The notes below the pieces were generated by a model. The model had not been told where the DNA came from. It saw only the letters and a program-made list of their open reading frames with translations, and ran no database searches. DNA of 64,000 nt, from assembly GCA_963817095.1 (NCBI GenBank), contig CAWFND010000002.1, forward strand, positions 34,841-98,840. Direction: 5' to 3'. The position numbers and the translations under genes were made by a program. Below, one piece after another: positions 1 through 64,000 of this stretch (positions within the stretch are counted from its first letter, which is position 1; each line of letters starts with the position of its first letter). Origin of the DNA: an uncultured Chloroflexia bacterium. Its GTDB lineage: Bacteria; Chloroflexota; Limnocylindria; Limnocylindrales; CSP1-4.

Positions 1-2118
1 CTCGGCCTGCTCGCCGGCGGCTCGATCAACAACCTCGCGAGCGTTCGGCTTCGCTGGGTGGGCGTGCTGCTCCTGGCGGTGATCCTCCGCTATGCCACGG
101 AATACCTGCTGATCCGTGGCAGCGCGGTCGTCGATGCCCTTCGGCTGCCGCTGTTCGTGACGGCGTTCGGGCTGCTTCTCGCCGCGCTCTGGGTCAACCG
201 GACGCAGCCAGGTCTGCGGATCGCGTTCGTGGGGATCCTGCTGAACACGGTCGCGATCATCGCCAACGCCGGCCACATGCCGATCTGGCTGCCGAGCCTG
301 CAGGCCGCCGGGTTCCAGCCGTCGGACGTGACGCCGTTCCACGTCCTCCTGGCCTCCGGCCTGAACCTCGAGTTCCTGCGGCATGCCGGCCCCATCGCGG
401 ACATCCTGCCGATCCCGCTCCCGCTGATCCAGAACGTCGCCTCGATCGGCGACGTCTTCCTGACCGCCGGCCTCGGCTTCTTCCTGTTCGCGACCGTCGT
501 CCGATCCCAAGACGAGCCTGCCGAGGAGCCCGAGGAGGCCGGCGAACGACACCTGACGGGTCTCGCGGCCACGTCGCGGATGCCGCGCAGCGTCTCGAGC
601 GCGATGGGCGGCCAGCGCATCCGGCCGGGCACGGGCCTGGCCCCCGGCCTGACCGAGACGGCAGCCCTGGACCGACCGCTCATCTTCGGGACGCCCGGGA
701 CCGGCCTCGCGGGGCCGAGCTCCGGGCAGGTCGAGCTCGTGGGCCGCCCGGGCAGGTTCAGCGCGTCGGCGTTCCGGGGGCAGGTCATCGCGCTGGCTCC
801 GGTGCCGGCCGCCGGAACGGTCCCGTTCGACGACGGCGTCGCGATTCCGGGGCGGCCGCGGGTCGAGGTCGGCGAGCGGGTCCGCCACCACCCGTACGTG
901 CGACTCGCCCTGAACGGCTCGTTCTCCGCCCTCTGGACCGGCCAGTTCATCAGCCTGTTCGGCGATCGGATCCACCAGATCGCGCTGACGTTCCTCGTGG
1001 CCGGGGTGACGGACTCGCCGCTCGCCGTCGCCTTCGTCTTCGTCGCGGCCACGATCCCGAACCTGTTGCTCTCGCCGATCGCGGGCACGTACGTCGACCG
1101 CTGGAACCAGCGTGACGTGATGATCGTGAGCGACCTGCTGCGCGCGGCGCTCGTCCTGATGATCCCGATCGCGGCTGCCGCGAACATCTACCTCGTCTAC
1201 CCGTTCGTCTTCCTCATCACCTCGATCTCGATCTTCTTCCGTCCAGCTCGGGTGGCGGTCCTCCCGCGGATCGTCCGCCGCGACGAGCTCCTGACCGCCA
1301 ACTCGGCGATGTGGGCCGGAGAGACGTTCGCGGACGTCATCGGCTACCCCCTGGCCGGGATCTTCGTGGCGTTCCTCGGATCGGCCCTGCCGCTGGCCTT
1401 CTGGTTCGATGCCGCGACGTACGCGGCCTCCGCGATGCTGATCGCCACGATCGCCGTCCCCGCCGTCAAACGCCGCCGATCGACGGATGCGGCCGGCGCC
1501 ACGGCGACCAGCGTCCTGGCGGAGATGCGGGAGGGCTTCCACTTCCTCCGCCGCGATACGGTCCTGTTTGCGAACACGATCCAGGCGACGTTCGCCCAGT
1601 TCGCGATCGGATCGCTGACCGCACTCACGCCGATCTTCGTGCGCGACGTGCTCGCTCCGCCGAACGTCGACCCCAAGGCGGCCTACGCGTTCCTGGAGAC
1701 GGCGATCGGCGTCGGCAACCTCGTCGGTGGCTTCGTCATCGGCCTGATCGGGGCGAGGCTGGCGAAGGGCCGGAGCGTCATCGCCGGCTACGTGATGTGG
1801 GGCGTGACGATGATCCTGTTCGCACTCAGCGGGAACCTGCTGGTCGACTTCGGGATCCTGTTCGGCGCGGGCATCGCGAACATGGTCTTCGTGATCCCCA
1901 GCCAGGTCCTGTTCCAGGAACGAACACCAGCCGACATGATCGGTCGCGTCGTGGGCTTCCGGTTCGCGCTCGTCTTCGGGTCGATGACGCTGGCAATGGC
2001 CCTCGGCGGCCTGGCGGCGCAGGCCGTCGGGACGGTCCCGGTGCTCGTCGTGAGCGGCCTGATCTCGATCGCGGCCGGTCTGGCCGGCCTGCTCGTGCCG
2101 CCGCTGCGAGACGCGTGA
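1..2118 (+). CDS. Fusion of a DUF5317-like small membrane domain with a 12-TM MFS transporter; the 5' end may lie upstream of the window
   Basis: The frame of ORF 58..2118 stays open back to nt 1. The N-terminal ~150 aa are short TM helices (AIIANAGHMPIW...). Residues ~285-686 look MFS-like (LWTGQFISLFGDRIHQIAL, DRWNQRDVMIVSDLLRA). GC3 stays high across the ~130-aa linker, so the fusion is in frame as sequenced. Confidence 0.7.
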   Translation, partial: LGLLAGGSINNLASVRLRWVGVLLLAVILRYATEYLLIRGSAVVDALRLPLFVTAFGLLLAALWVNRTQPGLRIAFVGILLNTVAIIANAGHMPIWLPSLQAAGFQPSDVTPFHVLLASGLNLEFLRHAGPIADILPIPLPLIQNVASIGDVFLTAGLGFFLFATVVRSQDEPAEEPEEAGERHLTGLAATSRMPRSVSSAMGGQRIRPGTGLAPGLTETAALDRPLIFGTPGTGLAGPSSGQVELVGRPGRFSASAFRGQVIALAPVPAAGTVPFDDGVAIPGRPRVEVGERVRHHPYVRLALNGSFSALWTGQFISLFGDRIHQIALTFLVAGVTDSPLAVAFVFVAATIPNLLLSPIAGTYVDRWNQRDVMIVSDLLRAALVLMIPIAAAANIYLVYPFVFLITSISIFFRPARVAVLPRIVRRDELLTANSAMWAGETFADVIGYPLAGIFVAFLGSALPLAFWFDAATYAASAMLIATIAVPAVKRRRSTDAAGATATSVLAEMREGFHFLRRDTVLFANTIQATFAQFAIGSLTALTPIFVRDVLAPPNVDPKAAYAFLETAIGVGNLVGGFVIGLIGARLAKGRSVIAGYVMWGVTMILFALSGNLLVDFGILFGAGIANMVFVIPSQVLFQERTPADMIGRVVGFRFALVFGSMTLAMALGGLAAQAVGTVPVLVVSGLISIAAGLAGLLVPPLRDA

Positions 2119-2214
2119 CCTTCGGTACACTGGCGCCCGCACTCCGCGCCCGGACCTGATGCAAGCTCGCCGACCGGCGCTGCGGTGCGCCCGATACAGG
2201 AGCGACACGACCGG

Positions 2215-2985
2215 ATGACCGAACCGAAGGACAGCGCGCCCGAGGGAGCGAACGGCGGCGCGGGCGGCGGCGACGACGCGGCCCGAGCCGAGGCCGAGGC
2301 TGCCGCGCTGGCGGTCAACGAGGTCGACGATGGAGACGCCACGCCTGCGGAGGAGCCCGCGAAGGCCGAGCCCGAGGTTGCGCCCGAGCGGGAACCGGAG
2401 CCCGAGCCGGCGGAGGACGATGCGACCGAGGCCGACGAGCCCGACGAGGATGACGGCCTCGACGATGACGAAGCGGCCGACGAGGACGAGGAGCCCGCGA
2501 ACGCCCTGCCTGTCAGCGCCGCGGCGGCTGCCGCAGCCGCAGCCGCCTCGCCGACGGGTCGATCGGCCCGCGAGGCGCGCGAGGCCCGCGCGGCCGCCGC
2601 GTCCCAGACGATCCCGATCGATCCGTCGATCCGGATCCGCGACAACGCGTCGAAGTGGTTCGTCATCGGCACGCTCGTCGTGTTCGGCGTGATCTTCCTC
2701 AACGGGATGCTGCTCGGCACCGGCGGCCTGTTCCGCCCGTACGTGTCCCCGACACCCGAGCCGACCCCCAGCGCCACGATCGCCCCGTCAGTCGCCCCGT
2801 CGGCCTCGGTTGCGCCATCGGGCTCGCCGGTCGCGTCGGGGTCGGTGGCGCCGTCGAGCTCGGCAGCCGCCCCGTCGACGTCGATCGCGCCATCGGCGTC
2901 GGTCGCACCGTCGGCCCCGGGGGCATCGGCTTCCGGCAGTCCATCGGCGCCCAGCGTCGCGCCATCGGGCTCGGCCGCCCCCTGA
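2215..2985 (+). CDS. Single-pass membrane protein with a highly acidic N-terminus and a Ser/Pro/Ala-repeat C-terminal ectodomain
   Basis: ATG 2215 has aggagc about 11 nt upstream. The N-terminal ~150 aa are rich in Asp/Glu/Ala. There is one TM helix (WFVIGTLVVFGVIFLNGMLLG). The C-terminal ~80 aa carry APSxS/SVAPS-type repeats. GC3 is high. Confidence 0.6.
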   Translation: MTEPKDSAPEGANGGAGGGDDAARAEAEAAALAVNEVDDGDATPAEEPAKAEPEVAPEREPEPEPAEDDATEADEPDEDDGLDDDEAADEDEEPANALPVSAAAAAAAAAASPTGRSAREAREARAAAASQTIPIDPSIRIRDNASKWFVIGTLVVFGVIFLNGMLLGTGGLFRPYVSPTPEPTPSATIAPSVAPSASVAPSGSPVASGSVAPSSSAAAPSTSIAPSASVAPSAPGASASGSPSAPSVAPSGSAAP

Positions 2986-3050
2986 CCGCGGCCGCCGCGG
3001 CGGCCTCGAACATCGTGCTCGGCCCGCGCGTTCGTGCGATCCTCGGACGC

Positions 3051-3728
3051 ATGACCGGGACGAGCGGTCAGATTGGCCCGGAACGATGGGCCGACGAGCG
3101 AGCGCGGATGGTGGACCGCCAGCTGCGCGCCCGCGGCATCGTGGACGGCCGCGTGCTCGCCGCGATGGCCGCGGTTCCTCGCGAAGCCTTCGTCGACCCG
3201 ACGCAGCTCCGTCTCGCGTATGCGGATGAGGCCCTGCCGATCGCGGCCGGCCAGACGATCAGCCAGCCGTACATCGTCGCGCGGATGACAGAGCTGCTCG
3301 GCGTCGGGCCCGGGGATCGCGTGCTCGAGATCGGGACCGGATCCGGGTACCAGGCGGCCGTGCTGGCGGCGATGGGCTGTCGCGTGACGACGATCGAGCG
3401 CCTTGCCGAGCTCGCCGACACCGCTCGCGAGCGGCTGGCGGGGCTGGGATACGCCGCGGCCGTCGAGGTCCGGGTCGCGGATGGAAGCATGGGGGCGCCC
3501 GAGGGGGCTCCGTGGCGGGGGATTCTCGTCGCGGCGGCGGCGCCGGCAATCCCCGATGCCCTGCGGGAGCAGCTCGATCCGGCCGGTGGGCGGCTCGTGC
3601 TGCCGGTCGGGCCACGCGATCGCCAGGAACTGATCGTCGTGATCCGTCAGGGCGCCGAGTGGGTCGAGCGGAGTGACGGCCCGGTTGCCTTCGTGCCGCT
3701 GGTCGGGGAGGCCGGGTTCCCGGACTGA
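3051..3728 (+). CDS. pcm: Protein-L-isoaspartate O-methyltransferase
   Basis: ATG 3051 lies inside ORF 2655..3728. Family motifs are present: AVPREAFV, AGQTISQPYIVARM, VLEIGTGSGYQAAVLA, GGRLVLPVG. Confidence 0.9.
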   Translation: MTGTSGQIGPERWADERARMVDRQLRARGIVDGRVLAAMAAVPREAFVDPTQLRLAYADEALPIAAGQTISQPYIVARMTELLGVGPGDRVLEIGTGSGYQAAVLAAMGCRVTTIERLAELADTARERLAGLGYAAAVEVRVADGSMGAPEGAPWRGILVAAAAPAIPDALREQLDPAGGRLVLPVGPRDRQELIVVIRQGAEWVERSDGPVAFVPLVGEAGFPD

Positions 3729-3788
3729 GTGGTCCCGGGCAGGGTCGTCCCGGGCAGAGTCGTTTCCGCCAGAGTCGTTTCCGCCAGA
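3729..3788. repeat. Four tandem 15-nt units in two sequence types (2 + 2), immediately after the pcm stop
   Basis: gtggtcccgggcagg / gtcgtcccgggcaga / gtcgtttccgccaga / gtcgtttccgccaga, read directly from the sequence. Confidence 0.8.
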
Positions 3789-4214
3789 TTCTCGCCCGGC
3801 GTCGACTACGCGCGCCGCCGGCCGAAAGCGCTGACAGATCGACGCCCCGGGTCGAGTAGGCCCGTTCCGGGCCCAAATCGAGCTGGATCCGGGACACGGT
3901 CGTGCTCAGCGGATGGGGGCAGACGCTTCCGATGGAGCCTTGTCGACGCTCGGTGGGAATCTGGCACCGAATCGGGCCGGGCCGGGCGGTAGTCGTCATC
4001 CGGCGTCGAACTGGCAGGATCCGGACAGGCCTGATCCACGCAACTGACCAGACGTGCATCCACGGACCGTTGGCGCGGCTCGCGACCGCCGAATCGGGAC
4101 CTGGGCGGTGTTGCGAGCCGCGCTCACGCTCAACCGCCGGGGTGTCCGCCCCAGATCGATGTCAAAAGGCCGCGGAGAGCCGCTTGCGGTCTCCGGATGA
4201 CCGTCTGGCCAAGT

Positions 4215-4284
4215 TGGGCAGCGGGGATTGGGGAGCGGGGATCGGGCAGCGGGGATCGGGCAGCGGGGATTGGGGAGCGGGGAG
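4215..4284 (+). repeat. Five tandem 14-nt G-rich units (YGGG[C/G]AGCGGGGAT) with ten G3-4 runs; G-quadruplex-prone
   Basis: tgggcagcggggat tggggagcggggat cgggcagcggggat cgggcagcggggat tggggagcggggag. The units are on the sense strand, ~70 nt upstream of the PIG-L start. Confidence 0.85.
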
Positions 4285-4341
4285 GCGGTGAGCCGGGACA
4301 TCCCTGCGGTGGGCGAGCGGCGAGGCCCGGAGGTCGCTCGG

Positions 4342-4347
4342 TATACT
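4342..4347 (+). promoter_or_regulatory. Candidate -10 box TATACT, 9 nt upstream of ATG 4357 (short-leader or leaderless type)
   Basis: ggTATACTcggccggccATG. The same hexamer and the same 9-nt spacing recur at 47129..47134 before ATG 47144. No clear -35 box. Confidence 0.35.
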
Positions 4348-4356
4348 CGGCCGGCC

Positions 4357-5452
4357 ATGACCCACGTGTTCGTCGCGCCGCATCCCGATGACGTTGCGCT
4401 CTCCTGCGGGGGGCTGATCGCGAGCCTCCGGGAGCTCGGCCAGAACGTGACGATCGTGACGGTCTTCTCCGGGGCTGGCGGTCGCCGGCGCGAACGGCGC
4501 ACGCCTGACCGGCTACCAGCGCGAGGCGCTCGGGTTCGGGTCCAAGACGATCTGGCCCGTCACGGAGTCCTTCAACCGGGCGCACATCCGCGCCGACTTC
4601 CCGGTCTACGGCGACCCGGACATGCTGCCCGCGTGGGCCGCGACCGACGACCGGCTCGAGGCGACACAGGGCGACGCGGACGCCGCCGCAAAGCGGTTCT
4701 GGCAGCGCTCGTCGTGGTACCGCCGGGCGAGCATCCGGAGCCAGCCGCTCGCCGGGCAGCCGCTGATGGACGAGCTCAGCACGCAGGGCCCGATCGCGAC
4801 CGAAGAGCTCGTCGACGAGGCGGCCGCCGGCGACCCGATGGCGAAGCGACGTCTCGAGGACGAGACGTTCGCGGCCTTCGCGGAAGCCTCGATCGTCTTC
4901 CTCGACCTGCCCGACGCGGTCTTCCGCGGGTACGAGAACGACGACGAGCTCCTGAACACACCCCGCGTCGACGATGCGGCGCCGTTCGACATCCTTCGCC
5001 GCGAGATCGTCCGTCTCGAGCCGCAGAAGCTGTACCTGCCGCTCGGCGTGGGCAACCACGTCGATCACCAGCTCTGTCGCGACGTCGGGGTGAGCCTGCT
5101 CGAGGAGGGCCGCCGCTGGGTCATGCCCGGTCCCGAGTACGCCGGCATCGTCACGTTCTACGAGGACTTCCCGTACGCGTGGTGGAACGACTTCACGAAG
5201 CTCGAGGACCTGCCGGCCCACGCGCTGGCGAAGGTGCCGCCGGACGTCGGCCTCGCGCCCGACTACGCGGACATCGCCGACCAGCTCGAGCGCAAGATCA
5301 CCGGCATCAACATCTACACGAGCCAGATCGAGCGGCTGTTCACGTCGACGAAGGAGATGGCGCGCCAGGTCCGCGCCAACGCGCGGAAGACGGCGCTGCT
5401 GGGAGGGACGTCGGGCTCGGCCGAGCGCTACTGGTCGACAAAGCCGGCGTAG
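4357..5452 (+). pseudogene. PIG-L/LmbE-family N-deacetylase, reading frame broken once as sequenced
   Basis: The N-terminus MTHVFVAPHPDDVALSCGG...TVFSG is in the frame of ORF 4228. The remainder (LTGYQREALGFGSK...GNHVDHQ...) is in the frame of ORF 4622..5452. Removing one G from the G4 run at 4471-4474 joins the two frames. Confidence 0.8.
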
Positions 5453-5553
5453 GCGGGCACGACAGGCGCGAGCGGGCGCGCCCGGTACCAACGAACCCTA
5501 CCGAGCGCTCGCACGGGCTGGGATGATCGGCGCATGCAGGAGCGCCTGAGCCG

Positions 5554-6837
5554 ATGCTGATGAACCTCGGCCGAGCGGACGTCTCCACGCCCGGATCGCG
5601 GCGCGCGTCGGCGATCATCGTGTTCGCCGTCGCCCTGGGCGTGGCGATGCTCGTCCGGATCGCGCTGTGGCCGACCCTCGGCCTCGTCGGCGACCTCGAC
5701 CAGTTCGTGCTGTGGGTCCACGGAATCGCGACCGCGCCGTTCTCCCACGCCTACGACCAGGACATCGCGTTCCCGCCGGTCATGGCCTACATCTGGAGCG
5801 TGCTCGCCGCAGCCGAGCCGGCCTTCCGGACCGTGACGACGTCGGCGGACCCGGCGATCCGGGCGATCATGAAGGCGCCGGCCAGCATCGCCGACCTCGC
5901 CATCGCCGGCCTGATCGCCTGGCACCTCCGCGCGACCCCGAAGTGGGCGATCGGTGGCGCCCTGCTCGTGCTCCTCCACCCGGCCGTGATCGACGTCAGC
6001 GCCTGGTGGGGCCAGTACGAGTCGATCTACGTCCTGTTCGGGGTCCTGGCGTTCGTCCTTGCCGTCCGCGGCCACTCCCTGTTCGCCGCCGCCGCGCTCG
6101 CCGTCGCGCTGATGACGAAGCCCCAGGCAGTGCCGTTCATCGTCCCGTTCGCGGCCTGGTTCCTGGCCCGTGACGGCTGGAGAGGGGCGCTGAAGGCCGC
6201 CGCGGTCGGCGCGGCGGTCGTGGCCCTGCTCTGGCTGCCGTTCATCCCGGCGGGCGGCGTCCAGGGCTACGTCCACAACCTGGCGGCGTACCAGGGCGAC
6301 GTCTACGCGATCCTGTCGCTCCGGGCGTGGAATCTGTGGTGGCTCGTCCAGGAGCTGCTCGCCGGCGGCTCATTCGTCTCGGACCAGAGCGCGATCCTCG
6401 GCCCGATCACGTTGCGCCACGTCGGGTACGCGCTCGCCCTGCTCGGCGAGCTCGCCGTCTTCGTCCTCGTCTATCGGGCCCGCTCGCCGAAGGCCCTCGC
6501 CCTCGGCCTCGCGGCGGCCGCCCTCGTCGCCTTCAGCCTGCTCACGACGATGCACGAGCGCTACGCCTTCGGTGTCCTCGCCTTCCTCCCGCTCGCGTTC
6601 CCCGACCGTCGCGTCCTCGGGCTCACGATCGTGTTCGGCGTCGCCTACACGCTCAACCTGCTCGCCGCCGCGCCGCCGTCGGAGGCGATCGGCTCGGCGA
6701 TCCCGATCGGTGGACCGCTCGGGGTGCTCGGCTCGATCACGATCCTCGCGGTCCTCGGTGGGATCCTGGTGCTCCTCGCCGACGAAGCCCGGTTCGCCAC
6801 TCAACGAGTCACCCTGATGCCGGACCTGACGCGATGA
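5554..6837 (+). CDS. Polytopic GT-C-type membrane glycosyltransferase-like protein (large class)
   Basis: Intact 427-aa ORF with about 10 or more TM helices. The N-terminal loop (DLDQFVLWVHGIA...) resembles GT-C/DUF2029 enzymes. Its stop overlaps the next gene's start (ATGA at 6834-6837). Confidence 0.65.
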   Translation: MLMNLGRADVSTPGSRRASAIIVFAVALGVAMLVRIALWPTLGLVGDLDQFVLWVHGIATAPFSHAYDQDIAFPPVMAYIWSVLAAAEPAFRTVTTSADPAIRAIMKAPASIADLAIAGLIAWHLRATPKWAIGGALLVLLHPAVIDVSAWWGQYESIYVLFGVLAFVLAVRGHSLFAAAALAVALMTKPQAVPFIVPFAAWFLARDGWRGALKAAAVGAAVVALLWLPFIPAGGVQGYVHNLAAYQGDVYAILSLRAWNLWWLVQELLAGGSFVSDQSAILGPITLRHVGYALALLGELAVFVLVYRARSPKALALGLAAAALVAFSLLTTMHERYAFGVLAFLPLAFPDRRVLGLTIVFGVAYTLNLLAAAPPSEAIGSAIPIGGPLGVLGSITILAVLGGILVLLADEARFATQRVTLMPDLTR

Positions 6838-7658
6838 CCGACACCACGCCCGACGCGACGACGACCGCGGACGAAGCCATCGCTACGCCCGAGCGGACCC
6901 TCCCTGCGCGCCTGATCCGGGTCGTCCTCGCCACGATCATCGGGCTCGAGCTCCTCTGGATCGTGTTCGTGTTCGTCCAGCAGTGGCTGACGAACCCGGC
7001 CTTCGGGCTCGACTACCGCTGGCACGTCGCCGCGGCCCAGCGCCTCCTCGACACGGGCACCCCGTACTGGCCGTGGCAGATCGCCGGGCCGTACGAGATC
7101 AGCGACGGCGCGATCCTCTATCCGCCGACCGCGTTCCTCCTGTTCATCCCGTTCATCTGGCTGCCCGCGGTCCTGTGGTGGGCGGTCCCGATCGCGATCC
7201 TCGTCGTGGGGATGGCGATGAATCGCCCGCCGCTCTGGGCGTGGGCCGTGATCGGCGGGATCGTCGCGTTCGAGAAGTCGCTGAACGTCTTCGTCTTCGG
7301 CAACCCGTCGATGTGGATCGTCGCGGCGATCGCGGCCGGCACGATCCTCGCCTGGCCGTTCGTCCTCGTCGTGGCGAAGCCGACGTTCGCCCCGATCGCG
7401 CTCCTCGGGATCCGTCACCGCTCGTGGTGGATCGCGCTGGCCGTGCTGATCGTGGTCAGCATCCCGTTCGCGGGCGTCTGGCTCGACTGGTTCAAGGTCG
7501 TGACGAACTCGAACGTCAGCCTCGTCTACAACCTGCCGACGCTGCCCCTGATGTGCGCGCCGCTCGTCGCGTGGCTAGCCGGCGTTCGACGCCCGCGCTG
7601 GACGGCGGCGAAATCGGCCGCGCAGCGCAACGACGTACCAGCGCAGGTAGTGGGGTAG
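6834..7658 (+). CDS. Small GT87/DUF2029-like polytopic membrane protein (paralog type A)
   Basis: ATG 6834 is in frame within ORF 6327..7658. The motifs AGPY..ILYPP, GNPSMWIVA and KPTFAPIALLGIRHRSWW are shared with 35770..36576. Confidence 0.7.
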   Translation: MTDTTPDATTTADEAIATPERTLPARLIRVVLATIIGLELLWIVFVFVQQWLTNPAFGLDYRWHVAAAQRLLDTGTPYWPWQIAGPYEISDGAILYPPTAFLLFIPFIWLPAVLWWAVPIAILVVGMAMNRPPLWAWAVIGGIVAFEKSLNVFVFGNPSMWIVAAIAAGTILAWPFVLVVAKPTFAPIALLGIRHRSWWIALAVLIVVSIPFAGVWLDWFKVVTNSNVSLVYNLPTLPLMCAPLVAWLAGVRRPRWTAAKSAAQRNDVPAQVVG

Positions 7659-8329
7659 CCACTTCCGGAGCTGGAAGTTGCTCTGGCCGGCGGTCCGGTC
7701 GCGCCACGTCGTCGGGATCTCGGCGACCCGCCGGCCACCGAGGGTGGCCTTGACGGTCAGCTCCAGCGCAAGCTCGAAGCCGGCGGTGCTCTCGATCGGC
7801 GTCGCCTCGAGGAACGTGCGCCGATAGAGCTTGAAGTTGTTCGTCGGGTCATGGGTGGGGACGCCGGCGATCCAGTGCAGGCTCAGCCCGGCGGTCCGGC
7901 TCATCAGCCGCTTCAGCAGCGGTCCGCCGATCTGGTGGCCGCCCTTCATGTAGCGGCTCGCGGCGACGACGTCGGCGCCGTCGTGGGCCCGCGCCACCAT
8001 CCGGTCGACGATGTGCGGCTCGTCCGAGCCATCTGCCATCGAGATGAGGACGAGGGGTCCGGTCGGTCCCGGCGATCCCCGCCTTCATCGCGTTCAGGAC
8101 GCCCCGTCCCAGGTCGTTGCGGAGGCCACGGAGAACCGGGATCTCGGCCGCGAGCCGGGCGATGACCGGAACGGTCGTGTCGCCGTCGAAGTCGTACACG
8201 ACGACGAGCTCGTGCGACGTGGCGATCCCCGCATGGAGGGCCCGGAGGACGGGCTCGACGGCCTCGCCCTCGTTGTAGACGGGCAGGACGACCGACAGCT
8301 CGGGGAGCGTCGTTCAGGAATTCGGTCAT
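7575..8329 (-). pseudogene. GT2 polyprenyl-phosphate (Dpm1/GtrB-like) glycosyltransferase, two frame breaks as sequenced
   Basis: There are three fragments. The first is MTEFLNDA, the second is PELSVVLPVYNEGE...VVVYDFDGDTT...NAMKAGIAGTDRT, and the third is LVLISMADGSDEPHIV...FKLYRR. Removing one base from the G4 runs at 8302-8305 and 8054-8057 restores a single frame. Confidence 0.85.
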
Positions 8330-8443
8330 GGGTTGAGCATAGGCATCGGTCGGTCGTTCGCGACAGCCCAACTCGGTCCGTCGGGGCCGGCGGAGAAATT
8401 CAGGGTGGCAATTTCGGCCCAAACCGTCGAAAGTGCTCCCCCC

Positions 8444-9243
8444 ATGGAGCTCGCGCCAGCGCTCAAGGTCAACCGATGGGCCGTCCCGGCCGAGCGGTTC
8501 ATCCGAAACGAGCTGCTCCTGCTCGGGATCCTCATCACGTCGGAACGGTCATGCCCCTCCTCCTCGGCGCCGCGTCGGGGGCGGTCGAGATCGCGCGGAA
8601 CGATGACTGGTCGTACCGCCGGATTGCCCTGGAGCTCTGGCAGACGGGCAAGCTCGTCTTCGACAACGTGGCCGCCCCGATGCTCATCGGCCAGATCCTG
8701 CTGGTCCAGCCTCTGCTCTGGCTGATCCACGGCGACAGCCTGGCGTTCGCCATCGGAGGATCCGATCGGGTCGCTGTTCGCGACGCTCGGCGTCTACTGC
8801 GTCGGGGCGTTCGCTGCGGCGTCAGCCGTCGGCGCCGGCGCCTGGCTCTTCGTTGGCTCCGCTCACCGTGCTGACCCTCCAGGGCCTCCTCGCATTCATG
8901 CTCATGGCGAATGCGTTCGCATTCGATGCCGGACGCTGGCGCGGCGGCGAGGACCTCGTAGGGACGAGCCTCGGGCCGGACACGATCGATGCTGGGTACG
9001 AGTGGGTGGGGTACCACGCGACGACGCCTGCGAACCTCTGGCAGCCGGATTCCAACCGCCCCGTCGTACCGCGGATGGTGGGCGGGGTTCCGGACCTGCG
9101 GCCTCGTGACGGGGTCACCGGATCCACCCGCGCACGGGCGCCTGATGGGGATCGAACGCTACCGCCTCTACCTCGTCGCAGGCCCGCTCGTCGATCTCTA
9201 CCTGTTCGGGATCGACGATCCGTCGTGCACGACGGGCCGTTAG
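8444..9243 (+). pseudogene. Membrane protein (NDDWSY motif, GT-C-associated look), reading frame changes about 4 times
   Basis: Protein-like, high-GC3 pieces occur in alternating frames. In order they are MELAPALKVNRW..LLLLGILITS, VMPLLLGAASGAVEIARNDDWSYRRIALELW.., IGSLFATLGVYCVGAF.., LAPLTVLTLQGLLAFML..GYEWVGYHATT.. and GIERYRLYLVAGPLVDLYLFG. Confidence 0.5.
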
Positions 9244-9473
9244 GTGCCCGTCGGCGAGTCCTCGATCGAGACCACGTCGGCCGAGTCCTCGGTCGAGGCT
9301 GCGGGGTCCGACCCTGGCCCCTCGGCCGGAGGAGCCGGCTGCGTCGCGGCTGTGACCTCGGGCTCGTCGCCGAAGATCGGGTTCGGTTGCGTCGTCGGCC
9401 AACCGCCGTGATCGGTCGCGCGCCCACCGCCGTACTTCTCGCGGCGTCGTTCCTGTCGATTCGGTTCTGGCAT
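9240..9473 (-). CDS. Small hypothetical protein with a basic N-terminus and an acidic C-terminus
   Basis: 77-aa ORF (MPEPNRQERRREKYGG...EDSADVVSIEDSPTGT) with reasonable GC3. It is the last gene of the minus-strand operon. No family recognised. Confidence 0.4.
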   Translation of the reverse strand: MPEPNRQERRREKYGGGRATDHGGWPTTQPNPIFGDEPEVTAATQPAPPAEGPGSDPAASTEDSADVVSIEDSPTGT

Positions 9474-9498
9474 GCGGCGATCATCGCACGCCGGTCCG

Positions 9499-10534
9499 TC
9501 AGCCCGTACCGGGCTCGGCAGTCACGAGTCCTGGCGCGCCGGGCGAACGCGGTTCGACCGACGGGACCAGTGTGACTGCAGATGCATAGCGGTACGCCGC
9601 CAAGCCCAGCAGGACGGGTGCGAGGAGCCAGAAGCTGAAGACATTCAAGGGGATCGCGCAGACGACGAACTCCATCCAGGCGACGTCATCACGGAGATCG
9701 GCACGATCAGGAACAAGCCCAACAAGCCGACTGCGACAAGCCTCGTGATCAGGACGGTGTCAACTCCTGGGACGAGGCGCTGGAGCAAGACGGACGGAGC
9801 GACATTCGTGGCAATGACCTGCTCGATGTTCTGGAATGCGACGAGAAAATCGGACAGGACATTGCTTCCGGTGATCAGGCAGAGGCCAAGCACGACGCCG
9901 ACCGCCGCCGCGGTTGCAGCGATCAGTGGCCTTGTCCTGCCTGTGCGGACCATGTAGATCGCCAGGGGCACGGCAGGAACGATCTTGATCGAAGCGAGGA
10001 AAACGCCAACTGCCAGGAGTGACGACCGATTCTGCCGCACGCCGATCACCCATACGACCAATCCGAGAACGACGAGGGCTTCTGCGTTCGCCCAAGCGAC
10101 AACCATCCACAAGGGCGTCGAGGTCACCAGCAGCGCGATCGTCAGAAGCCGATGTCGAGAGGGCACGGCAAGGACGACCGCGAGCGTCATCGCGATCACG
10201 ATGGTGAGCCACCAGACGGTCGCTCCGAGAATTGCCGGCAGGGCCGCCGCCGGGACGACCAATGGCAGGAACCACGGGGGCATGTTGAACATGCCGCTGA
10301 ATGCCGGAGACAGATAGTCGTATGGGCCGGCCAACAGCCGCGGGTCGTACAGCGGCAGGCCGCGAACCAGTCGGTCGAATCCATCGCGATACGTTGCCCA
10401 ATCGGCCCGAGGACCGACGGATATCTCGCGTAGGGGATCAACAGCTCGTTGAGGATCAGTCCGACAAGCAGCAGCGACACCCACGGGCGATCCGAACCCG
10501 GCGGCCATGCGACGCGGCGACGGATCTCGCGCAC
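9499..10534 (-). pseudogene. GT87/DUF2029-like polytopic membrane protein, two frame breaks, lower GC3 than its neighbours
   Basis: The N-terminus VREIRRRVAWPP..LLLVGLILNELLIPYA (ORF 10196..10534) comes first. The core LPLYDPRLLAGPYDY...ASIKIVPAVPL (ORF 9645..10508) follows. The C-terminus VAWMEFVVCAIPLNVFSFWLLAPVLLGLAAYRY is in a third frame and ends at 9499. Confidence 0.6.
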
Positions 10535-10545
10535 GTGGCCAACCG

Positions 10546-11562
10546 TCAGGAACGTTGCGGGGCGGCCGTGAGTTCAGGCTGGTCGGGGTCGAAGGACGAC
10601 GAGCGCATCCACGCGGCCGTTCGCTCGAGGCCCGAGGTCAGCGTGACCTGCGGCGCCCAGCGGAGCATCCGACGGGCTTTCTCGATGTTCACGACGCGGC
10701 GCCGGATGTTGTCGATGTCGCGGCGGTCGATGTGCACGACGTCGACGTCGACGCCCACGGCCCGGCCGATCTTCAGGGCGAGATCGTTGACCGACGTCTC
10801 GATGCCGGTCCCGACGTTGAACACCTCGCCCTCGGCCCGGGGGCGGATCGCCGCGAGGAGGGTCGCGTCGACCGCGTCGTCGATGTACGTGTAGTCGCGG
10901 GTCTGCTCGCCGTCGCCGTGGACCTGGAGGGGCTTGCCGTCGATCGCGGCGGCGAAGAACTTGGCGATGACGCCGCAGTACGGGTTGTCCGGGCGCTGGC
11001 CGACGCCGAAGACGTTCGAGTAGCGGACGACCGAGACCGGGACGCCATAGTTCTCGTAGAAGGCATTGCAGTACAGCTCGCCACCGAGCTTGCTGACCGC
11101 GTACGGCGAGAGGGCGACCGGCGGATCGTCCTCGTTGATCGGGATCGATCGGGGATTGCCGTAGATCGACGTGGAGCCGGTGTAGACGATCCGGTCGACC
11201 TTCGAGTCGCGCGCCGCGAGGAGGATGTTCAGCGTCCCGCCGATGTTCGTCGAGAAGTCCTCGCGCGGGTCCTTCGTGCTCGCGATGATGTTCCGGGCGG
11301 CCATGTGGAAGACGACCGAGGCGTCGGCGACGAGCTCGCGGACGAGGGCCTCGTCGACGACGGTTCCGGTGACCAGCTGGGCGCTCGTGGGGACCGTTTC
11401 GGCCCGCCCGGTGAAGAGGTCGTCGAGGACCGTGACGCGGGCGCCGGCCTCGGCCAGGCGGCGAGTCACGGCACCACCCACGAAGCCGGCACCGCCGGTG
11501 ACGAGGACGCGCCGGCCGGAGAAGGCTCGGGCGACCTGGTCGGTCATCCGTGGCTCGGTCAT
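10546..11562 (-). CDS. NAD-dependent nucleotide-sugar epimerase/dehydratase (extended SDR)
   Basis: VLVTGGAGFVGG Rossmann motif and catalytic YAVSK. Intact 338 aa. Confidence 0.9.
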   Translation of the reverse strand: MTEPRMTDQVARAFSGRRVLVTGGAGFVGGAVTRRLAEAGARVTVLDDLFTGRAETVPTSAQLVTGTVVDEALVRELVADASVVFHMAARNIIASTKDPREDFSTNIGGTLNILLAARDSKVDRIVYTGSTSIYGNPRSIPINEDDPPVALSPYAVSKLGGELYCNAFYENYGVPVSVVRYSNVFGVGQRPDNPYCGVIAKFFAAAIDGKPLQVHGDGEQTRDYTYIDDAVDATLLAAIRPRAEGEVFNVGTGIETSVNDLALKIGRAVGVDVDVVHIDRRDIDNIRRRVVNIEKARRMLRWAPQVTLTSGLERTAAWMRSSSFDPDQPELTAAPQRS

Positions 11563-11575
11563 CGGGTCGTGGCCG

Positions 11576-12343
11576 TCATCGCTTCACCCCGGCGCGCAGG
11601 AGGATTGCCGGCCGGAACAGCCGCCACCAGTCCTTCAGGCCACGCATCTTCGTGTAGCCCTCCCTGGCGTGGTAGCGGACGGTGCACGGCACCTCGATCA
11701 CCTTGTACCCGCGACGGATCGACTTGTACAGCACGTAGGGCTCCAGGTCGTAGCTCGTGAGCCAGTCCTGGTCGAGGTCGATCTTCGGGTCGCGGAGGAT
11801 GTCGGCCTTGAAGATCCGGAAGCCGTTCGTCGCATCGGTGACGCGGCGGAAGACGAGGATCGAGAAGACGACCGAGTAGAGCCGCGTGCCGAAGCTGCGG
11901 TGTCCGATCGGGCCCACGACCCGGCCGCCCTTGCGCCAGCGGGAGCCCTGGGCGTAGTCGGCGCCGGCGGCCTCGAGGGCAGCGAGCGCGGTGATCAGCT
12001 CCGCGGGTTCGTGCTGATCGTCGCCGGACAGGAGGGCGAGGTACTTGCGCTCGCGCCGGAGCCCTTCCTTCCAGCCATCGCGGATCGCGGCACCCACGCC
12101 TCCGCGCTCCTCGTGGCGGATGACGACCGCAGCGCCGTGCTCGCGCGCCTCGTCGCCCGTCCCATCCGTGGAGCCGTCATCGACGACGATCGCCTCGAAC
12201 CAGCCGCTCGTGGGCAGCTTGTCGAGGACGCGGCCGATCTTGCCGGCCTCGTTGAGGGCGGGAATGATGACGGCGACGATCGGCGTGACGGGGGGCGGCC
12301 GATCGCCCTCCACGGCGGTCGGCACAGGCGATTCTGCTTCCAC
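11576..12343 (-). CDS. GT2 glycosyltransferase (polyprenyl-phosphate sugar synthase-like)
   Basis: VAVIIPALNE...VVDDGSTDGT...LSGDDQHEP (DxD-like)...NGFRIF. Intact 255 aa. Confidence 0.85.
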   Translation of the reverse strand: MEAESPVPTAVEGDRPPPVTPIVAVIIPALNEAGKIGRVLDKLPTSGWFEAIVVDDGSTDGTGDEAREHGAAVVIRHEERGGVGAAIRDGWKEGLRRERKYLALLSGDDQHEPAELITALAALEAAGADYAQGSRWRKGGRVVGPIGHRSFGTRLYSVVFSILVFRRVTDATNGFRIFKADILRDPKIDLDQDWLTSYDLEPYVLYKSIRRGYKVIEVPCTVRYHAREGYTKMRGLKDWWRLFRPAILLRAGVKR

Positions 12344-12547
12344 GTGTCCCCGGGCTGCTCACGGAGGGATAGAGCGCCGCCATCGTGGCCCTCGATGGTG
12401 CCAGTCGGCAACCCCCCACGAGTACCAACGCCCTCCGGCTGACCAGAATCGTGATTGCACGGCGGCGCCGCGATTCGTCGGCCGCGGAGCTGACGTGCGC
12501 GACCCGGCGAGGGCGATCGTTCGGCACGCCGTGGCGCGACAACGACC

Positions 12548-13577
12548 TCAGCCAGCCGGTGCAGGCTCCGTTCGACCGCTGAAGTCCAAGCCTCGGGCGC
12601 CTTCGGTCCACGGGGCGGCCAGGGCGAGCAGCGATACGAGACCCGATGCGTACAGCGCGGGCGTTCCGAGGACCGATGCAAGAAGGGCGGCAATGAACGA
12701 AGCGCGCGGCCATCGGCTTCCGAGCAGCCAGCTCGCGACGAACCCGAGCACCAAGAACGCATAGCTGGCCCAGGAGATGCCCGTGAGCCCGGAGATGCTC
12801 AACTCTGTCGGCTGATTGCCGGAGAGCGTCCCGAGGTAGGCCACGTATGACCCGGGCCCTGCCCCGATCGCGCCGAGCGCGAACATGAAAGCCAACGCCG
12901 CGAACGCAGCGCCGACAGCGGCCCAGCGCCGGCCACCGGCCATCCAGCCCGTCATGGCCATCGGCGACAGCTTGATCGAGGCAGCGAAGCCGATCAGCGC
13001 GCCGGAGGCAGGCCGCGCTCGAAGCCGCCACACCAGCGATGTACAGCGCGGGCATGAACGCGTTGACATTCGCGACGGCCAACTGTTCACCGATCGCGTG
13101 TGAGAGCAGGAGGGCGAGCAGGACCCCGGGCAGACCAGTCTTGACGACGACGAAGAGGACCGTACCGAGCAAGGCAACCCAACACGCGACCACCCAGAGC
13201 GTGATCCCCCAGTCCACGGCGGCGAGCGGACGCCACAGGACAGCGATCGGCGGCGGCGAGAGCAACGGGGCGGTGTAGAGGCCAGGAATCGTCAGCACCG
13301 GCAGGTCGCCCGGGACCAAGTGGTAAAGGTCGTGTCCGATGTTCAGCCGATCTCCCGCTGCCCGATATGTCATGGCGTCGGTGAACGGCTCCATGAGGTT
13401 GCCGGGTTCGTTGTAGACGGAAAAGTTCGCGGATGTCCAGGCGAGGGCGGTGCCCACGACCAGCGCGATGAGCAACACGTTGAGGATCCTGCGGATCGTC
13501 GGGCTCACCGGACGATTCGGGATCCGAGCGATTCGAGGGACCTCGGGCCTGATCCCGGGTTCCAGAACGTTGGTCAC
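12548..13577 (-). pseudogene. GT87/DUF2029-like membrane protein (paralog type B), one frame break
   Basis: GTG 13577 forms a GTGA overlap with the upstream stop. The N-terminal part carries PLLSPPPIAVLWRPLA...NVNAFMPALYIAG. The C-terminal part (ORF 12548..13177) carries WRLRARPASGALIGFAASIKLSP. The whole protein is colinear with 34847..35773, and the break lies at ~13030-13045. Confidence 0.7.
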
Positions 13578-14596
13578 AGTCGACCCGCCGCGACCTCGTC
13601 GCGGATCCACGGGATGACCTCGTCGAGCATCGTCTCGAGCGACGTGGTCGCCTCGTACCCGAGAACCGCCTTCGCCTTGCGGACGTCCGGGACGCGGAGC
13701 TGGACGTCGTGCTCGAACGGCGCATCCGAGACATACGCGAACGGGCGGCCGTCCGTGTGGATCTTCGACCAGATGCACTCGGCGAGCTCGAGGACCGTCG
13801 TCGACCGCGCCGTCGACAGGTTGAAGTCGTTGTTGATCCCGTCCGGTGACTCCATCGCCAGCCGGATCCCGTGAGCGAGGTCGCCGCCGTACGTGTAGTG
13901 GCGGACCTGCGACCCGTCGCCGAGGATGTGGAGAGGATCCTGGCCCTTGAGGACCTTGAGGACGAGATCCGGCACGACGTGTGACAGCGCCAGCTTCACG
14001 TTGCCGGACATGATGTCGGTGTCGCGAACGGCGCGACGCTCGCCGATCCCGACACAGTTGAAGGGCCGGACGATCGTGTACGGCAGCTCGTACTGCTCCC
14101 ACGCGCCGGCCGCGAAGAACTCCGCGGCGAGCTTCTGGAAGCCGTAGGTGGAGACCGGCGGCGGGGACGTCAGCTGCGCGCCTTCGGGCGTCGGGAAGAC
14201 GGTCGCCGACTCGTAGACCATCGAGCTGCTGACGACGATGATCCGGTCCAGGGTCCCGGCCTTGTGCGCGGCGATCGCCGCATCGAACGTGGCGGCGAGG
14301 ATCCGCTCGTTCTCGGCGATCAGGTCGTACGCGAACTCGTGGAAGTAGCTGATCCCGCCGATCATCGCGGCGGCCGCCACGACCTGGTCGACATCGGCCG
14401 CGAGCTCCGTCATCAGCCCGATGTCCTTGGCATCGCCCTCGACGAATCGGTAGCGCGGATGGTCGTCGTACGACTTCGTCAGCCGGCCGTACTTGCTGAA
14501 GTCATCGAGCCCGACGACGTCGTGACCGGCCTCGAGGAGCTCGGGCACGAGGTAGCCGTTGATGAACCCGGCGGCGCCGGTGACGAGGATCTTCAC
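13574..14596 (-). CDS. NAD-dependent nucleotide-sugar epimerase/dehydratase (extended SDR)
   Basis: MKILVTGAAGFINGY, catalytic YGFQK. GTG 14596 has a ggagg SD upstream. Intact 340 aa. Confidence 0.9.
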   Translation of the reverse strand: MKILVTGAAGFINGYLVPELLEAGHDVVGLDDFSKYGRLTKSYDDHPRYRFVEGDAKDIGLMTELAADVDQVVAAAAMIGGISYFHEFAYDLIAENERILAATFDAAIAAHKAGTLDRIIVVSSSMVYESATVFPTPEGAQLTSPPPVSTYGFQKLAAEFFAAGAWEQYELPYTIVRPFNCVGIGERRAVRDTDIMSGNVKLALSHVVPDLVLKVLKGQDPLHILGDGSQVRHYTYGGDLAHGIRLAMESPDGINNDFNLSTARSTTVLELAECIWSKIHTDGRPFAYVSDAPFEHDVQLRVPDVRKAKAVLGYEATTSLETMLDEVIPWIRDEVAAGRL

Positions 14597-15263
14597 TCCG
14601 ACCTCCGCGGCGCGCCGGCCGACGTACGAGCGTCTGCCGGCCGAGGATCCACCAGGCCGGCCGGAATGCGAGATACGCTCGGACGAGCCAGCCGTTCTGC
14701 GGGAACTTGCTCTTCGTCGTGTAGGGCAGGAACCGGACCACGAGCTCCTCGGTCTCGAAGCCCGCGGTGTCCGCAGCCTCTTCCAGGCTCTTCTCGGTCA
14801 GCGGCGTCTTGTGATCGAGGAAGTCCCAGTACGAGCCACCGACGAGACGGATGTTCGGCTGGAGGATGATCACCCGCCCGCCGGGCCGGAGCACCTGGCC
14901 GACGACCTTCAGCTGGGCGACGACCTCGTCCGCCGAGCCGAGGTGCTCCAGGTAGTTGCTCATGAAGACCACATCCACCGAGGCGGGTGCGATGTGGTCG
15001 AGGATCTCGAGGCCGTTGCTCTGGACGAACCGCACGCCCGGATCCAGGTGGGCCCGGACGTCGCGCAGGTCGACGGCGATGCGATCGCCCGCCTTGACGA
15101 CGTTGATGAACGCGCCGCGATCGCAGGCGAGGTCGAGGACCGTCGACGACGGATCGATGTAGCGCTGGAGGAACCGCGTGATCTCGCGCCAGACCTCGCC
15201 GCGTCGCGGCGAGTCGGCGTCGCTGAAGCGCCGGGCGTAGATCGCCGGAAGGTCATCGTCCAC
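14502..15263 (-). CDS. Class I SAM-dependent methyltransferase; 3' end uncertain
   Basis: VLDLACDRGAF (motif I) and LRPGGRVIILQPN. The Arg-rich tail overlaps the next gene by 95 nt. In another frame a TGA forms a GTGA overlap with GTG 14596, so a late frame error is possible. Confidence 0.75.
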   Translation of the reverse strand: MDDDLPAIYARRFSDADSPRRGEVWREITRFLQRYIDPSSTVLDLACDRGAFINVVKAGDRIAVDLRDVRAHLDPGVRFVQSNGLEILDHIAPASVDVVFMSNYLEHLGSADEVVAQLKVVGQVLRPGGRVIILQPNIRLVGGSYWDFLDHKTPLTEKSLEEAADTAGFETEELVVRFLPYTTKSKFPQNGWLVRAYLAFRPAWWILGRQTLVRRPARRGGRSEDPRHRRRRVHQRLPRARAPRGRSRRRRAR

Positions 15264-15284
15264 CGGGTCAGCGGCCGCCGGCGG

Positions 15285-16480
15285 TCACAGGGCGATCCCG
15301 CGGCCGAGGGCACCCCAGACGTCGACGACATCCTTGCCGCCGATCTCGAGGTTTCGATACGCCTTGTGCGGCACGCCGAGGACGAGGATGTCGCTCTCCT
15401 GGAGGACGCACTCGAGCGTCGTCAGGCGCTCGTCGACCACGTACGGGTCCGTGCAGATCACAGTCGCGCCGGCCCACGCCAACAGCTTGCGCAGCTTGTA
15501 GCTGAGTGACGCCCGCATGTCGTCGGACTCGGCCTTGAAGGCCATGCCGAGGATCCCGACCGTCTTGCCCGCGAGGCCGCCGTAGCGGCGCTCGAGGGCC
15601 GAGACGACGTACGCCGGCAGCCCCTCGTTGACCTGCATCGCGGCCTGGCCGAGCGGGAAGTGATCGGTCGTGAATGCGGCGAGCTGCATCGTGTCCTTGA
15701 ACAGGCACGGCCCGGCGGCGAACCCGGGCCCGGCAGGTCCTGTGCTCGCGGATAGTCGGTCCGGATGGCGTTGAGGACGTTCGTGTAGTCCACGCCCGCC
15801 TGGTCCGCGATCATGAAGAACTGGTTCGCGACGGCGAACTTCATGTACCGCCAGGTGTTCGTGAAGAGCTTCGCGAGCTCGGCCTCCTTCGAGGTCGTCC
15901 GGATCGTCGACGGCACGAGGTTCGCGAAGAGCGCGGCAGCGCGGGTGGCTGCCCGGTCGTCGTCGGCACCGATGATCTGCGGCAGGCTGTGCAGCTCCTC
16001 CAGCGCGTGGCCCTCGGCGATCCGCTCCGGGCAGAACGCGACGTCGACGTCACAGCCGATCGCCTTGAGGCGCTGGGCCACGTACGCGGTCGTTCCCGGG
16101 TAGACGGTGCTGCGGAGGGCGACGAGCGCGCCTTGCCGGACGTGCGGAGCGATCTGGTTGACCGCTCGCTCGAAGACCGTCATCGACGGCCCGAGGAACT
16201 CGTCCACCGGGGTCCCGATCACGACCACGATCTGGTCGGTCCGCTCGAGGATCGCGCCGTCCGTGCTCATCTCCAGCCGGCCCGTGTCGAGGACCCGCCG
16301 AAGGAGCTCGTCCGCCCCGGTCTCGAGGAACGGCATCTTGCCCGCCGCGACCCGATCCAGGGTGGGCTGGCTGAGGTCGTAGATGCCCGTCCGCAGGCCG
16401 GCGTCGGCGAAGACGAGGCTCAGCGGAAGACCGACGTGGCCCGCGCCTCCAAGGACCACGACGTCGAGATCGGACGGCAT
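15285..16480 (-). pseudogene. UDP-glucose/GDP-mannose dehydrogenase-family nucleotide-sugar dehydrogenase, one frame break
   Basis: The N-terminal part (ORF 15458..16480) carries VVVLGGAGHVG. The C-terminal part (ORF 15285..15689) follows. The junction should read DLPGPGFAAGPCLFKDT, but one base is missing at the C3 run 15723-15725. Confidence 0.85.
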
Positions 16481-16601
16481 GCGGAGAGGCTACCAGCCCG
16501 GTGCACGCCGACACCACGCGCCGATGGTCCCAGCGCAATAGGGACGCTTCGCGAATGGGCGTTTCCGGGAGGCAACAGTTCGTGCCTGCAGCACCCTTTC
16601 A

Positions 16602-18276
16602 ATGGGGGTGCGAGGACCGTACTATTCGGCACCCTTGTACTCCGTAACGCATCTGACGCAGGCCGACCGCCAGAAGGCGGCTGTAGGCGTACGCCCGCGC
16701 AACGCCGCCTTCGCCCCGCTCGTCGGCTCAGGGCTCGTCGGAGTTCTACTGTCGCTACCGGCGATGTTCGCCCCGCTCAACCTCTACGACGGCGGCCTTG
16801 CGTCTTCCGCGGCCACATTCCTCTTGCACGGCGCGCTGCCCTATCGCGACTTCTGGTGGCTGTACGGTCCCGGCGGACCTGTCCTCCTCGCCCCATTCGT
16901 CGCGCTCTTCGGGCCCAGCCTGCTCGGCATCCGGGTGGCCGGGCTTGTCGTCGCGTTCTGGCTGACAGCCGCCGGCTACGCCTGGATGCGCGCAGCGCGA
17001 CTCACGTTCGTCCTGGCGGTCCTGATTCCCGCAACGACCGTCGGGTTCATGTCCTTCCTCAACGGGCTCGAGCCGACGACCTGGTTCATCGGAATGGCTT
17101 TCGCGATCTCCGGCCTCTATGTGCGTGTGTTCCGACGCGACTGGGCGGTGATCGCAGGACTGTTGATCGCCGCGGCAGCCTTGACCAGGCTCGACCTCGG
17201 CGCCTACGCCTTCACTGCCGCACTGCTCGTTCCTCATCGCGCACGATTCCTTGCGACCGTGGTCGGGATCGGCCTACTGTCGGCGGTGGCAGCGCTGATG
17301 ATTGCCGACCTTCCGACGCTGTTCGAACAGCTGATCTGGTATCCGATCGTCGGCCCTCGCCAGTTCCGCGGCCTCCCACTTCCACAGATCAGCGACGCGA
17401 TCACTGCCGTGGCGTTCATCGTCGTCGTCCTGGTCCCGAAAGCCGGCGTCGTCGTTGCGATTACCCAGATGCTGGCGGGTCGCCAGCGTGATCGAGCGCT
17501 GGTCGTCCTGACCGTGTTCGCCGCTCTGTGCCAGCTTCAGACGGCCGGCCGGAGCGACTTCTACCATCAGGTCCAGGGCGGATTCCCCGGGACGCTGTTG
17601 CTGGCTTACACGCTCGGCAGGATGTCCGAGGTGCCGCTTCGACGGATGCCGTCCATCGGTGCGTCGCGGCTCGTCGGGCTAGCCGTGCTTGCGGCCGTAT
17701 GCGGGTTCAACCTCTCCTTCAGCGTGATCGCCCTCCGTCTGCCCGAGCTGGGCAGGCTGGGCCCAAGCGAGCAGGCATTCGTCGCCGCCGTCCGGACGAT
17801 CTCGAGCAGCTCGACGCCCGACGAGCCGATCTTCGTCGCTCTGACATCGAACCGGCTCACCTTCGCGAACGACATGCTCGCCTACTACCTCGCCGATCGC
17901 CGCTCGGGCGTCCACGTGGCGATGTTCAACCCAGGCGTATCCAATACGGACCAGGTCCAGCGCGAGATGATCGACGACCTCGAGACCAGCAGGACCCGGT
18001 TCGTGCTGCTCGACCAACAGTGGGCCGACAGCGAGCGAGCCGACGAACGACAGCGCGATTCCGGGCTCGTCGTTGCTCGACGACTACCTGTCGAGCGCAC
18101 TTCGCTGGAGCGTGCGACTTCGGTTCCGTCCGGGTCGCGGTCCGGACGCCGCCAGCGTGTCGATCCCCTGTGCCAACGTCGTCGACGAGTCAATCCTCGA
18201 CTTCTTGCCCCGCCTCGATCGGCCGGAGCTGGATCCGTCGATCGGCGCCGTCAGGACGGTTGGTCGCCCCGAATAA
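16602..18276 (+). CDS. Large polytopic GT-C-like membrane protein; the C-terminal ~85 aa need frame changes
   Basis: About 12 TM helices (LPYRDFWWLYGPGG..) with lower GC3 than neighbours. After ~18030 the high-GC3 signal moves between frames (SEPTNDS..LLDDYLSS, then HFAGACDFGSVRV, then ANVVDESILDFLPRLDRPELD), with a stop at 18276. Confidence 0.55.
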
Positions 18277-19696
18277 GGACCGTCCCGTCCTCGTCGTGGA
18301 ACGCCTGGCGCCAGCCGTTGGCCTCGAGCCGCGCGACCATCTCCGCCTGATCGGGCGCCGCGACGACGATCGTCACGCCCCAGTCCTTCAGCGTGTCCTC
18401 CCAGCCGGGCGCGCCGCTCGCGATCCGGTCAGCCCCGTCCCAGGCCGCGGGCGGGATCAGCTCGATCCGGGAGTCGACGGCGACCGTGGCATCCGGAAGG
18501 GCGAACTCGAACCATGAGCCCCACGGCTGCGGCGCAAGCAGACGATCACCGGGCTGGACGAGGCCGCGGAGCGCCGCGGTGATCCCGGGCGGCGCGGTCC
18601 CGACGACCCCGGCCGGCGTGCCGAGCTTGGCGTCGATCGGACGCCAGACCGGCAGGGCGGCGATCCCGACGACGACCAGGATCACCGCGATCGCGGCGTT
18701 GAGCCGGCGCATCAGCGGTGGGTCGACGCGCTCGGGGCGAGTCTCCCGCACGTCGTCGGGAGCGGGGAGCGCCAGTGGGGCGATCGTGGCCGCGGCGACG
18801 AACGGCCACCAGGCGAGACCGCGGACCGCCCACGCACCGAGCGCGAGGAACGGCACGAGCCAGAGGAGCATCGTCCACGGTACGCGTCGACCGCGCGCAG
18901 CCGCTGCGACGGCCGCCACGGCCACGAGCCCGGCCGACAGGAAGAAGAGGGCGCCTTCGGGCGTCCGGATCGTCGTGGGCTGCCATTCGGTGATCCGGCT
19001 CGTGATCAGGCTGTTCGTCGAGATCCCGGCGGCATAGCCCCAGACCCCGACCCCGAACGGGGTGACGAACGTCGCGAGGATCGTCGCGACCAGGAGTCCG
19101 GCCGTCGCCTTCCAGCGCGGCTCGCGATCGACGAGGTCCTCGACCAGGGCGATCGCGACGAGCGCTGGCGCCAGGATGAAGCTGCCGTGGACGTTCGCCC
19201 AGACGACGACCAGCGGAACGGTCAGCCAGACGAGCCGAGGCTCGTCGCGGCGACGGAGGACCAGCCACAACACGGCGGCGAACAACGCGACGCCGAACAG
19301 CTGTGGCCGGAGCCCGAGGGTGATCGCGGCACAGCCGAAGGCCGCCAGCGTCAGCCACGCACCCACGCGGACCGATCCCGAACGCCGCCGGCAGAGGTCG
19401 AACAGCAAGCCGAAGGCGATCCCGACGAGCGCGGCCCGGAGCAGCACCAGCCCGGTCCAGCCGGCCAGCCGGTAGGCGAGGGCGAGGATCACCTGGGCCA
19501 GCCACTGCTGGTCCTGCCAGGCCATCCCGGCCGCCGTGAACGTCCAGGTGTCGACCCGCGGGATCGCGCCCGTGTCGAGGATCTCGCCGCCCGCTCGCAG
19601 GTGATAGGCGAGGTCGACGGTCGGAAGCGGGGCGATGACCGCCGCGAGGACGGGCAGCCCGATCGCGAGGAACGCCCACAGACGGCGGAGGCTCAC
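18251..19696 (-). CDS. Polytopic membrane protein, GT-C-like, with a C-terminal periplasmic domain
   Basis: Intact 481 aa from GTG 19696. It has many TM helices, the motif VVWANVHGSF, and a soluble tail (GWEDTLKDWGVTIVVAAPDQAEMVARLEANGW). Confidence 0.6.
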   Translation of the reverse strand: MSLRRLWAFLAIGLPVLAAVIAPLPTVDLAYHLRAGGEILDTGAIPRVDTWTFTAAGMAWQDQQWLAQVILALAYRLAGWTGLVLLRAALVGIAFGLLFDLCRRRSGSVRVGAWLTLAAFGCAAITLGLRPQLFGVALFAAVLWLVLRRRDEPRLVWLTVPLVVVWANVHGSFILAPALVAIALVEDLVDREPRWKATAGLLVATILATFVTPFGVGVWGYAAGISTNSLITSRITEWQPTTIRTPEGALFFLSAGLVAVAAVAAAARGRRVPWTMLLWLVPFLALGAWAVRGLAWWPFVAAATIAPLALPAPDDVRETRPERVDPPLMRRLNAAIAVILVVVGIAALPVWRPIDAKLGTPAGVVGTAPPGITAALRGLVQPGDRLLAPQPWGSWFEFALPDATVAVDSRIELIPPAAWDGADRIASGAPGWEDTLKDWGVTIVVAAPDQAEMVARLEANGWRQAFHDEDGTVLIRGDQPS

Positions 19697-19753
19697 CCGC
19701 GGGATGCTAGCGGCCGGCGGTGCGGCTGCGCACCGCGACGATGGTCCTGGGGC

Positions 19754-20955
19754 TCAGCTCGCCGCCGATTCGGAGAGGCGGACCGCGCGGGCCCCCTCGT
19801 CGTAGATCTCCTCGATCGCCTTGACCATCAGCTCGACGCAGAAGCGCTCGTGGGCGAGGTCGTGGCCGGCACGGGCGATCTGGCTGGCGAAGGCATGGTC
19901 GCGGAGCAGGCGGACGATGCGCGTTTGCGAGGGCGACCGGGTTGTCGTGCTCGACGAGGAGGCCGGTCACGCCGTCCTCGATCATCTCGGGGATCCCGCC
20001 GACGTCGGACGCGACGACCGGTCGCGAGAGCGCCATCGCCTCGAGGATCGAGAGGCCCTGGGCCTCGCGCCAGCTCGGCAGCACCGCGACGTCGAGCGCT
20101 GCGGTCACCGCCGGGACGTCGTCGCGCCGGCCGGTGAAGATCACCCGGTGGGCGACCTTGTGGGCCGCTGCCCACTGCTCGAGGAAGTCCCGCCGAGACC
20201 CCTCACCGACGATCAGCAGATACGCGTCCGGCACCTCGCGGAGGACATGCGGCCAGGCCTCGATCAGGGTCTGGTGGCCCTTCTCGGGCTCCAGCCGGGC
20301 CACGACCCCGACGATCTGCGAGCCGGGTTCCATGCCGAACTCCTCGCGCAGCGTGGACGGGCCCTGGTGGTCGTACCGCTGAAGGTCGACGCCGTTGTAG
20401 ATCAGCCGGACGGGCGCGCCCGGTCCGATGCTCGTCGGCGATCTTCCGGACGATCGAGCGGCTCACGGCGATCAGCTGGTCCATGTTCGGGGTCAGCTGG
20501 CGGATCAGCTCGCGATCCTCGTCGGAGCGGACGCGCGACGAGTGGACGGTCGACACGACGTACGGCCGGCGATGCCCGGTCGCGGCAAGCGCCATCGCGG
20601 CCTTCGTGCCGATCACGTCGGCGCGGTACATGTGGGTGTGGATGACGTCCGGGCGGACGAGGGCGAGGTGCGCGGTGAGGGCTCGAACCGCGGCCGCGTC
20701 ATCCGGATCGTCGATCACGGTCACCGGGATGCCGTGCCGCTCCAGCTTCCGCACCGCGCTGCCGCCGGCCAGGGCGACGACCGACGCGTCGTAGTGCGTC
20801 GCGTCGAGCCGGGTCATGAGCGAGAAGAGATGCTCCTGTGCGCCGCCGTTCGAACCCGTCGCGAGGATCTCGACGACCCGGACGCGATCCGGTCCGGGCA
20901 GGTCGAGGTGCTCGATCGGGACGAGGCAGGGGTCCCAGAGGGGAGGCGCGCCCAT
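19754..20955 (-). pseudogene. GT4 (GT-B fold) glycosyltransferase, two frame breaks
   Basis: The first fragment is VVEILATGSNGGAQEH..VHSSR..IADEH. The second is IGPGAPVRLIYNGVD...EPEKGH...PSWREAQGLSILEAMA..GIPEMIEDG. The third is IVRLLRDHAFASQIARAG..YDEGARAVRLSESAAS, with its stop at 19754. The breaks lie at ~20415 and ~19920. Confidence 0.85.
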
Positions 20956-22218
20956 CAGCCGCGGGCCTCGTCACGTCGGACCAGCAGCCGCTGGATCGGC
21001 TCGTCGACCGAGCCCCACTCGTACTTGTAGGACTCGTCGCCGCGGAGGAAGTCGAAGCGCTTCGCGCCCGACTCGAGTGCCGCCTGGACGTAGCGCGCGG
21101 CGAGGACGACGCCGGGCGACAGGTCGCGCGCGTCCGGGTCGATGCCGGCGTTGTAGAACATCCAGGTGTCCGGCGTCTCGACATGGATCCCGGCGGCGAT
21201 CCGCCGGTCGCCGAGCGTCAGGAAGGACAGTCGGACCGGTCCGGACCGGCCGCACTCCTCGAAGAGCCGGCGGATGAAGACCCGCGAGTGCTCGCCGCCG
21301 GGCGTCGGCGGGAAGAGCCCGTCGGCGCCCCACCGCCGCTGGTGGAGATCGATGAAGGCGTCGAGGTCTGCGAGAGGCTCGTCCGAGACGGTGAGCCGGA
21401 GGTCTCCCGCCGACTCCGCCCGACGGACCTTGCGGCGGATCTCGTGGCGGGCCTTCTTGTCGAGGGTGCCGAGGAAGTCGTCGAACGACGCCCCCTCCGG
21501 GAACGTCACGACGGGGCAGACGTCCTCGCGCTCGAGGTTCAGGGTCCAGTGCTCCTCGATCTCGCGGGCCCCGAACGCAGCGGCGAGAGCCTCGGCGGTC
21601 GGGTCGCCGCACCGGAGCCGGCGGAGATCGACGACGTCCCACGGCGTCGGGTGGTCCGGATCGGCGACCGCCCCGGCCCCGGCGAGATGGTCGACGAGGG
21701 CGTGGGCGACGGCCGGCAGGTCGTCCGGTGCCGCGAGGATCGTCGCGTAGTCGGCGTGGTAGGAGGCGCCGAAGAAGACGGCCTTCGCGCTCGCCGGCAC
21801 GGGCGTCAGGGTCGTCTCGTCGCCGTGCCGGATCTTCGTCGCGCGGACCGCGTCGGTCGGCTCGACCTCGTGGCGGTGCATCAGGGGGACGATCGCGATC
21901 GGCTCATCCGTCGGGGAGGCCGCCTGCCCCGCGGCTCCGAACGCCTCGCAAACGATCAGCGTCTGGTCGTGGGCGCTCCCACCGTAGGCGTCCCACCACG
22001 CTCGCTGGAATGCCCACCCGCTGAACGGCGTGGCCCAGGGGTTGGCGGCGGCGAGCCGATCCCAGGCTTCGCGGGGGATGTCGTCGAATGCGGCTCGGGC
22101 GACGCGGAGGTCGCGGCCGGCCCGCGGGGCACGCGTCGACTCGACCGCATCGTCGGTGGTGGGCCTGCGGGCGTGATTCGAGCCCGGACAGGCAGGCTCC
22201 GCTGTCAGGAGCGAGCAT
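20955..22218 (-). pseudogene. CelD/FemAB-like GNAT acyltransferase; start in another frame
   Basis: The frame of ORF 20955..21881 continues upstream (DLRVARAAFDDIPREAWDRLAAANPWATPFSGWAFQRAWW) with no ATG/GTG/TTG. ATG 22218 (MLAPDSG..) lies in a neighbouring frame. The C-terminus carries RFDFLRGDESYKYEWG. Confidence 0.7.
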
Positions 22219-22630
22219 CGTCACGCGGCCGAGGATATCACCGGGTCCCGGGAGGTGATTGAGCAGGCAACGGAGTGCGCCGGTGGCGCCGTGTCGTGCG
22301 CCGGTCGTGTCGTGCCGCCGTTGGCGCCGGTGTCGCCAGTCGGCCTGCGCCATCTTCGATCCGCGGCGGAGACGAACCTCTAGAGCCCATTCATGTCGAC
22401 GCCACATTTCCTCGTCCGGTCGGCGGCGCTCGGCCCGGCCGGCCCGGCGGTCCGGCGGGTTGCCGTCACTGACGTCGATATCCCCGAGCTGGGCGTCGAC
22501 ATGCATGGTGACCGGGGTGGTCGCCGGGTCGCGGCGTGGTCGTGGGGCGGGGCTGGTCGCCGGGAGGGGGTGGTCGCGGGGCGCGGGTGGTCGGGATGGC
22601 CCGATCGGGGGATCGACGCGGGCCGGGGCG

Positions 22631-23702
22631 ATGGTATGGTCCGGACCGCCTGATCCACGTCCCGGGGACCCCGCCACGAGCTCCGACATCCGCCTTCCCT
22701 TCCTCCGCCCGACCGGCGGCGGCTCGCCTGAGGCTGGCGACGCCATCCGCCTCGGGCCCGAGGCCGGCGACGCCACCGCCTCGCGAAACCGGAGTGCGGC
22801 CGCGAAGTGGCTGCCGACGTTCGTCCTCGGCCTGATCGGGGTGGCCTTCGCGACGGCGTTCTTCGTCAGTCGCGTCGCGCCCGTGGACACCCTCCACTAC
22901 TTCCAGACCGGCCAGATGGACCACTTCTACGGCACGGTCTGGGGGAGCGGCGAGGGCGCCGAAGCCTGGTACGTCTACCCGCCGCCGTTCGCCTACATCG
23001 TCCGGGCGATGTCGATCGGCGGCTGGGGCGAGTGGATCGTCGTATGGACGGTCCTCCTCGCGGTCTCGTTCTCGGTCATTCGCTGGGTGGGCGTCGCCGT
23101 CGTCCTGGTCGGGTTCGGGGCCCGCCTCTTCGTCGACAACTTCAGGCCGATCTCCGAGCCCGCCAACCACCTGACGATCGGCAACCTCCAGCCCCTGATC
23201 CTCGCGACCGTCGTCCTCGGCCTGCGCTACCCGGCGATGTGGGCGATCCCGCTCCTGACGAAGATCGGCCCGGGCATCGGGATCCTGTGGTTCGTCGCCC
23301 GGCGCGACTGGCGCAGCCTCGGCATCGCGCTGGGCGTCACCGGCGCGATCGCGGGCGTCAGCTTCGTCATCGATCCGGGATCGTGGGGCGACTGGGTCCG
23401 GTTCATGCTCGCCAACGTCTCGACCCCGAGCCCGGTGCCGGTCGTCCCGATCCCCGCCTGGGTCCGCTTCCCGATCGCGATCGTCCTGATCGTCTGGGGC
23501 GCGCGGACCGATCGGCCGTGGACGGTCCCGATCGCGTGCGGCATCGCCTCGTTCGCCCTGTACGAGTGGTCGTACCTGACGATCTGGCTCGGCGTGTTCG
23601 CGTTCGTCGGACCGTGGGCGCCGCGAGACCCCGATGGCCGTCCGAGCCTGGCCGGGCCGCGGCTGAAGACACGACCCGGCGTCGGCGCCCGCGGCGAGCT
23701 GA
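22631..23702 (+). CDS. GT87/DUF2029-like membrane protein (paralog type C); 3' end uncertain
   Basis: ATG 22631 lies within ORF 22259..24358. The motifs LTKIGPGIGILWFVARRDW and VWGARTDRPWTVPIA are shared with 36501..37481. GC3 collapses after ~23715. The as-sequenced frame has no stop before 24358, but TGA codons at 23664 and 23700 lie in an adjacent frame. Confidence 0.6.
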
Positions 23703-24169
23703 CCCTACCGCGCCCGGGCGTTCGACTCCGCCGACAACGGCCCGGTCCCGACGGCATTCACCGCAGCGACCTTGTAGTAGTAGCGCGTGCCTGCGGTCGT
23801 CGCGGTGTCCGTGTAGCTCGTGACCACGCCGACCGCGACGAGGAACGTCTCGGTTCCGCTCGACGTGCTCCGGTAGATGCGGTAGCCGCTGATCGCCGCG
23901 CCACCTGTCGACGTCGGGGCCAGCCAGGTGAGGGTGACCCCCTTCGTCGCGGCGGTCCTCGCGGTCAGGCTCCTCGGTGCCGTCGGGACCGTTGCCGGCC
24001 TTGCCGAGACCTCCGCGGACCGTGCGCTCTCGCCGACCGCATTGACCGCGGTGACCTGGTAGTAGTACGTCGTGCCGTTGGTCAACCCCGTGTCCGCGAA
24101 GGTGGTCGTTCCGGCCGCCACCGTCGTTCTCAGGGTCTCAGCGCCGGACGCGGTCCCTCGGTAGACGCG

Positions 24170-25460
24170 ATAGCCGGTGATCGAGCTGCCGCCGGTGCTG
24201 GCGGGGGCGACCCAGGTCAGGCCGACCTGGCCGTTGCCGGGGGTGGCGACGAGACCGGTCGGGGCACCCGGCGACGGTCGGCGGCGGCGGCGGCGCGACC
24301 GGTGTCGCGGTCGCCGGGCTCGACGCGGGTCCGGTCCCGACCGCGTTGGTCGCGGTGACGGTGAACGTGTAGGCCTGGCCGTTGGTCAGGCCGCTGACCG
24401 TGCAGTTGAAGGTCGAGCCGTTGCTCGTGCAGGTGCCCGTGCCCGGGCTGGCGGACGCGGTGTAGCCGGTGATCGAGCTGCCGCCGGTGCTGGCGGGGGC
24501 GACCCAGGTCAGGCCGACCTGGCCGTTGCCGGGGGTGGCGACGAGACCGGTCGGGGCACCCGGCGCGGTCGGCGGCGGCGGCGGCGCGACCGGTGTCGCG
24601 GTCGCCGGGCTCGAGGCGGGTCCGGTCCCGACCGCGTTGGTCGCGGTGACGGTGAACGTGTAGGCCTGGCCGTTCGTCAGGCCGCTGACCGTGCAGTTGA
24701 AGGTCGAGCCGTTGCTCGTGCAGGTGCCCGTGCCCGGGCTGGCGGACGCGGTGTAGCCGGTGATCGAGCTGCCGCCGGTGCTGGCGGGGGCGACCCAGGT
24801 CAGGCCGACCTGGCCGTTGCCGGGGGTGGCGACGAGACCGGTCGGGGCACCCGGCGACGGTCGGCGGCGGCGGCGGCGCGACCGGTGTCGCGGTCGCCGG
24901 GCTCGACGCGGGTCCGGTCCCGACCGCGTTGGTCGCGGTGACGGTGAACGTGTAGGCCTGGCCGTTCGTCAGGCCGCTGACCGTGCAGTTGAAGGTCGAG
25001 CCGTTGCTCGTGCAGGTGCCCGTGCCCGGGCTGGCGGACGCGGTGTAGCCGGTGATCGAGCTGCCGCCGGTGCTGGCCGGGGCGACCCAGGTCAGGCCGA
25101 CCTGGCCGTTGCCGGGGGTGGCGACGAGACCGGTCGGGGCACCCGGCGCGGTCGGCGGCGGCGGCGGCGCGACCGGTGTCGCGGTCGCCGGGCTCGAGGC
25201 GGGTCCGGTCCCGACCGCGTTGGTCGCGGTGACGGTGAACGTGTAGGCCTGGCCGTTCGTCAGGCCGCTGACCGTGCAGTTGAAGGTCGAGCCGTTGCTC
25301 GTGCAGGTGCCCGTGCCCGGGCTGGCGGACGCGGTGTAGCCGGTGATCGAGCTGCCGCCGGTGCTGGCGGGGCGACCCAGGTCAGGCCGACCTGGCCGTT
25401 GCCGGGGGTGGCGACGAGACCGGTCGGGGCACCCGGCACGGTCGGCGGCGGCGGCGGTGC
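24170..25460 (-). repeat. Five near-identical tandem 291/292-bp repeats, each encoding one FN3 domain plus a PPPPP linker
   Basis: The antisense ORFs starting MIELPPVLAG recur at 24177, 24469, 24760, 25052 and 25343 (spacing 292, 291, 292, 291). The minus-strand translation gives a 97-aa FN3 unit. Confidence 0.9.
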
Positions 25461-25469
25461 GACCGCATC

Positions 25470-27110
25470 AAGGAACAGGCCGGACAGGACGGCATTGCCG
25501 CCGCCGTTCGTTCGACGGTGACGACGACCGACCCGCCGGCCGGGACGACGATCGGGGCGTGGATCCATGCGCCCTGGACGAAGGAGTTGGCGGCGAGGGA
25601 CGCGGTTCGCGGTCCGCGGCCGTCGTTGATGCGTGACGTTCTCGCCGCGCGGACCGTAGCGTCCCAGTCGACGGCGTAGAGCGTGGAGGGTGCCGGTGTA
25701 GGCGTTCGTGAACGTCAGTCGAAGGCGGATCTGGTTCGCGTCGTACCAGGTCATCGAGCTCGCCGCTCCGTCCCCGTCGGGCTCTGGAGGGCGCGGACGT
25801 CGGTCGTCGTCGCCGCCCACGAGTACCGCGAGCCCTGCTCGAACGCGTAGGTCACGCCGGCGGGGAGGCTCGACGAGGTCGGCGTGTTCGTGCCGTCCCA
25901 GTTGGCGAGGACGTAGCCGTCGGCGCCGTACGTGCCGAGCCAGTGCCCCTGACGCCGGGCAGATCGATCGTCGGCGGGGCGGTGGCGGGGGCGGCGGCGG
26001 CGGAGTGGCCCCGGCCCGCCGAGGAACAGGCCGGACAGGACGGCATTGCCGCCGGCCGTTCGATCGACGGTGATCGACGACCGAGCCGCCCGCCGGGACG
26101 ACGATCGGGGCGTGGACCCATGCGCCCTGGACGAAGGAGTTGGCGGGCGAGGGACGCCGTCCGCGATCCGCGGCCGTCGTCAATGCTGACGTTCTCTCCG
26201 CGCGGACCGTATGCGTCCCAGTCGACGGCGTAGAGGTGGATCGTGCCGGTGTATGCCGTCGGTGAACGTCAGCCGAATCCGGATCTGGTTGGCGTCGTAC
26301 CAAGTCCCGAGCTCGGCGCTCCGTGCCGCGTCGGGCTCTGGAGGGCGCGGACGTCGGTCGTCGTCGCCGCCCACGTGTACCGCGAGCCCTGCTCGAACGC
26401 GTAGGTCACGCCGGCGGGCAGGCTGACGAGGTCGGCGCGTTCGTCCCGTTCCAGTTGGCGAGGACGTAGCCGTCGGCGCCGTAGTTGCCGAGCCAGTCCC
26501 CTGGACGCCCGGGCAGGTCGACCGTCGGCGCGGGCGGCGGCGGGGGCGGCGGCGGCGGCAGTGGCCCCGGCGCCGCCGAGGAACAGGCCGGACAGGACGG
26601 CGGTCGTCGCCGGCCGTCCGATGTCGGCGGTGATCGACGACCGAGCCGCCCGCCGGAACCGACGATCGGGGCGTGGACCCAGGCGCCCTGGACGAAGGAG
26701 CTTGGCGAGGCTGGACGCGGTTCTGCGGTCCGCGGCCGTCGTCGATGCGTGACGTTCTCGTCGCGGTCGCCGACCGTATGCGTCCCAGTCGAGGGCGTAG
26801 AGGTGGAGCGTGCCGGTGTAGGCGTTGGCGAACGTCAGGTGGAGCCGGAGCTGAGTTCGTGTCGTACCAGGTCATCGAGCCGCCGCTCGGTCCTGGTCGG
26901 GCTCTGCGAGGGCGCGGACGTCGGTCGTCGTCGCCGCCCAGACGTACCGCGACGCCCTGCTCGAGGCTGTAGGTCACGCCCGGCCGGGAGGCTCGCCAGG
27001 TCGGCGTCGTTGCCCGTCCCAGTTGGCGAGGACGTAGCCGTCGTGCGCCGTAGTTGCCGAGCCAATTGCCCTGAGCGTTCGCGGCCGTCTGAACGCTGAC
27101 CGAGTTCGCT
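25470..27110 (-). repeat. Three diverged tandem ~560-bp coding repeats (unknown ~185-aa domain plus poly-Pro linker)
   Basis: ccagttggcgaggacgtagccgtcg.gcgccgta recurs at ~25895, ~26451 and ~27020. The encoded consensus reads W-LGNYGADGYVLANW...LPAGVTY..EQG...TTTDVRAL...WYDANQIR.RLTF..AYTGT.HLY..DWD...GAWVHAPIVVPAGGSV...NAVLSGLFL. Confidence 0.75.
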
Positions 27111-28860
27111 CGCTCGTCTGGCCGGCTGTGTCGGTCGCGGTCGCGGTGAACGTGTAGGCGCCGCCGATCGACGGCGTCCCGCGTCCCATGGCATCGTCCA
27201 GCCGTTCGGAGCCGTCCGTGTCCGTCGACCGGCGGCACGCCGTTGACGAAGAAGTCGACCCTCGCGACGCCGATGGTCGTCCGTGGCCGTCGCCGTCACG
27301 ACGATCGGCCCGGACACGGTCGCGCCGTCGACGGGCGAGGTGATCTGGACCGTGGGCCGCCGATCGCCCGGGTTCCCGCCTCGTGACCGCGTTCAGCGCA
27401 TTGACGAGCGGCTCCGCGATGCCGTCGGGATCATTGCCCCACTGGCCCTTGCCGACGCAGTCGCCGCTGCCGTCGGCATCGGCCAGCTGGCCGTTCGGGC
27501 ACTCGCCGGTCGATTTGAGGCGATCCTCGACGTCGGCCGGGGTCAGGTTGGGGAACGCGGCCAGGAGGAGCGCGGCGACGCCGGCCACGTGCGGCGACGC
27601 CATGCTCGTGCCCATCTCGGTCGCGTACCCGCCGCCCGTCCAGTCGGAGTAGATCTGGGTCCCGGGCGCTGCCACGTCGATCGAGGCCCCGAAGTTGCTG
27701 AACTCGGCGAGCGTGTCGTCGCAGTAGATGAAGAACAGCCAGCAGCCACCCTGCCCACCCGGCTCGCCGTCGAGATCGGTGATCGCGGAGACCGAGATGA
27801 CCTCGGGGAACGCGGCCGGGATGAACGTCGACGCATCCACGGTCGAGTTGCCGGCGGCCGCGACATACGTGACGCCCGCCGCGACGGACTTGCAGATCGC
27901 CTCGCGAACACCGCCGTCGGTGCAGCGTCCCGATCGAGCCGACGTCGCCGAGGCTCATGTTCGCGACGCGGATGTCGTTGGTCGGGTCGTTGTCGGTGGC
28001 GTACGCGGTCAAGGTGTCGATGGCGCAGATGAGGTTCGACCACTCACCGGAGCCGCTGTCGTCGAGGACCTTGAACGGAACGAGGCGGGCTCGCGGCGCG
28101 ACACCGACGACCCCGATGCCGTTGTCCGCGGCGGCGACGATGCCGGCCACGTGGGTCCCATGGCCATGACCGTCCTGGGGCGGACCCGCGGTCATGCAGT
28201 TCTTGCCGAGCCCGACGTCCAGGTTCGGGACGAGATCGGGATGGGTCAGGTCGATGCCGGTGTCGAGGATCGCGACCCGGACGCCTGCGCCGGTGAATCC
28301 GGCGGCGTAGGCGCTCGGATCGGTCGGGTGATTGGCTCGGATCCGCGAGATCCCCGTCGGGATCGACGTCGCCGAGCGCGTGGATCGTGCCGTCGGGCAC
28401 GATGGAGCGAACGTTCGGGTTCCGAGCCAGGGCCGCCGCAGCCTTGGCCGAGCCCTTGAAGACGAACCCGTGAAGCGCGTGGCGGAAGACCATCCCGGCC
28501 TTGCCGCCGGAGCCCTTCGCGAGTGGACCCGCAATCCGATCCGTGTCCGCGCGCGGTTGCATCGACACGATCCAGCTGGTCGTCGACGATGCGCGCGAGG
28601 ATGGACGCCGCGGGGTCGCGGGTCGCGGGCGGCACAGCGGACGCCATGTTCGGGACCGTCAGAGTCAGGACGGATCCGAACAGGATCGCCGCTCGGAAGC
28701 GCCTCCCTCGCGCTCCGGTCATCGCATCCCCACGCTAAGCCGCATCGACCCGCGATCGAGTCCGCAGAGTGTCTGCCGCGCTCGATCGCGGCGTCAATCA
28801 GGGAACTGTGCGTATTGCCGGTAGTGGTGCCGAACGGCACCGGCCAGTAGTCGGCCGAGC

Positions 28861-31256
28861 CTACCCCTCCGACAGCTTGATCAGCTCGGCGGGCGACAGC
28901 TTCGGCGAGTGATCGCCGAAGAGCCGTCGCAGCAGCCAGTACTCCGGCAGCGGCCGGTCGTCCGTGATCAGTGGGCCGTCCCCGACGATCCGCTCGACAT
29001 CGTCGCCCTGGATCCAGACGAGCTGCGGGATCTTCGCCGCCCAGGCGTCGGCGGTCTTCGCCGGGGAGTCGTACGCGGATGAGATGTCCTCGAGGATGCC
29101 CGGTCGGGCCAGGACGTTCCGGATGTTCTCGTCCGTGAACTGGAGCGGCTGATCACTGCCGATCAGGAAGAACCCGTAGCCGCCGGGCCCGAACGCGACG
29201 ATGACGTTCGGAAAGACCGTCCGGAACGTGCGGATGTGGTCGAGGAAGTCGTCGACCGTCCCGCCGTAGGGCGTCCACTGCATCATCACGCCGCCCGGGT
29301 TCAGGCGGCTCGCGCCTGCCTGGTAGTACTCGAGCGACGAGATCACCGCCGCCCCTGAGCTCTCGATCGGCGGCGGCGGGTCCGTGACGATGATGTCGTA
29401 GGTCTTCGGCGTGAGCTCGAGGTGGTTGCGGCCGTCGGTCACGATCACGTTGGCGTTCGGCTTCGCCGAGGATCGCGTCCGCGTCCGGGTAGAACCAGTG
29501 GAACATCTTCGGGACGGACGGGACGAGCTCGACCGCGTCCGTCTTCAGGCCCGCGATCACCGCGGCCCGGAACGCGGAGCCCATCCCGAACGCGACGGTC
29601 GCCGCCGACTGCGAATCCGGCCGGAGCATGAGCGGCAGGATCGGCATCAGCTTCGCATCCACCGTGAGGAGGGTCATCGCCGTCCCGGTCACCCACAGCT
29701 GCTTGCCGGTCATCTCGCCGGCCTGGACGGACGCGATCTCGTCCTCCTCGGACTGGAACAGGGTGCCGTGCATCGCCTGGATCCGCGCCACGGACGGGTC
29801 GACGAAGCGGGTCGTGCGCCGGCGACACAAGGTTCCAGACGATGGCCACGGCCAGCAAGGACGAGCCGGCGGCCACGATCCCGCGCGCCACGGGCGTGAC
29901 CCCGGTCGCGGACGCGATCAGCAGGCCGGCGAGGCCGAGGTTGACGAGCGCGATCAGGGCGACCGTCGCGGGCGAGCCGAGAATCGGGATCAGGAAGAAC
30001 GGGACGACGAAGGTCCCGACGATCGCACCGACCGTGTTCGCGGCGAGGAGGCGGCCTGCGAGCGTCGCGATCCTGGACGGATCGTCCGCGAGCAGGCTGG
30101 ACGACGCAGGAAAGCTCATGCCCATGACGAACGTTGCCGGCAGGACGACGAGGAGCGCGGGGCGGAGGATCGCCCACAGGGTCTCGAGAGCCTTGGACGG
30201 CTCGAGCGCGTACGGCTGGGAGATCACGAGGACCAGACCGCCGACGGTGATCATCGCCACGGCCAGCTGGGTGAACGCCAGGAACAGGACCGGCTGCCGG
30301 ATCCGCGGCCGGATCGCCGCGTAGACGGTCGCGCCCAGGACCAGCCCGATCAGGAAGATCGCCAGGATCGTGCTGAAGATGTACGTGGAGTTCCCGGTGC
30401 CTGACGACAGGAGGCGGTTCCACAGGGTCTGGTAGGCGAGCGACGTCAGGCCCGAGATGAACGCGACCGTCAGCGCGAGGCTGGGCCGGGCACGACCGGC
30501 TGGGATCACATGATCGGGCGCCCGGTCGAGCGTCGCGGACGCGGCCGTCTCGACCGCCGGCCGGGGCCCGACCTCGGCTTCGGCCGCCGTCCTCCCGCGA
30601 TCGATGATCAGGGCCACGACGCCGGCGATCCCCGAACAGGTCGCGCCGACGAGCAGGGTTGTCGAAAGCCCGAGCAGTTCGATCAGGAAGAAGCCCGCCG
30701 CGATCGTCCCGATGATCGCTCCGAACGTGTTCGCGGCGTAGAGCCGGGAGAACGCCCGCGACAGGTGCTGGTCGTCGGTGAGGTAGCGAGTCAGGGTCGG
30801 GAGCGTCGCGCCCATCAGGATCGTCGCCGGCGCCAGCGCGACGATCGCGAGGCCGAACCGGACGAGCGAGAGCAGCCCCGGCTGCGTCTCGAGGCTGGTG
30901 AAGGCGGCGCGGTAGACCTCGTGGAGGAGCCGGAACGTGATCGGGGTGAGGATCACGACGACGACGAGGATCAGCTCCAGGAAGCCGTACAGGCGGAGCG
31001 GCGACCGCACCCGATCGGCCAGGCGTCCGCCGACGAACGAGCCGACCGCCATCCCCCCGAAGAACCCGGTGAGGATCGTCGCGATGGCCTGGGTCGTGTT
31101 GCCGAAGACGAGGACGAGCTGGCGCGACCAGACGACCTCGTAGACCAGACCCGCGGCGCCCGACAGGACGAAGATCGCGAGAATCAGTCCGGATCGGCGC
31201 ACGGGGACCCTCCGCGTCGGTTCGGCTTGGATTGAAGGTGGCGGGCAGTGTCGCAC
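28861..31256 (-). pseudogene. Fused MFS-like membrane domain and spermidine-synthase-like domain, two frame breaks
   Basis: The N-terminus has ~12 TM helices (LAIFVLSGAAGLVYEVVWSRQL; GTG 31202 is an alternative start). The middle part is TTRFVDPSVARIQAMHGTLFQSEEDEIASV..MFHWFYPDAD. The C-terminus is KPNANVIVTDGRNHLELTPKTYDIIVTDPPPP..MMQWTPYGG. The breaks lie at ~29825 and ~29465. Confidence 0.8.
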
Positions 31257-31310
31257 GCGGTCGTGCGGATCGCCACGCCGTCGTGCGGGCGACGCGTCAA
31301 GGCAGGCCGG

Positions 31311-32297
31311 TCACGGGCGGGTCGGTGGCGGCCGTGGCCGGGGCCGGCTCGGGAGCACGCCGCGGGTCGCGAGCGCCTGACGACGGCGACGATCGGCGGC
31401 ACGAACGCGACGACGATCAGGGCGAGCGCGGGTGCCGCGACGACCGGTGAGGCGAGGATCGCCGCGGCGACGGCGAGCGTGAGCGTCGTGGACAACGGGC
31501 TCGGTGACGCCGACGGCTCGGCGACCCCCGGGATCGCCATCGACGAGTAATACCACTGGGTCCACGGCCAGAACGCCGGCATCGCCAGCCACGCCGCCCG
31601 CTCCCGGTCGCGGCGCACGAGGACCGCGAGCGCGACGACCGAGACGACCACGGCGATCGGCGAGCAGCGGCATCGGCAGGCCGAACACGCTCGATCCGCC
31701 GCCGGCGGTCGCGTCGAGGTGGGCCTGGATCGTCTGCCGCTCGGCGAGGTACGTCGCCCACGGCACGAACGGCGCGGTCACGACGATCGCGACGCCGGCG
31801 AGGAGGAGCGTCCGGATCTCGAGGCGGATCGCCGGCACGACCGCCGCGTACACCTTGATGATGATCGCGATCGCGCCGAGGACGGCGCCACCCGCGACGA
31901 GGAGCGGCAGGACGAGCGCGTGCGGGTTGGCGTTCCAGACCCCGTCGACGAGCGGTGGGAACGCCAGCCACCACAGCGGCAGCCCCAGTCGCCGGATCGC
32001 CCAGATGCTGCCGACGACGCACAGGACGAGGAGCAGCCCGACCCCGAGCGTCTCGGGGAGGAGCGCGAACGGGATCATCGGGATCAGCGACGGCGGCGGG
32101 GCCCCGTAGTAGACGCCGCCCTGGACGACCGCCCAGGGGTCCTGGCCATTGAGCCACGCCACCGTCGCCGAGCGGTAGAGGCGCCCGTCGAAGCCCGGCC
32201 CGCCGGGTGCGATCAGGATGAGCCGCATCGCCGAGATGGCGATGAACCAGGTCGCCAGGAGGATCGGCACCAGCCGCCGGACCTGTGCCTCCCTCAC
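31311..32297 (-). pseudogene. GT87/DUF2029-like membrane protein with a frame break; 3' end uncertain (31184-31311)
   Basis: GTG 32297 forms a GTGA overlap with the upstream stop. The sequence LYRSATVAWLNGQDPW..YYGAPPPSLIP..IIIKVYAAVVPA runs as far as GLPMPLLA. It then continues in the frame of ORF 31184..31651 (VVSVVALAVLVRRDRERAAWLAMPAFWPWTQWYY). Confidence 0.6.
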
Positions 32298-33565
32298 AGG
32301 TGGTAGGCCCAGTAGACGCCCGCGGCGCCGACGACCACACCGAACCCGATGAGCAGCCGCCAGCCCACTCCGATGCCGGCGCCGCTCAGCCCGACAGACT
32401 CGCGGATCCCTTCGTCACGGGCGGCTGCGAGCGCGCACAGGGCCCAGACGAACGGGATCGAATCGAGGGCGTAGCGGTAGCCGTACTGGAGCCAGCCGCC
32501 GCCGTAGTAGAGGAGCGTCGGGATCAGGACGAGCAGGGCCGCGCCCGCGAGCCACCACGTCCGGGACTGCCGCCATGGCGCCCGGACCGCGTAGAGAAGC
32601 CCCGGGCTCGTGAAGAAGATCGACATGCCGAGGCCGTCCGGCTGGAAGAACGGGAAGGTCGTCGAGAACGCCGGCAGCTTCGTGAACAGGTAGTCGATGT
32701 TCATCGCGATGTGCGCCGTCGAGAACAGCCCGAGCCGGCGCTGCGCCTCGAGCCACTCCGGGAGCACGGCGAGGGCATAACCGGACTCCAGCGGCGAGCC
32801 GAACCGGACGGCGTTGTACCAGAAGAAGAACGCGATCGAGGGCAGGACGCCGGCGGCGAGGGCCAGCCATGTCCGCCACGGCCACTGCCGTGGCTCCCAG
32901 ATGCGGTCGCCCGCGAGGAGCAACGCGAAGAACGGGATCGCGAACACGAGCGGCGCCCGGGTCAGGAACGCGAAGCCGCCGAGCAACCCGATGAGCCATG
33001 CCCGGCGGCTGCCCCAGAGCTCCAGCAGGATCGCGAGCGTCAGGATCGTCGCGATCAGCTGGCCCGTGTGCCAGACCCCGCCACGGGTCGTGACCCACCA
33101 GATCTGGGTGGAGAACCCGAGCAGGACGGTCAGCAGGAAGCGATCGAGGAGCGAGCGGACGTTGGCGCGGCCGGTGAACCACCAGGCCATCCCGACCGTC
33201 GCCGCGGCGAGCGCCGCGTTGATCCCGCTCTCCCACTGGTCGGCGACCTGCGGTCCGGTGATCGCGACGAGGGGCATCAGGGCGATCGCCGGGAAGGGCG
33301 CGAACGGGACGTAGATCCGGCCGTCCTGGATGATCACGTCCTGCGGCCCGAGCCGGACGTCCAGCCACGTCCGGCCATGGAGGAAGGCGTCGGCGAGATA
33401 GAAGAAGTCGCCGCGCATCGCGTCGAAGTAGCGGTTCGACAGCCAGTAGATGATCGCCGCCCCGATCGTCAGGAGGATGCCGATCCGGGCTGCCGTGTCG
33501 ATCCGGTCGAGGAGACCGACGCGGCCCCGGGGCTCGACGTGCGCCGTCGGGGCCTGGGCGGTCAT
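32294..33565 (-). CDS. Large GT-C (ArnT/PMT_2-like) membrane glycosyltransferase
   Basis: ATG 33565 forms an ATGA overlap with the upstream stop. Intact 424 aa: FYLADAFLHGRTWLD...FLTRAPLVFAIPFF..YNAVRFGSPLESGY. Confidence 0.75.
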   Translation of the reverse strand: MTAQAPTAHVEPRGRVGLLDRIDTAARIGILLTIGAAIIYWLSNRYFDAMRGDFFYLADAFLHGRTWLDVRLGPQDVIIQDGRIYVPFAPFPAIALMPLVAITGPQVADQWESGINAALAAATVGMAWWFTGRANVRSLLDRFLLTVLLGFSTQIWWVTTRGGVWHTGQLIATILTLAILLELWGSRRAWLIGLLGGFAFLTRAPLVFAIPFFALLLAGDRIWEPRQWPWRTWLALAAGVLPSIAFFFWYNAVRFGSPLESGYALAVLPEWLEAQRRLGLFSTAHIAMNIDYLFTKLPAFSTTFPFFQPDGLGMSIFFTSPGLLYAVRAPWRQSRTWWLAGAALLVLIPTLLYYGGGWLQYGYRYALDSIPFVWALCALAAARDEGIRESVGLSGAGIGVGWRLLIGFGVVVGAAGVYWAYHL

Positions 33566-34644
33566 GCGGGCGCGGGCGCCGCCGCGGGCGCCACGACCGC
33601 CTCGGTCCGGCGTTCGCGCAACCCGACCGCGAGGACGGCGAGGAGCGTGATCCAGAACATGATCGGGTAGATCACTGCGGGCAGATCGACGACGAGCGTC
33701 ACTGCCGACGTGACGAGCGGGATGACGACGGCCCACCACTGGCGTCGCTCGAGGAGCCAGGCGACCGGCAGCAGCAGCAGCATCGCGTAATGGTCCCAGA
33801 GGACCGGCGAGAGGAGCTGGCTGGCGACGATCGCGACGAGCAGCGAGGCGTCCGGCGCGGTCCGTGCGATCGCGACGAGGACGGCCGCGACGACGAGGAT
33901 CGAGCTCGCGAGCTGGATCGCCGTGGCCACGCCCGCCGGGACGCCCGCCTGGTACGCGGCGGCGCCGGGCGTGAAGTTGTGCGGCGTCGTGATCGGGTCG
34001 CTGACGTTGCGGATCAGGGCGATGTAGTCCTGCCACACGCCGATCCCGCCGAGCAGCACGGTGGCCGCGGCCGCCGCTACGACGAGGATCGCCCCGCCGA
34101 CGAGGACCGACGTCAGGCGCCGGGTCAGGAGCGCCCACACGAGGATCAGGCCCGGCTGGATCTTCACGATCGCGCCGAGCGCCCCGGCCGCGCCGACGGC
34201 GAGTGGCCGGTCCAGCCAGCGCCAGCCGATCGCGAACAGCAGGAGGAGGAGCGGACCGACCTGGCCGAGCTTCAGGGCGTAGGCGACGGGCCACGACAGG
34301 CCGGCGAGGAGGAGGGTCGCCCAGCGGATCGTCGGGCGGACGGGCATGAGCGCGATCCCCCCGACGAGCATCGCGACCGACAGCCCGAGCCACGTCCACG
34401 TCGCGGCGACCGGCGAGAGCACGGCGAACGGGAGCACGGCAAGGACGAACGGCGGGGGATAGTAGAAGAGGCCGAACCCACCCGTCTGCTGGACGCTCGG
34501 GTCGTAGAGCCGCTGCCCGTTGAGCACCCGCTCGGCGGCCTGGTGGTAGGCGAGGAAGTCGAACCCGAGGGTGCCCGATGCCTGCGCGGCGAGGACGACG
34601 AGCCCCGACACGGCCACGAGCGACACGATCGCCAGGACGGGCAA
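33562..34644 (-). CDS. GT87/DUF2029-family membrane glycosyltransferase-like protein
   Basis: Intact 360 aa with classical features: FDFLAYHQAAERVLNGQRLYD, FYYPPPF, GAIVKIQPGLILVW, SPVLWDHYAMLLLLP. Confidence 0.8.
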   Translation of the reverse strand: MPVLAIVSLVAVSGLVVLAAQASGTLGFDFLAYHQAAERVLNGQRLYDPSVQQTGGFGLFYYPPPFVLAVLPFAVLSPVAATWTWLGLSVAMLVGGIALMPVRPTIRWATLLLAGLSWPVAYALKLGQVGPLLLLLFAIGWRWLDRPLAVGAAGALGAIVKIQPGLILVWALLTRRLTSVLVGGAILVVAAAAATVLLGGIGVWQDYIALIRNVSDPITTPHNFTPGAAAYQAGVPAGVATAIQLASSILVVAAVLVAIARTAPDASLLVAIVASQLLSPVLWDHYAMLLLLPVAWLLERRQWWAVVIPLVTSAVTLVVDLPAVIYPIMFWITLLAVLAVGLRERRTEAVVAPAAAPAPA

Positions 34645-34846
34645 CGCGGCGCGCCCGAGGGCCTCGATCTCCAGCCCGCGTCGGGCGGTCCGGTCAGCCG
34701 TGGAACGTCTCCTGCTTCGGTCTCGACGCGGCGAAGTCTAGCCTCGGGCCTCGCCGGGACGCACCCGCCGGATGGTCCTGCCGACCGGGACCGACCCGGA
34801 CCGTGGGGTCCCTCGACGGCCGCGACCCATCGGCTAGGGTGGCGCC

Positions 34847-35773
34847 ATGCTGCGCACCGCGAGCTGGCTCGGCCTCGTCGCGTTCTCGATCGTCGTGTGG
34901 ATCGCGGCGTTCCGCGCGTTCGGGTTCGATCCATCGACGCCCGGCAGCGACGCCTGGAACTATCTGGCTGCCGGCGAGCGGCTGAACGCCGGGCACCCGC
35001 TCTACGCGCTGTCGCCCGGCGACCGGCCGGTCCCGCTCGCGCCGCCGTACTGGACGGTCCCGCTCCTCGCCCCGCCACCGATCGCCGTCCTGTGGCGGCC
35101 GCTGGCCCTCCTCGGCGACCCGTCGATGACGCTCTGGGCCGGGGCCGGACTGGTGACGACGCTCGTGACGGCCGCCTGGTTGGTCGCCGGTGGCGGCCTG
35201 ATCACCGCGGCCATCATCGCCCTCATGGCCGCGCCGCTCGCCCTCCAGTCCCTCGCGGGGAATGCGAACGGGTTCCTCTTCGCTGCCCTCGTCCTTGCGT
35301 GGGCCTGGCGGGCCCGGCCCGGCCTCGTCGGGTCCCTCGTCGCGGTGGCGATCGCGATCAAGCTGACGCCGGCGCTCCTGCTGATCTGGCTGGCGACGGC
35401 GTCCCGCTGGCGCGCGGTGGGTGCGACGGTCGTGGCGCTCGCGGTGATCGGGGTCGTCTCGCTCCTGGGAGCCGGGATCCAGAACCACCTCGACTGGATC
35501 GCGTCGGTTCCCCACGCGGCCCCGGCACCGGCGTCGCTGGCCGGCCTCACCGGCCTCCCCTCGACCCTGATCCTCATCGCAGCGGCCGTGGTCGTGCTGC
35601 TCGTCGGCCGGCTCGGCGACGAGCGCCTCACGTTCAGCGTGGCGGTCGTCGCTGCGGCCCTCGCGTCGCCGGCGCTCTATCTCGGGACGCTGGGGATTGC
35701 CGCCGCCGCCGCGGCCCCCTGGCTTGCGGAAGGTCGCTCCGTCGTCGCGAGCCTCCGGACGCGGACGACATGA
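34847..35773 (+). CDS. GT87/DUF2029-like membrane protein (paralog type B)
   Basis: Intact 308 aa: AWNYLAAGERLNAGHPLY, PLLAPPPIAVLWRPLA, VAIAIKLTPALLLIW. Colinear with 12548..13577. Confidence 0.75.
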   Translation: MLRTASWLGLVAFSIVVWIAAFRAFGFDPSTPGSDAWNYLAAGERLNAGHPLYALSPGDRPVPLAPPYWTVPLLAPPPIAVLWRPLALLGDPSMTLWAGAGLVTTLVTAAWLVAGGGLITAAIIALMAAPLALQSLAGNANGFLFAALVLAWAWRARPGLVGSLVAVAIAIKLTPALLLIWLATASRWRAVGATVVALAVIGVVSLLGAGIQNHLDWIASVPHAAPAPASLAGLTGLPSTLILIAAAVVVLLVGRLGDERLTFSVAVVAAALASPALYLGTLGIAAAAAAPWLAEGRSVVASLRTRTT

Positions 35774-36576
35774 CCGGCGACACGACGGATCGAGGACCGG
35801 CCACGCCGATCGCGGCGTCCACCCGATCGATCGACGCGCAACGGCTCGCCCGTGTCCTGGCCCTCGTCGCGTCCGGGGTGCTGCTCGTCGCCATCGCCCT
35901 CGAGGTCGTCGAGATCGTCACGAACCTCGATCGGCTCGCCTTCCCGCTCGATGGCGATCGCGTGATCTACATGGACGCGGCCCGGAGCTGGCTCAACGGC
36001 ACCGGCTTCTACCACCCGTACCAGCTCGCCGGGCCGTACCCGGTCAGATCCGGCGACATCCTCTATCCGCCGCCCATGCTGCTCGTGTTCGCGCCGCTGG
36101 CCGCGATCCCGGAGCCCATATCGGCCGTCCTCTACTACGCGATCCCGCTCGGGATCACGATCGGCGCGGTCGTCCGGCTTCGTCCCGCGGTCTTCGGCTG
36201 GCCGGCGATCCTGTTCTGCCTGTGGTGGCCGACGACGATCGTCGTCATCGCCGGCGGCAACCCGGGGATCTGGATCATGGCGTTCATGGCCCTGGGCACG
36301 CTCTGGCGGCCGCTGTCGGTCCTCGTGTTCCTCAAGCCGACGCTCGCGCCGTTCGCGTTCTTCGGGGCGAACCGTCGCTCGTGGTGGGTGGCGCTCGGCG
36401 CCCTCGGGCTCGTGTCGCTGCTGTTCCTGCCGATGTGGGCGGACTACGTCCACGCGGTCCTGAACGCTCAGGGCGGCGGCGGGCTCTTCTACTCGATCGG
36501 TCAGGCGCCGATGCTGTTCCTGCCGCTCGCGGCCTGGGCGACGTCCAGCCGCAGGCGGTCGTCAGCCGCTCCCTGA
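35770..36576 (+). CDS. Small GT87/DUF2029-like membrane protein (paralog type A)
   Basis: ATG 35770 forms an ATGA overlap with the previous stop. The motifs AGPYPVRSGDILYPP, GGNPGIWIMA and KPTLAPFAFFGANRRSWW are colinear with 6834..7658. Confidence 0.7.
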   Translation: MTGDTTDRGPATPIAASTRSIDAQRLARVLALVASGVLLVAIALEVVEIVTNLDRLAFPLDGDRVIYMDAARSWLNGTGFYHPYQLAGPYPVRSGDILYPPPMLLVFAPLAAIPEPISAVLYYAIPLGITIGAVVRLRPAVFGWPAILFCLWWPTTIVVIAGGNPGIWIMAFMALGTLWRPLSVLVFLKPTLAPFAFFGANRRSWWVALGALGLVSLLFLPMWADYVHAVLNAQGGGGLFYSIGQAPMLFLPLAAWATSSRRRSSAAP

Positions 36577-37481
36577 GCCGCCGCACGAGCTCGGTCGCGG
36601 TCCTGCCGCCAGAGCGGGATCGCCGCCACGAGCAGCGCGAGTCCGTGGAACCAGATGATCGGGAGGCTGATCGTCGCCGCCACGGGCACCGTCCAGCGAC
36701 GATCCGTCCTGGCGCCCCAGGCGACGACCACGACCGCCAGCGCCATCCGGATCGGCAGCGGGATCGGGATCGGGTACGGGTGGCCCGGGTCGTAGTCGAG
36801 GTTGTCGACCATCGTGGAGACGTACTGGCGCCAGAGGTCCGGCGCGACGGCGTAGCTGACCGCGACGATCGCGATCGTCGACAGGACGGCGATCCCGAAC
36901 GCGAGCCACTCGCGGCGGAACGCGAACCACAGCGCGCCGAGGCCCGGCGTGACCTTCGTCAGGACGATGAATGCCCACGCCACCGGGTAGCGGAAGCCGA
37001 CGACGATCGCAACCGCCATGAACAGGTGGATGTTGCCGTGGTAGAGCTCGAGCGGGATCGGCGGGAACGCCAGCAGGACCAGCCACGTCCGCCCGGTCAG
37101 CCAGACCAGGGCGCCGATCATCGCCGCGAAGTAGAGGGCGAAGAACAGCTCCCACGGCAGGACCCCGAAGACCGAGAACGCCTGGCCGGCCGCCGGCGTG
37201 TAGCGGAACGCGTCGAGGTCCGAGGTGTTGCCGGCGGAGTTCCCGTACAGGTTCGAGAGGTCCACCGCCCAGTAGGCGTGGGCGTCGAACCCGAACATCG
37301 AGTGGGCCTGGTTGATGACGATGATGTACGGGAGCGAGATCAGCCCGACGATGATCAGCGCGTGTCGCATCGCCCGCAGCCGAGCCGGACCGATGCGGGC
37401 GGCGAGCGCCTCCGTCCTGGCGGCGAGATCAAGGTCGCCGAGCCCGCGCATCGGGCCCGCGGCCGCCTGGCGACCGGTCAT
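36501..37481 (-). CDS. GT87/DUF2029-like membrane protein (paralog type C)
   Basis: ATG 37481 forms an ATGA overlap with the GT2 stop. The motifs LTKVTPGLGALWFAFRREW and AWGARTDRRWTVPVA are colinear with 22631..23702. Confidence 0.7.
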   Translation of the reverse strand: MTGRQAAAGPMRGLGDLDLAARTEALAARIGPARLRAMRHALIIVGLISLPYIIVINQAHSMFGFDAHAYWAVDLSNLYGNSAGNTSDLDAFRYTPAAGQAFSVFGVLPWELFFALYFAAMIGALVWLTGRTWLVLLAFPPIPLELYHGNIHLFMAVAIVVGFRYPVAWAFIVLTKVTPGLGALWFAFRREWLAFGIAVLSTIAIVAVSYAVAPDLWRQYVSTMVDNLDYDPGHPYPIPIPLPIRMALAVVVVAWGARTDRRWTVPVAATISLPIIWFHGLALLVAAIPLWRQDRDRARAAAQGAADDRLRLDVAQAASGRNSIGA

Positions 37482-38284
37482 CCTTCGGCAGGCCTCGTCG
37501 TCCGGCCGATCCGGCGATGGATCAACGGGATCCGGAACAGGTCCCACGCCACCTGGACGGCGAGGCTCGGCCGGGCGCGCATCCGGGAGCCACGCCGGTC
37601 GGCCCAGGTGATCGGCACGATCGTCATCGAGTAGCCCCGGCGGCGGGCGAGGTAGATGAGCTCGACGTCGAAGACGATGCTCGTGATCCGCTGCCGGCCG
37701 AACAGGTCGTGGGCGGCGCTCCGCCGGAACCCCTTGAACCCGCACTGGGTGTCCTGGACGGGTCCGACGACCCACAGCGAGGCGAGGAGGTGGAACGCCT
37801 GGCCGAGCAGGCGCCGATAGCGCGGCTGCGTCTTGCGCATGTCGGAGCCGTCCGGCTGGATCCGGCTGCCGAGAGCCACATCGGCTTCCGCCAGCGCCGC
37901 GACGAGCGGAACGAGCATGTCCGGTGGCGTGGCCATGTCCGCATCGGCGAACACGAGGAGGTCGGAATCGGCGTGGAGCATCCCGGCCCGGACCGCGGCG
38001 CCCTTGCCGCCGTGGGGCACGGTCAGGACCGACAGGATCGCACCGGCCTGCTCGTCCTTCGTTTCGGGCCGGGCCCGGACGAGGTCGGCCGTGCCGTCCG
38101 TGCTGCCGTCGTCGACGACGAGCACCTCGATCCGGTCCGGGAGCAGGGCCGCGCCGGGGGCGCCGTCGCGAGCCGATTCGCCGCGGCGACGGAGATAGCC
38201 GAACAGCTCGTCCAGCGCAGGCTCGATGCGCCCGGCCTCGTTGTAGGCGGGCAGCACGATCGTCAGTGTCGGGGACAGAGCCAT
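37478..38284 (-). CDS. GT2 polyprenyl-phosphate glycosyltransferase (Dpm1/GtrB-like)
   Basis: Intact 268 aa: IVLPAYNE, VVDDGSTDGT, FADADMATP (DxD), DTQCGFKGF. Confidence 0.9.
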   Translation of the reverse strand: MALSPTLTIVLPAYNEAGRIEPALDELFGYLRRRGESARDGAPGAALLPDRIEVLVVDDGSTDGTADLVRARPETKDEQAGAILSVLTVPHGGKGAAVRAGMLHADSDLLVFADADMATPPDMLVPLVAALAEADVALGSRIQPDGSDMRKTQPRYRRLLGQAFHLLASLWVVGPVQDTQCGFKGFRRSAAHDLFGRQRITSIVFDVELIYLARRRGYSMTIVPITWADRRGSRMRARPSLAVQVAWDLFRIPLIHRRIGRTTRPAEG

Positions 38285-38314
38285 CGCCGGCAGTCTAGGG
38301 GCCGATTGCGGCCG

Positions 38315-39853
38315 TCAGGGGGAGACGATCGCACCGTTCGGGTCATCCAACTGGTGCAAGTCGTACGGCCCGGAGTCGCTGAACATGTACGACGGCGCCG
38401 GGTCGACGCGCGGAAACGTCGTCCCGAGGACCGGGTTCAGGAGGTCCGGGAAGACGTTGACCAGGGTCTCGTCGTCCGGGAGCGGATGGTCGTTGCCGGG
38501 CACCCGGGCTGCGAGGAGCGGCAGGAAGCGGAGACGTGCGTCGCCGGGCATCGCGCCGACCCACGAGCCGTGGTCCCCGAACACGAGGATGATCGGCGGC
38601 ACCGCGGCCTCGCGCTCGATCGCGTCGATCTCCTCCAGCACCGGCTGATGGAGGTACTCGACGGAACCGGCGTAGCCGGCCTTGAGCTGGTCTTCGGTCA
38701 GACCCGTCTGGGCCGGATCATCGGCGTACAGGGCGTGGATGTCAGTGACCGTTCGGGGACTGCCGTCCGCGTTGAAGACCCATGGCGGATGGGGCTCGGA
38801 ACGTGATCGAAGATGAACCGGGGATGGCCCGGGTTCTCGGCCGCGAGCGTCGACAGCATCCCGAGGTTGGTCGTGATCCGATTCCGCGCCTGCTGACTCG
38901 CGAAGTCCGGCGCGAGGATGTTCAACGCGTCCCCGAAGACCGTCCGGCGGAGCATGCCGATCTCGACCTCGTTCATGGCCGCCCCGGTCGTGATGAATCG
39001 GTCGGCCTCGCGGAGGCTGACCTCGGCGAAGCCGGACGAGATCCCGACGATCTCGTAACCCCGTTGATGGAGCGCATCGAACAGCGGGTTCTCCATCACG
39101 ACCCGGTGGGTGATCGCTGTCTCTGCCACGTGGCTCGTCCCGCTGAGCACCGGTGGACAGGGCCGGGATGTCCTGCAGCAGCTGCATGTTGAACATCGCC
39201 ATCAGGACCTGGACCGTGTTCGGGTAGTTCGTCAGGGCCTTCGAGGACACGCTGAGCCCGCGCGTGGCCAGCCCGTCGAGGAACTCGGTCTCGTCGACGG
39301 CGAAGACCTGCTTCAAGGCGTCGGCTCGGGCATACCCGTCGAGGAGGATCACGTAGATGTCCGGGGTCGCCGGTGAGGTGACGCCGGTGAACGTTCGTGG
39401 CGCGCGCAGTGGGGGCTCGTTCGTGATCGAGCGGGTGATGACGTCGATCCCACCGAGCTGGAACGCCTCGACGACGATCGCGAGGCACAGGACAAGGGCG
39501 AACACCCGAGAGATCCGGCCGATCTGCGGCCACGACACGCGGACGCGGCCGCGCAGGAGGCGACCCTCCACGAAGAGGAGGGCGATCAGGATCAGCGCGA
39601 CCAGGAGGAGGCGCGGGTCGCCCCCGACGAGCGCGACCACCGTAGCGAAGGCGGCGACCCCGGCCCGGTCGCGATCGCCCAGCAGGAGCCGGAGGATGAC
39701 CGATACCACGATGCCAATGACCGCGACGACGATGAGGGCACGCAGCGACACCCACAGCCCCACGCCGTTGATGGCGATCAGCTGAAGGAACAGAGCCAGC
39801 GCCACGACGATCGGGTAGAGCGGCACGTCGAAGAAGCCGCGCCAGCCAGTCAC
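38315..39853 (-). pseudogene. Membrane-anchored alkaline-phosphatase-superfamily (LtaS/sulfatase-like) transferase, two frame breaks
   Basis: GTG 39853 forms a GTGA overlap with the upstream stop. There is an N-terminal TM bundle. Then come DIYVILLDGYARAD...TNYPNTVQ, the middle ORF 38698..39150, and the C-terminus ILVFGDHGSW. The breaks lie at ~39152 and at the G4 run 38791-38794, where five G would be needed. Confidence 0.75.
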
Positions 39854-41498
39854 AGGCGACGGGTCATGCGCAGGAGGATCCGGGACGACCCCGGGATCGG
39901 CTGCTCGTCCAGGATCCGGTACCGCCGCTCGAAGGCGGACCGGAACCCCGCGACATCGTAGTCGTGGAAGACGTCCTCGCGGGTGGCCAGCAGGCGGCGG
40001 ACCATCGAGTCGTCGCGGCCCACCCATTCGATGATCAGATGCGGGGCCAGCGTCGCCAGAAAGTCCGCGATCCGGGGCAGCGGAACGTTCCGCCCGATCG
40101 CGAGGTGGTGGACGAGGGCGAGGGCGAGGACGACATCCGCGTCGGCACGCTCGACGATCGATCGGCGCTCCTCGAGGGCCCAGCCGACGGCGGGGCTCGG
40201 GTCGGCGAGGTCCACGAGGAGCGGCAGGATGGCGGTGGCTCCGCGGGTGCCGGAGGCTCCGGTAGTGGCGCTCGACCGCGGCCGGGATCGCGCGTCCCAC
40301 GCGACGACGCGGCGACCGAGGTCCGCGGCGATCGCGCTGTGCCGCCCGACGTTCGCCCCGAGATCCCAGACGACCTGCCCGCCCGCGTCGGCGAGCATCG
40401 CCCGGACGAGGACGTCCTTTGCATCGGCGATCGTGCGAGCAGCGTCGTCGGCGGCGTCCCCTTGCTCATAGTCGGCCCACTCCGTGCCCGTTGGCGTCCA
40501 GTCGAGCCCCGTCACGGTTCGCCGCAGGTTGTCCAGGAGCGCCTCCCCGCCGAGCCTCCCGACGGACGCGCGACGCGCCTCCGCGGCGGCGGCATCACCG
40601 CGCGCCTCATGCGTCCGCTGCGCCCGCGCGTGCAGGTGGAGATGAGCGCTCAGGCCCGGGTTGACGCGCGTCCGCCCGGGCAACAGACGGGCGGCGAGAT
40701 CGAGCGGGATGCCGTCGAGATGACTGCGCTGGAGCCCGCCGAGCCGGACGTCGCGGCGGGCCATGAGGGCGAGCGGTGCAAGGAAGTGTTCGCAGAACTG
40801 GCGATACGCCGCCCATGGGGCGCCAGGCTCGGCAGGAGCGAGCGAGAGGGTATCGACGAGGATCGGCCGACCGCTCCGGAAGAGGACGTTGTAGGCGCTC
40901 GCGTCGCGGAGCGTGAAGCCCGCGGCGGCCGCTTCCGCCTGGATGTCGAGGGTCAGAAGGGCCGCGTCCCGGAGCATCCCGAACGACCACTCGTACGGAT
41001 AGGAGACGAACTCCACCTCGAGCGGGCGGATGACCGCATGGGCGCGTTCGGGATCGGCGGCGAGGCCGAGGTCCGCGGGCTCGTGCGGGATCAGCCGGCC
41101 GTCGGCCTCGAGGCGCTCGAGCAGGCCGCTCGCGACGAGGCGGTCCCAGCGGTCGCCGAACGATCGATCGACCTGGCGCAGGAGGATGCCGTCGCGGCGA
41201 TAGACGAAGCCGGCCGGGTCCCGGAAGGACGCCGGTTCCCGGAGGACCGCCCCGTCGGCCGCGGGAGCCTCGCGCTCAGGGCCGATGGAGCCCGTTGCTC
41301 CCTCCGATGGGCTCAGTTCGCGCGGTCGGCCGGGCTGTCGGCCGGGGTCGATCGCCCGCCGAGCCGGCCCAGCGAGCGCACGACGCGCGCGATCTGACGA
41401 CGGAGGAAATACGGGATCGTCAGCAGCGCAGCGATCGTCGCCTGGACGACCAGGCTTCCGGCACCGGGGTCGATATACGCGACGAACCAGTGGTGCAT
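39850..41498 (-). pseudogene. Class I SAM-dependent methyltransferase-like protein, probably with an N-terminal TM anchor supplied by ORF 41313..41498; frame-broken
   Basis: The methyltransferase frame is open from 41502 and protein-like (VLREPASFRDPAGFVYRRDGILLRQVDRSF..) but has no ATG/GTG/TTG before 41016. The adjacent 61-aa ORF MHHWFVAYIDPGAGSLVVQATIAALL.. ends at 41313 in a neighbouring frame. Motif I is VVWDLGANVGRH. A compensated frame excursion occurs at ~40245-40295. Confidence 0.6.
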
Positions 41499-41643
41499 GC
41501 GGTCAGGGTCCTTCGTTGGTCGCGCCTCACCCCCGGCCTGCGTAGCGAGATGCTACTCCAAGACTCGGAGTGGTTCCTTCGGCGGGCACTCTCCCATGGC
41601 GCCCGGGCTTCCGAACGACCCGAATGTCCCATCAGGGTCCCGG

Positions 41644-42839
41644 TCACTGCCGGGCGCGCGTTGGCCGGCTCGCCCGGACGGCGACCAGCACGAGACCGAT
41701 CGCGAGCCAGACGAGCGGCAGGAAGGCGATCGCGACGGCCGCGACGACGAGGGCGGCGGCGACCAGCAGCCGGACCGCGGCCGAACGCCGGACCGCCGTG
41801 GCTGCGAAGCAGGGCGACCAGCCCGAACGGCAGCATCGCCGACGGGTAGTGGAACCAGGTGACCGGCAGCGTGGCCAGGGAGGCGGCGGCGGCCCAGCCG
41901 AAGCGCTCGACCGGGTCGCCGCCACGGCGGCCGGCGACGACCGACACGACGATGACCGCGAGCGTCACGCCGATCTGCGCAGTGCGCGCGAACCGGTCGT
42001 CCGCGCCGAGGAGGAGCGCCAGCTGGGCCGCGGGGCCGGCGTTCCGCGGATCGACGAGGTCGGCGTTGCTGCCGGCCCGGATCACCGCGAGGTAGTCGGT
42101 CCAGGGCGTGATCCCCCAGACCACGACGCTGACCGCGAGGAGGGCGATACCGACGAGGACGGCGACGAGGAGCGCGCGAGCGCTCGCCCGGTCGCCGCCG
42201 ACCGTGCGGGTCCCGAACCACACGCCGAGCGATGCCGGGTGGAGCTTGGCGATCGACGCGGTCGCGAGGGCGAGCCCGCCGGCCCGCTGGCTGGCGGAGG
42301 TGGTCCCCGGCGCCACCGCGAGGAGCATCGCCCCGTAGAGCAGCGGGAAGAACACGTCGAGGTTGCCGAACAGCAGCCCGATCGCGAACGGGAAGCAGAG
42401 TGGGGCGAGGGCGACGACCGGGACGACGACCGAGCGCGTCGAGAGGTCCGGGGCGAACCGCCTGCCGAGCGCCGCGGCGACCGCGGCGAGTCCCGCGACG
42501 GCAGCCGCGCCCCAGGCAAGGAGCATCACCGGTGACGGGATCGGCGCGAAGAGCGCCATCGCCTGGGCGACGACGGGTGGGTACGAGTAGAAGAGGCTCT
42601 CGGCGACCGGCGCAGTGCCGGCGACGAGCGCCGGGTCATAGGGCGATCGGCCGGCGGCGACGTCGCGGCCAGCCCGGAGGAGGAGCTCCAGGTCGAAGCC
42701 GGCCTTCGGCGGTGTCGCGGCATACAGCGTCGCCCCGAGCCAGAGCAGTCCGAGCCAGCCGACGATCCCGAGGACGACGAGGGCCCCGCGTGGCGACGGA
42801 CCGCGTGGCAGCCGGGCGGATCGCCAGCTCGTCGGTCAT
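41644..42839 (-). pseudogene. GT87/DUF2029-like membrane protein, two frame breaks
   Basis: ATG 42839 forms an ATGA overlap with the upstream stop. The N-terminus MTDELAIRPAATRSVATR is followed, after the C4 run 42784-42787, by ALVVLGIVGWLG..GFDLELLLRAGRDVAAGRSPYD..LFYSYPP..SIAKLHPA. The tail is in the frame of ORF 41644..41925. Confidence 0.7.
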
Positions 42840-43708
42840 CGGTCGTCCGGGTCGCGGGCGGCGGCGACGAGGCTGGACAGCTGGTACAGGAGGAGGCGGG
42901 GCGACGCCAGGACCGAGAGGGTCACCGCGGCGGCCCAGCCGTAGCGGCGCGGGGCCGCCCAGATCGCGAACGCCGTGCCCGCGACGACGAGCGCGGCCCA
43001 CAGCACCGGCGAGAAGGCGTAGGGCGACAACGAGACGACGCTGCCGACCTGGTCGAGCCGGAGGAACGACAGGTAGGCGATCGTGTCCGCTGGGGCGAGG
43101 ACCAGCTGGAATGCGATCAGGCCGGCCATCGATGCCGCGAGCCAGCCGAGGGCCTTCCAATCCCGGCGACCCAGCCACCAGACCGCGGCGAGGATCGGGA
43201 AGACCTTCAGGTTCGCCGCGATCGCGATCGCCCACGGCATCCCGAGTGCGAGGAACAGCGTCACCGCGACCTGCGCCTGGCCGATGACGAGGCTCCAGCC
43301 GGTCGGGAGCGCGAGGGCGCAGACGAGGAACAGGCTGAGCGGCCGGCGGAGGTCGAGCCGGATCAGGGTCGCCGCGAACATCACGGCGAGGACCGCCATC
43401 CAGATCGCCGCGGCGACACCGAACGGGAGCAGGGCGAGCGGCCGGAAGAGGATCGCGAGGAGCGGCGGGTAGCGGTAGAAGGCCGCCTCGTCCACGCCCG
43501 CGGGCTGGTCGTACAGCGGCTGTCCGGCGTTCAAACGGGCGCCCGCGTCGTAGTACGCATGGACGTCGGCGAGGGGATCGCTCAGGAGGTGGAGGACCAC
43601 GGTCTCGACGCCGAGGGCGATCCCGACGATCATCGCCAGGCGGAGGACGAGGCGGACCCGAGGCGTCGCCCACACGGCGGGACGACCCGAGCGGATGTCG
43701 CTGGTCAC
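42836..43708 (-). CDS. GT87/DUF2029-like membrane protein
   Basis: Intact 290 aa: DVHAYYDAGARLNAGQPLYD, FYRYPPLLA, AIAANLKVFPILAAVWW. Confidence 0.75.
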   Translation of the reverse strand: MTSDIRSGRPAVWATPRVRLVLRLAMIVGIALGVETVVLHLLSDPLADVHAYYDAGARLNAGQPLYDQPAGVDEAAFYRYPPLLAILFRPLALLPFGVAAAIWMAVLAVMFAATLIRLDLRRPLSLFLVCALALPTGWSLVIGQAQVAVTLFLALGMPWAIAIAANLKVFPILAAVWWLGRRDWKALGWLAASMAGLIAFQLVLAPADTIAYLSFLRLDQVGSVVSLSPYAFSPVLWAALVVAGTAFAIWAAPRRYGWAAAVTLSVLASPRLLLYQLSSLVAAARDPDDR

Positions 43709-43820
43709 CGGGCCATCCTAGCGGCGCCCGGCGGCTCGACAGGGGACCGAACGACGCCGCCGGGGTGGCCCATTCGTACTGGTCGGAGGGCCCGGGGGGC
43801 GGTGCTACGCTGCACCGGCC

Positions 43821-45498
43821 GTGCGGATCCCGATCCTTCTCTATCTGCTCGCGCTCGTCGTCCGGATCGGATTGGTGATCCTCTACCCCGACCCGGCGTA
43901 CCCCGATTCCTACTACTACGTCGACGTGGCGCGCGCCCTCGCCGCCGGCCACGGGCTGAACCTCGACTTCATCTGGATCTTCGCCGAAGTCGGCAACAGG
44001 ATCCCGGCCAACCCCGTCCTGCCGATCCCCGGCAATGCCCACTGGCTGCCGCTCGCGTCGTTCCTCCAGGCGCCGTTCATCGCGGTCCTCGGCCCCACGA
44101 CCCTTGCCTCCGCGATCCCGACGGTCCTCATCGGCTCGATCACCGCGCCGCTGGCGTGGTTCATCGCCCGCGACGCCGGTTCGCTCAAGGCTGTCGGCAT
44201 CGGAGCCGGCGTCCTCTGCGCGATCCCCGCGGCCGGTGCCGTCTTCATGGCCCAGCCCGAGAACTTCGCGATCCTCCAGCCGCTCGTCGCGGCAACGATC
44301 TGGATGACGGTCCGGGGCCTGAAGGGCAGCACGCGCTCCTACGTCGCCGCGGGCTTCCTCGTCGGGCTCGCATCCCTCGCCCGGAACGACGGCTTCATCC
44401 TCGGCCTCGCGGTGGGCCTCGTGTTCGTGTGGGACCGCGGCCGCTCCTGGCTGTCCCGCGGCGCGACGCCGCCCCGGCTGCCGTGGCGGGCGGCCTTCGG
44501 CTGCCTGGCGCTCTACCTCGTCGTCATGGTGCCGTGGTTCGCCCGGCAGCTGGCCACGTTCGGCTCGATCTCGCCGACCACGTCCGGCGGCAGCGCGCTC
44601 TGGATCCGGACGATCCAGGAGTGGAACAGCATCACCGCGGATCCGTCCCTCGCGAAGTTCCTGGCCCAGGGCCCGGGCCCGATCATCGCGTCGCGGGTCG
44701 GCGGGCTGCTGTCGGCGATCGGCAACTTCGCGGTGATCATCTGCTCGGTCGTCCTCGTCCCGTTCCTGCTCGTGGGCGCGTGGCTCCGGCGACGCTCGAT
44801 CGACTTCGGGCCGTGGTTCCTCTACACGTTCCTCGTCTTCCTCGGGGCGACGTTCCTCTACCCGCTCCACGTCCCGGGCGGCGCGTTCATCCACTCGGCG
44901 GTCGGGCTCGAGGCCTACGCCTACATCCTGGCCCTCGAGGGCGTCGCTGCGCTCGTGATGTGGATCGCCCGGCGCCGGCCCAACTGGAACCCGAAGACCG
45001 CCGTCCCGCTGTTCGTCGGGGCGGTGGTGATCTTCGTCGTCGCGACCGCGCCGCTCTATGCGGTCGCCCTGGGCTCCGCGTGGAGCGAGAGCCGCGCCCC
45101 GCGGGTCGCGCTGGCGAACCAGATGGCCAGCCTCGGCGTCGGTCCGGACGACCGACTGCTCACGATCGACAGCGCGGGCCTGAAGTACTTCACCGGCCGC
45201 CCCGGGATCGTGACGCCCGACGACCCGATCGAGACGATCGAGCAGGTGGCGCGCGCGTACGGCACGCGCTGGCTCGTCCTCGAGCGCGACGACATCGTCC
45301 GGTCGCTGGCGCCGATCCTCGCCGGCGGCACGCGCCCATCCTGGGTCGGGGCCGCCGGTGTTCGTCGTCCCCGCGGCCGATGGCGGGCCGGCCCGGCTCG
45401 CGCTGTTCCCGATCTGCCTCGACAACAGCGATGACCGCTGCGCCGGAGGCCCGACGCTCGCCGGCGGTCCGATCCTCGCGGACGCGCGTCGCCCGTGA
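43821..45498 (+). pseudogene. Large GT-C (ArnT/PMT_2-like) glycosyltransferase, one frame break near the 3' end
   Basis: YPDSYYYVDVARALAAGHGL..., SLARNDGFILG. Removing one G from the G4 run at 45348-45351 gives ...SWVGPPVFVVPAADGGPARLALFPICLD..ARRP, with a stop forming a GTGA overlap with GTG 45495. Confidence 0.8.
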
Positions 45499-47120
45499 CC
45501 CGCCGCGAGGCGGTGCTGTCGGCCGCGGTCATCTTCGTCATCGCGCTGGCGATCCGCTGGTACGCTGCGAGCCTCGTCGTGTTCCCGAAGCCGGAGGACA
45601 CGGCTTACTACGTCGACGTCGCCCGCAACCTCCTCGGCGGCCGTGGCCTCGTCAGCGACTCGCTGTGGAGCTTCCAGACCCTGCCGCTCGTCGTGCCGCG
45701 GGCGGCGTTCGAGGTCTGGCTGCCGCTCCCGACGTTCGCAGCGGCCATCCCGATGGCCCTTCTCGGATCGACCTTCGCCGCGGCGCAGGTCAGCTCCGTC
45801 CTCATCGGTGCGCTGGTGCCCGTCCTTGCCTGGCGGCTCGCCGCGGACGTCGCCGAGGAGCGGGCCCTGCCCCAGGGCCGGGCGCGGACCCTCGCAATCG
45901 GGACGGGGATCACGGCGGCCGTCTCGCTGCCGCTCATCCTCCATTCCGCGCTGCCCGACTCGACCATGCCCTTCGCCGTTCTGACCCTGGCGGCGTGCCT
46001 GCTGATGGCGCGGATCCGTCGGGCGATCGTGGCGGACGGCTCGACAACGGCAGTGACCCGGCGGTTGGTCGGCCTTGGAGCGATCCTCGGTCTCGCCGCA
46101 CTGACGCGGAACGAGGCGCTCTGGCTGGGCCTCGCCTGGGCGGTGATCGCGGTCACCCTGCCGGTCGCAGCCGGGGATCGCTTCCGCGTGATCGCGGTTC
46201 CGGCGGTCGTGGCGCTGGTCTTGTTCCTCCCCTGGATGATCCGCGACCAGATCGCCTTCGGCAGCCTGCTGCCGGGCCAGGCCCTGAGCAATGCCCTGTC
46301 GCTCGACGGATCGGACATCTTCGCGTGGCAGGACCCACCGACCCTGTCGCGCTATCTCGCCGCCGGCTTGCCCCGTCTCGTGGAGCTGCGGGTGCTCGGG
46401 ATCGGCCACAACCTGTTCGACGTCCTGCTGTTCCCGGGCGCCCCACTGTCGTTCATCGGCCTGATCGGCCTGCCGTGGATCGCCCGCCTGCGGTCCGTCC
46501 AGCCGCTGCTGATCGTCTCGGTCCTGATCTTCGCGATCACGGGGTTGCTCTTCCCCGTGTCGACGACCTGGGGGACGTTCCTCCATGCGGCGGGCGCAAT
46601 CCACGTCCTCATGATCGTCTCGGCCCTCCTCGCCCTCGACGCACTGATCGCCTGGCTGGGCCGGCGGCGCGGCTGGCATCGGCCGGTCGCCTGGCTCGCG
46701 CCGGCCCTCACGGTGTCCGGCGCAATCCTCTTCTCGGTCGTCTTCCTCCCGGCGTTCGGGAGCGGATCGGCGGCGACCGAGCGGACGTTCGCCGCCCTCG
46801 ACACCCGGCTGGCCGGCGCCGGGGTCCCGCTCGGTGGCGAGCAGCCGGTCATCACGGACGCCCCGATCTGGCTCCCCTACGTGGGCGGCGGAACCGCGCT
46901 GGCACTCCCGTTCGAGGCGCCGAGCAGCGTCCTCGACCTCGCCCGGCACTTCGGGGCATCGACGGTCGTGGTCGTGGGCGGGGACCATCCCTTCCCGGCA
47001 AGCGTCGCGGCCGGCGGTGAGGGATCGGACTGCTTCCATGAGGTCGCGCTGCCGGGCAGTCCGCTCCTGTCGAGCGAGGACTCGGACCCGACACGTGTCT
47101 ATCGGGTCTCGTGCCCGTGA
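45495..47120 (+). CDS. Large GT-C (ArnT/PMT_2-like) glycosyltransferase
   Basis: Intact 541 aa: PEDTAYYVDVARNLLGGRGL, ALTRNEALWLG. About 12 TM helices plus a C-terminal soluble part. Confidence 0.8.
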   Translation: MTRREAVLSAAVIFVIALAIRWYAASLVVFPKPEDTAYYVDVARNLLGGRGLVSDSLWSFQTLPLVVPRAAFEVWLPLPTFAAAIPMALLGSTFAAAQVSSVLIGALVPVLAWRLAADVAEERALPQGRARTLAIGTGITAAVSLPLILHSALPDSTMPFAVLTLAACLLMARIRRAIVADGSTTAVTRRLVGLGAILGLAALTRNEALWLGLAWAVIAVTLPVAAGDRFRVIAVPAVVALVLFLPWMIRDQIAFGSLLPGQALSNALSLDGSDIFAWQDPPTLSRYLAAGLPRLVELRVLGIGHNLFDVLLFPGAPLSFIGLIGLPWIARLRSVQPLLIVSVLIFAITGLLFPVSTTWGTFLHAAGAIHVLMIVSALLALDALIAWLGRRRGWHRPVAWLAPALTVSGAILFSVVFLPAFGSGSAATERTFAALDTRLAGAGVPLGGEQPVITDAPIWLPYVGGGTALALPFEAPSSVLDLARHFGASTVVVVGGDHPFPASVAAGGEGSDCFHEVALPGSPLLSSEDSDPTRVYRVSCP

Positions 47121-47128
47121 CCGGCCCG

Positions 47129-47134
47129 TATACT
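47129..47134 (+). promoter_or_regulatory. Candidate -10 box TATACT, 9 nt upstream of ATG 47144
   Basis: cgTATACTccgaagccaATG. Same hexamer and spacing as at 4342..4347. Confidence 0.3.
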
Positions 47135-47143
47135 CCGAAGCCA

Positions 47144-48277
47144 ATGGACGCCGCCCGATCCAGCGACGAGACGCGGGCCGTACGCGACGTGCGGATCGAC
47201 GGGCTGCGCGCGGAGGCGTCCGAGGCGGTCGGCTACAGCGCCAACACGCTCCGCGCCGTCAGCCAGCGCTACCGGACCGCCTATGCCGCCGAGCTCGGCC
47301 GCTGGCAGGTCCTGCGCGACGAGCTGGACGCCGCCGAGCGCTCCGGCGCCGGCGGGCCGCGACACACGGGGGCCGGCGGCGACGGTGACGACCACTCCTC
47401 CGCGTCGGCCGACGCGGCCGCGTTCGCGGCGGAGGTCGGCGCCGAGGACGCCCGGGTCCGGGCGCTCCGGACGGAGGTCGAAGGACTCGGCCGCGAGCTC
47501 GGCCAGCAGCAGACGGGGCTTGCCAAACTGGAGATCGCGCTTCGCAACCTGGAGTCGACGTGGCTCTTCCTGGAGCGGGGTGACTCGAGCCTCGTCACCG
47601 ACAACGAGGGCCTGCCGACCGACATCCAGATGCGGATCGTCGAGGCCCAGGAGTCGGAGCGGTCCCGGCTCGCCCAGGAGGTCCACGACGGTCCGGCCCA
47701 GGTCCTGTCGAACGCGATCTTCCAGGTCGAGTACATCGAGCGCGTGATCGAGACGGACCTCCGGACTGCCACGACAGAGCTGCGCTTCCTGCGCGACCTG
47801 CTGCGCCGGGAGCTCGGGTCGGTCCGGACCTTCATCAGCCAGCTTCGACCGCCCGTCCTCGACGAGCTCGGGCTGGACGGCGCGATCGCCGATGCCATCG
47901 GGCGGGTGACCGCGCTGACGGGCCTCGCGATCAGCTCCGACCTCGCCGCGCCGGCCGAGCGATTGAGCCCGGCCCAGCAGACAGTGGTCCTGCGCGTCCT
48001 GCAGGAAGCGCTGCAGAATGTACGGAAGCACGGCGCGGCCTCGGCCGTCACGGTCGCCAGCGCGATCGACGGTGATGACTGGGTCCTGACCGTCCGCGAC
48101 GACGGCCGTGGCTTCGATGTCGGCGCGGTGGCTGCCCGCGGTCGGCGGAACTTCGGTCTGCAGTTCATGCGTGAGCGAGCCGAACTGATCGGCGCCCAGT
48201 TCGAGGTGCATTCGCGACCGGACGGTGGCACGCTGGTCCGGCTCGCGATCCCGGTGGGAGCAGAGGAGATCAGCTGA
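47144..48277 (+). CDS. Soluble HisKA_3-type sensor histidine kinase with a coiled-coil N-terminus (DegS-like)
   Basis: H-box ERSRLAQEVHDGPAQ, N-box VLQEALQNVRKHG, G1 VRDDGRGFD, G2 NFGLQFMRERA. No TM segment. GTG 47111 is an alternative start. Confidence 0.85.
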   Translation: MDAARSSDETRAVRDVRIDGLRAEASEAVGYSANTLRAVSQRYRTAYAAELGRWQVLRDELDAAERSGAGGPRHTGAGGDGDDHSSASADAAAFAAEVGAEDARVRALRTEVEGLGRELGQQQTGLAKLEIALRNLESTWLFLERGDSSLVTDNEGLPTDIQMRIVEAQESERSRLAQEVHDGPAQVLSNAIFQVEYIERVIETDLRTATTELRFLRDLLRRELGSVRTFISQLRPPVLDELGLDGAIADAIGRVTALTGLAISSDLAAPAERLSPAQQTVVLRVLQEALQNVRKHGAASAVTVASAIDGDDWVLTVRDDGRGFDVGAVAARGRRNFGLQFMRERAELIGAQFEVHSRPDGGTLVRLAIPVGAEEIS

Positions 48278-49014
48278 TGGGTTATTCGGGACCTGAACGT
48301 CGCCGCGGCGGACCTGACCGGCGCGGCGAGGGAGAGCGCACGAGGATCCTGATCGTCGACGACCATGCCCTGTTCCGCGTCGGCATCGCCAACATCCTCG
48401 AGCGCGAACCGGACTTCGAGGTCGTCGGCGAGGCCGACGACAGCCGCTCGGCGATCGACCGATCGCTGGAGACGTCGCCCGACATCATCCTGATGGACCT
48501 CTCGCTCCCGTCCCCGGGCGGCATCGAGACGACCTCGAGGATCAAGCGCGAGCTGCCGTCCACCGGGATCATCGTCCTCGCCGTCTCCGAGGACGAGGAC
48601 GCCCTGTTCGACGCGATCAAGGCGGGCGCAGCGGCGTTCATCCTGAAGGACGTCGGCCCGGACGACCTCGTCACGATCATCCGCCGGGTCGTCTCCGGCG
48701 AGTACCTGATCAACGACAAGGTCTTCTCGAAGCCGGCCGTCGCGTCGCGCGTTCTCAAGGAGTTCCGCGAGCTCGCGGTCTACGGCCAGGAGGCCGCCCC
48801 GATCTTCGCGCCGCTCTCGCCGCGCGAGGTCGAGATCCTCGACAACATCGCCCAGGGCATGACCAACAAGCAGGTCGCCTACGCCCTGTCGATCAGCGAG
48901 CAGACGGTCAAGAACCACATGAGCTCGATCCTCCGGAAGCTCTCCGTGAACGACCGGACCCAGGCCGTCGTGTACGCGATGCGCCAGGGCTGGATCCGGA
49001 TGCCGGAGGACTGA
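48277..49014 (+). CDS. NarL/LuxR-family response regulator
   Basis: REC domain (ILIVDDH, IILMDLSLP) plus a LuxR HTH (LSPREVEILDNIAQGMTNKQVAYALSISEQTVKNHM). The start overlaps the kinase stop (TGATG). Confidence 0.9.
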   Translation: MGYSGPERRRGGPDRRGEGERTRILIVDDHALFRVGIANILEREPDFEVVGEADDSRSAIDRSLETSPDIILMDLSLPSPGGIETTSRIKRELPSTGIIVLAVSEDEDALFDAIKAGAAAFILKDVGPDDLVTIIRRVVSGEYLINDKVFSKPAVASRVLKEFRELAVYGQEAAPIFAPLSPREVEILDNIAQGMTNKQVAYALSISEQTVKNHMSSILRKLSVNDRTQAVVYAMRQGWIRMPED

Positions 49015-49023
49015 TCGGCGCCC

Positions 49024-50270
49024 GTGTCCCCATCCAAGGCCGATCCGTCCGGCGCCACCGGAGCCGCCACCGCCGCTGATCTCGGTGCACGCCTCGAGCT
49101 GGAGATCCACGCCGTCGACGGCGAGCTCGCCGAGATCGACATGCTCGTCAACCAGGCGCGCACCGAGGCGACCCGTCACGAGCTGAAGCGGACCCAGACG
49201 GCCGACAAGCTGGCGGGCGGGGTGAGCCTCCCGCCGGAGGACCTCGTCGCCCTCAACGCCCAGCTGGTGACCCTGACCCGCCGCGCCTCCGTGATGGAGG
49301 CACAGGTCGACGTGCTCGAGGGGAAGCGCAAGACCCTGGCCCGGTTCCACGACGTCCTGGCCGAGCTGTCGGCCGTGTACGGCGGCGTCACGGCATCAGG
49401 AGAGGTGGGCGCGGGACACCGCGGCTCACGGCCGGCAACGGGCCGGCGGACGCCGGGGCGCCGATGAGCCGGATCGTCCTCAACGCCCAGGAGGACCTCC
49501 GCCGCGAGATCGCCCGGGCGATGCACGACGGCCCGGCCCAGAGCCTGACGAACATCGTCCTCCAGGCCCAGATCGTCGAACGCCTCCTCGGCCGGGATCC
49601 TGATGGCGCTCGCGGGGAGCTGCGCCTCCTCGTCCAGATGGTCCAGCAGACGCTCGAGGCCACGAAGACGTTCATCTTCGACGTCCGACCGATGGTCCTC
49701 GACGACCTCGGGCTCGTGCCGACGCTCCGTCGCGCGGCGCGCGAGCGTGGGCGGCGGGCCGGCGTTGCCGTGGAGTTCGATTCGATCGGGGCGGACCACC
49801 GGATCGACGCCGACCTGGAGAGCAGCCTGTTCCGGATCGTCGACGAGGCGCTCGCTGCCTATCTCGCGGCCAACCCGGACCGAGTCGCGGTCCGCCTCGA
49901 CTGGTCGGAGGGCTTGATCGAGGTGGAGGTGAGCGCCCACCGCGCCCCGACGCAGGCCATGGCGGATGCGGATCGCCTCGTGACCGAGACCGTCGAAGCG
50001 GCGGAGACGGCCGGCAAGGACCTCCCGCCGGCGCTCGAGACGATGCTCGAGGACCGCCGGAGCCAGGCCGAGTCCGCCGCCGTGGCGGCGCGGGATGCCG
50101 CCGTGGTGTCGCTGCCGGCGGCGACGTGGCGCGAGATCGAGCAACGAGCCGTCACGACCGGGATCGTGGCCGTGCAATCCGACGGTGGCGCGACGCTCCG
50201 GCTGCGCGTCGAGATCGGGGCCGCGGGAGGCGCGGGGGAGACCGCCGATGCGGTGGCCACGGTCGACTGA
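49024..50270 (+). pseudogene. Second HisKA_3 kinase paralog with a degenerate ATP-binding domain; one frame break
   Basis: The coiled-coil N-terminus is ORF 49024. The H-box part is ORF 49464 (REIARAMHDGPAQ). High GC3 moves into the second frame at ~49415 (..PRLTAGNGPADAGAPMSRIV). N-box Asn and the DxGxG box are absent (IVDEALAAYLAANPDR; VEVSAHRAPT). Confidence 0.65.
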
Positions 50271-50428
50271 GCCCGGAGCCGGGTCCGACGCTTGGGCAGG
50301 GCCTCATCGAGTACGGGCTGATCCTGTCGCTGTCGGCGCTCCTGGCGGTCGTCCTGCTGGTGTTCTTCGGCGGGACGCTGAGCGCGCTGCTCCAGGTCGT
50401 CGGCGACGCGATCGACGCCGCAAGCTGA
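50239..50428 (+). CDS. Divergent Flp/Fap-type pilin-like ORF; start unresolved
   Basis: ...GQGLIEYGLILSLSALLAVVLLVFFGGTLSALLQVVGDAIDAAS matches the G/xxxEY pilin signature plus a hydrophobic helix. No in-frame start lies nearby. ATG 50239 is in an adjacent frame, so a possible frame error lies at ~50285. Confidence 0.4.
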
Positions 50429-50565
50429 GGGCAGCCACGCACCGGACGGCCCCACCTCCGGCGGGCCCGGTTGGTACCAAATGGCTAGTGGAGTTCGACG
50501 AAACCCTTTGCCATGATGGCCGCGCCCTCAACCGGGGGTGAGTACTCATCCAGGAGGCTGCCTCA

Positions 50566-50736
50566 ATGGCGCTCGTTCACCAGTTCCTCGCCTCGCTTCG
50601 TCGGGACGAGGAGGGCCAGGGTCTCGCGGAGTACGCGCTGATCCTCGCACTCATCGCGATCGTGGCGATCATCGCCCTGATCTTCCTGGGCACCCAGGTC
50701 TCCACGATCCTGTCGAAGGTCGGCGCGTCGGTCTAG
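50566..50736 (+). CDS. flp: Flp-family type IVb pilin (copy 1)
   Basis: 56 aa: MALVHQFLASLRRDEEGQGLAEYALILALIAIVAIIALIFLGTQVSTILSKVGASV. An aggagg SD lies 8 nt upstream. The ORF is below the track's size cut-off. Confidence 0.9.
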   Translation: MALVHQFLASLRRDEEGQGLAEYALILALIAIVAIIALIFLGTQVSTILSKVGASV

Positions 50737-50757
50737 CCGACTCCCACCGAGACACCT

Positions 50758-50795
50758 GAACCGCCGGGGCCTTCGGGCTCCGGCGGTTCTCTTTG
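50758..50795 (+). terminator. GC-rich hairpin followed by a T-rich tail, after flp copy 1
   Basis: gaaccgccggggcc-ttcg-ggctccggcggttc (14-bp stem with 1 mismatch), then tctctttgt. Confidence 0.6.
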
Positions 50796-50890
50796 TGCTC
50801 CCGGGAGACACGGCGGACGTCGAACGACGCGAGCGTGGATGGTGCGGCGCGGCTCCGCCTAGTCGGCGCAACGCTCATTCATTCGTCTCA

Positions 50891-50920
50891 TTGACACCGC
50901 CGAGGGTTCGCCCGTACGGT
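50891..50920 (+). promoter_or_regulatory. Candidate promoter of flp copy 2 (TTGACA-N18-TACGGT)
   Basis: -35 ttgaca at 50891-50896 and -10 tacggt at 50915-50920. Sibling promoters occur before copies 3 and 4. Confidence 0.5.
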
Positions 50921-50976
50921 GGCGCCCGCCTTCGGCTCCGGCCGGGGAGCTCTCGAGGAAAGGAGGTATTGCCCAC

Positions 50977-51147
50977 ATGACGTTCTTCACCGCACTCATG
51001 TCGTCCCTTCGTCGGGACGAGGAAGGCCAGGGTCTCGCCGAGTACGCGCTGATCCTCGCCCTCATCGCGATCGTCGCGATCATCGCCCTCATCTTCCTTG
51101 GCACGCAGGTCAGCACGATCCTGTCGAAGGTCGGCGCCTCCGTCTAG
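50977..51147 (+). CDS. flp: Flp-family type IVb pilin (copy 2)
   Basis: MTFFTALMSSLRRDEEGQG then LAEYALILALIAIVAIIALIFLGTQVSTILSKVGASV. An aaggagg SD lies upstream. Confidence 0.9.
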   Translation: MTFFTALMSSLRRDEEGQGLAEYALILALIAIVAIIALIFLGTQVSTILSKVGASV

Positions 51148-51163
51148 CTTCGGACCAACGAAC

Positions 51164-51198
51164 AAGACCGCCGGGCCCTTCGGGGCGCCGGCGGTCTT
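51164..51198 (+). terminator. GC-rich hairpin after flp copy 2
   Basis: aagaccgccgggccc-ttcg-gggcgccggcggtctt, then cgtgatt. Confidence 0.55.
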
Positions 51199-51258
51199 CG
51201 TGATTCCGGCGCCCGAGAGGGCCGATGCGTGCTGTCATCGCTTTTGCGGCCGGCCTTC

Positions 51259-51288
51259 TTGACGAAACGGATCGGCCGCTCGTAAGGT
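51259..51288 (+). promoter_or_regulatory. Candidate promoter of flp copy 3 (TTGACG-N18-TAAGGT)
   Basis: -35 ttgacg at 51259-51264 and -10 taaggt at 51283-51288. Confidence 0.5.
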
Positions 51289-51342
51289 TCGCCGGCCCCC
51301 GGGGTTCATCGGGGAGTCTCGAGGAAAGGAGGTCCCACACAC

Positions 51343-51513
51343 ATGTCCGTTCTGAATGCACTTATCGCATCCTTCCGCCGGGATGAGGACGGCCAGGGTC
51401 TCGCCGAGTACGCGCTGATCCTCGCCCTCATCGCGATCGTGGCGATCATCGCCCTGATCTTCCTCGGCACCCAGGTCAGCACGATCCTGTCGAAGGTCGG
51501 CGCCTCCGTCTGA
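51343..51513 (+). CDS. flp: Flp-family type IVb pilin (copy 3)
   Basis: MSVLNALIASFRRDEDGQG followed by a mature part identical to copies 1-2. An aaggagg SD lies upstream. Confidence 0.9.
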   Translation: MSVLNALIASFRRDEDGQGLAEYALILALIAIVAIIALIFLGTQVSTILSKVGASV

Positions 51514-51525
51514 CGCAGCACCGAT

Positions 51526-51561
51526 GAACCGCCGGGCCGCATCGCGCGGTGCCGGCGGTTC
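51526..51561 (+). terminator. Imperfect GC-rich hairpin after flp copy 3
   Basis: gaaccgccgg...ccggcggttc outer arms with inner ccgc/gcgg pairing. Confidence 0.45.
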
Positions 51562-51625
51562 GTCGTCTCCGGCCCCTTGTGGCCTGGGCGGTGCGTCACC
51601 GCGCCGCCCTGTACCAAGGGACCTA

Positions 51626-51653
51626 TTGACAGGCACGTCACACGGCCTACCGT
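51626..51653 (+). promoter_or_regulatory. Candidate promoter of flp copy 4 (TTGACA-N16-TACCGT)
   Basis: -35 ttgaca at 51626-51631 and -10 taccgt at 51648-51653. Confidence 0.45.
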
Positions 51654-51729
51654 GCGTCGTGCCGGGGGCGCGCCTATCCCGACCTCCGGGAGCGCCCATT
51701 CGGGACGTTCGACGGAAGGAGGTGAATCA

Positions 51730-51921
51730 GTGTCCCAGTTCCGGCGGATCGCCGCCCGGTTGCGTCAGACATGGCGTGACGAAGACGGCCAGGGTCTGGC
51801 CGAATACGCACTCATCCTTGCGCTCATCGCGATCGTCGCCATCGTTGCCTTGATCTTCATGGGGCAGCAGGTGAGCAACAAGCTCAGTGTCATCGGAAGC
51901 ACGATCCAGTCCGTGCAATAA
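51730..51921 (+). CDS. flp: Flp-family type IVb pilin (copy 4, divergent mature region)
   Basis: GTG 51730 lies within ORF 51577..51921, with an aaggaggtg SD. Sequence: VSQFRRIAARLRQTWRDEDGQGLAEYALILALIAIVAIVALIFMGQQVSNKLSVIGSTIQSVQ. Confidence 0.85.
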   Translation: MSQFRRIAARLRQTWRDEDGQGLAEYALILALIAIVAIVALIFMGQQVSNKLSVIGSTIQSVQ

Positions 51922-51943
51922 CCAGCGGCACCGCACCACATTC

Positions 51944-51978
51944 GAACGGCCCGTCCGGGCTCTCCGGACGGGCCGTTC
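51944..51978 (+). terminator. Perfect 15-bp GC-rich hairpin after flp copy 4
   Basis: gaacggcccgtccgg-gctct-ccggacgggccgttc. No clear U-tract follows. Confidence 0.5.
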
Positions 51979-52090
51979 GGCGTCTCCGGAGGGTCGCGCG
52001 CAACGTCTCGCCGCGGCACCGACAAACATTGCGATTTGCCTTGCGTCGTGCGTGATTTCCTCCCGTTTCTTCCCTATGGTCCTAGCCCAT

Positions 52091-52099
52091 TGGTATAGT
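52091..52099 (+). promoter_or_regulatory. Candidate extended -10 promoter (TGgTATAGT) for the cpaB-tadC operon
   Basis: cattGGTATAGTcgc lies in the only locally AT-richer stretch (52020-52100), ~60 nt upstream of the cpaB start. Confidence 0.45.
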
Positions 52100-52160
52100 C
52101 GCGCGCCCCGAACCCGGTGCTACAGTGGTGCCACCTGTCACACGGCTCGGGAGACCTATC

Positions 52161-53069
52161 TTGAAGCGCTCGAATCGGCTTGTCCTGCTCGTCGGGGTGT
52201 TCCTGGCGGTCGTTGCGTTTGTCGGAATCGCGCTGTTGCTGAACAACGGCGGCTCGACGACCAACAACAACAACACCGCGGTCCCGACACAGCTTCCGAC
52301 TGTCATCGCGAAGCAGGACATCAACCTCGGGGTGACTGTCACCGCTGACATGCTCGATACGCAGACGATCGACGTGACCAACCGAAAGGCGACCGCGTAC
52401 GGTGATCCGAGCCAGGTCGTCGGGCAGGTCGCGCGCCGGCCGATCAAGGCCACCTCGCAGCTCGAGACGGCCGACTTCGACACGAGCGGCACCGGCGTGA
52501 CGACGATCACCGTTCCTCCGGGCATGCGAGCGATCTCCGCCCAGGTCGACCAGGTCTCCGGCGTCGGCACCGTGATCAACACGGGCGACTACGTCGACCT
52601 CCTCGTCGGCTTCACCGGTGACAAGTTCCCGGTCGTGACGGTGAACCCGCAGGACAACTCGATCAGCGTCGTCAGCGGCCTCAACGGGACGAGCGTGAAG
52701 CTCCTCCTCGAGGGCATGCAGGTCCTCGGCCGGCAGCTCCCGCCCCCGACCACGACCCAGGCCCAGCAGCCTGCCGAGAACGGACAGACGCCCAGCGGAC
52801 AGCCGACGACGTCGCTCAACGGCCAGCAGGAGATCGTCATCCTGGCGGTGACCCCGGCCCAGGCCGAGGTGATCAAGTTCGCCCAGCTGGACGGCTCGAT
52901 CAGCCTCGTCCTCCGCTCCTCGAAGGACTTCGTCGACGACCAGGGCAACCCGGTCGTGACCCCGCCGAGCGGCACGGACGGCATCACCCTCAAGAAGCTC
53001 ACCACGGACTTCGCGGTTCCGATCCCGGAGCTCGTCGAGGCCATCCTCCCCGCCCAGGCCAAGCGCTAG
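52161..53069 (+). CDS. cpaB: Flp pilus assembly protein CpaB/RcpC-like
   Basis: LKRSNRLVLLVGVFLAVVAF TM anchor, then SAF-like VIAKQDINLGVTVTADML and RcpC-like VPPGMRAISAQVD..GDYVDLLV. The TTG 52161 start fits the family better than the ORF-track start at 52125. Confidence 0.8.
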   Translation: MKRSNRLVLLVGVFLAVVAFVGIALLLNNGGSTTNNNNTAVPTQLPTVIAKQDINLGVTVTADMLDTQTIDVTNRKATAYGDPSQVVGQVARRPIKATSQLETADFDTSGTGVTTITVPPGMRAISAQVDQVSGVGTVINTGDYVDLLVGFTGDKFPVVTVNPQDNSISVVSGLNGTSVKLLLEGMQVLGRQLPPPTTTQAQQPAENGQTPSGQPTTSLNGQQEIVILAVTPAQAEVIKFAQLDGSISLVLRSSKDFVDDQGNPVVTPPSGTDGITLKKLTTDFAVPIPELVEAILPAQAKR

Positions 53070-53222
53070 CCGGCCGAGGCACCACGCCGGTCGCGAGAGC
53101 CACCGGTCGAACGAGCCAAGCGCGACGGGCGCGTCGGACTCCGGTCCCCGCGCCCGTCCAACGCTCCGGGGACCCGTTCCCCGGCCACCCCCAGCAGCGA
53201 GACCTACCGGACCACTGAACGA

Positions 53223-54482
53223 ATGGCCGACCAGATCCGCGTCCTGATCGTGGACGACATCCCGGAGACCCGCGACCACCTGACGAAGCTTCTCGGGTTC
53301 GAGAGCGACATCGAGGTGGTCGGGTCCGCCGCCTCCGGCAGCGAGTCGCTGTCGATGGCCGGCGAGCTGCTCCCGGACGTCGTCCTCATGGACATCAACA
53401 TGCCCGACATGGACGGGATCGCCGCGACCGAGAAGCTCTCGTCGCAGGTGCCGAGCGCCTCGGTCGTGATGATGTCCGTCCAGGGCGAAGCCGACTACCT
53501 CCGCCGGTCGATGCTCGCGGGAGCCCGCGAGTTCCTCGTCAAGCCGTTCAGCAGCGACGAGCTGACCGCCTCGATCCGCCAGGTCTACACGCGCGAGCAG
53601 GACAAGCTCAGCCGGATGGCGATCGCGCCGGTCGCGGCCGGTTCGCCTCCGCGCGGCGCCGCCGGCGGCGGCGAGGACGGCCAGGAAGGCCAGGTCGTCG
53701 CGATCTTCAGCCCGAAGGGCGGGGTCGGCCGCACGACGGTCGCCGTCAACCTTGCGGTCGCCGCGGCGACGGAGCTCGGCAAGACGGTCGTGCTCGTCGA
53801 CGGGTCGTTCCAGTTCGGCGACGTCGGCGTGCTCCTGAACCTGAACCCGAAGAACAAGTCGATCGCGGACCTGGTGCCGGAGCTGGAAGCCGGCGAGCCC
53901 GAGTCGCTCGACACGTTCATCATCAATCACTCCGCCGGGATCCGGGTGCTCCTCGCCCCGCCGTCCCCGGAGATGGCCGAGCTGATCACGCCGTCCGGCG
54001 TCCGCCGGGTCCTGGAGGCGCTCCGCCGTCACCACGACCTGGTGATCGTCGACTGCACGTCGTGGTTCAACGAGACGACGCTCGCGATCCTCGATGCCTC
54101 GGACATCGTCCTGACGATGCTCAGCCTCGAGATCACGAGCATCAAGAACATGCGGTTGTTCCTGGAAGTCGCCGAGCAGCTCGGCTACGACCAGCAGAAG
54201 GTCAAGCTCGTCCTCAACCGGGCGGACTCCAGTCTCGGCATCCGCGTCTCCGACGTGGAGAGCTCGATCGGCCGGAAGGTCGATCACACCATCGTCAGCG
54301 ACGGGCGGTCCGTCGTGTACGCCCTCAACCGGGGAGTACCGTTCTTCCTGTCCAACCGGGAGGCGCAGGTCTCCCAGGACATCCTCCGTCTGGCCCAGTC
54401 GATCGCCGGGGAACGGGCCGCTGCCCCGAGCGACGAGGCACGCAAGACGGCCCAGAAGAAGTCGTTGTTCTCATTCCGATGA
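53223..54482 (+). CDS. cpaE: CpaE/TadZ-like ParA/MinD ATPase with an N-terminal response-regulator receiver domain
   Basis: REC domain (RVLIVDD, VVLMDINMPDMDG, LVKPF) plus a deviant Walker A (IFSPKGGVGRTTVAVNLA). Intact 419 aa. Confidence 0.85.
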   Translation: MADQIRVLIVDDIPETRDHLTKLLGFESDIEVVGSAASGSESLSMAGELLPDVVLMDINMPDMDGIAATEKLSSQVPSASVVMMSVQGEADYLRRSMLAGAREFLVKPFSSDELTASIRQVYTREQDKLSRMAIAPVAAGSPPRGAAGGGEDGQEGQVVAIFSPKGGVGRTTVAVNLAVAAATELGKTVVLVDGSFQFGDVGVLLNLNPKNKSIADLVPELEAGEPESLDTFIINHSAGIRVLLAPPSPEMAELITPSGVRRVLEALRRHHDLVIVDCTSWFNETTLAILDASDIVLTMLSLEITSIKNMRLFLEVAEQLGYDQQKVKLVLNRADSSLGIRVSDVESSIGRKVDHTIVSDGRSVVYALNRGVPFFLSNREAQVSQDILRLAQSIAGERAAAPSDEARKTAQKKSLFSFR

Positions 54483-54530
54483 TGTCGTCGGTCACAGCGG
54501 CCCAACGCGGCGCGATAAGGGGTTGATGCG

Positions 54531-55946
54531 ATGTCTTTGCTGAAGCGGATCGAGAGCGCTCGTCCGGGCGCCGGGCCGGCTCCGGCCTCCACCGGAGTGC
54601 CGGCTCCCGGGCGGGTCCGGCCGCCCCGAGCGGACCGTCCGGAGGCGACGCCACCGGCCCAGCGCCTGATGACCCAGGCGCCGGTCCGGGAGTCGTTCCG
54701 TGACGTCAAGTTCCGGATCCAGAGCCGGGTCATCCAGGACCTGGACCCGAAGCTCGACCTGTCGAACCAGGTCGAGGTCCGGCGCCAGATCGAGGAGATC
54801 TTCGGCAAGGTCATCGACGAGGAAGGCCTCGCCCTGACCCGCGCCGAGCGCGTCCGGATGCTCGAGCAGATCACCGACGAGATCATCGGCCTCGGCCCGT
54901 TGGAGCCCCTCCTCCGCGACGAGTCGATCTCGGAGGTCATGGTCAACGGCCCGCGCCAGGTCTACATCGAACGCTCGGGCAAGCTCGAGCTGACGAACGT
55001 CGTCTTCCAGAACGACGACCACGTCATGCGGATCATCGACCGGATCATCGCCCCGATCGGTCGCCGCGTCGACGAGTCGTCGCCGATGGTCGACGCCCGA
55101 CTGACCGACGGCTCCCGCGTCAACGCGATCATCCCGCCGCTGTCCCTCGTCGGCCCCGTCATCACGATCCGGAAGTTCTCCGCGTCGCCGTTCACGGTCG
55201 ACGACCTCGTCCGGTTCGGCACGGCAACTCCCGACATGTTCGACTTCCTCCGCGCCTGCGTGGAAGCCAGGCTGAACGTCTTCGTCTCCGGCGGCACGGG
55301 CTCCGGCAAGACCACGACCCTGAACGTCCTCTCCTCGTTCATCCCGAACGACGAGCGGATCGTCACGATCGAGGACGCGGCCGAGCTCCAGCTCCGCCAG
55401 GAGCACGTCGTCACGCTGGAGTCGCGCCCGCCGAACATCGAAGGCAAGGGCGCCATCCCGATCCGCGAGCTCGTCCGGAACTCCCTCCGGATGCGGCCCG
55501 ACCGGATCATCGTCGGAGAGTGCCGCGGCGGTGAGGCGCTGGACATGCTCCAGGCCATGAACACCGGTCACGACGGCTCGATGTCGACCGGCCACGCCAA
55601 CAGCCCGCGCGACATGCTCGCCCGTCTCGAGACGATGGTCCTCATGGCCGGCGTCGACCTCCCGGTCCGCGCCATCCGCGAGCAGATCGCCTCGGCGGTC
55701 GACCTGATCGTCCAGCAGAGCCGCCTCAAGGACGGGACCCGGAAGATCGTCAACATCACCGAGGTCCAGGGCATGGAAGGCGACGTCATCGTCATGCAGG
55801 ACGTCTTCGTCTTCGAGCAGACCGGTGTCGTCGAAGGCAAGATCCAGGGCCGCCTGAAGGCGACCGGGATCCGGCCCAAGTTCGTCGAGAAGTTCGAGGT
55901 GATGGGCATCCATCTGCCTCCGGGCCTCTTCGGCTTCAGCTACTGA
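54531..55946 (+). CDS. cpaF: CpaF/TadA secretion ATPase
   Basis: Walker [15 protein letters not shown], Asp box [11 protein letters not shown], Walker B/His box [15 protein letters not shown]...[15 protein letters not shown]. Confidence 0.95.
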
Positions 55947-55965
55947 ACGCGGAGGAGGCCACGGA

Positions 55966-56979
55966 ATGCCAGTCATGACGCTCGTCGTCGCGGGCGTCGC
56001 CGCCGCCGCGATCTTCCTGATCGCGATCGGCATCGCGACGTCCGGCAGCGGCTCCGGCGTGAGCGCCCGTCTCGAGCGGTACGCATCGGCTCGCCAGAGC
56101 GGCAAGCCCGAGGCGTCCGGTCAGGGCGGCATCGCCGACCTGCTCGCGCAGTCCGTCGCCCTCGCCCAGCTGAACCGGGTCGTCGAGAACCGCGACTTCG
56201 GGGCGAACCTCGCCCGCGACATCGCCCGCGCCGACCTGAAGCTCAAGCCGTCCGAGTTCCTGGCGATCTGGGCCGGCTCCATCATCGGGATCCCGTTCCT
56301 GTTCGTCGTCCTGTCGCTCGGCCTGCCGGCCCTCCGCAGCCCGATCGCACTTCTCGTGGGCGCGTTCATCGGGTTCATGCTCCCGCGCTTCTGGCTGGGC
56401 CGTCGCAAGGCCGGCCGGCTGGGCGCGTTCAACAAGCAGCTGCCCGACACGATCACCCTCCTCGCCAACGGCCTCCGCGCCGGCTCGTCGTTCCTCCAGG
56501 CCGTCGAGCTCGTCGTCCGCGAGTCGCGGCCGCCGATGTCGACCGAGTTCAGCCGCGTCATTCGCGAGGTCAACCTCGGCCTGCCGTTCGAGCAGGCGAT
56601 GGAGAACATGGTCCGCCGCGTCCGGTCCGACGACCTGGAGCTGATGGCGACCGCGATCAACATCCAGCACACGGTCGGCGGCAACCTCGCCGAGATCCTC
56701 GACTCGATCGCCTACACGATCCGCGAGCGCATCCGGATCCAGGGCGAGATCCGCACCCTCACCGCGCAGCAGCGCCTGTCGGGCTACGTGGTCGGCTTCC
56801 TGCCGATCGGCCTCGCCGGCTTCCTGTTCATCGCGGCCCCGCACTTCATGGATCCGATGTTCCAGAAGCCGCCGGAGGCCCTGGGACTGCCGCTCGGCAT
56901 GGTCATCCTGTTCTTCGGCGGATTCATGATGTTCATCGGCTTCATGCTGATCCGCCGCATCGTCGACATCGAGGTCTAG
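55966..56979 (+). CDS. tadB: TadB-like type II secretion system F-family membrane protein
   Basis: T2SSF-type sequence (LPDTITLLANGLRAGSSFLQAVE...) with flanking TM helices. Intact 337 aa. Confidence 0.85.
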   Translation: MPVMTLVVAGVAAAAIFLIAIGIATSGSGSGVSARLERYASARQSGKPEASGQGGIADLLAQSVALAQLNRVVENRDFGANLARDIARADLKLKPSEFLAIWAGSIIGIPFLFVVLSLGLPALRSPIALLVGAFIGFMLPRFWLGRRKAGRLGAFNKQLPDTITLLANGLRAGSSFLQAVELVVRESRPPMSTEFSRVIREVNLGLPFEQAMENMVRRVRSDDLELMATAINIQHTVGGNLAEILDSIAYTIRERIRIQGEIRTLTAQQRLSGYVVGFLPIGLAGFLFIAAPHFMDPMFQKPPEALGLPLGMVILFFGGFMMFIGFMLIRRIVDIEV

Positions 56980-56982
56980 CCG

Positions 56983-57930
56983 ATGCCCCCGATCCTCCCG
57001 ATCCTCATCGCCGCCGTCGCGGCGGGGGCGATCCTGCTGATCGCCCTCGGCCTCGCGGGCGGCTCGCCGGTCGACCCGGTCCAGGCCCGCCTGACCCAGC
57101 TGGGCACGATGCAGGCGAAGAACCTCGAAGAGCTGGAGCTCCAGGCTCCGTTCCTCGAGCGGACCCTTCGCCCGATCGCCGCGCAACTGTCCGGCCGCCT
57201 GTCGCGGGTTGCCAGCAACTCGTTCCAGGAGCGGACGGAGAAGCGACTCGCCCTCGCCGGCAACCCCGGCAACCTGCGGGTCTCCGACTGGCTCGGCATC
57301 AAGGCCGTAGCCGCGGTCGTGGGCGCCGTCCTGTTCCTGCTCCTCTTCGGCGTCGTCGGCCTCCTCGGCCTGCCGCCGATCCTGCGCCTCCTCATGGGCG
57401 CCATCGGCCTGATGTTCGGCTACACGATCCCGGAGTTCTGGCTCGGCGGGCGCGTCAAGAAGCGCCAGCACCTGATCCTCCTCCAGATCCCGGACGTCCT
57501 CGACCTGCTGACGATCTCCGTCCGGGCCGGCCTCGGCTTCGATGCCGCCCTCGGCAAGGTCGTCGAGAAGATGGAGGGGCCGCTCGTCGACGAGTTCCGC
57601 CGAGCGCTGGCCGAGGTCCGCGTCGGCAAGGCGCGCCGCGACGCGCTCCGCGACATCGTTCCCCGGACCGAGGTCCCGCCGCTGACGAACTTCATCGGCG
57701 CGATCATCCAGGCCGAGCAGCTGGGTGTCTCGATCAGCAAGGTGCTCCAGGTCCAGTCGGAGCAGCTCCGGATCGAGCGCCGGCAGCGCGCCGAGGAGCA
57801 GGCGGCGAAGGCGCCGATCAAGATGCTCTTCCCGCTCGTCGGGTGCATCTTCCCGTCGCTGTTCATCGTCATCCTCGGGCCGGCGATCATCCTGATCATG
57901 CAGAACCTGACGGCGAACCCGGGCACGTGA
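56983..57930 (+). CDS. tadC: TadC-like type II secretion system F-family membrane protein
   Basis: LQIPDVLDLLTISVRAGLGFDAALGKV..., C-terminal TM pair. Intact 315 aa. Confidence 0.85.
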   Translation: MPPILPILIAAVAAGAILLIALGLAGGSPVDPVQARLTQLGTMQAKNLEELELQAPFLERTLRPIAAQLSGRLSRVASNSFQERTEKRLALAGNPGNLRVSDWLGIKAVAAVVGAVLFLLLFGVVGLLGLPPILRLLMGAIGLMFGYTIPEFWLGGRVKKRQHLILLQIPDVLDLLTISVRAGLGFDAALGKVVEKMEGPLVDEFRRALAEVRVGKARRDALRDIVPRTEVPPLTNFIGAIIQAEQLGVSISKVLQVQSEQLRIERRQRAEEQAAKAPIKMLFPLVGCIFPSLFIVILGPAIILIMQNLTANPGT

Positions 57931-58394
57931 TCGAGCCCGGCGCCGCGCCGGAACCCTCCTCGGAGCCGTCAGCCCACCCGCCAGCCGCCGAACCGGACCC
58001 GGGCGCCGCGAGCGCCGACGGGTCCGGCGGCATGTCCGTCCGGAACGTCAGCCGCGGGACGGTGCTCGCCGCCGACGTGGAGACGGCCGCGGGTCTGTGG
58101 GGCAAGTTCATGGGCCTGATGGGCCGGCCGACGCTCGCGAGCGGGGCCGCGTTGTGGCTGCCCGAGAGCAACGGCATCCACATGATGTTCATGCGATTCG
58201 CGATCGACGCGGTGTTCGTCGGCCGGCCGGACGCCGCCGACGGCTCGCGTGCCGTGCTGTCGGTGCACGAGCACCTGCCCGCGTGGCGTGGCCTGGTCCC
58301 GCTCGTGCGAGGCGCCCACGGCGTGCTCGAGCTGCCGGCCGGCACGATCGCGGCGACGGGAACGAGCGTCGGAGACCGGCTGCTCCTCGCCTGA
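57927..58394 (+). CDS. DUF192-domain protein, translationally coupled to tadC
   Basis: GTG 57927 forms a GTGA overlap with the tadC stop (ATG 58032 is an alternative start). Core sequence: GLWGKFMGLMGR..ALWLPESNGIHMMFMRFAIDAVFV...VLELPAG. Confidence 0.7.
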   Translation: MIEPGAAPEPSSEPSAHPPAAEPDPGAASADGSGGMSVRNVSRGTVLAADVETAAGLWGKFMGLMGRPTLASGAALWLPESNGIHMMFMRFAIDAVFVGRPDAADGSRAVLSVHEHLPAWRGLVPLVRGAHGVLELPAGTIAATGTSVGDRLLLA

Positions 58395-58543
58395 GGCTCG
58401 GGTTGTGCGTCCGGGTCGTCCGCGCGCCGCAGCCCGTCGCCGCCTCCCGCAGTCGCCCGCGGCAGCCGCCTCGTGCTCATGTCTCAGGAACATGCTCGAA
58501 CCCCGGCCGCGGCGTGATCGTCGCGGCCATGGCCCGCGCCCAT

Positions 58544-59288
58544 CTACCGTAGCGATTCCCGTCGTCGGTCGAGCGTGGACCGCGCGGACGCGCTGCCGCG
58601 GCCCGATCGGACCATGGCTCCGCGCCATCGGCGCCACGAACCAGAGCGCCGCGAGGTCGGACTCCGGTGCATGCAGCCACGCGCGTGCACGCAGAGACGC
58701 GTGCGGAAACGTGACGCTGAACATCGTCGCGTGACGACGCGCGACCGTCCGGTTGGCCGACGTCCCCGCGACGACCAGCAATCGGCCCAGTGCGCGCCGG
58801 TCCCAGCCACGTTGGCGCTCCACGATCTCGGGGACGATTCGGACCTTCTTCGACATCGACATCAGCATCGCCTGCAGGTCGGTCAGCTCGGTCTTGACCT
58901 CGACGATGAGCAGCGCTCGATAGGCAGGGTGCCAGCCAAGGACGTCCACGGATCCACGGTCTCCGAAGCTGTTGAACGTGAACTCGGGTTCGACGACCCA
59001 GCCGGACGCGGCGAGGCGGGCAGTCACGATCTCCACGATCGCGGCGTGTCCTCGATCAAGCAGGCGGTCGGCCAGCCCACCCCGCCATCGAGCGTCGACG
59101 ACCAGGTCCACGCCGAGCGCGGCGGCGATCCTCCGGCTCGATCGGAGCGACACGCTCTCCAATCGTCCGTTCTCGAGATCCGAGACGACCGATTGATCGA
59201 CGTCCGCGATCCGAGCCACATCCGATTGCCGAAGCCGATGGTCATGTCGAACGGCGCGGACGATCCGGCCGACGCGCAGGTCGTTCAT
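58544..59288 (-). CDS. XRE-family HTH protein with a PD-(D/E)xK-like nuclease-fold C-terminal domain; 3' end uncertain
   Basis: HTH segment LRQSDVARIADVDQSVVSDLENG. This is followed by GSVDVLGWHPAYRALLIVEVKTELTD. GC3 drops after ..QRVRAVH (~58580). The as-sequenced frame has no stop until 57969 and runs antisense through the DUF192 gene. An adjacent-frame stop lies at 58544. Confidence 0.6.
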
Positions 59289-59397
59289 CGCGGCATCGTG
59301 GCCGGTGGCGCTTCACCACCGCTGCACTGCGAACGGAGTGAGCGCGAGTGAAGCCGTCGTGAACCGGGCGATACGACCGGCGCACGATCCTCACGGG

Positions 59398-60078
59398 ATG
59401 GCGACGCGGATGATGGCTCGCGCACTCGACGTCGCCTTCCCCGCGCGATGCCCCGGTTGCGGGCGCGAGGGCGCGCCGATCTGCAGCGACTGTCTGCCCG
59501 CGCTCGACGTCCGGCTCGAGCGGCCGCCCGGGATCCCGATCGGACTGCCGTCGGATGTCCCGGCGCCCCTGCTCCAGCTGGAGTGGTGCGCGCCGTTCGG
59601 AGGGCTCGTGCGCCGGGCGTTGCACGAGCTGAAGTACGGTGGCGAGACGCGACTCGCGGTGCCGCTCGGGGAGGCGGTCGCTCGACGCTGGGGGCGAGCC
59701 GGAGCCGGCGGCGACCTGCTCGTCCCGGTGCCGGTCCACGCGGAGCGGCGGCGTCACCGGGGATACGACCAGGCGGAGCTGATCGCCGCGTCGGCGGCCC
59801 GGACGCTCGGGCTCCCGATGGCCCCGGTCCTTCGCCGCGAGCGGGCGACGGCGGCGCAGTTCGACCTCGATCGACGGACGCGGGCGACGAACGTTGCGCG
59901 GGCATTCGCGCTCGTGCCGGGCGGCGGCCCGCGCGGATCGCAGCCGCTGCGCGGCCGCTGGATCGTCCTCGTCGACGACGTCGTGACGACCGGTGCGACG
60001 CTCTCGGCATGCGCCGGTCCGCTGCTGGAGGCGGGCGCGCTCGGCGTGTCCGCCATCACCGTGGCTCGCGAACGATGA
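59398..60078 (+). CDS. comF: ComF-family phosphoribosyltransferase-domain protein
   Basis: N-terminal Cys pairs (CPGCG...CSDC), then VPVPVHAERRRHRGYDQAE and the PRT motif IVLVDDVVTTGATL. ATG 59398 lies within ORF 59305..60078. Confidence 0.8.
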   Translation: MATRMMARALDVAFPARCPGCGREGAPICSDCLPALDVRLERPPGIPIGLPSDVPAPLLQLEWCAPFGGLVRRALHELKYGGETRLAVPLGEAVARRWGRAGAGGDLLVPVPVHAERRRHRGYDQAELIAASAARTLGLPMAPVLRRERATAAQFDLDRRTRATNVARAFALVPGGGPRGSQPLRGRWIVLVDDVVTTGATLSACAGPLLEAGALGVSAITVARER

Positions 60079-60239
60079 AGGGATCACGGGCGGGTCTGCC
60101 GTCGAAGACGGGTGCCCGCCCCGCCGATCTTCCACGACCCCGGGTGTAGACTCGGATCACGACGGGTCCGCTCGTCGATTGCCCCTCGGACTGCCCGATG
60201 TCCGCGCGAACGAGGCCGCAAGGCCTCTCGGGAGGAACC

Positions 60240-60846
60240 GTGAGGACGATCGTCAAGGGCAAGAACATCGACGTCCCCGACAACGTCCGGGCGTACGCCG
60301 AGCGGAAGCTGTCCCGCCTCGAACGGATCCTCGACGACCGGAGCGACGCGCTCGTCGAGCTGTCCGTGGAGCAGTCCCGGAGCCTGGCGGACAGCCACAT
60401 CGTCGAGGTCACCCTCGTGATCGACGGTCACACCCTGCGGACCCACGCCGCCGCGTCGACCCATCGCGCGGGCGTGGACGAGGTCGTCGACAAGCTCGAG
60501 CGGCGCGCGGTCGACCACCGCGAGAAGCCGCGGGTCCGCGCCCGACCCGTCGAGGAGAAGGCGATCCTCCGGCAAGATCGCCGACGGCACCGCCGAGCGC
60601 GCGCGAGAGAGCCGGATCGTCAAGACGAAACGCTTCGCGATCGAGCCGATGTTCGCGGAGGACGCCCTCGAGCGGATGGAGGAGCTGGGCCACCGGTTCT
60701 TCGTCTTCGTCGACGCGGAGAGCGAGCGGGTGGCGATCCTCTACCGCCGGAACGACGGCGACTTCGGCCTGATCGAGCCGATGGTCGGTGGCGAGTACAC
60801 GAAGGGTCGAAGCAAGACGGCGAGTCGCAGCAACGGCCGCAACTGA
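60240..60846 (+). pseudogene. hpf: Long-form ribosome hibernation promoting factor, one frame break
   Basis: GTG 60240 follows ggagg. The N-terminal domain is VKGKNIDVPDNVRAYAERKLSRLERIL. The C-terminal dimerisation domain (RIVKTKRFAIEPMFAEDALERMEELGHRFFVFVD) is in the frame of ORF 60649..60846. The break lies at ~60571. Confidence 0.85.
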
Positions 60847-60850
60847 CCCG

Positions 60851-61198
60851 TCAGGCGTCCGGCAGGGCCGGTGCCATCGGCCGCGCCCGTCGGTAGATCC
60901 CCGCTTCGCGCGTCATGAGCCTCCCGTCGACCAGGTAGCGTCGGAGCGCAGCCACGTCCGGGTGCAGGAGGGCAAGCCGCATGTTGACCTCCTTCTCCTC
61001 GTACGGGCGGTCCTCCGGGAAGCACCGGTCGAGGATCACGGGAAGGAGCAGGTCGCGCTTGCCCGGCTTGGCCGGGATCGAGACGAGCCGGCCGTCGCGG
61101 AGGAACGCGCGGACCACCCTCTCCTGCTCGGTCAGGCGCCGGGTCGGCGGCTCGGTCGCGGGCCCGACCGGGCGGGACGGGTCGGTCGCGCCGGACAT
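60851..61198 (-). CDS. DUF2087-like small protein
   Basis: Intact 115 aa: VVRAFLRDGRLVSIPAKPGKRDLLLPVILDRCFPEDRPYEEKEVNMRLALLHPDVAALRRYLVD. Confidence 0.65.
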   Translation of the reverse strand: MSGATDPSRPVGPATEPPTRRLTEQERVVRAFLRDGRLVSIPAKPGKRDLLLPVILDRCFPEDRPYEEKEVNMRLALLHPDVAALRRYLVDGRLMTREAGIYRRARPMAPALPDA

Positions 61199-61230
61199 GG
61201 GGCGACCGTAGCAGAACCCCGCCCGCTACG

Positions 61231-62275
61231 ATGGCGCCCATGCTTCCCGACGGCCGACGGCTCGGAGCCCACCTCGCGATCGGCGACGGGATGGTCAAGG
61301 CGGCGGACCGGGCGGTCGCGATCGGGGCCGACGCCCTCCAGGTGTTCACGGACAACCCGACCGCGTGGCAGCGTCGGGCAGAACCGTCACCGGAGATCGA
61401 GGAGTTCCGGTCCATCCTGGCCGCCCATGACGTGGCGCCCCTCGCGGTCCACGCCTCCTACCTGATCAACCTCGCCGGGTCCGACGAGACCCTTCGCGCA
61501 CGGTCCCTGGAGCTGCTCGGGTCGGAGCTCGCAGCGGCCGATCGGTTCGGGGCGCGATTCGTCAACGTCCACACCGGGTCGCACGGCGGGAGCGGCCGCG
61601 AGGTCGGGATCGAGCGCCTCGCCGAGGGCATCGCGGAGACTCTCGCGGCGGAGACGGAGACGGCGACGACCACCGCGACGACGACCGAGTCCGGGCACGG
61701 CCCGGTGATCACGCTCGAGAATTCGTCCGGCGGGGGCGCCGGGCTCGGCGTCGACCTCGATGAGTGGGTCGCGATCGCCCGCGCGATCGACCGCGCCGGG
61801 ATCGACCGCGCGAGGGTCGCCTTCTGCATCGACACGGCCCACCTGTGGGGCGCCGGCATCGACGTGTCCACTCCGGCCGGGATCGACGAGCTCCTTTCCG
61901 GGTTCGACGGCGAGATCGGGATTGATCGATTGCCCCTGGTCCACCTGAACGACACGAAGGCCGAGCTCGGCTCGCGGATGGACCGCCACGAGCATCTCGG
62001 AGCTGGTCGCATCGGAGCGATCGGGCTGGCCCATGTCCTCCGCCACGCGCGCCTGGCGGGCGTCGCGTACATCCTCGAGACGCCGGGGATGGACGAGGGC
62101 TACGACGCGATCAACCTCGACCGAGCGCTCGCGCTCGCGCGCGGCGAGCCGCTGACACCGCTCCCGCCGGGCGCCCTGTCGCTGCGCGGGAGCCGCACGC
62201 CGCCACGCCGCGCAACCGGCCGAGCCGCTCCCGCTCGCCGCGGCCGCGGCGACGGCCGCGACCCGCCGCCCGTGA
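61231..62275 (+). pseudogene. nfo: Endonuclease IV (AP endonuclease, xylose-isomerase-like TIM barrel); C-terminal frame probably shifted
   Basis: LGAHLAI..ALQVFTDNP, HASYLINLA, VNVHTGSH, ITLENSSG, CIDTAHLW, HLNDTK..DRHEHLGAG. From ~62195 the adjacent frame has better GC3 (..AAQPAEPLPLAAAAATAATRRP) and stops in a GTGA overlap with GTG 62272. Confidence 0.8.
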
Positions 62276-63948
62276 CCGAGGCCCTCGCGGCGGCCCGATC
62301 GCGCGTCTCCACGACGGCGCTCGAATGGATCGGGCTCGTCTCGATCCTCGCCGGGGCCGCGGTCCTCCGCCTCGTCAGCCTCCCGACGCGCGGAACCTGG
62401 GACGCCGACCAGGGCCATGACATGCTCGTCCTCCGCGACTTCGTCCAGCAGGGCCAGATCCCGCTCCTCGGCCCGCCGACGTCGATCGGCGACTTCCACC
62501 ACGGAGTCCTCTACTACTTCCTCCTCGCGCCGGCGGCCGCCCTGTCCGGCATCGACCCGACCGCCGTGACCCTGTGGATCGCGATCGCCGGGATCGCCGC
62601 GGTCGGTGTCACGTTCTGGCTCGGGCGGTCGATCGGCGGCCCGGTCGCCGGTTTCGTCGCGGGGCTCCTCATGGCCGTCTCGGCGAGCGCCGTCGACGAG
62701 TCGACCTTCATCTGGAACCCCAACCTGATCGCGCTCTCGAGCGCGATCGCCCTCGCGGCCGCCTGGCACGCGTGGCAGGCGCGTCGCCCGCGGTGGTGGA
62801 TCGCTGCGGGCGCCGCCGCGATCGTGACGATGCACCTCCACGTGCTCGGCGTCCTCCTCACGCCGGTCGTCGCGGGCCTGCTGATCGCGGACCTCGTGCG
62901 GCGGCAGCGCGACCGGGACACGGCGGGCGTCGGCGCGGTCGTCGCCTCGGTCGGCTGGTGGATCCTCCTGTTCCTGCTCAGCTACATCCCGTTGGCAGTC
63001 CATGAAGCGACGACCGGTGGCTCGGAGCTCCGCGCGGCGCTCGCATTCCTGACCGCCGGCGAGCCGGCGTCCGTCTCGCTCCCCGCGCGCCTGCCGATCG
63101 TCGCCCTGCGTGTCCTCGGCTGGCCGCTGACCGGGCTGATCACCGACGCACCGCTCGCCACGATCGCGAGCGCGACGGTCGTCGTCGTCCTGACGATCTG
63201 GCGGGGCTGGTTCTCGCACCCGGGGTCCGTCACCTCTGCCGAAGCCGAGCAGGTGGCACTGGCCGAGCGAACCGGCGTCCGCTGGCTGGGCCTCGGGCTG
63301 CTGTGGACGGTGGTCGGGCTGACGGTCGGGGCATCGAGCCTCGCGACGGTCGTGATCGGGCTCCCGAATGACCACTATCACGCGTTCGCCGACCCGATGG
63401 TGTTCGTCCTCGTCGGGGTTGGCGTCGCCGCGTTGATCCGGATCGGCCTGCGTGCCGACGGCCGCTGGGCTCGTGCCGTCCGGGCAGTCGCCTCCGTGCT
63501 CGCGGCAGGGATCGTCATTCTGCTCGTGGGCTGGAACATCGTCCATCAGCCGCCCGCAGTTGCCGCCGATGGCGGCTGGCCGGCCGGCCAGGCTGCGGCC
63601 GCGCGAATCCTCGTGGCGACCGGCGGCGGGCCCGTCATCCTCGACAGCCTGCCGGCGGCGAAGTCGGCCGATGCGGTCCGGTTCCCGTTGGAGGCGTTGG
63701 TGCCGGGGATCGTCCAGGATCCTGGATCCAGTCCCGGTGGCGCGACCGGCGGCGCCAGCGGGTCGCCGGCCCGGGTCGTCCTCTGCGACCAGCTGTTCCA
63801 CGAGACGATCGGGGCCGCGTGCGGCGGCCCGGCCGAGGACGCGTGGATCGCCGCGGCGCTCGGGTCGGGGAGCCCTCCCCCAACGGTCGTCGATCGGTTC
63901 GAAGCCGCACCGGGCCGCTGGGTGACCGTCTACCGCGTCGGCGCCTGA
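62272..63948 (+). CDS. Large GT-C (ArnT/PMT_2-like) membrane glycosyltransferase
   Basis: GTG 62272 is in frame within ORF 61231..63948: WIGLVSILAGAAVLRLVSLPTRGTWDADQGHDML.., PNLIALSSAIALAAAW. About 10 TM helices plus a C-terminal soluble part. Confidence 0.7.
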   Translation: MTEALAAARSRVSTTALEWIGLVSILAGAAVLRLVSLPTRGTWDADQGHDMLVLRDFVQQGQIPLLGPPTSIGDFHHGVLYYFLLAPAAALSGIDPTAVTLWIAIAGIAAVGVTFWLGRSIGGPVAGFVAGLLMAVSASAVDESTFIWNPNLIALSSAIALAAAWHAWQARRPRWWIAAGAAAIVTMHLHVLGVLLTPVVAGLLIADLVRRQRDRDTAGVGAVVASVGWWILLFLLSYIPLAVHEATTGGSELRAALAFLTAGEPASVSLPARLPIVALRVLGWPLTGLITDAPLATIASATVVVVLTIWRGWFSHPGSVTSAEAEQVALAERTGVRWLGLGLLWTVVGLTVGASSLATVVIGLPNDHYHAFADPMVFVLVGVGVAALIRIGLRADGRWARAVRAVASVLAAGIVILLVGWNIVHQPPAVAADGGWPAGQAAAARILVATGGGPVILDSLPAAKSADAVRFPLEALVPGIVQDPGSSPGGATGGASGSPARVVLCDQLFHETIGAACGGPAEDAWIAAALGSGSPPPTVVDRFEAAPGRWVTVYRVGA

Positions 63949-64000
63949 CACTCCGCGCCTACGCGATCTCCGAACTGGCTCTCAGCCCGACCGCGTTCGT

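Follow-up and report, generated by a model that had tools for sequence, protein, structure and literature searches.

A gene cluster in the MAG of an uncultured soil bacterium, Candidatus Limnocylindria (class Limnocylindria, Chloroflexota), carries 17 genes for GT-C glycosyltransferases, which take up 46% of its DNA (19.8 of 42.8 kb). The cluster occupies positions 4357-47120 of the window, by which we mean the whole 64,000-nucleotide stretch analysed, and an 18th GT-C gene lies outside it at 62272-63948 (Table 1). Twelve of the 17 are PimE/GT87-like, three are PMT_2/ArnT-like and two belong to families recognised by fold only. A sequence-only reading had proposed both the enrichment across this interval and the additional distal gene, and both are borne out; its large cluster also stands, with 17 GT-C genes supported in place of the roughly 18 it had counted. 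In the searchable literature we found no described locus with this many GT-C genes. Seventeen of them in 43 kb suggest that a complex surface glycan, as yet unstudied, is made in the manner of mycobacterial cell-envelope glycans. In Candidatus Limnocylindria, the locus probably serves to assemble a branched envelope glycan outside the membrane from polyprenyl-phosphate-linked sugars; we infer its product and anchor.

Table 1. Features of the cluster and its flanks (window coordinates; basis of each assignment in the last column)
Feature	Position	Strand	Basis
PIG-L/LmbE-like deacetylase, frameshift near 4470	4357..5452	+	Pfam PIG-L
GT-C, ALG6/PIG-M/GT87-like, 427 aa, ~9 TM	5554..6837	+	Pfam GT87 21 bits
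Short GT87-like protein, 274 aa, 6 TM	6834..7658	+	HHalign 98% vs GT87 paralogs
GT2 no. 1, Dpm1/ArnC-like, frameshift near 8080	7575..8313	-	Pfam Glycos_transf_2 30 bits (N-terminal piece)
Unique 1.3-kb insertion, no recognisable gene	8314..9613	.	Between GT2 no. 1 and GT87 gene
GT87-like GT-C	9645..10508	-	Pfam GT87 29.6 bits
SDR nucleotide-sugar epimerase/dehydratase	10546..11562	-	Pfam Epimerase E = 2e-55
GT2 no. 2, Dpm1-like	11576..12343	-	Pfam GT2
GT87-like GT-C, frameshift near 13040	12548..13574	-	Pfam GT87 36.7 bits; tblastn two frames
Second SDR epimerase/dehydratase	13574..14596	-	Pfam Epimerase E = 3.7e-38
Class I SAM methyltransferase	14502..15263	-	Pfam Methyltransf_23, Methyltransf_11
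Nucleotide-sugar dehydrogenase, frameshift near 15700	15285..16480	-	TIGR03026 194.5 bits, above cut-off
Divergent PMT_2-like GT-C	16602..18350	+	12/29 family members match Pfam PMT_2
Orphan GT-C family with C-terminal soluble domain	18251..19696	-	Predicted fold
GT4 (GT-B fold), cytoplasmic, frameshift near 20400	19707..20955	-	Glyco_transf_4, Glycos_transf_1 in different frames
Acetyltransf_6 (GNAT/FemAB-like, 'CelD-like') acyl-/aminoacyl-transferase	20955..22220	-	Pfam PF13480 E = 9e-32
GT87-like GT-C	22700..23600	+	Pfam GT87 33.5 bits; within over-long ORF 22259-24358
Large secreted subtilase, fn3 repeats; gene split among several frames	23705..28840	-	Peptidase_S8, fn3
Fused MFS/spermidine-synthase-like (SpeE) membrane protein, two frameshifts	28861..31310	-	L004 homologue
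GT87-like GT-C, frameshift near 31630	31311..32414	-	Pfam GT87 23.8 bits; HHalign 94-98% vs GT87 paralogs
Second orphan GT-C family, 423 aa	32294..33565	-	Predicted fold
GT87a, PimE-like GT-C	33562..34644	-	Pfam GT87 75 bits
GT87-like GT-C	34847..35773	+	Pfam GT87 44 bits
Short GT87-like protein	35755..36576	+	HHalign 98% vs GT87 paralogs
GT87-like GT-C	36501..37481	-	Pfam GT87 47.5 bits
GT2 no. 3, ArnC/Dpm1-like	37478..38284	-	Pfam GT2 E = 2e-23
Membrane-anchored sulfatase/LtaS-like transferase (alkaline-phosphatase superfamily), internal frameshift	38315..39853	-	Pfam Sulfatase
Soluble protein, class I methyltransferase-like motif (weak)	39850..41016	-	Motif VVWDLGANVGRHS read directly
GT87-like GT-C	41420..42835	-	Pfam GT87 33.9 bits
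GT87-like GT-C	42836..43708	-	Pfam GT87 48.4 bits
PMT_2/ArnT-like GT-C	43821..45434	+	Pfam PMT_2 43.6 bits
PMT_2-like GT-C, paralogue of 43821-45434	45495..47120	+	HHalign 100% probability
HisKA_3 histidine kinase and LuxR-type response regulator	47111..49014	+	Pfam
Distal PMT_2-like GT-C	62272..63948	+	Pfam PMT_2 27.7 bits

GT-C families of the cluster

Eleven or twelve GT87-like genes had been claimed, and we count 12. The motifs quoted for them (loop-1 Asp, Y-Y-P-P, K-x-x-P and WDHY) are all present, and the catalytic loop-1 Asp and the phosphate-binding Lys are kept in every one of the 12 paralogs. Eight genes reach the Pfam GT87 gathering score (those starting at 9645, 12548, 22259, 33562, 34847, 36501, 41420 and 42836), those at 5554 and 31311 fall below it, and those at 6834 and 35755, short six-TM forms, are tied to GT87 only by HHalign. 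The family profile of GT87a matched PimE (9dm5) at E = 1.8e-14, with residues equivalent to PimE D58, Y62, Q163, K195, W319 and H321 retained; the roles of the PimE catalytic residues are documented (PMC12041525). In the family of the 5554 gene, 15 of 26 members match Pfam ALG6_ALG8 and 13 of 26 match GT87, and the family profile matched PIG-M (6.9e-10) and ALG6 (1e-8). The short protein encoded at 6834 has homologues in 38 loci and a paralogue at 35755 (tblastn, 36% identity, 7e-33).

Seven large ArnT/PMT_2-like proteins had been proposed, of which five are supported as larger GT-C genes (16602, 18251, 32294, 43821 and 45495), while two drop out. The 699-aa ORF at 22259 turned out to be an over-extended GT87 gene of about 294 aa, the length of its homologue in the sister MAG. 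The 38315 gene is not a GT-C, as 14 of 17 members of its family match Pfam Sulfatase; DHG and further residues are invariant in that family.

Each of the five larger GT-C families has conserved acidic residues in its first extracytoplasmic loop. The genes at 43821 and 45495 encode proteins with 29% identity over about 520 aa (4e-31) and share the conserved loop-1 residues D29, Y32, Y33 and D49. The 16602 protein itself gave no Pfam match, its family aligned with that of 43821 at 87% HHalign probability, and D63 and R82-D83 of its loop 1 are invariant; since the homologues are about 490-530 aa long, its true start is probably later. The remaining two families had no sequence match in Pfam, NCBIfam or PDB. 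For 18251..19696, an AF2 model (pLDDT 91.9) had STT3 as its best Foldseek match (1.4e-6, TM-score ~0.6), with DPY19, ArnT, AftD, PglB, AftA and AglB also found, and the predicted fold alone strongly marks the protein as a GT-C. The model of 32294..33565 (pLDDT 78.5) retrieved only GT-C-fold proteins among its top 16 Foldseek matches, which were weak (TM-score ~0.45; ALG12 1.1e-3, AglB, PimE, ArnT), and here the predicted fold alone gives moderate grounds for a GT-C assignment; in loop 1 of this family, D53 does not vary and D59 hardly does. With the PimE profile match, the loop-1 Asp and Lys of the GT87-like paralogs and these predicted folds, the GT-C assignment of the cluster withstood a check of fold and catalytic residues. 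The distal gene at 62272 shares one ORF with an upstream endonuclease IV domain (61231 to ~62150; Nfo TIGR00587, 191 bits).

Conservation and integrity of the locus

In 49 related loci, counterparts lying up to 10 kb from GT87a were counted under a rule of 45% identity and 50% coverage. The core gene set recurs in most of these loci, and the locus is conserved class-wide. Anchored by GT87a (48 of 49), the core comprises GT2 no. 3 (48), the MFS/SpeE gene (45), the orphan GT-C at 32294 (44), the Acetyltransf_6 gene (42) and the GT4 gene (38). The number of GT87 copies per 21 kb ranges from 2 to 9 among related loci. Alongside the conserved core, this variation in GT87 genes suggests that species differ in the structure of their glycan. 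Outside the core, the LtaS-like gene was matched in 13 of the 49 loci, though never closely, and the 39850 gene has a counterpart in 10 of 49. The subtilase had matches of any kind, all weak, in 4 of 49 loci, and none reached the identity and coverage thresholds, so it is not a core gene.

That the cluster is an assembly chimera of unrelated contigs is effectively refuted. Segments 5607-28588 and 24033-44585 follow the gene order of a single sister-MAG contig at 82-88% identity, about 39 kb in total, so the locus, from 5607 to 44585, is not chimeric; the same gene order is repeated in the Illumina MAGs L004 and L012, GC is even across the locus (67-75%), and we found no evidence in support of a chimera.

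At least eight genes of the window are split between frames; were these frameshifts genuine, the locus would be non-functional in this genome. Decay by pseudogenising mutations agrees with the position of most shift sites outside long homopolymers, and with the unique 1.3-kb insertion, which is absent from the sister locus L081, matched nothing in a search of 80 loci and probably shortened the C-terminus of the adjoining GT87 gene at 9645 (345 aa in the sister MAG). However, all six frameshifted genes for which a sister-MAG counterpart was called are intact there, so the shifts are probably assembly indels. Intact sister homologues include those of GT2 no. 1 (253 aa; pieced from two frames here), the 12548 GT87 gene (343 aa), the nucleotide-sugar dehydrogenase (398 aa; here its C-terminal domain is in a different frame from the N-terminal and central domains) and GT4 (399 aa), and the subtilase counterpart is encoded by one gene (more than 1560 aa). 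Relative to L004 homologues, the 31311 gene is split over two frames and the MFS/SpeE gene (878 aa in L004) over three; one piece of the LtaS-like gene lies in a second frame. The segments downstream of the shifts retain 66-83% protein identity to Illumina-assembled homologues, and the frameshifted set includes the core GT4 and MFS/SpeE genes, conserved in 38-45 of 49 loci. Contig names of the nearest-relative MAGs suggest long-read assembly, in which indel errors are expected. Taken against these points, a decaying, non-functional copy is improbable.

Donor synthesis, modification and candidate acceptors

The three Dpm1-like GT2s claimed for the cluster are confirmed, with ArnC and Dol-P-Man synthase as their nearest solved relatives. 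GT2 no. 2 is closest to Dol-P-Man synthase (5mlz, E = 1.4e-11) and matched AglJ, Dol-P hexose transferase and PpgS in NCBIfam, and GT2 no. 3 is closest to ArnC (1.2e-11), followed by Dol-P-Man synthase. The three are 23-29% identical in pairs, and each adjoins a GT87 gene; the stop of GT2 no. 3 overlaps the start of the 36501 gene by 4 bp. Their relatedness to polyprenyl-phosphate glycosyltransferases fits the proposed logic of lipid-linked donors.

Family matches also confirmed the GT4, two SDRs, nucleotide-sugar dehydrogenase, PIG-L, CelD-like and LtaS-like proteins of the earlier reading. That reading had mentioned neither the MFS/SpeE fusion and the S8/fn3 protease nor the frameshifts, the source taxon and the class-wide conservation. 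The first SDR (10546..11562) matched LegB, GalE and RmlB, and against NCBIfam no GT2 or SDR reached an equivalog cut-off. The N-terminal piece of the PIG-L gene (4333-4470) scored 36 bits against Pfam PIG-L (cut-off 28.2), and PHPDD and GNHVDH motifs were read directly in its translation. Of two methyltransferases claimed, that at 14502..15263 is firm, whereas that at 39850 rests on its motif and a weak FkbM-family match (E = 0.037). The L004 homologue of the MFS/SpeE protein scored 107 bits against NCBIfam NF037959, above cut-off; as a guess, this protein may be a lipid flippase or modifier. No GtrA-, Wzx- or ABC-type flippase turned up when the unassigned membrane ORFs were scanned.

Pmt, PglB and DPY19 glycosylate proteins with polyprenyl-phosphate-sugar donors, and the GT-C enzymes of the locus might likewise attach O-, N- or C-linked sugars to proteins that are secreted or exposed at the surface, for example an S-layer protein, the fn3-rich subtilase of the locus or the nearby Flp pilins. 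PMT_2-family members are present, the best structural matches of the 18251 protein modify proteins (STT3, DPY19, AglB, PglB), a very large secreted fn3 protein is encoded within the locus, and four genes for Flp pilins follow 3.4 kb downstream. Nevertheless, we consider protein glycosylation unlikely: the 18251 protein lacks the oligosaccharyltransferase WWDYG motif, the subtilase is not core, the core cytoplasmic GT4 and acyltransferase fit a lipid primer better, and 17 enzymes far exceed the needs of known protein O- or N-glycosylation steps. Moreover, 12 of the 17 GT-Cs are of the PimE/GT87-like type known for glycolipid or glycan acceptors (PMC12041525, PMC3229680).

Proposed assembly line and its product

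Our best reading is an assembly line for a branched envelope glycan, with most of the work done on the outer face of the cytoplasmic membrane. Nucleotide sugars would be tailored in the cytoplasm by the two SDRs, the nucleotide-sugar dehydrogenase, the methyltransferase and the PIG-L-like deacetylase, and the three GT2s, which appear anciently diverged, would put different sugars onto polyprenyl phosphate. A membrane acceptor may be primed on the cytoplasmic side by GT4, possibly with the Acetyltransf_6 protein. Acceptor and lipid-linked donors would then be flipped, and the MFS/SpeE protein is the only transporter-like candidate in the conserved core; the MFS glycolipid flippase LtaA offers a precedent (PMC8866510). 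Outside the membrane, up to 17 GT-C enzymes, each probably using one donor and forming one linkage, would lengthen and branch the glycan, and the LtaS-like enzyme may add a phospho-substituent or transfer the product.

Most likely the locus makes a branched heteroglycan, lipid-anchored or associated with the wall, that can be compared with PIM/LM/LAM, in which a cytoplasmic GT-A/B step and a flip precede GT-C steps with polyprenyl-phosphate-mannose (PMC3229680). The acyltransferase of the locus is GNAT/FemAB-like, unlike PatA, and the window holds no inositol or phosphatidylinositol genes. The same chemistry could instead yield a product without a lipid anchor, either a peptidoglycan-linked secondary wall polymer or a released exopolysaccharide, since mycobacterial arabinogalactan is likewise made by GT-C enzymes with polyprenyl-phosphate-sugars and a polymer could be a substrate of the sulfatase/LtaS-like enzyme. 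This is possible but doubtful: among called genes, Pfam and NCBIfam revealed no LCP (LytR-CpsA-Psr) ligase, Wzx/Wzy or ABC exporter, the unassigned membrane ORFs added no candidate, and the LtaS-like gene is not core. The HisKA_3/LuxR pair may act as a regulator of the locus; the start of the kinase gene overlaps the stop of the preceding GT-C gene by 10 bp, and such a pair adjoins PMT_2 genes in 15-17 of the 49 loci.

GT-C enzymes of the locus

Seventeen GT-C genes make up 46% of the locus (4357-47120), and one further gene lies distal to it. Twelve small GT87/DUF2029-like proteins were counted, in agreement with the eleven or twelve of the sequence-only reading: eight scored 29.6-75 bits against Pfam PF09594 (GT87, the PimE-type family dependent on polyprenyl-P-mannose; gathering score 25), two fell just under that cut-off, and two short six-TM proteins were tied to GT87 by HHalign only (98% probability), using family alignments assembled from related loci. 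Members of the 5554 family matched ALG6_ALG8, GT87 and ALG3 in Pfam, and the family profile matched the solved structures of PIG-M (6.9e-10) and ALG6 (1e-8). The family profile of GT87a, the PimE-like protein that anchors the conserved core, matched PimE itself (9dm5, E = 1.8e-14). PimE uses D58, at the tip of its first extracytoplasmic loop, as catalytic base, with Y62 four residues further on as the tyrosine partner and K195 binding phosphate; mutation of D58, Y62, Q163, K195 or W319 abolishes activity (PMC12041525). The profile alignment to 9dm5 placed D29, Y33, Q129 and K161 of GT87a on PimE D58, Y62, Q163 and K195, and its W-D-H on W319/H321. All 12 GT87-like paralogs keep the loop-1 Asp and the Lys, and 9 keep the Tyr. 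The paralogs are mutually ~23-40% identical, and for every one of them other MAGs carry a closer orthologue, suggesting that the duplications are old and the complement variable.

Among the larger proteins, direct PMT_2 matches (PF13231, ArnT/PMT-like GT-Cs of CAZy GT39/GT83 type; gathering score 26.1) were obtained for the gene at 43821 and for the distal gene. The gene at 45495, which has no direct match, is a clear paralogue of the one at 43821 by HHalign. The protein at 16602 has no Pfam match itself, and 12 of its 29 database relatives match PMT_2, an assignment at family level only. Acidic residues are conserved in the loop that follows TM1 in all five larger families, such as D29/D49 (43821), D35/D55 (45495) and D63/D83 (16602). 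The GT-C fold and loop acidic residues expected from the sequence-only reading were thus found, through GT87 and PMT_2 matches and through the models of two orphan families.

Neither orphan family (18251-19696 and 32294-33565) has a match in Pfam, NCBIfam or PDB sequences. Neither single sequences nor profiles of the two, or of the 16602 family, gave any match when searched against PDB sequences, and profile-profile comparison of the orphan families with GT87/PMT_2 and other families was not significant (2-24% probability), so that their assignment comes from the predicted fold and the loop-1 acidic residues only. The AlphaFold2 model of the 18251 protein (pLDDT 91.9) gave 19 PDB matches at E <= 1e-3, all GT-C, with STT3 as the best (E 1.4e-6, TM-score ~0.6) and DPY19, AglB, ArnT, AftD, PglB and AftA among the others; D28 and D49 are invariant. 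The 32294 model was less secure, with pLDDT 78.5, E = 1.1e-3 at best and TM-scores of 0.45-0.48; its top 16 matches were GT-C-fold proteins only, including ALG12, AglB, PimE, ArnT, ALG3, Pmt1/2 and EmbB. In this family D53 is invariant and D59 almost invariant. Both proteins are therefore predicted to be members of the GT-C fold, the 32294 protein less firmly. The alignments behind both predictions were built from database matches; the relatives of each family in the protein database number well over a thousand, and the top matches are unnamed or labelled "hypothetical", the few that give an organism being Limnocylindrales or Chloroflexota.

Protein glycosylation is a rival reading of the locus, and STT3 is the best structural match of the 18251 model. 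This protein carries neither WWDYG nor W-x-D-Y-G; its sole WW is W296-W297 (WWPFV), upstream of a predicted C-terminal soluble domain. Because WWDYG is absent, it is not a canonical oligosaccharyltransferase (STT3/PglB/AglB, GT66). Two other GT-C candidates were rejected, one being sulfatase-like (38315) and the other a soluble protein (39850).

Features of the locus and its neighbourhood (window positions; a counterpart has >=45% identity over >=50% of the protein)
Feature	Position (strand)	Counterparts in 49 related loci	Frameshift	Remark
ORF off left window end	1-2118 (+)			DUF5317 domain + MFS_3/MFS_1 transporter domain
PIG-L			near 4470	
GT87-like gene	5554-6837			PF09594 21.2 bits
GT87-like gene	6834-7658			short, six-TM
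GT2 no. 1	7575-8313		near 8080	
Stretch without clear coding signal	8314-9613			1.3 kb
GT2 no. 2	11576-12343			
GT87			near 13040	
Nucleotide-sugar dehydrogenase			near 15700	
Larger GT-C	16602-18350			PMT_2 at family level
Orphan GT-C	18251-19696	16 (some match in 28)		
GT4		38	near 20400	
Tandem repeat	24171-25465 (-)			291 bp, 4.4 copies, 98% identity
S8/fn3 protease			several sites	
MFS/SpeE fusion	28861-31310 (-)	45 (SpeE-like domain)	two sites	
GT87-like gene	from 31311			PF09594 23.8 bits
Second frameshifted GT87 (the gene from 31311)			near 31630	
Orphan GT-C	32294-33565	44		
GT87a	33562-34644			PimE-like
GT87-like gene	35755-36576			short, six-TM
GT2 no. 3	37478-38284	48		
LtaS/sulfatase-like gene	38315-39853		present	
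Soluble protein	39850-41502			
Acetyltransf_6 protein		42		
Larger GT-C	43821-45434			PF13231 43.6 bits
Larger GT-C	45495-47120			
Coiled-coil protein and second HisKA_3 protein	49024-50270 (+)			
Four Flp/Fap-type pilins	50566-51921 (+)			
Tad-type pilus operon	52161-57930			
Nfo/GT-C ORF	61231-63948 (+)			
Distal GT-C	62272-63948			PF13231 27.7 bits

Candidate donor synthases, accessory genes and conservation

All three GT2s matched the Pfam GT2 domain, and their nearest solved relatives are ArnC and Dol-P-Man synthase. Their top NCBIfam matches (Dol-P hexose transferase, AglJ, PpgS and ArnC) all lay far under the equivalog cut-offs. The three are 23-29% identical pairwise, and every one adjoins a GT87 gene. 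Nucleotide-sugar tailoring is represented by two SDR epimerase/dehydratases (Pfam) and a nucleotide-sugar dehydrogenase (TIGR03026, above cut-off). To this tailoring group Pfam added a PIG-L N-terminus and one clear methyltransferase; two methyltransferases had been claimed from the sequence alone, and the second (39850) is not counted among the firm accessory genes. The priming candidates are the GT4 and the Acetyltransf_6 protein (both by Pfam), the latter being GNAT/FemAB-like and the sole acyltransferase in the window. The LtaS/sulfatase-like protein has ~4 N-terminal TM segments; PF00884 (Sulfatase) was matched by 14 of 17 family members and not by the window copy itself, probably because of its internal frameshift.

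No GtrA-like (4-TM) flippase was found among the unassigned window ORFs of at least 70 aa with at least two TM segments, and no Wzx or ABC component was seen within the window. The fused MFS/spermidine-synthase protein (MFS/SpeE) would be the only candidate flippase at the locus, for which LtaA, an MFS glycolipid flippase, offers a precedent (PMC8866510). Its intact homologue in a related Illumina MAG scored 107.5 bits against NCBIfam NF037959 (cut-off 40), and the window gene is this protein spread over three frames. A literature search found no function for fused MFS/spermidine synthases.

Scanning the GT87a protein against one genome per GTDB species gave 80 loci, nearly all in MAGs labelled Candidatus Limnocylindrales/Limnocylindria or "uncultured Chloroflexia" (best 87% amino-acid identity), which places the source among Limnocylindria (Chloroflexota) MAGs. 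Conservation was scored in 49 related loci with at least 20 kb around GT87a. Core genes recur in 38-48 of the 49 loci and a sister MAG is collinear; the MFS/SpeE fusion ranks among the best-conserved genes next to the GT-C core. The two PMT_2 paralogs have counterparts in 23-24 of the loci, and GT87-like genes vary from 2 to 9 per 21 kb. Overall, the core is conserved and the periphery variable, which resembles O-antigen-type diversification, here by GT-C enzymes.

Frameshifts and soundness of the assembly

GC content is ~70% throughout the window. At least eight window genes are broken by frameshifts where their homologues in related MAGs are intact, and a decaying locus is one rival reading. 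In the sister MAG, each of the six frameshifted genes with a called counterpart is one intact gene (GT2, 253 aa; GT87, 343 aa; dehydrogenase, 398 aa; GT4, 399 aa; GT87, 294 aa; protease, >1560 aa), and the segments downstream of the shift sites retain 66-83% identity to Illumina-assembled homologues. We therefore read the frameshifts as assembly indels; as the shift sites lie mostly outside homopolymers, this reading depends on the intact sister genes. The data suggest a systematic indel problem in this assembly, one that would affect any gene-level analysis of this MAG. Because of the frameshifts many genes were mis-called by GC3 and the codon model, which alone were inadequate, and the gene models had to draw on homologues in Illumina MAGs and on the sister contig. 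Over window 5607-44585 that contig (loci L081 and L001) keeps the same order at 82-88% nucleotide identity, which effectively excludes a chimeric assembly, the objection that the sequence-only reading had raised against its own locus.

The 1.3-kb stretch without clear coding signal, which separates GT2 no. 1 from a GT87 gene, is missing in the sister MAG although the two are otherwise collinear, and a search of the 80 related loci gave no homologue of it; it probably shortens the C-terminus of the adjoining GT87. The tandem repeat encodes fn3 repeats within the large subtilase gene, and its near-identical copies are prone to assembly collapse or expansion.

A possible pathway and its known relatives

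PIM/LM/LAM synthesis comprises cytoplasmic GT-A/B steps, a flip, and GT-C steps with polyprenyl-phosphate sugars from a Dpm1-like enzyme (PMC3229680), and the locus content fits this logic. As in PIM-LM-LAM and arabinogalactan synthesis, where a cytoplasmic GT4 acts first and a Dpm1-like GT2 (Ppm1) makes the polyprenyl-P-sugar (PMC3229680, PMC12041525), the genes include PimE/GT87 and other GT-Cs of the kind that extend and branch the glycan extracytoplasmically, and GT87a keeps the PimE catalytic residues. The window holds the GT4, GT2 and PimE-like members of that gene set, not the full pathway set: PatA-type acyltransferase, LpqW and phosphatidylinositol/inositol genes were not seen in the window. 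Further differences are the host (Chloroflexota versus Actinomycetota), the three distinct candidate donor synthases, the MFS/SpeE fusion in the core, and the two GT-C families without sequence relatives among described families.

The content also fits GT2-plus-GT-C extracytoplasmic glycosylation, as in the three-component systems GtrA/GtrB/Gtr-GT-C and polyprenyl-phosphoribose synthase with MATE flippase and GT136, which likewise pair a GT2-type polyprenyl-phosphate sugar synthase with an outside-acting GT-C (PMC11127046). However, those systems add single side-chain sugars onto a ready-made polymer and use a GtrA- or MATE-type flippase, neither of which was found here, and the ratio of 17 GT-Cs to 3 GT2s implies assembly of a whole glycan, not decoration. 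ArnT/ArnC lipid A modification and Pmt protein O-mannosylation share PMT_2-family GT-Cs with the locus, and ArnC is the best solved relative of one GT2, whereas each uses one GT-C and one donor. Chloroflexota are increasingly regarded as monoderm, which would make lipid A an unlikely acceptor.

Eukaryotic GPI-anchor and ER-lumenal N-glycan (ALG) synthesis resembles the locus in its families, namely GT4 (PIG-A class), a PIG-L-like deacetylase, a Dpm1-like GT2, ALG6/PIG-M/ALG3-like GT-Cs and a putative alkaline-phosphatase-superfamily transferase (PIG-N/O/G class). The likeness is at family level only; a transamidase is absent here, and bacterial pathways draw on these families as well.

We propose a scheme in which the GT4 would prime the acceptor, the MFS/SpeE fusion might flip the resulting glycolipid, and three lipid-linked donors would supply up to 17 linkage-specific GT-Cs that assemble a branched heteroglycan on the outer side of the membrane. 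Sugars, acceptor and anchor are all inferred in this scheme, and a wall-linked or secreted polymer is a rival product, to which the arabinogalactan likeness could point. Tentatively, and with more doubt than confidence, we suggest that Limnocylindria make a LAM/GPI-like lipid-anchored branched heteroglycan almost wholly outside the membrane, from one locus with three lipid-linked donors, at least 17 GT-Cs and MFS/SpeE as flippase or modifier. If so, Limnocylindria would have the first such lipoglycan assembly line outside Actinomycetota, and differences in GT87 complement would make the surface glycan vary from one species to another.

Limnocylindria are an abundant soil and freshwater class of Chloroflexota, of which we know of no cultured representative. 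The mechanism class and most families are already known. Novelty lies in the lineage that carries the locus, in a single conserved locus combining 17 GT-Cs with three putative donor synthases, in two GT-C families of orphan status at sequence level (no match in Pfam, NCBIfam or PDB sequences), and in the conserved MFS/spermidine-synthase partner that travels alongside. The searchable literature contained no description of the locus or of a GT-C expansion in Limnocylindria. Chloroflexota envelopes are poorly understood, and the locus predicts a major complex surface glycan together with concrete genes for seeking it, taking the mycobacterial approach of outside assembly from polyprenyl-phosphate sugars further in an unrelated phylum. 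It also provides, in one locus, a natural panel of diverged PimE-like enzymes on which donor and linkage specificity can be studied.

Several neighbouring genes were recorded as well. Downstream of a HisKA_3/LuxR pair lie a small coiled-coil protein with a weak CT398_CC match and a second HisKA_3 protein, which looks truncated and lacks an ATPase-domain match. Four tandem Flp/Fap-type pilin genes (56-63 aa each, 66-86% identical to the first copy, spaced ~370-410 bp) are followed by a complete Tad-type pilus operon encoding CpaB/RcpC, a receiver-domain CpaE-like ATPase, CpaF and two TadB/C proteins. The distal GT-C belongs to a single uninterrupted ORF that joins endonuclease IV (Nfo, TIGR00587, 191 bits) to the PMT_2 GT-C through an Arg/Pro-rich linker, and this may be either a true fusion or the result of an indel that deleted the nfo stop codon and so merged two genes.

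Follow-up and report, generated by a model that had tools for sequence, protein, structure and literature searches.

Whether the frame breaks scattered through this 64-kb stretch of DNA (the window, taken at its full length) mark decaying genes or a faulty consensus determines how every gene in it should be read. The sequence-only reading had described one-base frame changes in at least 24 genes and favoured assembly error over decay. We called breaks ab initio with a codon log-odds Viterbi model that disallows stop codons in coding frames, run at a conservative and a sensitive setting; a sliding GC3 window, tried as a detector, was too noisy and was replaced by this model. Combined with comparison to relatives, codon usage revealed roughly 50 (~49) one-base frame breaks in the window, distributed over 15–17 genes rather than 24 or more. 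These breaks are present in the deposited sequence: a same-strand frame switch lay about 10 nt or less from every site fixed by relatives or by paralogous repeats, and junctions were bridged by Pfam domains or by relatives' uninterrupted ORFs. All eight individual sites named previously held (4471, 8054, 8302, 15723, 25369, 38791, 42784 and 45348); a proposed break near 62275 did not, the ORF at 61231–63948 being open in a single coding frame. Switches at 2796 and 14626 most likely represent gene boundaries and were dropped; their contexts are a low-complexity Ser/Ala/Pro tail before a PCMT gene and a methyltransferase/epimerase junction, one each.

Single-base breaks in the genes of the window

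Because off-frame shadow ORFs align at high GC and contiguous relatives' own errors may mimic breaks, a tblastn junction was kept only if backed by fragmented metagenome-assembled genomes (MAGs) or by several relatives. A junction near 32972, which appears with the contiguous relative G005 only, exemplifies such mimicry and was rejected. A scan of the tblastn alignments for in-frame stops returned only shadow-frame matches. Orthologs in the independently assembled relatives G002, G003 and G006 are uninterrupted ORFs across 4470, 8062, 15722, 19918, 20419, 29462 and 29806; the comparison proposed earlier thus yielded plain ORFs, and the same shifts were not seen in the relatives. Outside a gene remnant at 8444–9228, all breaks involve one base only and each piece retains its codon bias; the stitched proteins reach full length, with equal conservation before and after the break.

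In the PIG-L family deacetylase gene (approximately 4357–5449, plus strand), one surplus base in or beside a G4 at 4468–4474 shifts the frame from +0 to +1. The intact G002 ortholog splits by tblastn into frame 1 (4357–4503) and frame 2 (4472–5449), the junction stretch measures 33 nt here (genome G000) versus 32 nt in G002, and the ORF is uninterrupted in five relatives. The GT2 glycosyltransferase gene (minus strand) has one surplus base at 8054–8066, either in G4 8054–8057 or in GG 8063–8064; DNA alignment shows a single G at the latter position in five relatives, relatives' ORFs are uninterrupted, and Pfam Glycos_transf_2 (positions 1–165 of 168) bridges the junction in the stitched protein. 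At the GT2 N-terminus, direct reading of the sequence places an ATG 28 nt upstream, one frame off the main frame, implying a surplus base in the G4 at 8302–8305 (minus strand). Upstream of ELSVVLPVYNEGE the main frame holds TGA stops and no start codon, and deleting one C of the minus-strand CCCC would fuse MTEFLNDAP to ELSVV, in a part of the gene where no relative aligns. A GT87-like membrane protein gene (12722–13485, minus strand) carries one surplus base at 13003, placed by the Viterbi switch; in the stitched protein the junction is residue 161 and falls within the Pfam GT87 match (positions 4–180 of 237).

The UDP-sugar dehydrogenase gene (15288–16466, minus strand) instead lacks one base at 15723–15731, in a CCC-GGG-CCC context aligned with G003, G004 and G005. 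The Pfam UDPG_MGDP_dh central domain bridges the junction, and the stitched protein aligns with a 398-aa homolog over 393 aa gaplessly at 91% identity, the junction being the Pro in DLPGPGFAAGPC. A search for an intact same-species copy found none, the closest protein being 91% identical. Two surplus bases interrupt the GT4 glycosyltransferase gene (19775–20957, minus strand). One, at 19918–19920, lies outside any homopolymer (ATGCGCG versus AT-CGCG), is aligned with five relatives, is spanned by uninterrupted ORFs in G002, G003, G004 and G012 and is bridged by Pfam Glycos_transf_1; the other, at 20419–20428 (CCCGG versus CCG-G), is bridged by Pfam Glyco_transf_4. An MFS/spermidine-synthase-like fusion gene (28864–31185, minus strand) also has two surplus bases: at 29462–29466, where four relatives align and G002, G003 and G004 have unbroken ORFs, and at 29806–29820, where the Viterbi switch is crossed by an 806-aa ORF in G003 and an 846-aa ORF in G004.

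Coding potential places both breaks (38782–39150) of a membrane protein gene at 38324–39851 (minus strand), a missing base at approximately 38782–38794 and a surplus base at approximately 39150, leaving the middle 368 nt in another frame. The label 'LtaS-like' for this gene is unconfirmed, as Pfam matched neither the raw nor the stitched protein. At the N-terminus of a GT87 (DUF2029) protein (minus strand), a surplus base in the G4 at 42784–42787 is implied: the start codon at 42839 (ATG) forms an ATGA overlap with the upstream stop, its frame does not persist as far as the first transmembrane helix, and in the main frame, which carries Pfam GT87, neither ATG nor GTG nor TTG occurs from 42835 to 42560. 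For the PMT_2/GT-C gene (43818 to approximately 45498, plus strand), Viterbi and ORF geometry rather than alignment suggest a surplus base near a G4 at 45348–45355, downstream of the Pfam PMT_2 domain; the corrected frame runs to 45498, where it overlaps the following gene as GTGA. A HisKA_3 histidine kinase gene (49093–50265, plus strand) changes from frame +0 to +2 somewhere in a variable linker (49383–49464) upstream of Pfam HisKA_3; ORFs of G002, G004, G005 and G012 cross the break, in a gappy alignment. Finally, the long hibernation-promoting factor gene (60246–60802, plus strand) has one surplus base at 60568–60572, aligned with G004, G005, G009 and G012, between the S30AE and C-terminal domains, with one Pfam domain on each side.

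Context, direction and density of the indels

The breaks had been ascribed mostly to G/C homopolymers. Genome-wide, a run of at least 4 lies within 12 nt of 11.4% of junctions versus 12.4% of random coding positions, and a run of at least 3 lies within 12 nt of approximately 59% of random coding positions in the genome; in 70% GC DNA, a G or C run beside a frame break therefore carries little information. Runs at break sites are just 2–4 nt long, and several precisely placed indels involve no homopolymer, including an extra A near 24270 and another near 24853, an extra G at 19919 and many between S8 repeat copies. Direction is also skewed, with 682 surplus-base versus 149 missing-base switches genome-wide (conservative caller), or approximately 78:22 after correction for detection efficiency, a ratio that is consistent across contigs. 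Real gene decay in bacteria is deletion-biased. Homopolymer-length miscalls are thus not supported as the general mechanism, given the absence of enrichment at runs of at least 4, the ~78% of surplus bases and the many sites between unlike bases. Classic Nanopore errors do not typically lack homopolymer enrichment, nor is insertion bias their usual signature, and both points count against an assembly-error explanation.

Two stretches described as free of breaks contained none at either caller setting. In 32296–38264, the switches are ordinary gene boundaries at which the old frame stops 2–29 nt away; 50545–58389 (plus strand, Viterbi) is a flp/Tad pilus locus, whose unbroken CpaF/TadA ORF (471 aa) shares 97% identity with its G003 ortholog. 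Outside a single S8-FN3 gene, density is 0.31–0.60 breaks per kb, with a value near 0.3 per kb over the greater part of the window; against this background, break-free stretches of 6–8 kb are expected fairly often and are unremarkable. The earlier caution over uneven density was fair, but the unevenness is smaller than it looked and comes largely from a single hot spot. Break density is 1.96 per kb in DNA shared with none of the relatives versus 0.31 per kb where at least three relatives align, and the excess in this genome-specific island falls to approximately two-fold without the S8-FN3 gene.

That gene (23717–28521, minus strand) encodes an I9 propeptide, an S8 peptidase, three copies of an uncharacterised domain of approximately 190 aa and FN3 repeats. 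Where more than 15 breaks had been claimed, we counted approximately 26 in 4.8 kb with the sensitive Viterbi setting: at 28363, 27919, 27379, 27275, 27223, 27107, 27046, 27015, 26978, 26946, 26887, 26853, 26523, 26435, 26336, 26253, 26143, 26074, 26017, 25949, 25764, 25682, 25511, 25369, ~24850 and ~24268. The rate is approximately 5 per kb, reaching approximately 1.5% of bases in the worst part. Stitching yields three paralogous domain copies, whose DNA alignment contains approximately 25 single-base indels, and an S8 domain matching Pfam positions 1–273 of 288 in one stretch at 183.7 bits, whereas the pieces score 81.5 and 75.3 bits when taken separately. The gene is genome-specific DNA full of tandem paralogous repeats (a triplicated ~570-nt domain and four 291-nt FN3 units), and breaks are present also in the S8 catalytic part, outside the repeats. 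Direct reading of the FN3 sites showed a G4 at 25369–25372 where sibling units have G5, and an extra A in two FN3 linkers exactly where units differ by G or A (GGCGCGG versus GGCACGG), as a chimeric consensus would give. A 20-fold concentration of breaks in a single accessory gene would also be compatible with its genuine decay, which counts against an exclusively technical origin.

Broken housekeeping genes and variation among assemblies

The genome comprises 3.35 Mb in 22 contigs, with 59.3% marker completeness and 0.04% contamination; completeness is 64% in the contiguous siblings G005 and G009 and 89% in the fragmented G003. The conservative caller returned 831 frame switches genome-wide (0.25 per kb). 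The same caller found 1 in 34 kb of G002 and 2 in 36 kb of G003, both fragmented same-genus MAGs (0.03–0.06 per kb), and 16 in 77 kb of G005, so that the rate here is 5–8 times that of the fragmented MAGs. Rates among contigs of approximately 200 kb differ five-fold (0.55 per kb in C22, 0.13 per kb in C21), variation that fits a technical cause. Contig break rate correlates with GC content (rho 0.37), which likewise fits a technical cause, although the caller may be more sensitive at high GC, inflating rho.

Since rpoB is absent from this genome, in which motif scans also recovered no RpoC, EF-Tu, EF-G, SecY, SecA or DnaK, rpoD, recA, trpS and groEL served as the essential-gene test. NCBIfam profiles found all four, which lie outside the window, split between frames, with pieces that abut on the profile: RpoD at profile positions 389–506 and 510–629 of 631, RecA at 1–164 and 166–317 of 321, GroEL at 14–237, 239–291 and 312–526, and TrpS at 31–172 and 181–327. 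RecA and TrpS are single-copy, and the genome's sole other sigma-70 homolog is also broken, being spread over three frames.

Origin of the breaks

Given that the same kind of break splits single-copy housekeeping genes in other parts of the genome, we consider it highly probable (about 90%) that the breaks arose as consensus errors in a metagenome assembly that is contiguous but poorly polished, and most likely the organism's genes are intact. The broken housekeeping genes, 59% completeness and 5–8-fold rate strongly support the original preference for long-read or poorly polished assembly errors over decay. The consensus would contain single-base insertion and deletion errors, mostly surplus bases, also outside homopolymers. 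From this pattern we infer an assembly that is most likely long-read-only and shallowly covered, in which local consensus quality would set the error rate; the hot spot may reflect low depth, a mixture of strains or reads misplaced among repeats.

A very different view, that the frameshifts are true mutations and the genes real pseudogenes, at least in the accessory cell-envelope island, draws on the denser breaks in unshared DNA, on the ~26 in the S8-FN3 gene and on the remnant at 8444–9228, which pairs four frame changes with a deletion of approximately 950 nt. We regard it as highly doubtful. Broken single-copy rpoD, recA and trpS, together with groEL, are hard to square with a viable cell; pseudogenes would be expected to spare essential genes and to show a mixed, deletion-biased lesion spectrum, and neither was seen. 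The single-base events, intact codon bias and full-length, evenly conserved stitched proteins outside the remnant, the insertion bias, the five-fold difference between contigs of one genome and the merely two-fold island excess once the S8-FN3 gene is excluded likewise argue against decay. Very improbable, too, is a biological origin of the hot spot alone, in which the S8-FN3 gene and the remnant would belong to a recently inactivated, fast-decaying surface-protease/glycan island of this lineage, or would be truly polymorphic for indels in the population, over a background of assembly errors. Recoding by programmed ribosomal frameshifting, transcriptional slippage or phase variation might be suggested by breaks at short G or C runs (4471, 42784 and 45348). 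It is effectively refuted by the more than 800 sites genome-wide, by runs that are not enriched and reach 3–4 nt at most, by the many sites between unlike bases and by the plain uninterrupted ORFs at the same positions in relatives, in which shift sites are not conserved.

Consensus error may nonetheless coexist with a few genuine pseudogenes or remnants, a tentative possibility that is compatible with the consensus-error explanation and concerns those loci only; the S8-FN3 gene is conceivable and 8444–9228 (plus strand) the best candidate. This remnant of a membrane (GT-C-like) gene consists of five frame pieces with Viterbi switches at ~8534, ~8754, ~8857 and ~9056 (8535 and 9055 in alignments). 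Relative to its 582-aa G002 ortholog, approximately 950 nt are absent (residues 108–452, by tblastn and blastn coverage), overturning the statement that the window has no large deletions; it is the only one we found. Such a deletion is not explicable as a single-base consensus error, and the remnant lies in a 5-kb segment (8.3–13.6 kb) missing from G003, G004 and G005. However, G002 is a different species (approximately 77–85% DNA identity), so that this genome could natively carry a shorter variant of the gene, and assembly collapse in a strain-variable region could also explain it. We class the remnant as one candidate for a real pseudogene. As a structural loss it counts against a purely technical account, in that at least one locus may be truly dead.

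Like Mycobacterium leprae and Sodalis glossinidius, host-restricted bacteria with genome-wide pseudogenes, this genome has many genes interrupted by frameshifts. Those organisms keep their essential genes intact, and their frameshifts are accompanied by nonsense mutations and by larger deletions, with deletions prevailing; here, rpoD, trpS and recA are affected, almost all events are single-base and insertions prevail. A possible likeness is to tandem-repeat consensus artefacts, in which reads of different units or strains are merged: the worst stretch is repeat-rich and has an extra A where units differ, although the S8 catalytic part outside the repeats is also broken. In Nanopore MAGs, indel frameshifts lower completeness, most strongly at low coverage (PMC8103633; PMC9262707). 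As in long-read-only Nanopore MAGs (PMC8103633; PMC9262707), genome-wide single-base indels here fragment genes and depress completeness despite contiguity, the breaks are missing from relatives' short-read MAGs, and local consensus quality modulates the effect. Unlike the published profile of homopolymer indels, runs of at least 4 are not enriched and ~78% of events are surplus bases.

The breaks are thus a data-quality warning rather than biology. The S8-FN3 protease, the FN3 'linker insertion', the glycosyltransferase paralogs and the kinase trio all depend on reading through breaks, and none should be taken as gene inactivation. Gene calls, pseudogene counts, completeness and claims of broken pathways for this genome are unreliable without frameshift-aware handling, and the same is likely for the contiguous siblings G004, G005 and G009. 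The rpoB genes of G009 and of G004 each carry one surplus C that is absent in three other genomes.

Frame breaks in the window and their support

High GC content leaves all six frames open in the window (C2:34841-98840), and a list of ORFs is by itself of no use there. Breaks, defined as same-strand frame switches inside a gene, were called with a seven-state Viterbi caller and codon log-odds scores for which 647 long ORFs from the genome under study (G000) served as the training set. This caller forbids stops, meaning that a true nonsense codon would appear as a hidden detour, and it places its switches within ~10 nt of any break whose true position is set by relatives or internal repeats. 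The sequence-only reading had reported frequent 1-nt frame breaks, an observation that was partly confirmed. We found about 49 breaks in 15–17 genes rather than breaks in at least 24, with the switches at 2796 and 14626 dropped as probable gene boundaries, and nothing was broken near 62275, to which the range had been extended. All eight sites that it had named individually held, three of them (8302, 42784 and 45348) solely by inference from ORF geometry.

The ortholog comparison that this reading had proposed revealed ORFs uninterrupted in same-genus relatives at nine junctions; these matched two successive window frames at ~4470, 8062, 15722, 19918 and 20419, and likewise crossed two at ~29462, 29806, 49400 and 60560. 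In DNA alignments, G000 had one surplus or one missing base compared with four to seven relatives. When the frame pieces were joined, Pfam domains spanned the junctions in the GT2 protein, the UDP-sugar dehydrogenase (central domain), both GT4 halves, the GT87-like protein and the S8 peptidase. The joined UDP-sugar dehydrogenase aligned without gaps over 393 residues to a 398-aa homolog (91% identity), its junction falling at the Pro of DLPGPGFAAGPC, and the gene for a long hibernation-promoting factor (60246–60802) carries one surplus base between its S30AE domain and its C-terminal domain.

Assembly error and gene decay

On six lines of evidence, the breaks are almost certainly an assembly artefact and not biology. 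A conservative caller, which required at least 150 nt on either side of a switch and an old frame remaining open for more than 45 nt, found 831 switches across G000 (0.25/kb); the same caller found 1 in 34 kb of G002, 2 in 36 kb of G003 and 16 in 77 kb of G005. These rates track the completeness values of the assemblies. G000 (3.35 Mb, 22 contigs, 71% GC) has a marker completeness of 59.3% with 0.04% contamination. Its genus comprises fragmented assemblies (G002, 500 contigs; G003, 380 contigs, 89% completeness) and contiguous ones of low completeness (G005, 6 contigs, 64%; G009, 20 contigs, 64%; G004, 7 contigs, 84%; G012, 7 contigs, 83%). A distant homolog of one window protein bears the label Candidatus Limnocylindrales, which gives no more than a hint at taxonomy. 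Outside the window, housekeeping genes are likewise divided among frames, their profile matches adjoining one another: RpoD (389–506 and 510–629 of 631), RecA (1–164 and 166–317 of 321), TrpS (31–172 and 181–327) and GroEL, which is in three pieces. RecA and TrpS are single-copy in G000, and a second, group 2-like sigma-70 homolog (contig C22:35487-36223; 68–76% identity to RpoD regions 2–4) is spread over three frames.

Genuine decay of bacterial genes favours deletions. Genome-wide, surplus-base switches outnumbered missing-base switches by 682 to 149, or ~78:22 after correction for caller efficiency (93% and 72%, respectively). Break rates differed five-fold between ~200-kb contigs and were higher with GC content, a correlation that may partly reflect caller sensitivity. 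Two contiguous siblings carry the same kind of error: a single surplus C breaks rpoB into two frames both in G009 (C11:548449-551782; GGGCCGG versus GGG-CGG) and in G004 (C6:205206-208542; GCCCGG versus G-CCGG), and each surplus C is absent from three other genomes. The G005 ortholog of the PIG-L gene at window position 4450 (contig C5) has its own extra G, AACGTCGACG versus AACGTG-ACG, which does not coincide with the G000 break; the errors thus arose independently in G005 and G000.

The sequence-only reading was thus right to favour assembly error but wrong about the mechanism, homopolymer-length errors. Breaks did not lie mostly at G/C homopolymers; genome-wide, runs of at least 4 lay within 12 nt of 11.4% of the 831 junctions versus 12.4% of random coding positions, and runs of at least 3 within 12 nt of 63.5% versus 59.0%. 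In Nanopore metagenome-assembled genomes (MAGs), indel frameshifts depress completeness, with the largest effect where coverage is low, and one MAG went from 85% to 94–95% once its frameshifts were corrected (PMC8103633); Nanopore-only bins under ~40-fold coverage need polishing (PMC9262707). G000 shows the same combination of indel frameshifts and low completeness, but departs from the textbook Nanopore profile in its insertion bias and its lack of homopolymer enrichment. Completeness is also lowered independently of frameshifts by an apparent loss of the rpoBC/str/S10/spc region, which seems to be missing from the bin: rpoB was not found in the G000 genome, and motif scans of it returned no RpoC, EF-Tu, EF-G, SecY, SecA or DnaK.

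Uneven density and the S8-FN3 gene

Within the window, break density was 0.31/kb where three or more relatives align, 0.44/kb where one or two do and 1.96/kb where none does, the last value falling to 0.60/kb once the S8-FN3 gene was removed. Density is therefore uneven, as had been claimed, but the real anomaly is this one gene. The two 'clean' regions are unremarkable, because a break-free stretch of 6–8 kb has a probability of ~0.1–0.15 at 0.3/kb and the regions were chosen after the fact.

The S8-FN3 gene (23717–28521, minus strand) falls into ~27 frame pieces at a sensitive caller setting, bearing out the more than 15 breaks reported. In its joined product, an I9 propeptide and a complete S8 domain are accompanied by FN3 repeats and three paralogous copies of an unassigned ~190-aa domain; the joined peptidase covers Pfam positions 1–273 of 288 at 183.7 bits, whereas its pieces taken singly score 81.5 and 75.3 bits. 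The three copies lie in tandem between peptidase and FN3 repeats (25400–27110, minus strand), share the pattern WLG.YG.DGYVLANW...TWYD.NQ.RL.LTF...LYA.DWDA... and have no Pfam match at E ≤ 0.01.

These copies validate one another, and their DNA alignment contains ~25 single-base indels, most between unlike bases, at ~570 nt per copy. In the FN3 array, G4 at 25369 stands against G5 in sibling units, and an extra A occurs at ~24270 and ~24853 (24266–24275 and 24849–24858; units GGCGACGG), at a position where the sequence is GGCGCGG in sibling units and GGCACGG in the last one. Judged from these repeats, the extra A seems to come from G and A units merged in one consensus, not from a mutation copied by later duplication, and a chimeric consensus would fit its placement exactly where the units differ. 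The gene is built of tandem repeats in DNA wholly absent from G002 and G003; consensus quality here is probably poor, either because coverage of a strain-specific island is shallow or because reads were assigned to the wrong repeat units.

A gene remnant and variable islands

Large deletions had been reported as absent, but a membrane (GT-C-like) gene remnant at 8444–9228, in five frame pieces, lacks ~950 nt relative to its G002 ortholog. That 582-aa protein matches the window only by residues 1–107 and 453–577, leaving residues 108–452 without a counterpart. The remnant may be a genuine pseudogene and is the window's best candidate for a real pseudogene or structural variant.

Genome comparison shows two variable islands in the part of the window that holds glycan and envelope genes. 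One, 22274–28923, is missing from G002 and G003, in which 22.3 kb is joined almost directly to 28.9 kb; the other, 8330–13575, is missing from G003, G004 and G005, in which 8.3 kb is joined to 13.6 kb.

Follow-up and report, generated by a model that had tools for sequence, protein, structure and literature searches.

The minus strand of a 64,000 nt stretch of DNA from an uncultured Chloroflexia bacterium (the window) contains a locus of about 5 kb that reads as a secreted subtilase with a long modular extension, and in which the reading frame is broken again and again. The question that it raises is whether this is a functional protease gene that has been damaged in its recorded sequence, or one that is being lost by the organism. 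What the locus encodes is a large secreted subtilisin-type protease of an ordinary kind, in the genome of a soil Chloroflexota, and we consider it probable that it is a genuine modular S8A endopeptidase gene, intact in the organism, in which the frame breaks are artefactual.

The gene begins with an ATG at 28722 and ends with a stop codon at 23705-23707, exactly the limits originally predicted, and both its N- and C-termini agree with those of the intact orthologue P0001; the predicted product after frame correction is ~1,650-1,690 aa long. Pfam searches and translation show that the order of domains proposed at the outset, with a signal peptide, I9, S8, an Ig-like domain, three repeats and an FN3 array, is essentially right (Table 1).

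Table 1. Features of the subtilase locus and its upstream neighbour, numbered from the first nucleotide of the window
Feature	Position	Strand	Basis
Whole gene, pre-pro-subtilase with C-terminal modular extension	23705..28722	-	Start and stop match orthologue P0001
Signal peptide (MTGARGRRFRAAILFGSVLTLTVPNMASA)	28630..28722	-	Read from translation, conserved in P0001; putative cleavage site
Inhibitor_I9-like propeptide	28380..28598	-	Pfam PF05922, E=1.5e-4, 22.8 bits vs cutoff 21.2
Peptidase_S8 (S8A) catalytic domain with D/H/N/S motifs	27505..28291	-	Pfam on frame fragments and reconstruction
Big_7 bacterial Ig-like domain, ~8 indels inside	27140..27357	-	Pfam PF17957
Unnamed jelly-roll domain, copy 1, with poly-Pro linker	26564..27130	-	Repeat families, three-copy DNA alignment
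Unnamed jelly-roll domain, copy 2, with linker	26010..26563	-	Repeat families, DNA alignment; domain model pLDDT 93.9
Unnamed jelly-roll domain, copy 3, with linker	25444..26009	-	Repeat families, DNA alignment
Four near-identical FN3 units, 291 nt each	24304..25468	-	TRF, unit alignment, offset-583 comparison
Fifth FN3 unit, hybrid	23990..24303	-	Unit alignment and Pfam on reconstruction
Sixth FN3 unit, divergent, running to the stop codon	23708..23989	-	Translation and Pfam
Upstream neighbour, MFS_1 and spermine-synthase-like fusion, 781 aa in L001	28861..31202	-	

The identity of the catalytic domain is clear. Peptidase_S8 (PF00082) matches the frame-corrected sequence with E=2.5e-53 and 181.7 bits, above the gathering threshold, while in the raw sequence the match is split, profile positions 1-121 and 130-273 falling in different frames, and the domain is interrupted by a one-base insertion near 27926. 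Translation gives the catalytic motifs in D-H-N-S order (AILDTGID, HGTHVAG, AAAGNS and GTSMASPHVAG), so that all of the predicted D/H/S motifs are found together with an N motif; the Asp-His-Ser triad and the oxyanion Asn align with subtilisin across the entire S8 domain, and in the PDB the sequences that match best are those of Bacillus subtilisins (E~1e-44 to 1e-45). The Inhibitor_I9 match N-terminal to S8 is marginal, and similarly weak I9 matches occur in orthologues P0014 and P0017. Assignment to more specialized families was rejected, with the mycosin model (T7SS protease, TIGR03921) scoring 150.7 bits relative to a curated cutoff of 278.75, and dentilisin, EprS and anti-phage IteS all scoring far under their cutoffs.

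Intact orthologues of like architecture are numerous, and include P0001, P0003, P0004, P0014 and many others. P0001 (1560 aa; L001, CAVVCZ010000001.1) is syntenic and ~85% identical in nucleotide sequence, with 85.7% amino-acid identity once the window copy is projected onto the L001 reading frame; the best nucleotide match of the window among 78 contig loci is ~86%. The orthologues already have database entries as 'S8 family serine peptidase' and are uncharacterized, and a search of the literature on Limnocylindria extracellular proteases found nothing relevant.

The extent of the damage was evaluated with a codon-model DP, used in place of a GC-phase heuristic that is unreliable for strand in the FN3 region, and 26-31 shifts of frame had to be introduced before the gene could be read from end to end. 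Aligned with the intact L001 locus, the gene shows 47 one-base indels, 39 of them insertions and 8 deletions, relative to 0-9 indels in each neighbouring gene; as had been predicted, no other gene in the window is so frame-broken. No continuous ORF can be read from the raw sequence, and in that sequence the catalytic motifs do not share a frame with the FN3 array, two outcomes that, in a corrected sequence, the original prediction would have counted against itself; the gene is nevertheless not refuted, because the pattern of breaks points to consensus error and because intact full-length orthologues exist. Indel density is ~1 per 50 nt across 27400-25500, ~10 times that in the rest of the window and greatest in the first jelly-roll copy and its linker, and a tenfold local excess requires a local cause.

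Taken at face value, the lack of a continuous ORF and the number of shifts required could describe a true pseudogene, a subtilase that has been inactivated and is decaying in its lineage through real frameshift mutations; several further window genes also have frame-breaking indels relative to L001, which could mean reductive evolution, and the identical +1 insertion in two FN3 units of a duplicated 583 nt block could be a copied mutation. The character of the indels argues otherwise. Natural gene decay in bacteria is biased toward deletions, the opposite of the excess of insertions seen here, which becomes 24 one-base insertions to 1 deletion when only those events are counted that a seven-orthologue alignment defines as private to the window copy. 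In 20 of these 24 insertions the added base is the alternative orthologue allele of the adjacent column, relative to a chance expectation of 37-39% (p=4e-6 to 1e-5), such that both alleles of a polymorphic site stand side by side; examples are acGCtgc at 27926, tccGAac at 27206, and accgTCgcc in FN3 units 3 and 5, at a position occupied by T in unit 1 and by C in units 2 and 4. Sites of private insertion include 27926, 27276, 27207, 26748, 24857 and 24274. Moreover, after frame correction dN/dS comes to 0.26 overall and to 0.13 in S8, with one in-frame stop among 1549 projected codons, whereas ~47 neutral indels should be accompanied by hundreds of unconstrained substitutions. The locus thus has the disrupted frame of a pseudogene but neither relaxed selection, nor an accumulation of stops, nor an indel spectrum typical of mutation, and we regard decay of the gene in its lineage as quite unlikely.

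Breakage of the gene also follows the assembly technology, which is a further argument against decay. Frame switches are present at none of 11 presumed short-read orthologue loci and at 6 of 14 Nanopore-MAG loci (Fisher p=0.017), a sorting that rests partly on contig naming, and one of the Nanopore MAGs (L006) has a similar signature, with 8 insertions, 6 of them of the tandem-allele type, and no deletions. The relatives are Nanopore-only MAGs assembled with Flye and one round of Medaka (PMC12313526). A search of metagenomes for a short-read S8 copy from the same species gave no matches with one pattern and 6 loci with the other, which are 70-78% identical and were used only for the intactness of short-read orthologues. 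Another part of the window is matched at 99.1% identity by a 1270 nt JGI contig, and JGI metagenome 3300086615 is taken to include the same species. From the indel pattern we infer that the ~30-47 frame breaks are likely to be consensus artefacts and not gene decay; they would have arisen from heterogeneous long reads, with either strains that occur together or paralogous repeats within the gene as a plausible, if unproven, source of the heterogeneity.

Only two of the 24 private insertions lie in homopolymers (runs of 3 or more), and homopolymer-type Nanopore error was therefore rejected as the sole cause. The same scarcity bears on programmed or phase-variable frameshifting, in which a surface protein would be turned on and off through slippery repeats. 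Phase variation is common among surface proteins, and one break does sit in a C5/C4 run of an FN3 unit, but dozens of shifts would have to be corrected simultaneously, and no simple-sequence tract was found save for a 12 nt repeat in the Pro linker. Given how many shifts there are and where they lie, this explanation is effectively excluded.

The C-terminal extension had been proposed to include three repeats of ~185 aa, each a copy of an unknown domain; there are indeed three copies of a 554-567 nt unit without a Pfam match, although the domain itself occupies only ~160 aa, with the remainder being linker. No sequence match to this domain was found in Pfam, NCBIfam or a PDB profile search, in which the top result was the unrelated PriB (E=0.54); weak precomputed matches to Laminin_G_2, Pom and Transglycosylas fell below threshold and gave no accepted stretches. 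In P0001 one such module spans residues 544-708, and W7, W21, R55, R65, W130 and H132 of the domain are invariant. An AlphaFold2 model of the domain is all-beta (pLDDT 93.9, pTM 0.90), and its top Foldseek matches in the PDB are CBM61 (2xom), CBM6 (8j3x), CBM35 (2w3j) and CBM22 (4xup), with the gingipain K1 adhesin domain (4itc) also represented; these are matched with probability 1.0, E values of 2e-5 to 1e-3 and TM scores of 0.42-0.50, at sequence identities of 8-16% (~12% for the CBMs). The model thus has the beta-jelly-roll fold of CBM6, CBM35, CBM61 and CBM22, and the findings agree with the proposed protease and its stalk of binding modules, in so far as the repeats are modelled as CBM-like jelly-rolls. 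The domain is found in ~3,800 diverse representative proteins, with up to 12 copies in each, and recurs in giant proteins together with Big_7, BACON_2, Laminin_G_3, dockerin and FN3. Judging from the modelled fold, these modules most likely bind a polysaccharide, which may belong to insoluble organic matter or be the envelope glycan of the cell itself.

The Big_7 domain (PF17957) scores 46.5 bits on the reconstruction, and 67 bits (2.3e-18) in P0001. Indels are dense in its region too, although that region is not repeated. At the other end of the protein, fn3 (PF00041) matches six stretches of the frame-corrected reconstruction (E=3.5e-73), one fewer than the seven FN3 domains predicted, and the proposed division into five near-identical and two divergent units becomes four near-identical units, one hybrid and one divergent. 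TRF reports a period of 291 with 4.4 copies and 98% matches, and within the array the two-unit block of 583 nt, including its +1 'T' insertion, is repeated at 99.7% identity; the hybrid fifth unit matches the repeat units exactly over its first ~40% and diverges thereafter. The last FN3 domain is followed by no anchor motif, the protein ending in …GPLSAESNARAR directly before the stop codon and within FN3, as does P0001. Neither an LPXTG-type sorting signal nor a transmembrane anchor is present at the C-terminus, Pfam scans of the fragments and the reconstruction found no S-layer-homology or anchor domain, and the NCBIfam SGO_0316 LPXTG peptidase family was rejected (52 bits, cutoff 1400). Because there is no anchor motif, retention at the cell surface is speculative.

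The genomic setting suggests a more specific role. A gap of 139 nt separates the gene from the MFS/SpeE-like gene upstream of it, and the surrounding cluster encodes GT2, six GT87, GT4, a UDP-glucose dehydrogenase, an epimerase and a FemAB-like acetyltransferase, in keeping with the predicted location beside SpeE-like and GT-C (GT87) genes. It could therefore be proposed that the protease is dedicated to the envelope and coupled to this GT87/GT2/GT4 island, either as a glycosylated surface or S-layer-associated protein or as a processing enzyme docked through its jelly-rolls on the polymer made by the island. The gene sits inside the GT cluster and the order of genes is conserved in the two closest relatives, L001 and L008, the modelled modules have a CBM-like fold, and in high-GC Gram-positives O-glycosylation is typically found in Pro-rich linkers. 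However, gene order is kept only partially in L003 and L005, the orthologues in L016, L017, L004 and L006 lie in non-syntenic surroundings, and the jelly-roll domain is shared by ~3,800 diverse proteins; moreover, GT87 enzymes are lipid or glycan mannosyltransferases and not protein O-mannosyltransferases, and the protein has no anchor or S-layer-homology domain. The predicted functional tie to the glycan island is thus weak, although the location itself was correctly described, and we view such dedication as possible but rather doubtful. Still more tentative, and in our opinion unlikely, is a combined proposal in which the ~160 aa repeat is an unnamed CBM family found across thousands of large surface proteins, from soil Chloroflexota as well as from other high-GC bacteria, serves here to dock the protease on the envelope glycan made by the GT87/GT-C island, and the cluster of consensus errors mirrors strain-level hypervariability of a surface protein.

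We favour as the most likely function that of an extracellular protease tethered to glycan or to the cell surface. The Sec-type signal peptide would direct export of the protein, and the I9 propeptide would chaperone its folding and be removed autocatalytically. The mature enzyme would then carry the Big_7 Ig domain and three CBM-like jelly-rolls on poly-proline linkers, with the six FN3 domains acting as a spacer or stalk, and binding of the jelly-rolls to polysaccharide may keep a protease of broad specificity at its substrate or at the cell surface.

As biology, this is one more modular secreted subtilase of an uncultured soil lineage. Its repeat is nonetheless a confidently foldable CBM-like family that has no Pfam model and deserves a family definition. 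The gene also provides a worked example of how both alleles of a polymorphic site, when written in tandem, give +1 frameshifts, an artefact that, in MAGs assembled from long reads, fragments genes that are rich in repeats or vary between strains, and that would be mis-scored as pseudogenization.

The closest counterparts are the orthologues in MAGs of Candidatus Limnocylindria and 'uncultured Chloroflexia' (P0001, P0014, P0021), which have the identical architecture of a signal peptide, I9, S8, Big_7, one to four jelly-rolls and then FN3; P0001 has five FN3 units and is unbroken, whereas the window copy has six and is frame-broken. CBM61, CBM6, CBM35, CBM22 and gingipain K1 have in common with the repeats the predicted beta-jelly-roll, and are likewise appended to hydrolases as repeated modules, although the likeness to established CBM families is only moderate (TM 0.45-0.5, 12% identity) and there is no profile match to them. 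In the streptococcal C5a peptidase ScpA and lactococcal PrtP an S8 protease is followed by FN3-type domains that space the enzyme off the surface, and the same order of S8 and then several FN3-type domains is recognizable here, although this protein lacks a PA-domain insert, an LPXTG motif or any other anchor. With the Bacillus subtilisins (subtilisin E, BPN', NAT and Carlsberg; MEROPS S8A) it shares the D/H/S triad, an I9-type propeptide and a full-length alignment of the catalytic domain, but while those enzymes are ~275 aa when mature and are without C-terminal modules, here ~1,200 aa of Ig, jelly-roll and FN3 domains have been added.

The S8 gene, which encodes the modular secreted subtilase, lies in a window of ~71% G+C and, as first proposed, reads on the minus strand from ATG to stop, with its coding sequence spread across all three frames. 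Pfam searches of the frame fragments identified Inhibitor_I9 (22.8 bits; cutoff 21.2), Peptidase_S8 in two pieces (profile positions 1–121 in one frame and 130–273 in another), Big_7 and fn3; a signal peptide is present and all four subtilase motifs (AILDTGID, HGTHVAG, AAAGNS and GTSMASPHVAG) can be read, so the predicted propeptide, catalytic domain and Ig-like domain are borne out. The three copies of an unnamed domain are likewise present, as direct repeats of 554–567 nt each that gave no match in the Pfam search of the gene. The original prediction, otherwise a largely correct observation, erred in counting seven FN3 domains (five near-identical and two divergent): the count is six by GLTWV motif anchoring and again by hmmscan of the corrected C-terminus, with four near-identical units, one hybrid and one divergent. 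The FN3 array is a tandem repeat with a unit of 291 nt and 98% identity, and its copy number (6 here and 5 in L001, the syntenic locus of an intact orthologue) may be uncertain in the assembly. A 583-nt block of two FN3 units is present twice at 99.7% identity (2 mismatches in 619 nt); its length is not a multiple of 3, and both copies carry the same +1 'T' insertion.

Coordinates in the window of the S8 gene, its parts and other genes discussed
Feature	Position	Strand	Remark
S8 gene	28722–23705	minus	ATG 28722; stop 23705–23707
Densest frame breakage	27400–25500		within S8 gene
Unnamed-domain repeat 1	27130–26564	minus	direct repeat
Unnamed-domain repeat 2	26563–26010	minus	direct repeat
Unnamed-domain repeat 3	26009–25444	minus	direct repeat
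Two-unit FN3 block	24171–25372		present twice
MFS/SpeE-like gene	28861–31202		frame-breaking indels
GT4 gene	19754–20955		frame-breaking indels
UDP-glucose dehydrogenase gene	15285–16480		frame-breaking indels
Methyltransferase gene	14593–15263		frame-breaking indels
Four Flp-type pilin genes	50566–51921	plus	tandem
Tad/T2SSF-type operon	52161–57930		

The corrected N-terminal 1113 aa retrieved more than 7,000 matches, headed by P0001, an intact protein of 1560 aa that combines S8, Big_7 and three copies of the unnamed domain with five FN3 units; further relatives bear the annotation 'S8 family serine peptidase [Candidatus Limnocylindria bacterium]'. The contig encoding P0001 (L001/L002; CAVVCZ010000001.1, MAG MFD02242.bin.1.368, labelled 'uncultured Chloroflexia') is collinear with window positions 38635–13779 at ~85% nucleotide identity, sharing GT2, several GT87, an MFS/spermine-synthase-like fusion, the S8 gene, GT87, a FemAB-like acetyltransferase, GT4, UDP-glucose dehydrogenase, methyltransferase and epimerase genes. 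The fusion, the upstream neighbour of the S8 gene (L001 7497–9842), encodes 781 aa with an MFS_1 transporter-like membrane domain and a spermine/spermidine-synthase-like domain, the latter a weak match (E=2.6e-4), and is an unusual architecture within a GT87-rich glycan cluster. Elsewhere in the window, four Flp-type pilin genes (~56–63 aa, …GQGLAEYALILALIAIVAI…; three near-identical) lie directly upstream of a Tad/T2SSF-type operon.

With a dynamic programme that learned codon usage from the window's long ORFs, reading through the S8 gene takes 26–31 frame corrections of one or two bases, against ~25 further frameshifts that this model suggests in the rest of the window (roughly 1 per 2.4 kb), so that the gene is ~10 times worse than its surroundings and is indeed, as had been claimed, the most frame-broken in the window. 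Global DNA alignment with the intact L001 gene gives 39 insertions and 8 deletions, each of one base, and neighbouring genes have 0–9 indels each. Compared with their intact orthologues in L001, many genes at 13779–38635 have reading frames broken by single-base indels, from one to a few per gene; the strong insertion bias is not seen in this region outside the S8 gene. Residual indel error appears to extend across the whole contig.

When the S8 gene is aligned jointly with seven orthologues, 24 clean one-base insertions and a single deletion prove private to it. Two of the 24 insertions fall in homopolymers, and in 20 the extra base is an alternative allele carried by other orthologues in the adjacent column, for which two null models give a chance rate of 37–39% (p = 4e-6 to 1e-5). 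Thus position 27926 reads 'acGCtgc', with G in L001 and C in the orthologous loci L008, L016 and L017; position 27206 ('tccGAac') is a further example, and FN3 units 3 and 5 read 'accgTCgcc', with T in unit 1 and C in units 2 and 4. Consensus callers write both alleles in tandem when two haplotypes or paralogous repeat units pile together, and no mutational process known to us would do so at a variable site.

If the breaks were real and the gene a true pseudogene, the ~47 neutral indels should have been accompanied by many unconstrained substitutions and stops, but projection onto the L001 frame leaves one stop in 1549 codons and 85.7% amino-acid identity, and dN/dS computed on that projection is 0.13 for the S8 domain, 0.17 for Big_7 and 0.26 for the whole gene; the substitutions look fully constrained. 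Breakage also tracks sequencing technology: none of the 11 orthologous loci taken as short-read assemblies, a class assigned from MEGAHIT, SPAdes or JGI contig names, has a frame switch, compared with 6 of 14 Nanopore-MAG loci (Fisher p = 0.017). The Nanopore MAG locus L006 (10001–13200) has the same signature, with 8 insertions, 6 of tandem-allele type, and no deletions; orthologues in Nanopore MAGs L008, L017, L022, L029 and L023 are likewise frame-broken, and the C-terminal ~120 aa of the protein deposited from L016 (P0002) are an out-of-frame FN3 translation. Related MAGs are Nanopore-only Flye assemblies with one round of Medaka polishing, and their authors acknowledge Nanopore-associated errors at lower coverage (PMC12313526). 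A pseudogene is therefore improbable; the frame breaks are probably assembly artefacts and the breakage most likely not biological. Our metagenome search found no same-species short-read contig covering the S8 gene. A 1270-nt contig from a JGI metagenome (3300086615, Ga0683531_0221322) is 99.1% identical, with no gaps, to another part of the window (55730–56999), so the species is also present in an independent data set usable for re-polishing the locus. Useful by-products of the gene are a clean case of a tandem-allele consensus artefact and an unnamed CBM-like domain family.

We gathered 147 instances of this domain from homologues and aligned 54 diverse copies, with a mean column identity of 58% and invariant G5, W7, G12, G15, W21, R55, L57, R65, G88, G128, W130, V137, G159, L162 and G163. 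An exhaustive profile search found it in 3,766 representative proteins at E≤1e-3 (2,474 at E≤1e-10), in up to 12 copies, in architectures that include giant proteins where it alternates with 13–21 Big_7 domains and others where it accompanies BACON_2, Laminin_G_3, dockerin or FN3; it is thus a widespread extracellular module. AlphaFold2 gives a confident all-beta model (pLDDT 93.9, pTM 0.90), whose top PDB matches by Foldseek are the carbohydrate-binding modules CBM61 (2xom/2xon), CBM6 (8j3x), CBM35 and CBM22, with Cry-toxin domains and the gingipain K1 adhesin domain also among the best. At TM 0.42–0.50 and identities of 8–16%, these point to a fold class in common with CBMs rather than to demonstrated family membership, and sequence searches of Pfam, NCBIfam and PDB gave no match.

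A secreted protease bearing a stalk of binding modules, as suggested, is a sensible reading; the modules are predicted to be CBM-like, and with the FN3 stalk they would hold the protease on a polysaccharide-containing substrate or the cell envelope; no anchor motif was found in the translation or by comparison with P0001. The proposed tie to the glycan island is based only on gene order: L001 and L008 retain it, L003 and L005 do so in part, and it is absent around the orthologues in L016, L017, L004 and L006. Mycosin and other specialised S8 families scored far below cutoffs. The S8 protein is best supported as an exported, self-processing protease, and the closest relatives of its catalytic domain are the broad-specificity Bacillus subtilisins (E ~1e-45).

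Follow-up and report, generated by a model that had tools for sequence, protein, structure and literature searches.

The question raised by this locus is why several adjacent genes should encode the same short pilin behind different leader peptides. The genes lie in a 64,000-nt stretch of DNA, referred to here as the window, from a MAG of an uncultured soil Limnocylindria (Chloroflexota) that comprises 22 contigs with an estimated completeness of 59%. The array consists of five Flp-family (type IVc, Tad) genes in a row upstream of a Tad pilus assembly operon, and all features given with coordinates below are located on the plus strand. Tandem flp genes had been proposed in the first-pass annotation, and all of them were recovered: three 56-aa ORFs, a variant fourth gene, and an flp-like upstream frame. 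Directly 3' of the array and adjoining it are cpaB, REC-tadZ, tadA, tadB, and tadC, that is, an RcpC gene, a REC plus ParA-like gene, a T2SSE gene, and two T2SSF genes. The assembly operon begins with cpaB/rcpC (52161..53069), which matches TIGR03177 CpaB with 111.5 bits, over the cut-off, and probably starts at TTG 52161; a candidate extended -10 of this operon (TGGTATAGT, 52091..52099) lies in a block that hardly varies across the genus. No secretin, tadV, tadD, tadE, tadF, or tadG is found in the Tad locus. The one match over the cut-off to Peptidase_A24 (prepilin peptidase) in the genome is on contig 21, outside the Tad locus. A HisKA_3 kinase and a NarL-type regulator are encoded adjacent to the locus.

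Copies 1-3 are the major-pilin genes. Copy 1 (50566-50736, 56 aa) has the A-type leader MALVHQFLASLRRDEEG, copy 2 (50977-51147, 56 aa) has the leader MTFFTALMSSLRRDEEG, and copy 3 (51343-51513, 56 aa) has the S-type leader MSVLNALIASFRRDEDG. Among the arrays compared, the copy-2 leader type is present only in this genome and in two others of the genus, G015 and G017. Each leader is followed by QGLAEYALILALIAIVAIIALIFLGTQVSTILSKVGASV, so that an identical mature pilin stands behind three different leaders, as had been noticed at first. Flp prepilins were recognized by a length of ~50-80 aa and the motif G↓XXXXEY (the arrow marks the cleavage site) followed by a hydrophobic helix of ~20 residues; copies 1-4 carry the motif as DEEG↓QGLAEYALILALIAIVAIIALIFLG, and the upstream ORF carries it as G↓QGLIEYGLIL…. 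The match of copy 1 to Pfam Flp_Fap (PF04964) has an E-value of 1.2e-6 and 28.6 bits, under the gathering cut-off of 32.2. Solved Tad pilins are similar as well (Caulobacter PilA, PDB 8u1k_A, E 2e-4; 8u2b_A, E 2e-3), and both alignments run from mature position 4 to 39; for Caulobacter PilA (8u1k), its positions 4-39 pair with residues 21-56 of the pilin encoded in the window. The Flp motif and this alignment place the predicted prepilin cleavage after G17, with a mature pilin of 39 aa starting at Q18. An A24 prepilin peptidase would cut at DEEG↓QGLAEY and release one 39-residue single-helix pilin from copies 1-3. The first-pass claim that the three mature parts are identical holds for the protein and fails for the DNA: over 114 nt there are 6-10 differences, every one of them synonymous.

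The two remaining members of the array have variant mature parts and, as suggested in the first-pass annotation, may be minor or alternative pilus components. Copy 4 (51730..51921) is a Z-type variant of 63 aa with a GTG start, and its C-terminus, …FMGQQVSNKLSVIGSTIQSVQ, is unlike that of copies 1-3. Its Flp_Fap match (E 4.7e-6, 26.7 bits) is also under the gathering cut-off. With a pN/pS of 0.19, copy 4 is conserved among the genomes of the genus; its orthologs cluster according to position, and there is no homogenisation with the major copies. The divergent flp-like frame, flpU (50294..50428, G↓QGLIEYGLILSLSALLAVVLLVFFGGTLSALLQVVGDAIDAAS), consists of the codon for the cleavage-site Gly (50294-50296), the mature part (50297-50425), and a stop codon (50426-50428). 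Its mature part is conserved across 15 genus genomes (pN/pS 0.37), with a weak Flp_Fap match (E 0.12). No in-frame ATG, GTG, or TTG occurs within 56 codons of flpU in the window; ATG 50248, the start codon in relatives, is off the flpU frame by +1 in the window.

The first-pass annotation had suggested concerted evolution of the structural part, and a comparison of 14 arrays from the genus supports this at the amino-acid, synonymous-site, and tree levels. In the 51-nt leader, A-type and S-type sequences differ as much within a genome (20.1 differences) as between genomes (20.3), and orthologs in different genomes differ by 6.9 (A-A) and 13.1 (S-S). The opposite holds for the 120-nt mature part, in which copies within a genome have 7.9 differences compared with 14.6 and 18.0 for orthologs and 17.0 for A versus S between genomes. 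The sum of mature differences within genomes is 106, compared with 223.7 +/- 19.3 when partners are swapped between genomes (0/20000 shuffles as low), a test in which the kinship of the genomes is ignored. With kinship likewise ignored, synonymous codons alone give 0.145 against 0.202 +/- 0.013 shuffled (0/20000). At the amino-acid level the within-genome value is 0.029 against 0.116 shuffled, so that the excess of similarity within genomes is ~4-fold for amino acids and ~1.4-fold for synonymous sites. At mature Ser29, the paralogs of each genome share a serine codon family, either AGC or TCG; the exception is copy 1 of the window, which has TCC. The trees are built from short sequences (117 nt) and leave most forks unresolved, but those of the two adjacent segments are discordant: leaders cluster by class (1 change compared with 11.5 shuffled), whereas mature parts cluster by genome (21 changes compared with 31.9 shuffled, 0/300) and not by class. 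Promoters, like leaders, group by position across the genus.

A nucleotide alignment, which had been suggested for mapping a conversion tract, reveals homogenisation over mature nt +39 to +113. No recent identity tract is present among copies 1-3 of this genome. Because 6-10 synonymous differences remain among these copies, homogenisation in the window is episodic and incomplete. In G017, some pairs of copies are only 2 nt apart; in some relatives, G021 and G023, paralogs of identical protein sequence have 12-15 synonymous codon differences. Since synonymous differences persist here and in the latter two genomes, selection for identical subunits carries much of the pattern, and the present protein identity of copies 1-3, with 0 non-synonymous changes, is kept by purifying selection. 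For mature codons 1-24, pN/pS between genomes is 0.12-0.14; it rises to 0.9-1.0 for codons 25-39, which encode the 15 exposed residues at the C-terminus, and these residues are uniform within a genome.

Boxes of the form TTGACR-N16-18-TANNGT had been described before copies 2-4, and they are present as TTGACA-N18-TACGGT before copy 2 (50891-50920), TTGACG-N18-TAAGGT before copy 3 (51259-51288), and TTGACA-N16-TACCGT before copy 4 (51626-51653). The pattern has these three sites only in the 64-kb window, compared with 0.04 expected, a figure to be read with the derivation of the pattern from the same sites in mind. The promoter-like element of copy 2 has the architecture of the genus-conserved S-type promoter; TTGAC…CGTA..GT is conserved in 17 S-type genes and CTATTGACA…TACC.T in 13 Z-type genes. 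For copies 3 and 4, TTGACR and TANNGT are thus conserved across the genus within intergenic DNA that is not. A 5' box, GGGGAG(C)TCTCGAGGAAAGGAGGT, had also been reported as common to copies 2 and 3, and it is found in both: as GGGGAGCTCTCGAGGAAAGGAGGT with a Shine-Dalgarno sequence at 50944-50967 and as GGGGAGTCTCGAGGAAAGGAGGT at 51311-51333. Copy 1 has no TTGACA upstream. It is preceded instead by an 18-nt element, GGTACCAAATGGCTAGTG (50473..50490), whose 80% consensus in 16 genomes is GGTAC.AA..G.CTAGTG and which has no other zero-mismatch match in the genome. A putative -10-like hexamer CATGAT (50512..50517, conserved as cAT..T) and a conserved 5' UTR (50524..50557) with a GCCCTC..GGGGG hairpin, GAGTACTCATCCA, and the Shine-Dalgarno sequence GGAGG follow. 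The 18-nt element may be an activator site, since it is centred ~42 nt before the predicted transcription start of copy 1.

Each of copies 1-4 is followed by a hairpin, as had been stated, and none of 200 shuffles is as stable (z -3.1 to -6.0). The hairpins are located at 50758..50789 after copy 1 (-32.5 kcal/mol, z -6.0), 51164..51198 after copy 2 (-34.6 kcal/mol, z -3.1), 51522..51565 after copy 3 (-38.1 kcal/mol, z -4.1), and 51943..51979 after copy 4 (-39.6 kcal/mol, 16-bp perfect arms, sequence conserved across the genus). The same scan, folding against shuffles, gives no hairpin after flpU. The terminator-like hairpin of copy 1 is the only one with a clear T-run (TCTTTGTGCT) and the only one that passes a terminator scan; those of copies 2-4 in the window have few T after the stem, and several relatives have TTTTTCGATTC tails. 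Genus-wide, the G+C-rich stem-loop after the stop codon is conserved as a structure: 33 of 39 major genes and 11 of 12 Z-type genes have a hairpin with z below -2, and the stem sequences differ.

Taken as a whole, we consider it likely that this is a real five-gene Flp array in which exchange and purifying selection together keep the mature parts alike and copies 1-4 are separate units. According to the comparison of arrays, recombination between tandem copies, by gene conversion or unequal crossing-over, starts in the segment for the hydrophobic core, whose DNA hardly varies, homogenises mature nt +39 to +113, and ends once the divergence of leaders and intergenic DNA becomes too great; purifying selection holds the subunits identical alongside this exchange. 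With exchange confined to the mature part, leaders and promoters evolve as positional orthologs, and the exposed C-terminal tail changes fast between species and stays uniform within a genome. The copies could also be old duplicates that owe their identity entirely to purifying or co-evolutionary selection, without DNA exchange; amino-acid changes would then arise in parallel in each copy, as mixed subunits would assemble poorly. The purely synonymous differences among copies 1-3, the identical proteins of G021 and G023, and the much larger excess of similarity at amino acids than at synonymous sites fit such a history; it does not account for synonymous sites that co-vary within genomes, for AGC and TCG families that are two mutations apart for one residue and yet common to the paralogs of each genome, or for a mature nucleotide tree that groups by genome. 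It is already disfavoured, and we regard it as improbable. Whole-gene duplications that arose recently and separately in the different lineages (birth and death), in place of exchange between old copies, would agree with the range of 2 to 4 major copies across the genus, with extra copies of common leader type (G002_2/G002_3, G018_3/G018_4, and G006_3/G006_4), and with the resemblance of the copy-2 promoter and UTR to those of copy 3. Such duplications have about the same low probability in our estimation, because A-type and S-type leaders and their differing promoters and UTRs are positional orthologs genus-wide (1 class change), which makes the first and the last major copy older than the genus, although the mature parts of both cluster by genome. 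That the triplication is an assembly artefact, a mis-resolved repeat, is a concern here, as the genome is a MAG of 22 contigs and 59% estimated completeness. It is nevertheless extremely improbable: the copies differ in leaders, promoters, terminators, and 6-10 synonymous sites, the same five-gene array is present in G015 and G017 with substitutions of its own, and about 20 other genomes of the genus carry 2-4 major copies.

The organization of transcription has to be weighed in the same way. In the favoured reading, each of copies 1-4 would be a separate unit with a promoter, a Shine-Dalgarno sequence, an ORF, and a terminator hairpin, and as separate units the copies would raise the supply of pilin. 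One subunit would then be made from differently controlled promoters, TTGACR-N18-TANNGT for copies 2-3 and a distinct upstream element for copy 1. A polycistronic mRNA over the array, with hairpins that act as attenuators or as stabilising or processing elements and would set the ratio of pilin to machinery, and with TTGAC boxes that are not active promoters, appears unlikely. In its favour, flp1-flp2-flp3 of Haemophilus ducreyi sit in one flp-tad operon (PMC3201912). It would fit the absence of clear U-tracts from hairpins 2-4 and -10 boxes that are weak by the E. coli consensus (3/6 positions match TATAAT); a generic promoter scan calls nothing at the array. It is at odds with -35 and -10 hexamers conserved at fixed spacing in intergenic DNA that is otherwise not conserved, with the nearly invariant promoter region of cpaB itself, and with intergenic spacers of 230-250 nt and a Shine-Dalgarno box for each gene, which fit separate units. 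The earlier suggestion of independent regulation gains indirect support from the genus-conserved boxes of copies 2-4, the distinct element of copy 1, and the hairpins, all of them sequence features.

A further reading of the array as a whole is tentative, and we consider it rather unlikely: that it lets the surface of the pilus change while all subunits stay of one type, and that it supplies this one subunit by two routes. The tail would be under diversifying pressure, for example from pilus-specific phages or substrate changes, and conversion would spread a new tail variant through the whole set of major copies. Leaders and promoters particular to each position would persist because their jobs differ, with copy 1 being activator-dependent through the 18-nt element at ~-42 and copies 2-3 providing a basal supply; the neighbouring HisKA_3 kinase and NarL-type regulator could control the copy-1 promoter.

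Concerted evolution by gene conversion is known for tufA/tufB in Salmonella and for rRNA operons, and among pilins for Neisseria pilE/pilS. Through RecA-type exchange, paralogs in one genome come to resemble each other more closely than orthologs from different genomes do, and the exchange is limited to a stretch of high identity. The tract at this locus is only about 75-115 nt, and, unlike in Neisseria, expressed tandem copies are homogenised and no antigenic variants are drawn from silent cassettes. Like Caulobacter crescentus PilA (8u1k), the mature pilin here consists of one hydrophobic helix, ~40-45 residues long; Caulobacter is not known to have more than one pilA gene and is a diderm with a CpaC secretin. 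Tandem flp genes are already well known from H. ducreyi and Bdellovibrio, and no new kind of system is present here. The array resembles H. ducreyi flp1-flp2-flp3 and Aggregatibacter actinomycetemcomitans flp-1/flp-2 in having tandem Flp genes with the G↓XXXXEY motif before the Tad genes. In H. ducreyi, these genes belong to one 15-gene flp-tad operon and encode different Flp proteins of 9.3, 8.9, and 9.9 kDa (PMC3201912), whereas here three copies encode an identical mature pilin, each copy has a predicted promoter and terminator, the assembly genes have a separate putative promoter, and the locus lacks the secretin and tadV and tadD-tadG genes. In Bdellovibrio bacteriovorus, flp1 and flp2 are FliA-dependent and flp3 and flp4 are not (PMC5430801). 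Multiple flp genes with different promoters, which here are predicted from sequence, are thus common to both organisms; the Bdellovibrio pilins differ from one another and cannot substitute for each other, and some are encoded away from the tad locus, while the differently promoted genes of the window encode the same mature protein.

No description of segment-limited concerted evolution of Flp pilins was found in the literature searched. The array provides a clean and quantifiable case of this process in a very small bacterial gene, with opposite phylogenetic signals on the two sides of the prepilin cleavage site within the same genes. Genes of 56 codons such as these escape ORF callers, so that annotation of Chloroflexota probably overlooks Tad pilins. 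With regard to the biology of pili, the array suggests that the same subunit may be supplied from differently regulated promoters and that a fast-evolving pilin tail may be kept uniform inside a cell.

The first-pass annotation described three flp pilin genes that share an identical mature pilin and differ in their leaders, and these are seen in the small-ORF listing of positions 49800–52400. All three lie on the forward strand and contain 56 codons; copy 1 (50566–50736) begins with MALVHQFLASL, copy 2 (50977–51147) with MTFFTALMSSL, and copy 3 (51343–51513) with MSVLNALIASF. From residue 12/13 onward the proteins are the same, except for one E/D difference in the leader. Copy 4, which runs from a GTG at 51730 to 51921, has the N-terminal helix common to copies 1–3 and, as had been noted, a distinct and longer C-terminus. 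The fifth flp of the array is an upstream flp-like frame (U-type, 50294–50428) with no in-frame ATG, GTG, or TTG within 56 codons. The ATG that starts the U-type ortholog in G015 and G011, two genomes of the same genus, is present at 50248, one base out of frame, and the frame differs from the G015 ortholog by net indels of 11 nt (window 50245–50296). A CTG at 50267 runs into the TGA stop (50268–50270) of the preceding kinase-like, HisKA_3-only ORF and might, speculatively, serve as a coupled start (CTGA start-stop) for the U-type ORF. The U-type leader is very variable across the genus, at 5–27 aa.

Pfam Flp_Fap matches copy 1 (E 1.2e-6) and copy 4 (E 4.7e-6) just under the gathering score, and an NCBIfam search gave no pilin model match for the flp genes. 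Residues 21–56 of the pilin align with positions 4–39 of 8u1k, a Caulobacter Tad pilin of known structure (E 2e-4). This alignment and the Flp motif G|XXXXEY place the cleavage after G17, so that the mature pilin has 39 residues, QGLAEY…GASV. Directly 3' of the array are cpaB/rcpC (TIGR03177, over the cut-off), a receiver-domain/ParA-like tadZ, tadA/cpaF, tadB, and tadC. Other contigs of this 22-contig MAG carry one A24 prepilin peptidase gene and several TadE-like genes. The named proteins closest to TadA come from soil MAGs that bear the labels Chloroflexia, Candidatus Limnocylindria, or Limnocylindrales. The 5' side is occupied by a HisKA_3 kinase, a NarL/LuxR-type regulator (48277–49014), a coiled-coil protein, and the HisKA_3-only protein, which is kinase-like and lacks an ATPase domain. 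The TadZ/CpaE-like ATPase (53223–54482) has an N-terminal receiver domain, which, together with the upstream kinase and regulator genes, suggests that pilin transcription and assembly are both under phosphorylation control.

The mature parts of copies 1–3 were reported to be identical, which holds for the protein and fails for the DNA: in the nucleotide alignment they show 6–10 differences per 114 nt, all synonymous, including a serine codon that is TCC in copy 1 and AGC elsewhere. The immediate cause of protein identity in this genome is thus purifying selection and not a fresh conversion tract. The serine at codon 46 of copy 1 (50650–50652) is TCC, whereas the eight remaining genes of the trio formed by this genome, G015, and G017 have AGC; this two-base change, which keeps the serine, dates from after the split from these very close relatives.

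Across the genus, the array was found in 22 of 24 other genomes and consists of one divergent upstream flp, two to four major flp genes, and one variant flp. In every one of the 16 arrays extracted for comparison, the leader is A-type (MAL[VI][HQ]…) on the first major copy and S-type (MS[VI]L…) on the last. Mature parts are the same or nearly so inside a genome and vary between genomes at positions 26, 30, 34, 35, 37, and 39. In mean nucleotide differences, A and S leaders (51 nt) are as far apart within a genome (20.1) as between genomes (20.3), with orthologs closer at 6.9 (A-A) and 13.1 (S-S). The mature part (120 nt) behaves in the opposite way, with 7.9 for A versus S within a genome, 17.0 between genomes, 14.6 for A-A orthologs, and 18.0 for S-S orthologs.

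When partners were shuffled between genomes, amino-acid differences were 0.029 observed versus 0.116 shuffled. All mature sites taken together gave 106 observed versus 223.7 ± 19.3 shuffled (0 of 20000 as low), and synonymous codon differences alone gave 0.145 versus 0.202 ± 0.013 (again 0 of 20000; 15 of 20000 when near-duplicate genomes were left out). At mature position 29, the serine codon is AGC or TCG depending on the genome, and the paralogs of one genome share the codon family; the sole exception is copy 1 of this window (TCC). Because both families encode serine, this sharing indicates exchange of DNA rather than protein-level selection. Maximum-likelihood trees agree: class labels on the leader tree are accounted for by a single change (11.5 after shuffling), with no grouping by genome, and genome labels on the mature tree by 21 changes (31.9 after shuffling; none of 300 shuffles as low), with no grouping by class. 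Concerted evolution of the mature part, as the first-pass annotation proposed, is therefore supported by shuffles, synonymous sites, serine codons, and trees. Nucleotide alignment was recommended there for mapping the conversion tract; in a sliding comparison, the homogenised stretch spans mature nt +39 to +113. The 38 nt before it are so conserved in all sequences that they carry no information, and past the stop codon there is no excess of within-genome similarity. The exchange is episodic, since the A copies of a young clade (G012, G005, and G009) still group together. Unequal crossing-over or duplication also occurs, as copy number varies and extra copies share a leader type. One of these genomes, G009, holds two near-identical flp arrays on separate contigs (L031 on C14 and L032 on C8), which may reflect either duplication of the tad locus or a MAG that mixes strains or is contaminated.

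Between genomes, pN/pS is 0.12–0.14 in mature codons 1–24, 0.9–1.0 in codons 25–39, 0.26–0.61 in the leaders, 0.19 in the variant downstream pilin (Z-type), and 0.37 in the U-type ORF. Going by type IV pilins in general, the C-terminal tail of the pilin is exposed in Tad filaments. By these values the tail evolves fast between species, yet it is kept uniform inside each genome. Ortholog pS of the major-pilin mature part (0.18–0.25) is about half that of the S-type leader, variant pilin, and upstream flp (0.42–0.53), for which codon bias tied to high expression and exchange between species are both possibilities.

Upstream regions were aligned across the genus by gene class. S-type genes, here copy 3, have a conserved TTGAC(A)-N18-(CG)TA..GT and a ribosome-binding box GGAAAGGAGGT in unconserved flanks; copy 2 has the same architecture, and copy 4 has a conserved CTATTGACA-N16-TACC.T. 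The TTGAC(A/G)-N16-18-TA..GT element described before copies 2–4 recurs on searching the window with TTGACR-N16-18-TANNGT, which occurs at exactly these three flp sites (0.04 expected, for a pattern derived from the sites themselves). A generic promoter scan of 49900–52300 gave no sigma-70 sites; the flp boxes stand out only when a TANNGT -10 is allowed for and conservation is taken into account. Upstream of copy 1 there is no TTGACA, and a conserved 18-nt element GGTACnAAnnGnCTAGTG (50473–50490) lies 21 nt 5' of a CATNNT box, followed by a conserved 5' UTR (GCCCTC..GGGGG, GAGTACTCATCCA, GGAGG). A sigma-54 site at this element was rejected on inspection, since its GG-N9-GC has N9 where N10 would be expected, and G004 and G012 lack the GG. 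The 5' UTRs fold no more stably than shuffles (z +0.3 to +0.9).

Genome-wide, the copy-1 element has eight one-mismatch matches versus 19 in a reversed control, giving no regulon signal, and just one second site, upstream of cpaB, stands out. There, at 52082–52095, CTAGCCCATTGGTA resembles the element (GGTACCAAATGGCTAGTG) in inverted form, is likewise conserved across the genus, and overlaps the extended -10 (TGGTATAGT) of cpaB. One regulator might bind at both, or the likeness could be due to chance, one-mismatch matches not being enriched. The near-invariant block carrying this -10 covers ~130 nt (52030–52165), is conserved far above neighbouring coding DNA, and reads …ACCTTGC.A.TCACCTT…AATGGTCCTAGCCC.TTGGTATAGTCGCGC…CGGTGCTACAGTG.TGCCACCTGTCACACG…. 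The cpaB start is probably the TTG at 52161 and not the GTG at 52125, and the long conserved leader might act as an operator region or as a regulatory RNA. An Rfam search of 50000–52300 found sub-threshold sRNA matches only and no riboswitch. One such match, to the Caulobacter 'sRNA' CC2171 (51706–51975; 27.6 bits versus a gathering score of 75, E 0.002), spans copy 4 plus its terminator, and the family itself might contain a small pilin-like gene.

The strong hairpin reported after all four copies was recovered at each (-32 to -40 kcal/mol). Across the genus, hairpins of differing stem sequence follow 33 of 39 major and 11 of 12 variant genes, and only 2 of 15 U-type ORFs. These conserved signals would fit four separate pilin transcription units and a separate assembly operon. 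The earlier interpretation is thus supported in part: concerted evolution has been shown, separate regulation is suggested by conserved sequence signals, and the two variant pilins might be minor or alternative subunits.

Tandem flp genes heading tad loci are textbook knowledge. In H. ducreyi, flp1-flp2-flp3 lie within one operon, in tandem at the head of the tad locus as here (PMC3201912), and in Bdellovibrio the flp genes are under differing regulation (PMC5430801). When 80 diverse tadA loci were scanned with a crude motif, 18 showed at least two flp-like ORFs in the flank, with near-identical pairs at several, including in Anaerolineae and Bacillota. Literature searches on gene conversion or concerted evolution of Flp pilins, and on pili in Limnocylindria, found nothing relevant. 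Although gene conversion between tandem paralogs is itself a classical mechanism, the comparison is therefore of some value as documentation for the Flp pilins.
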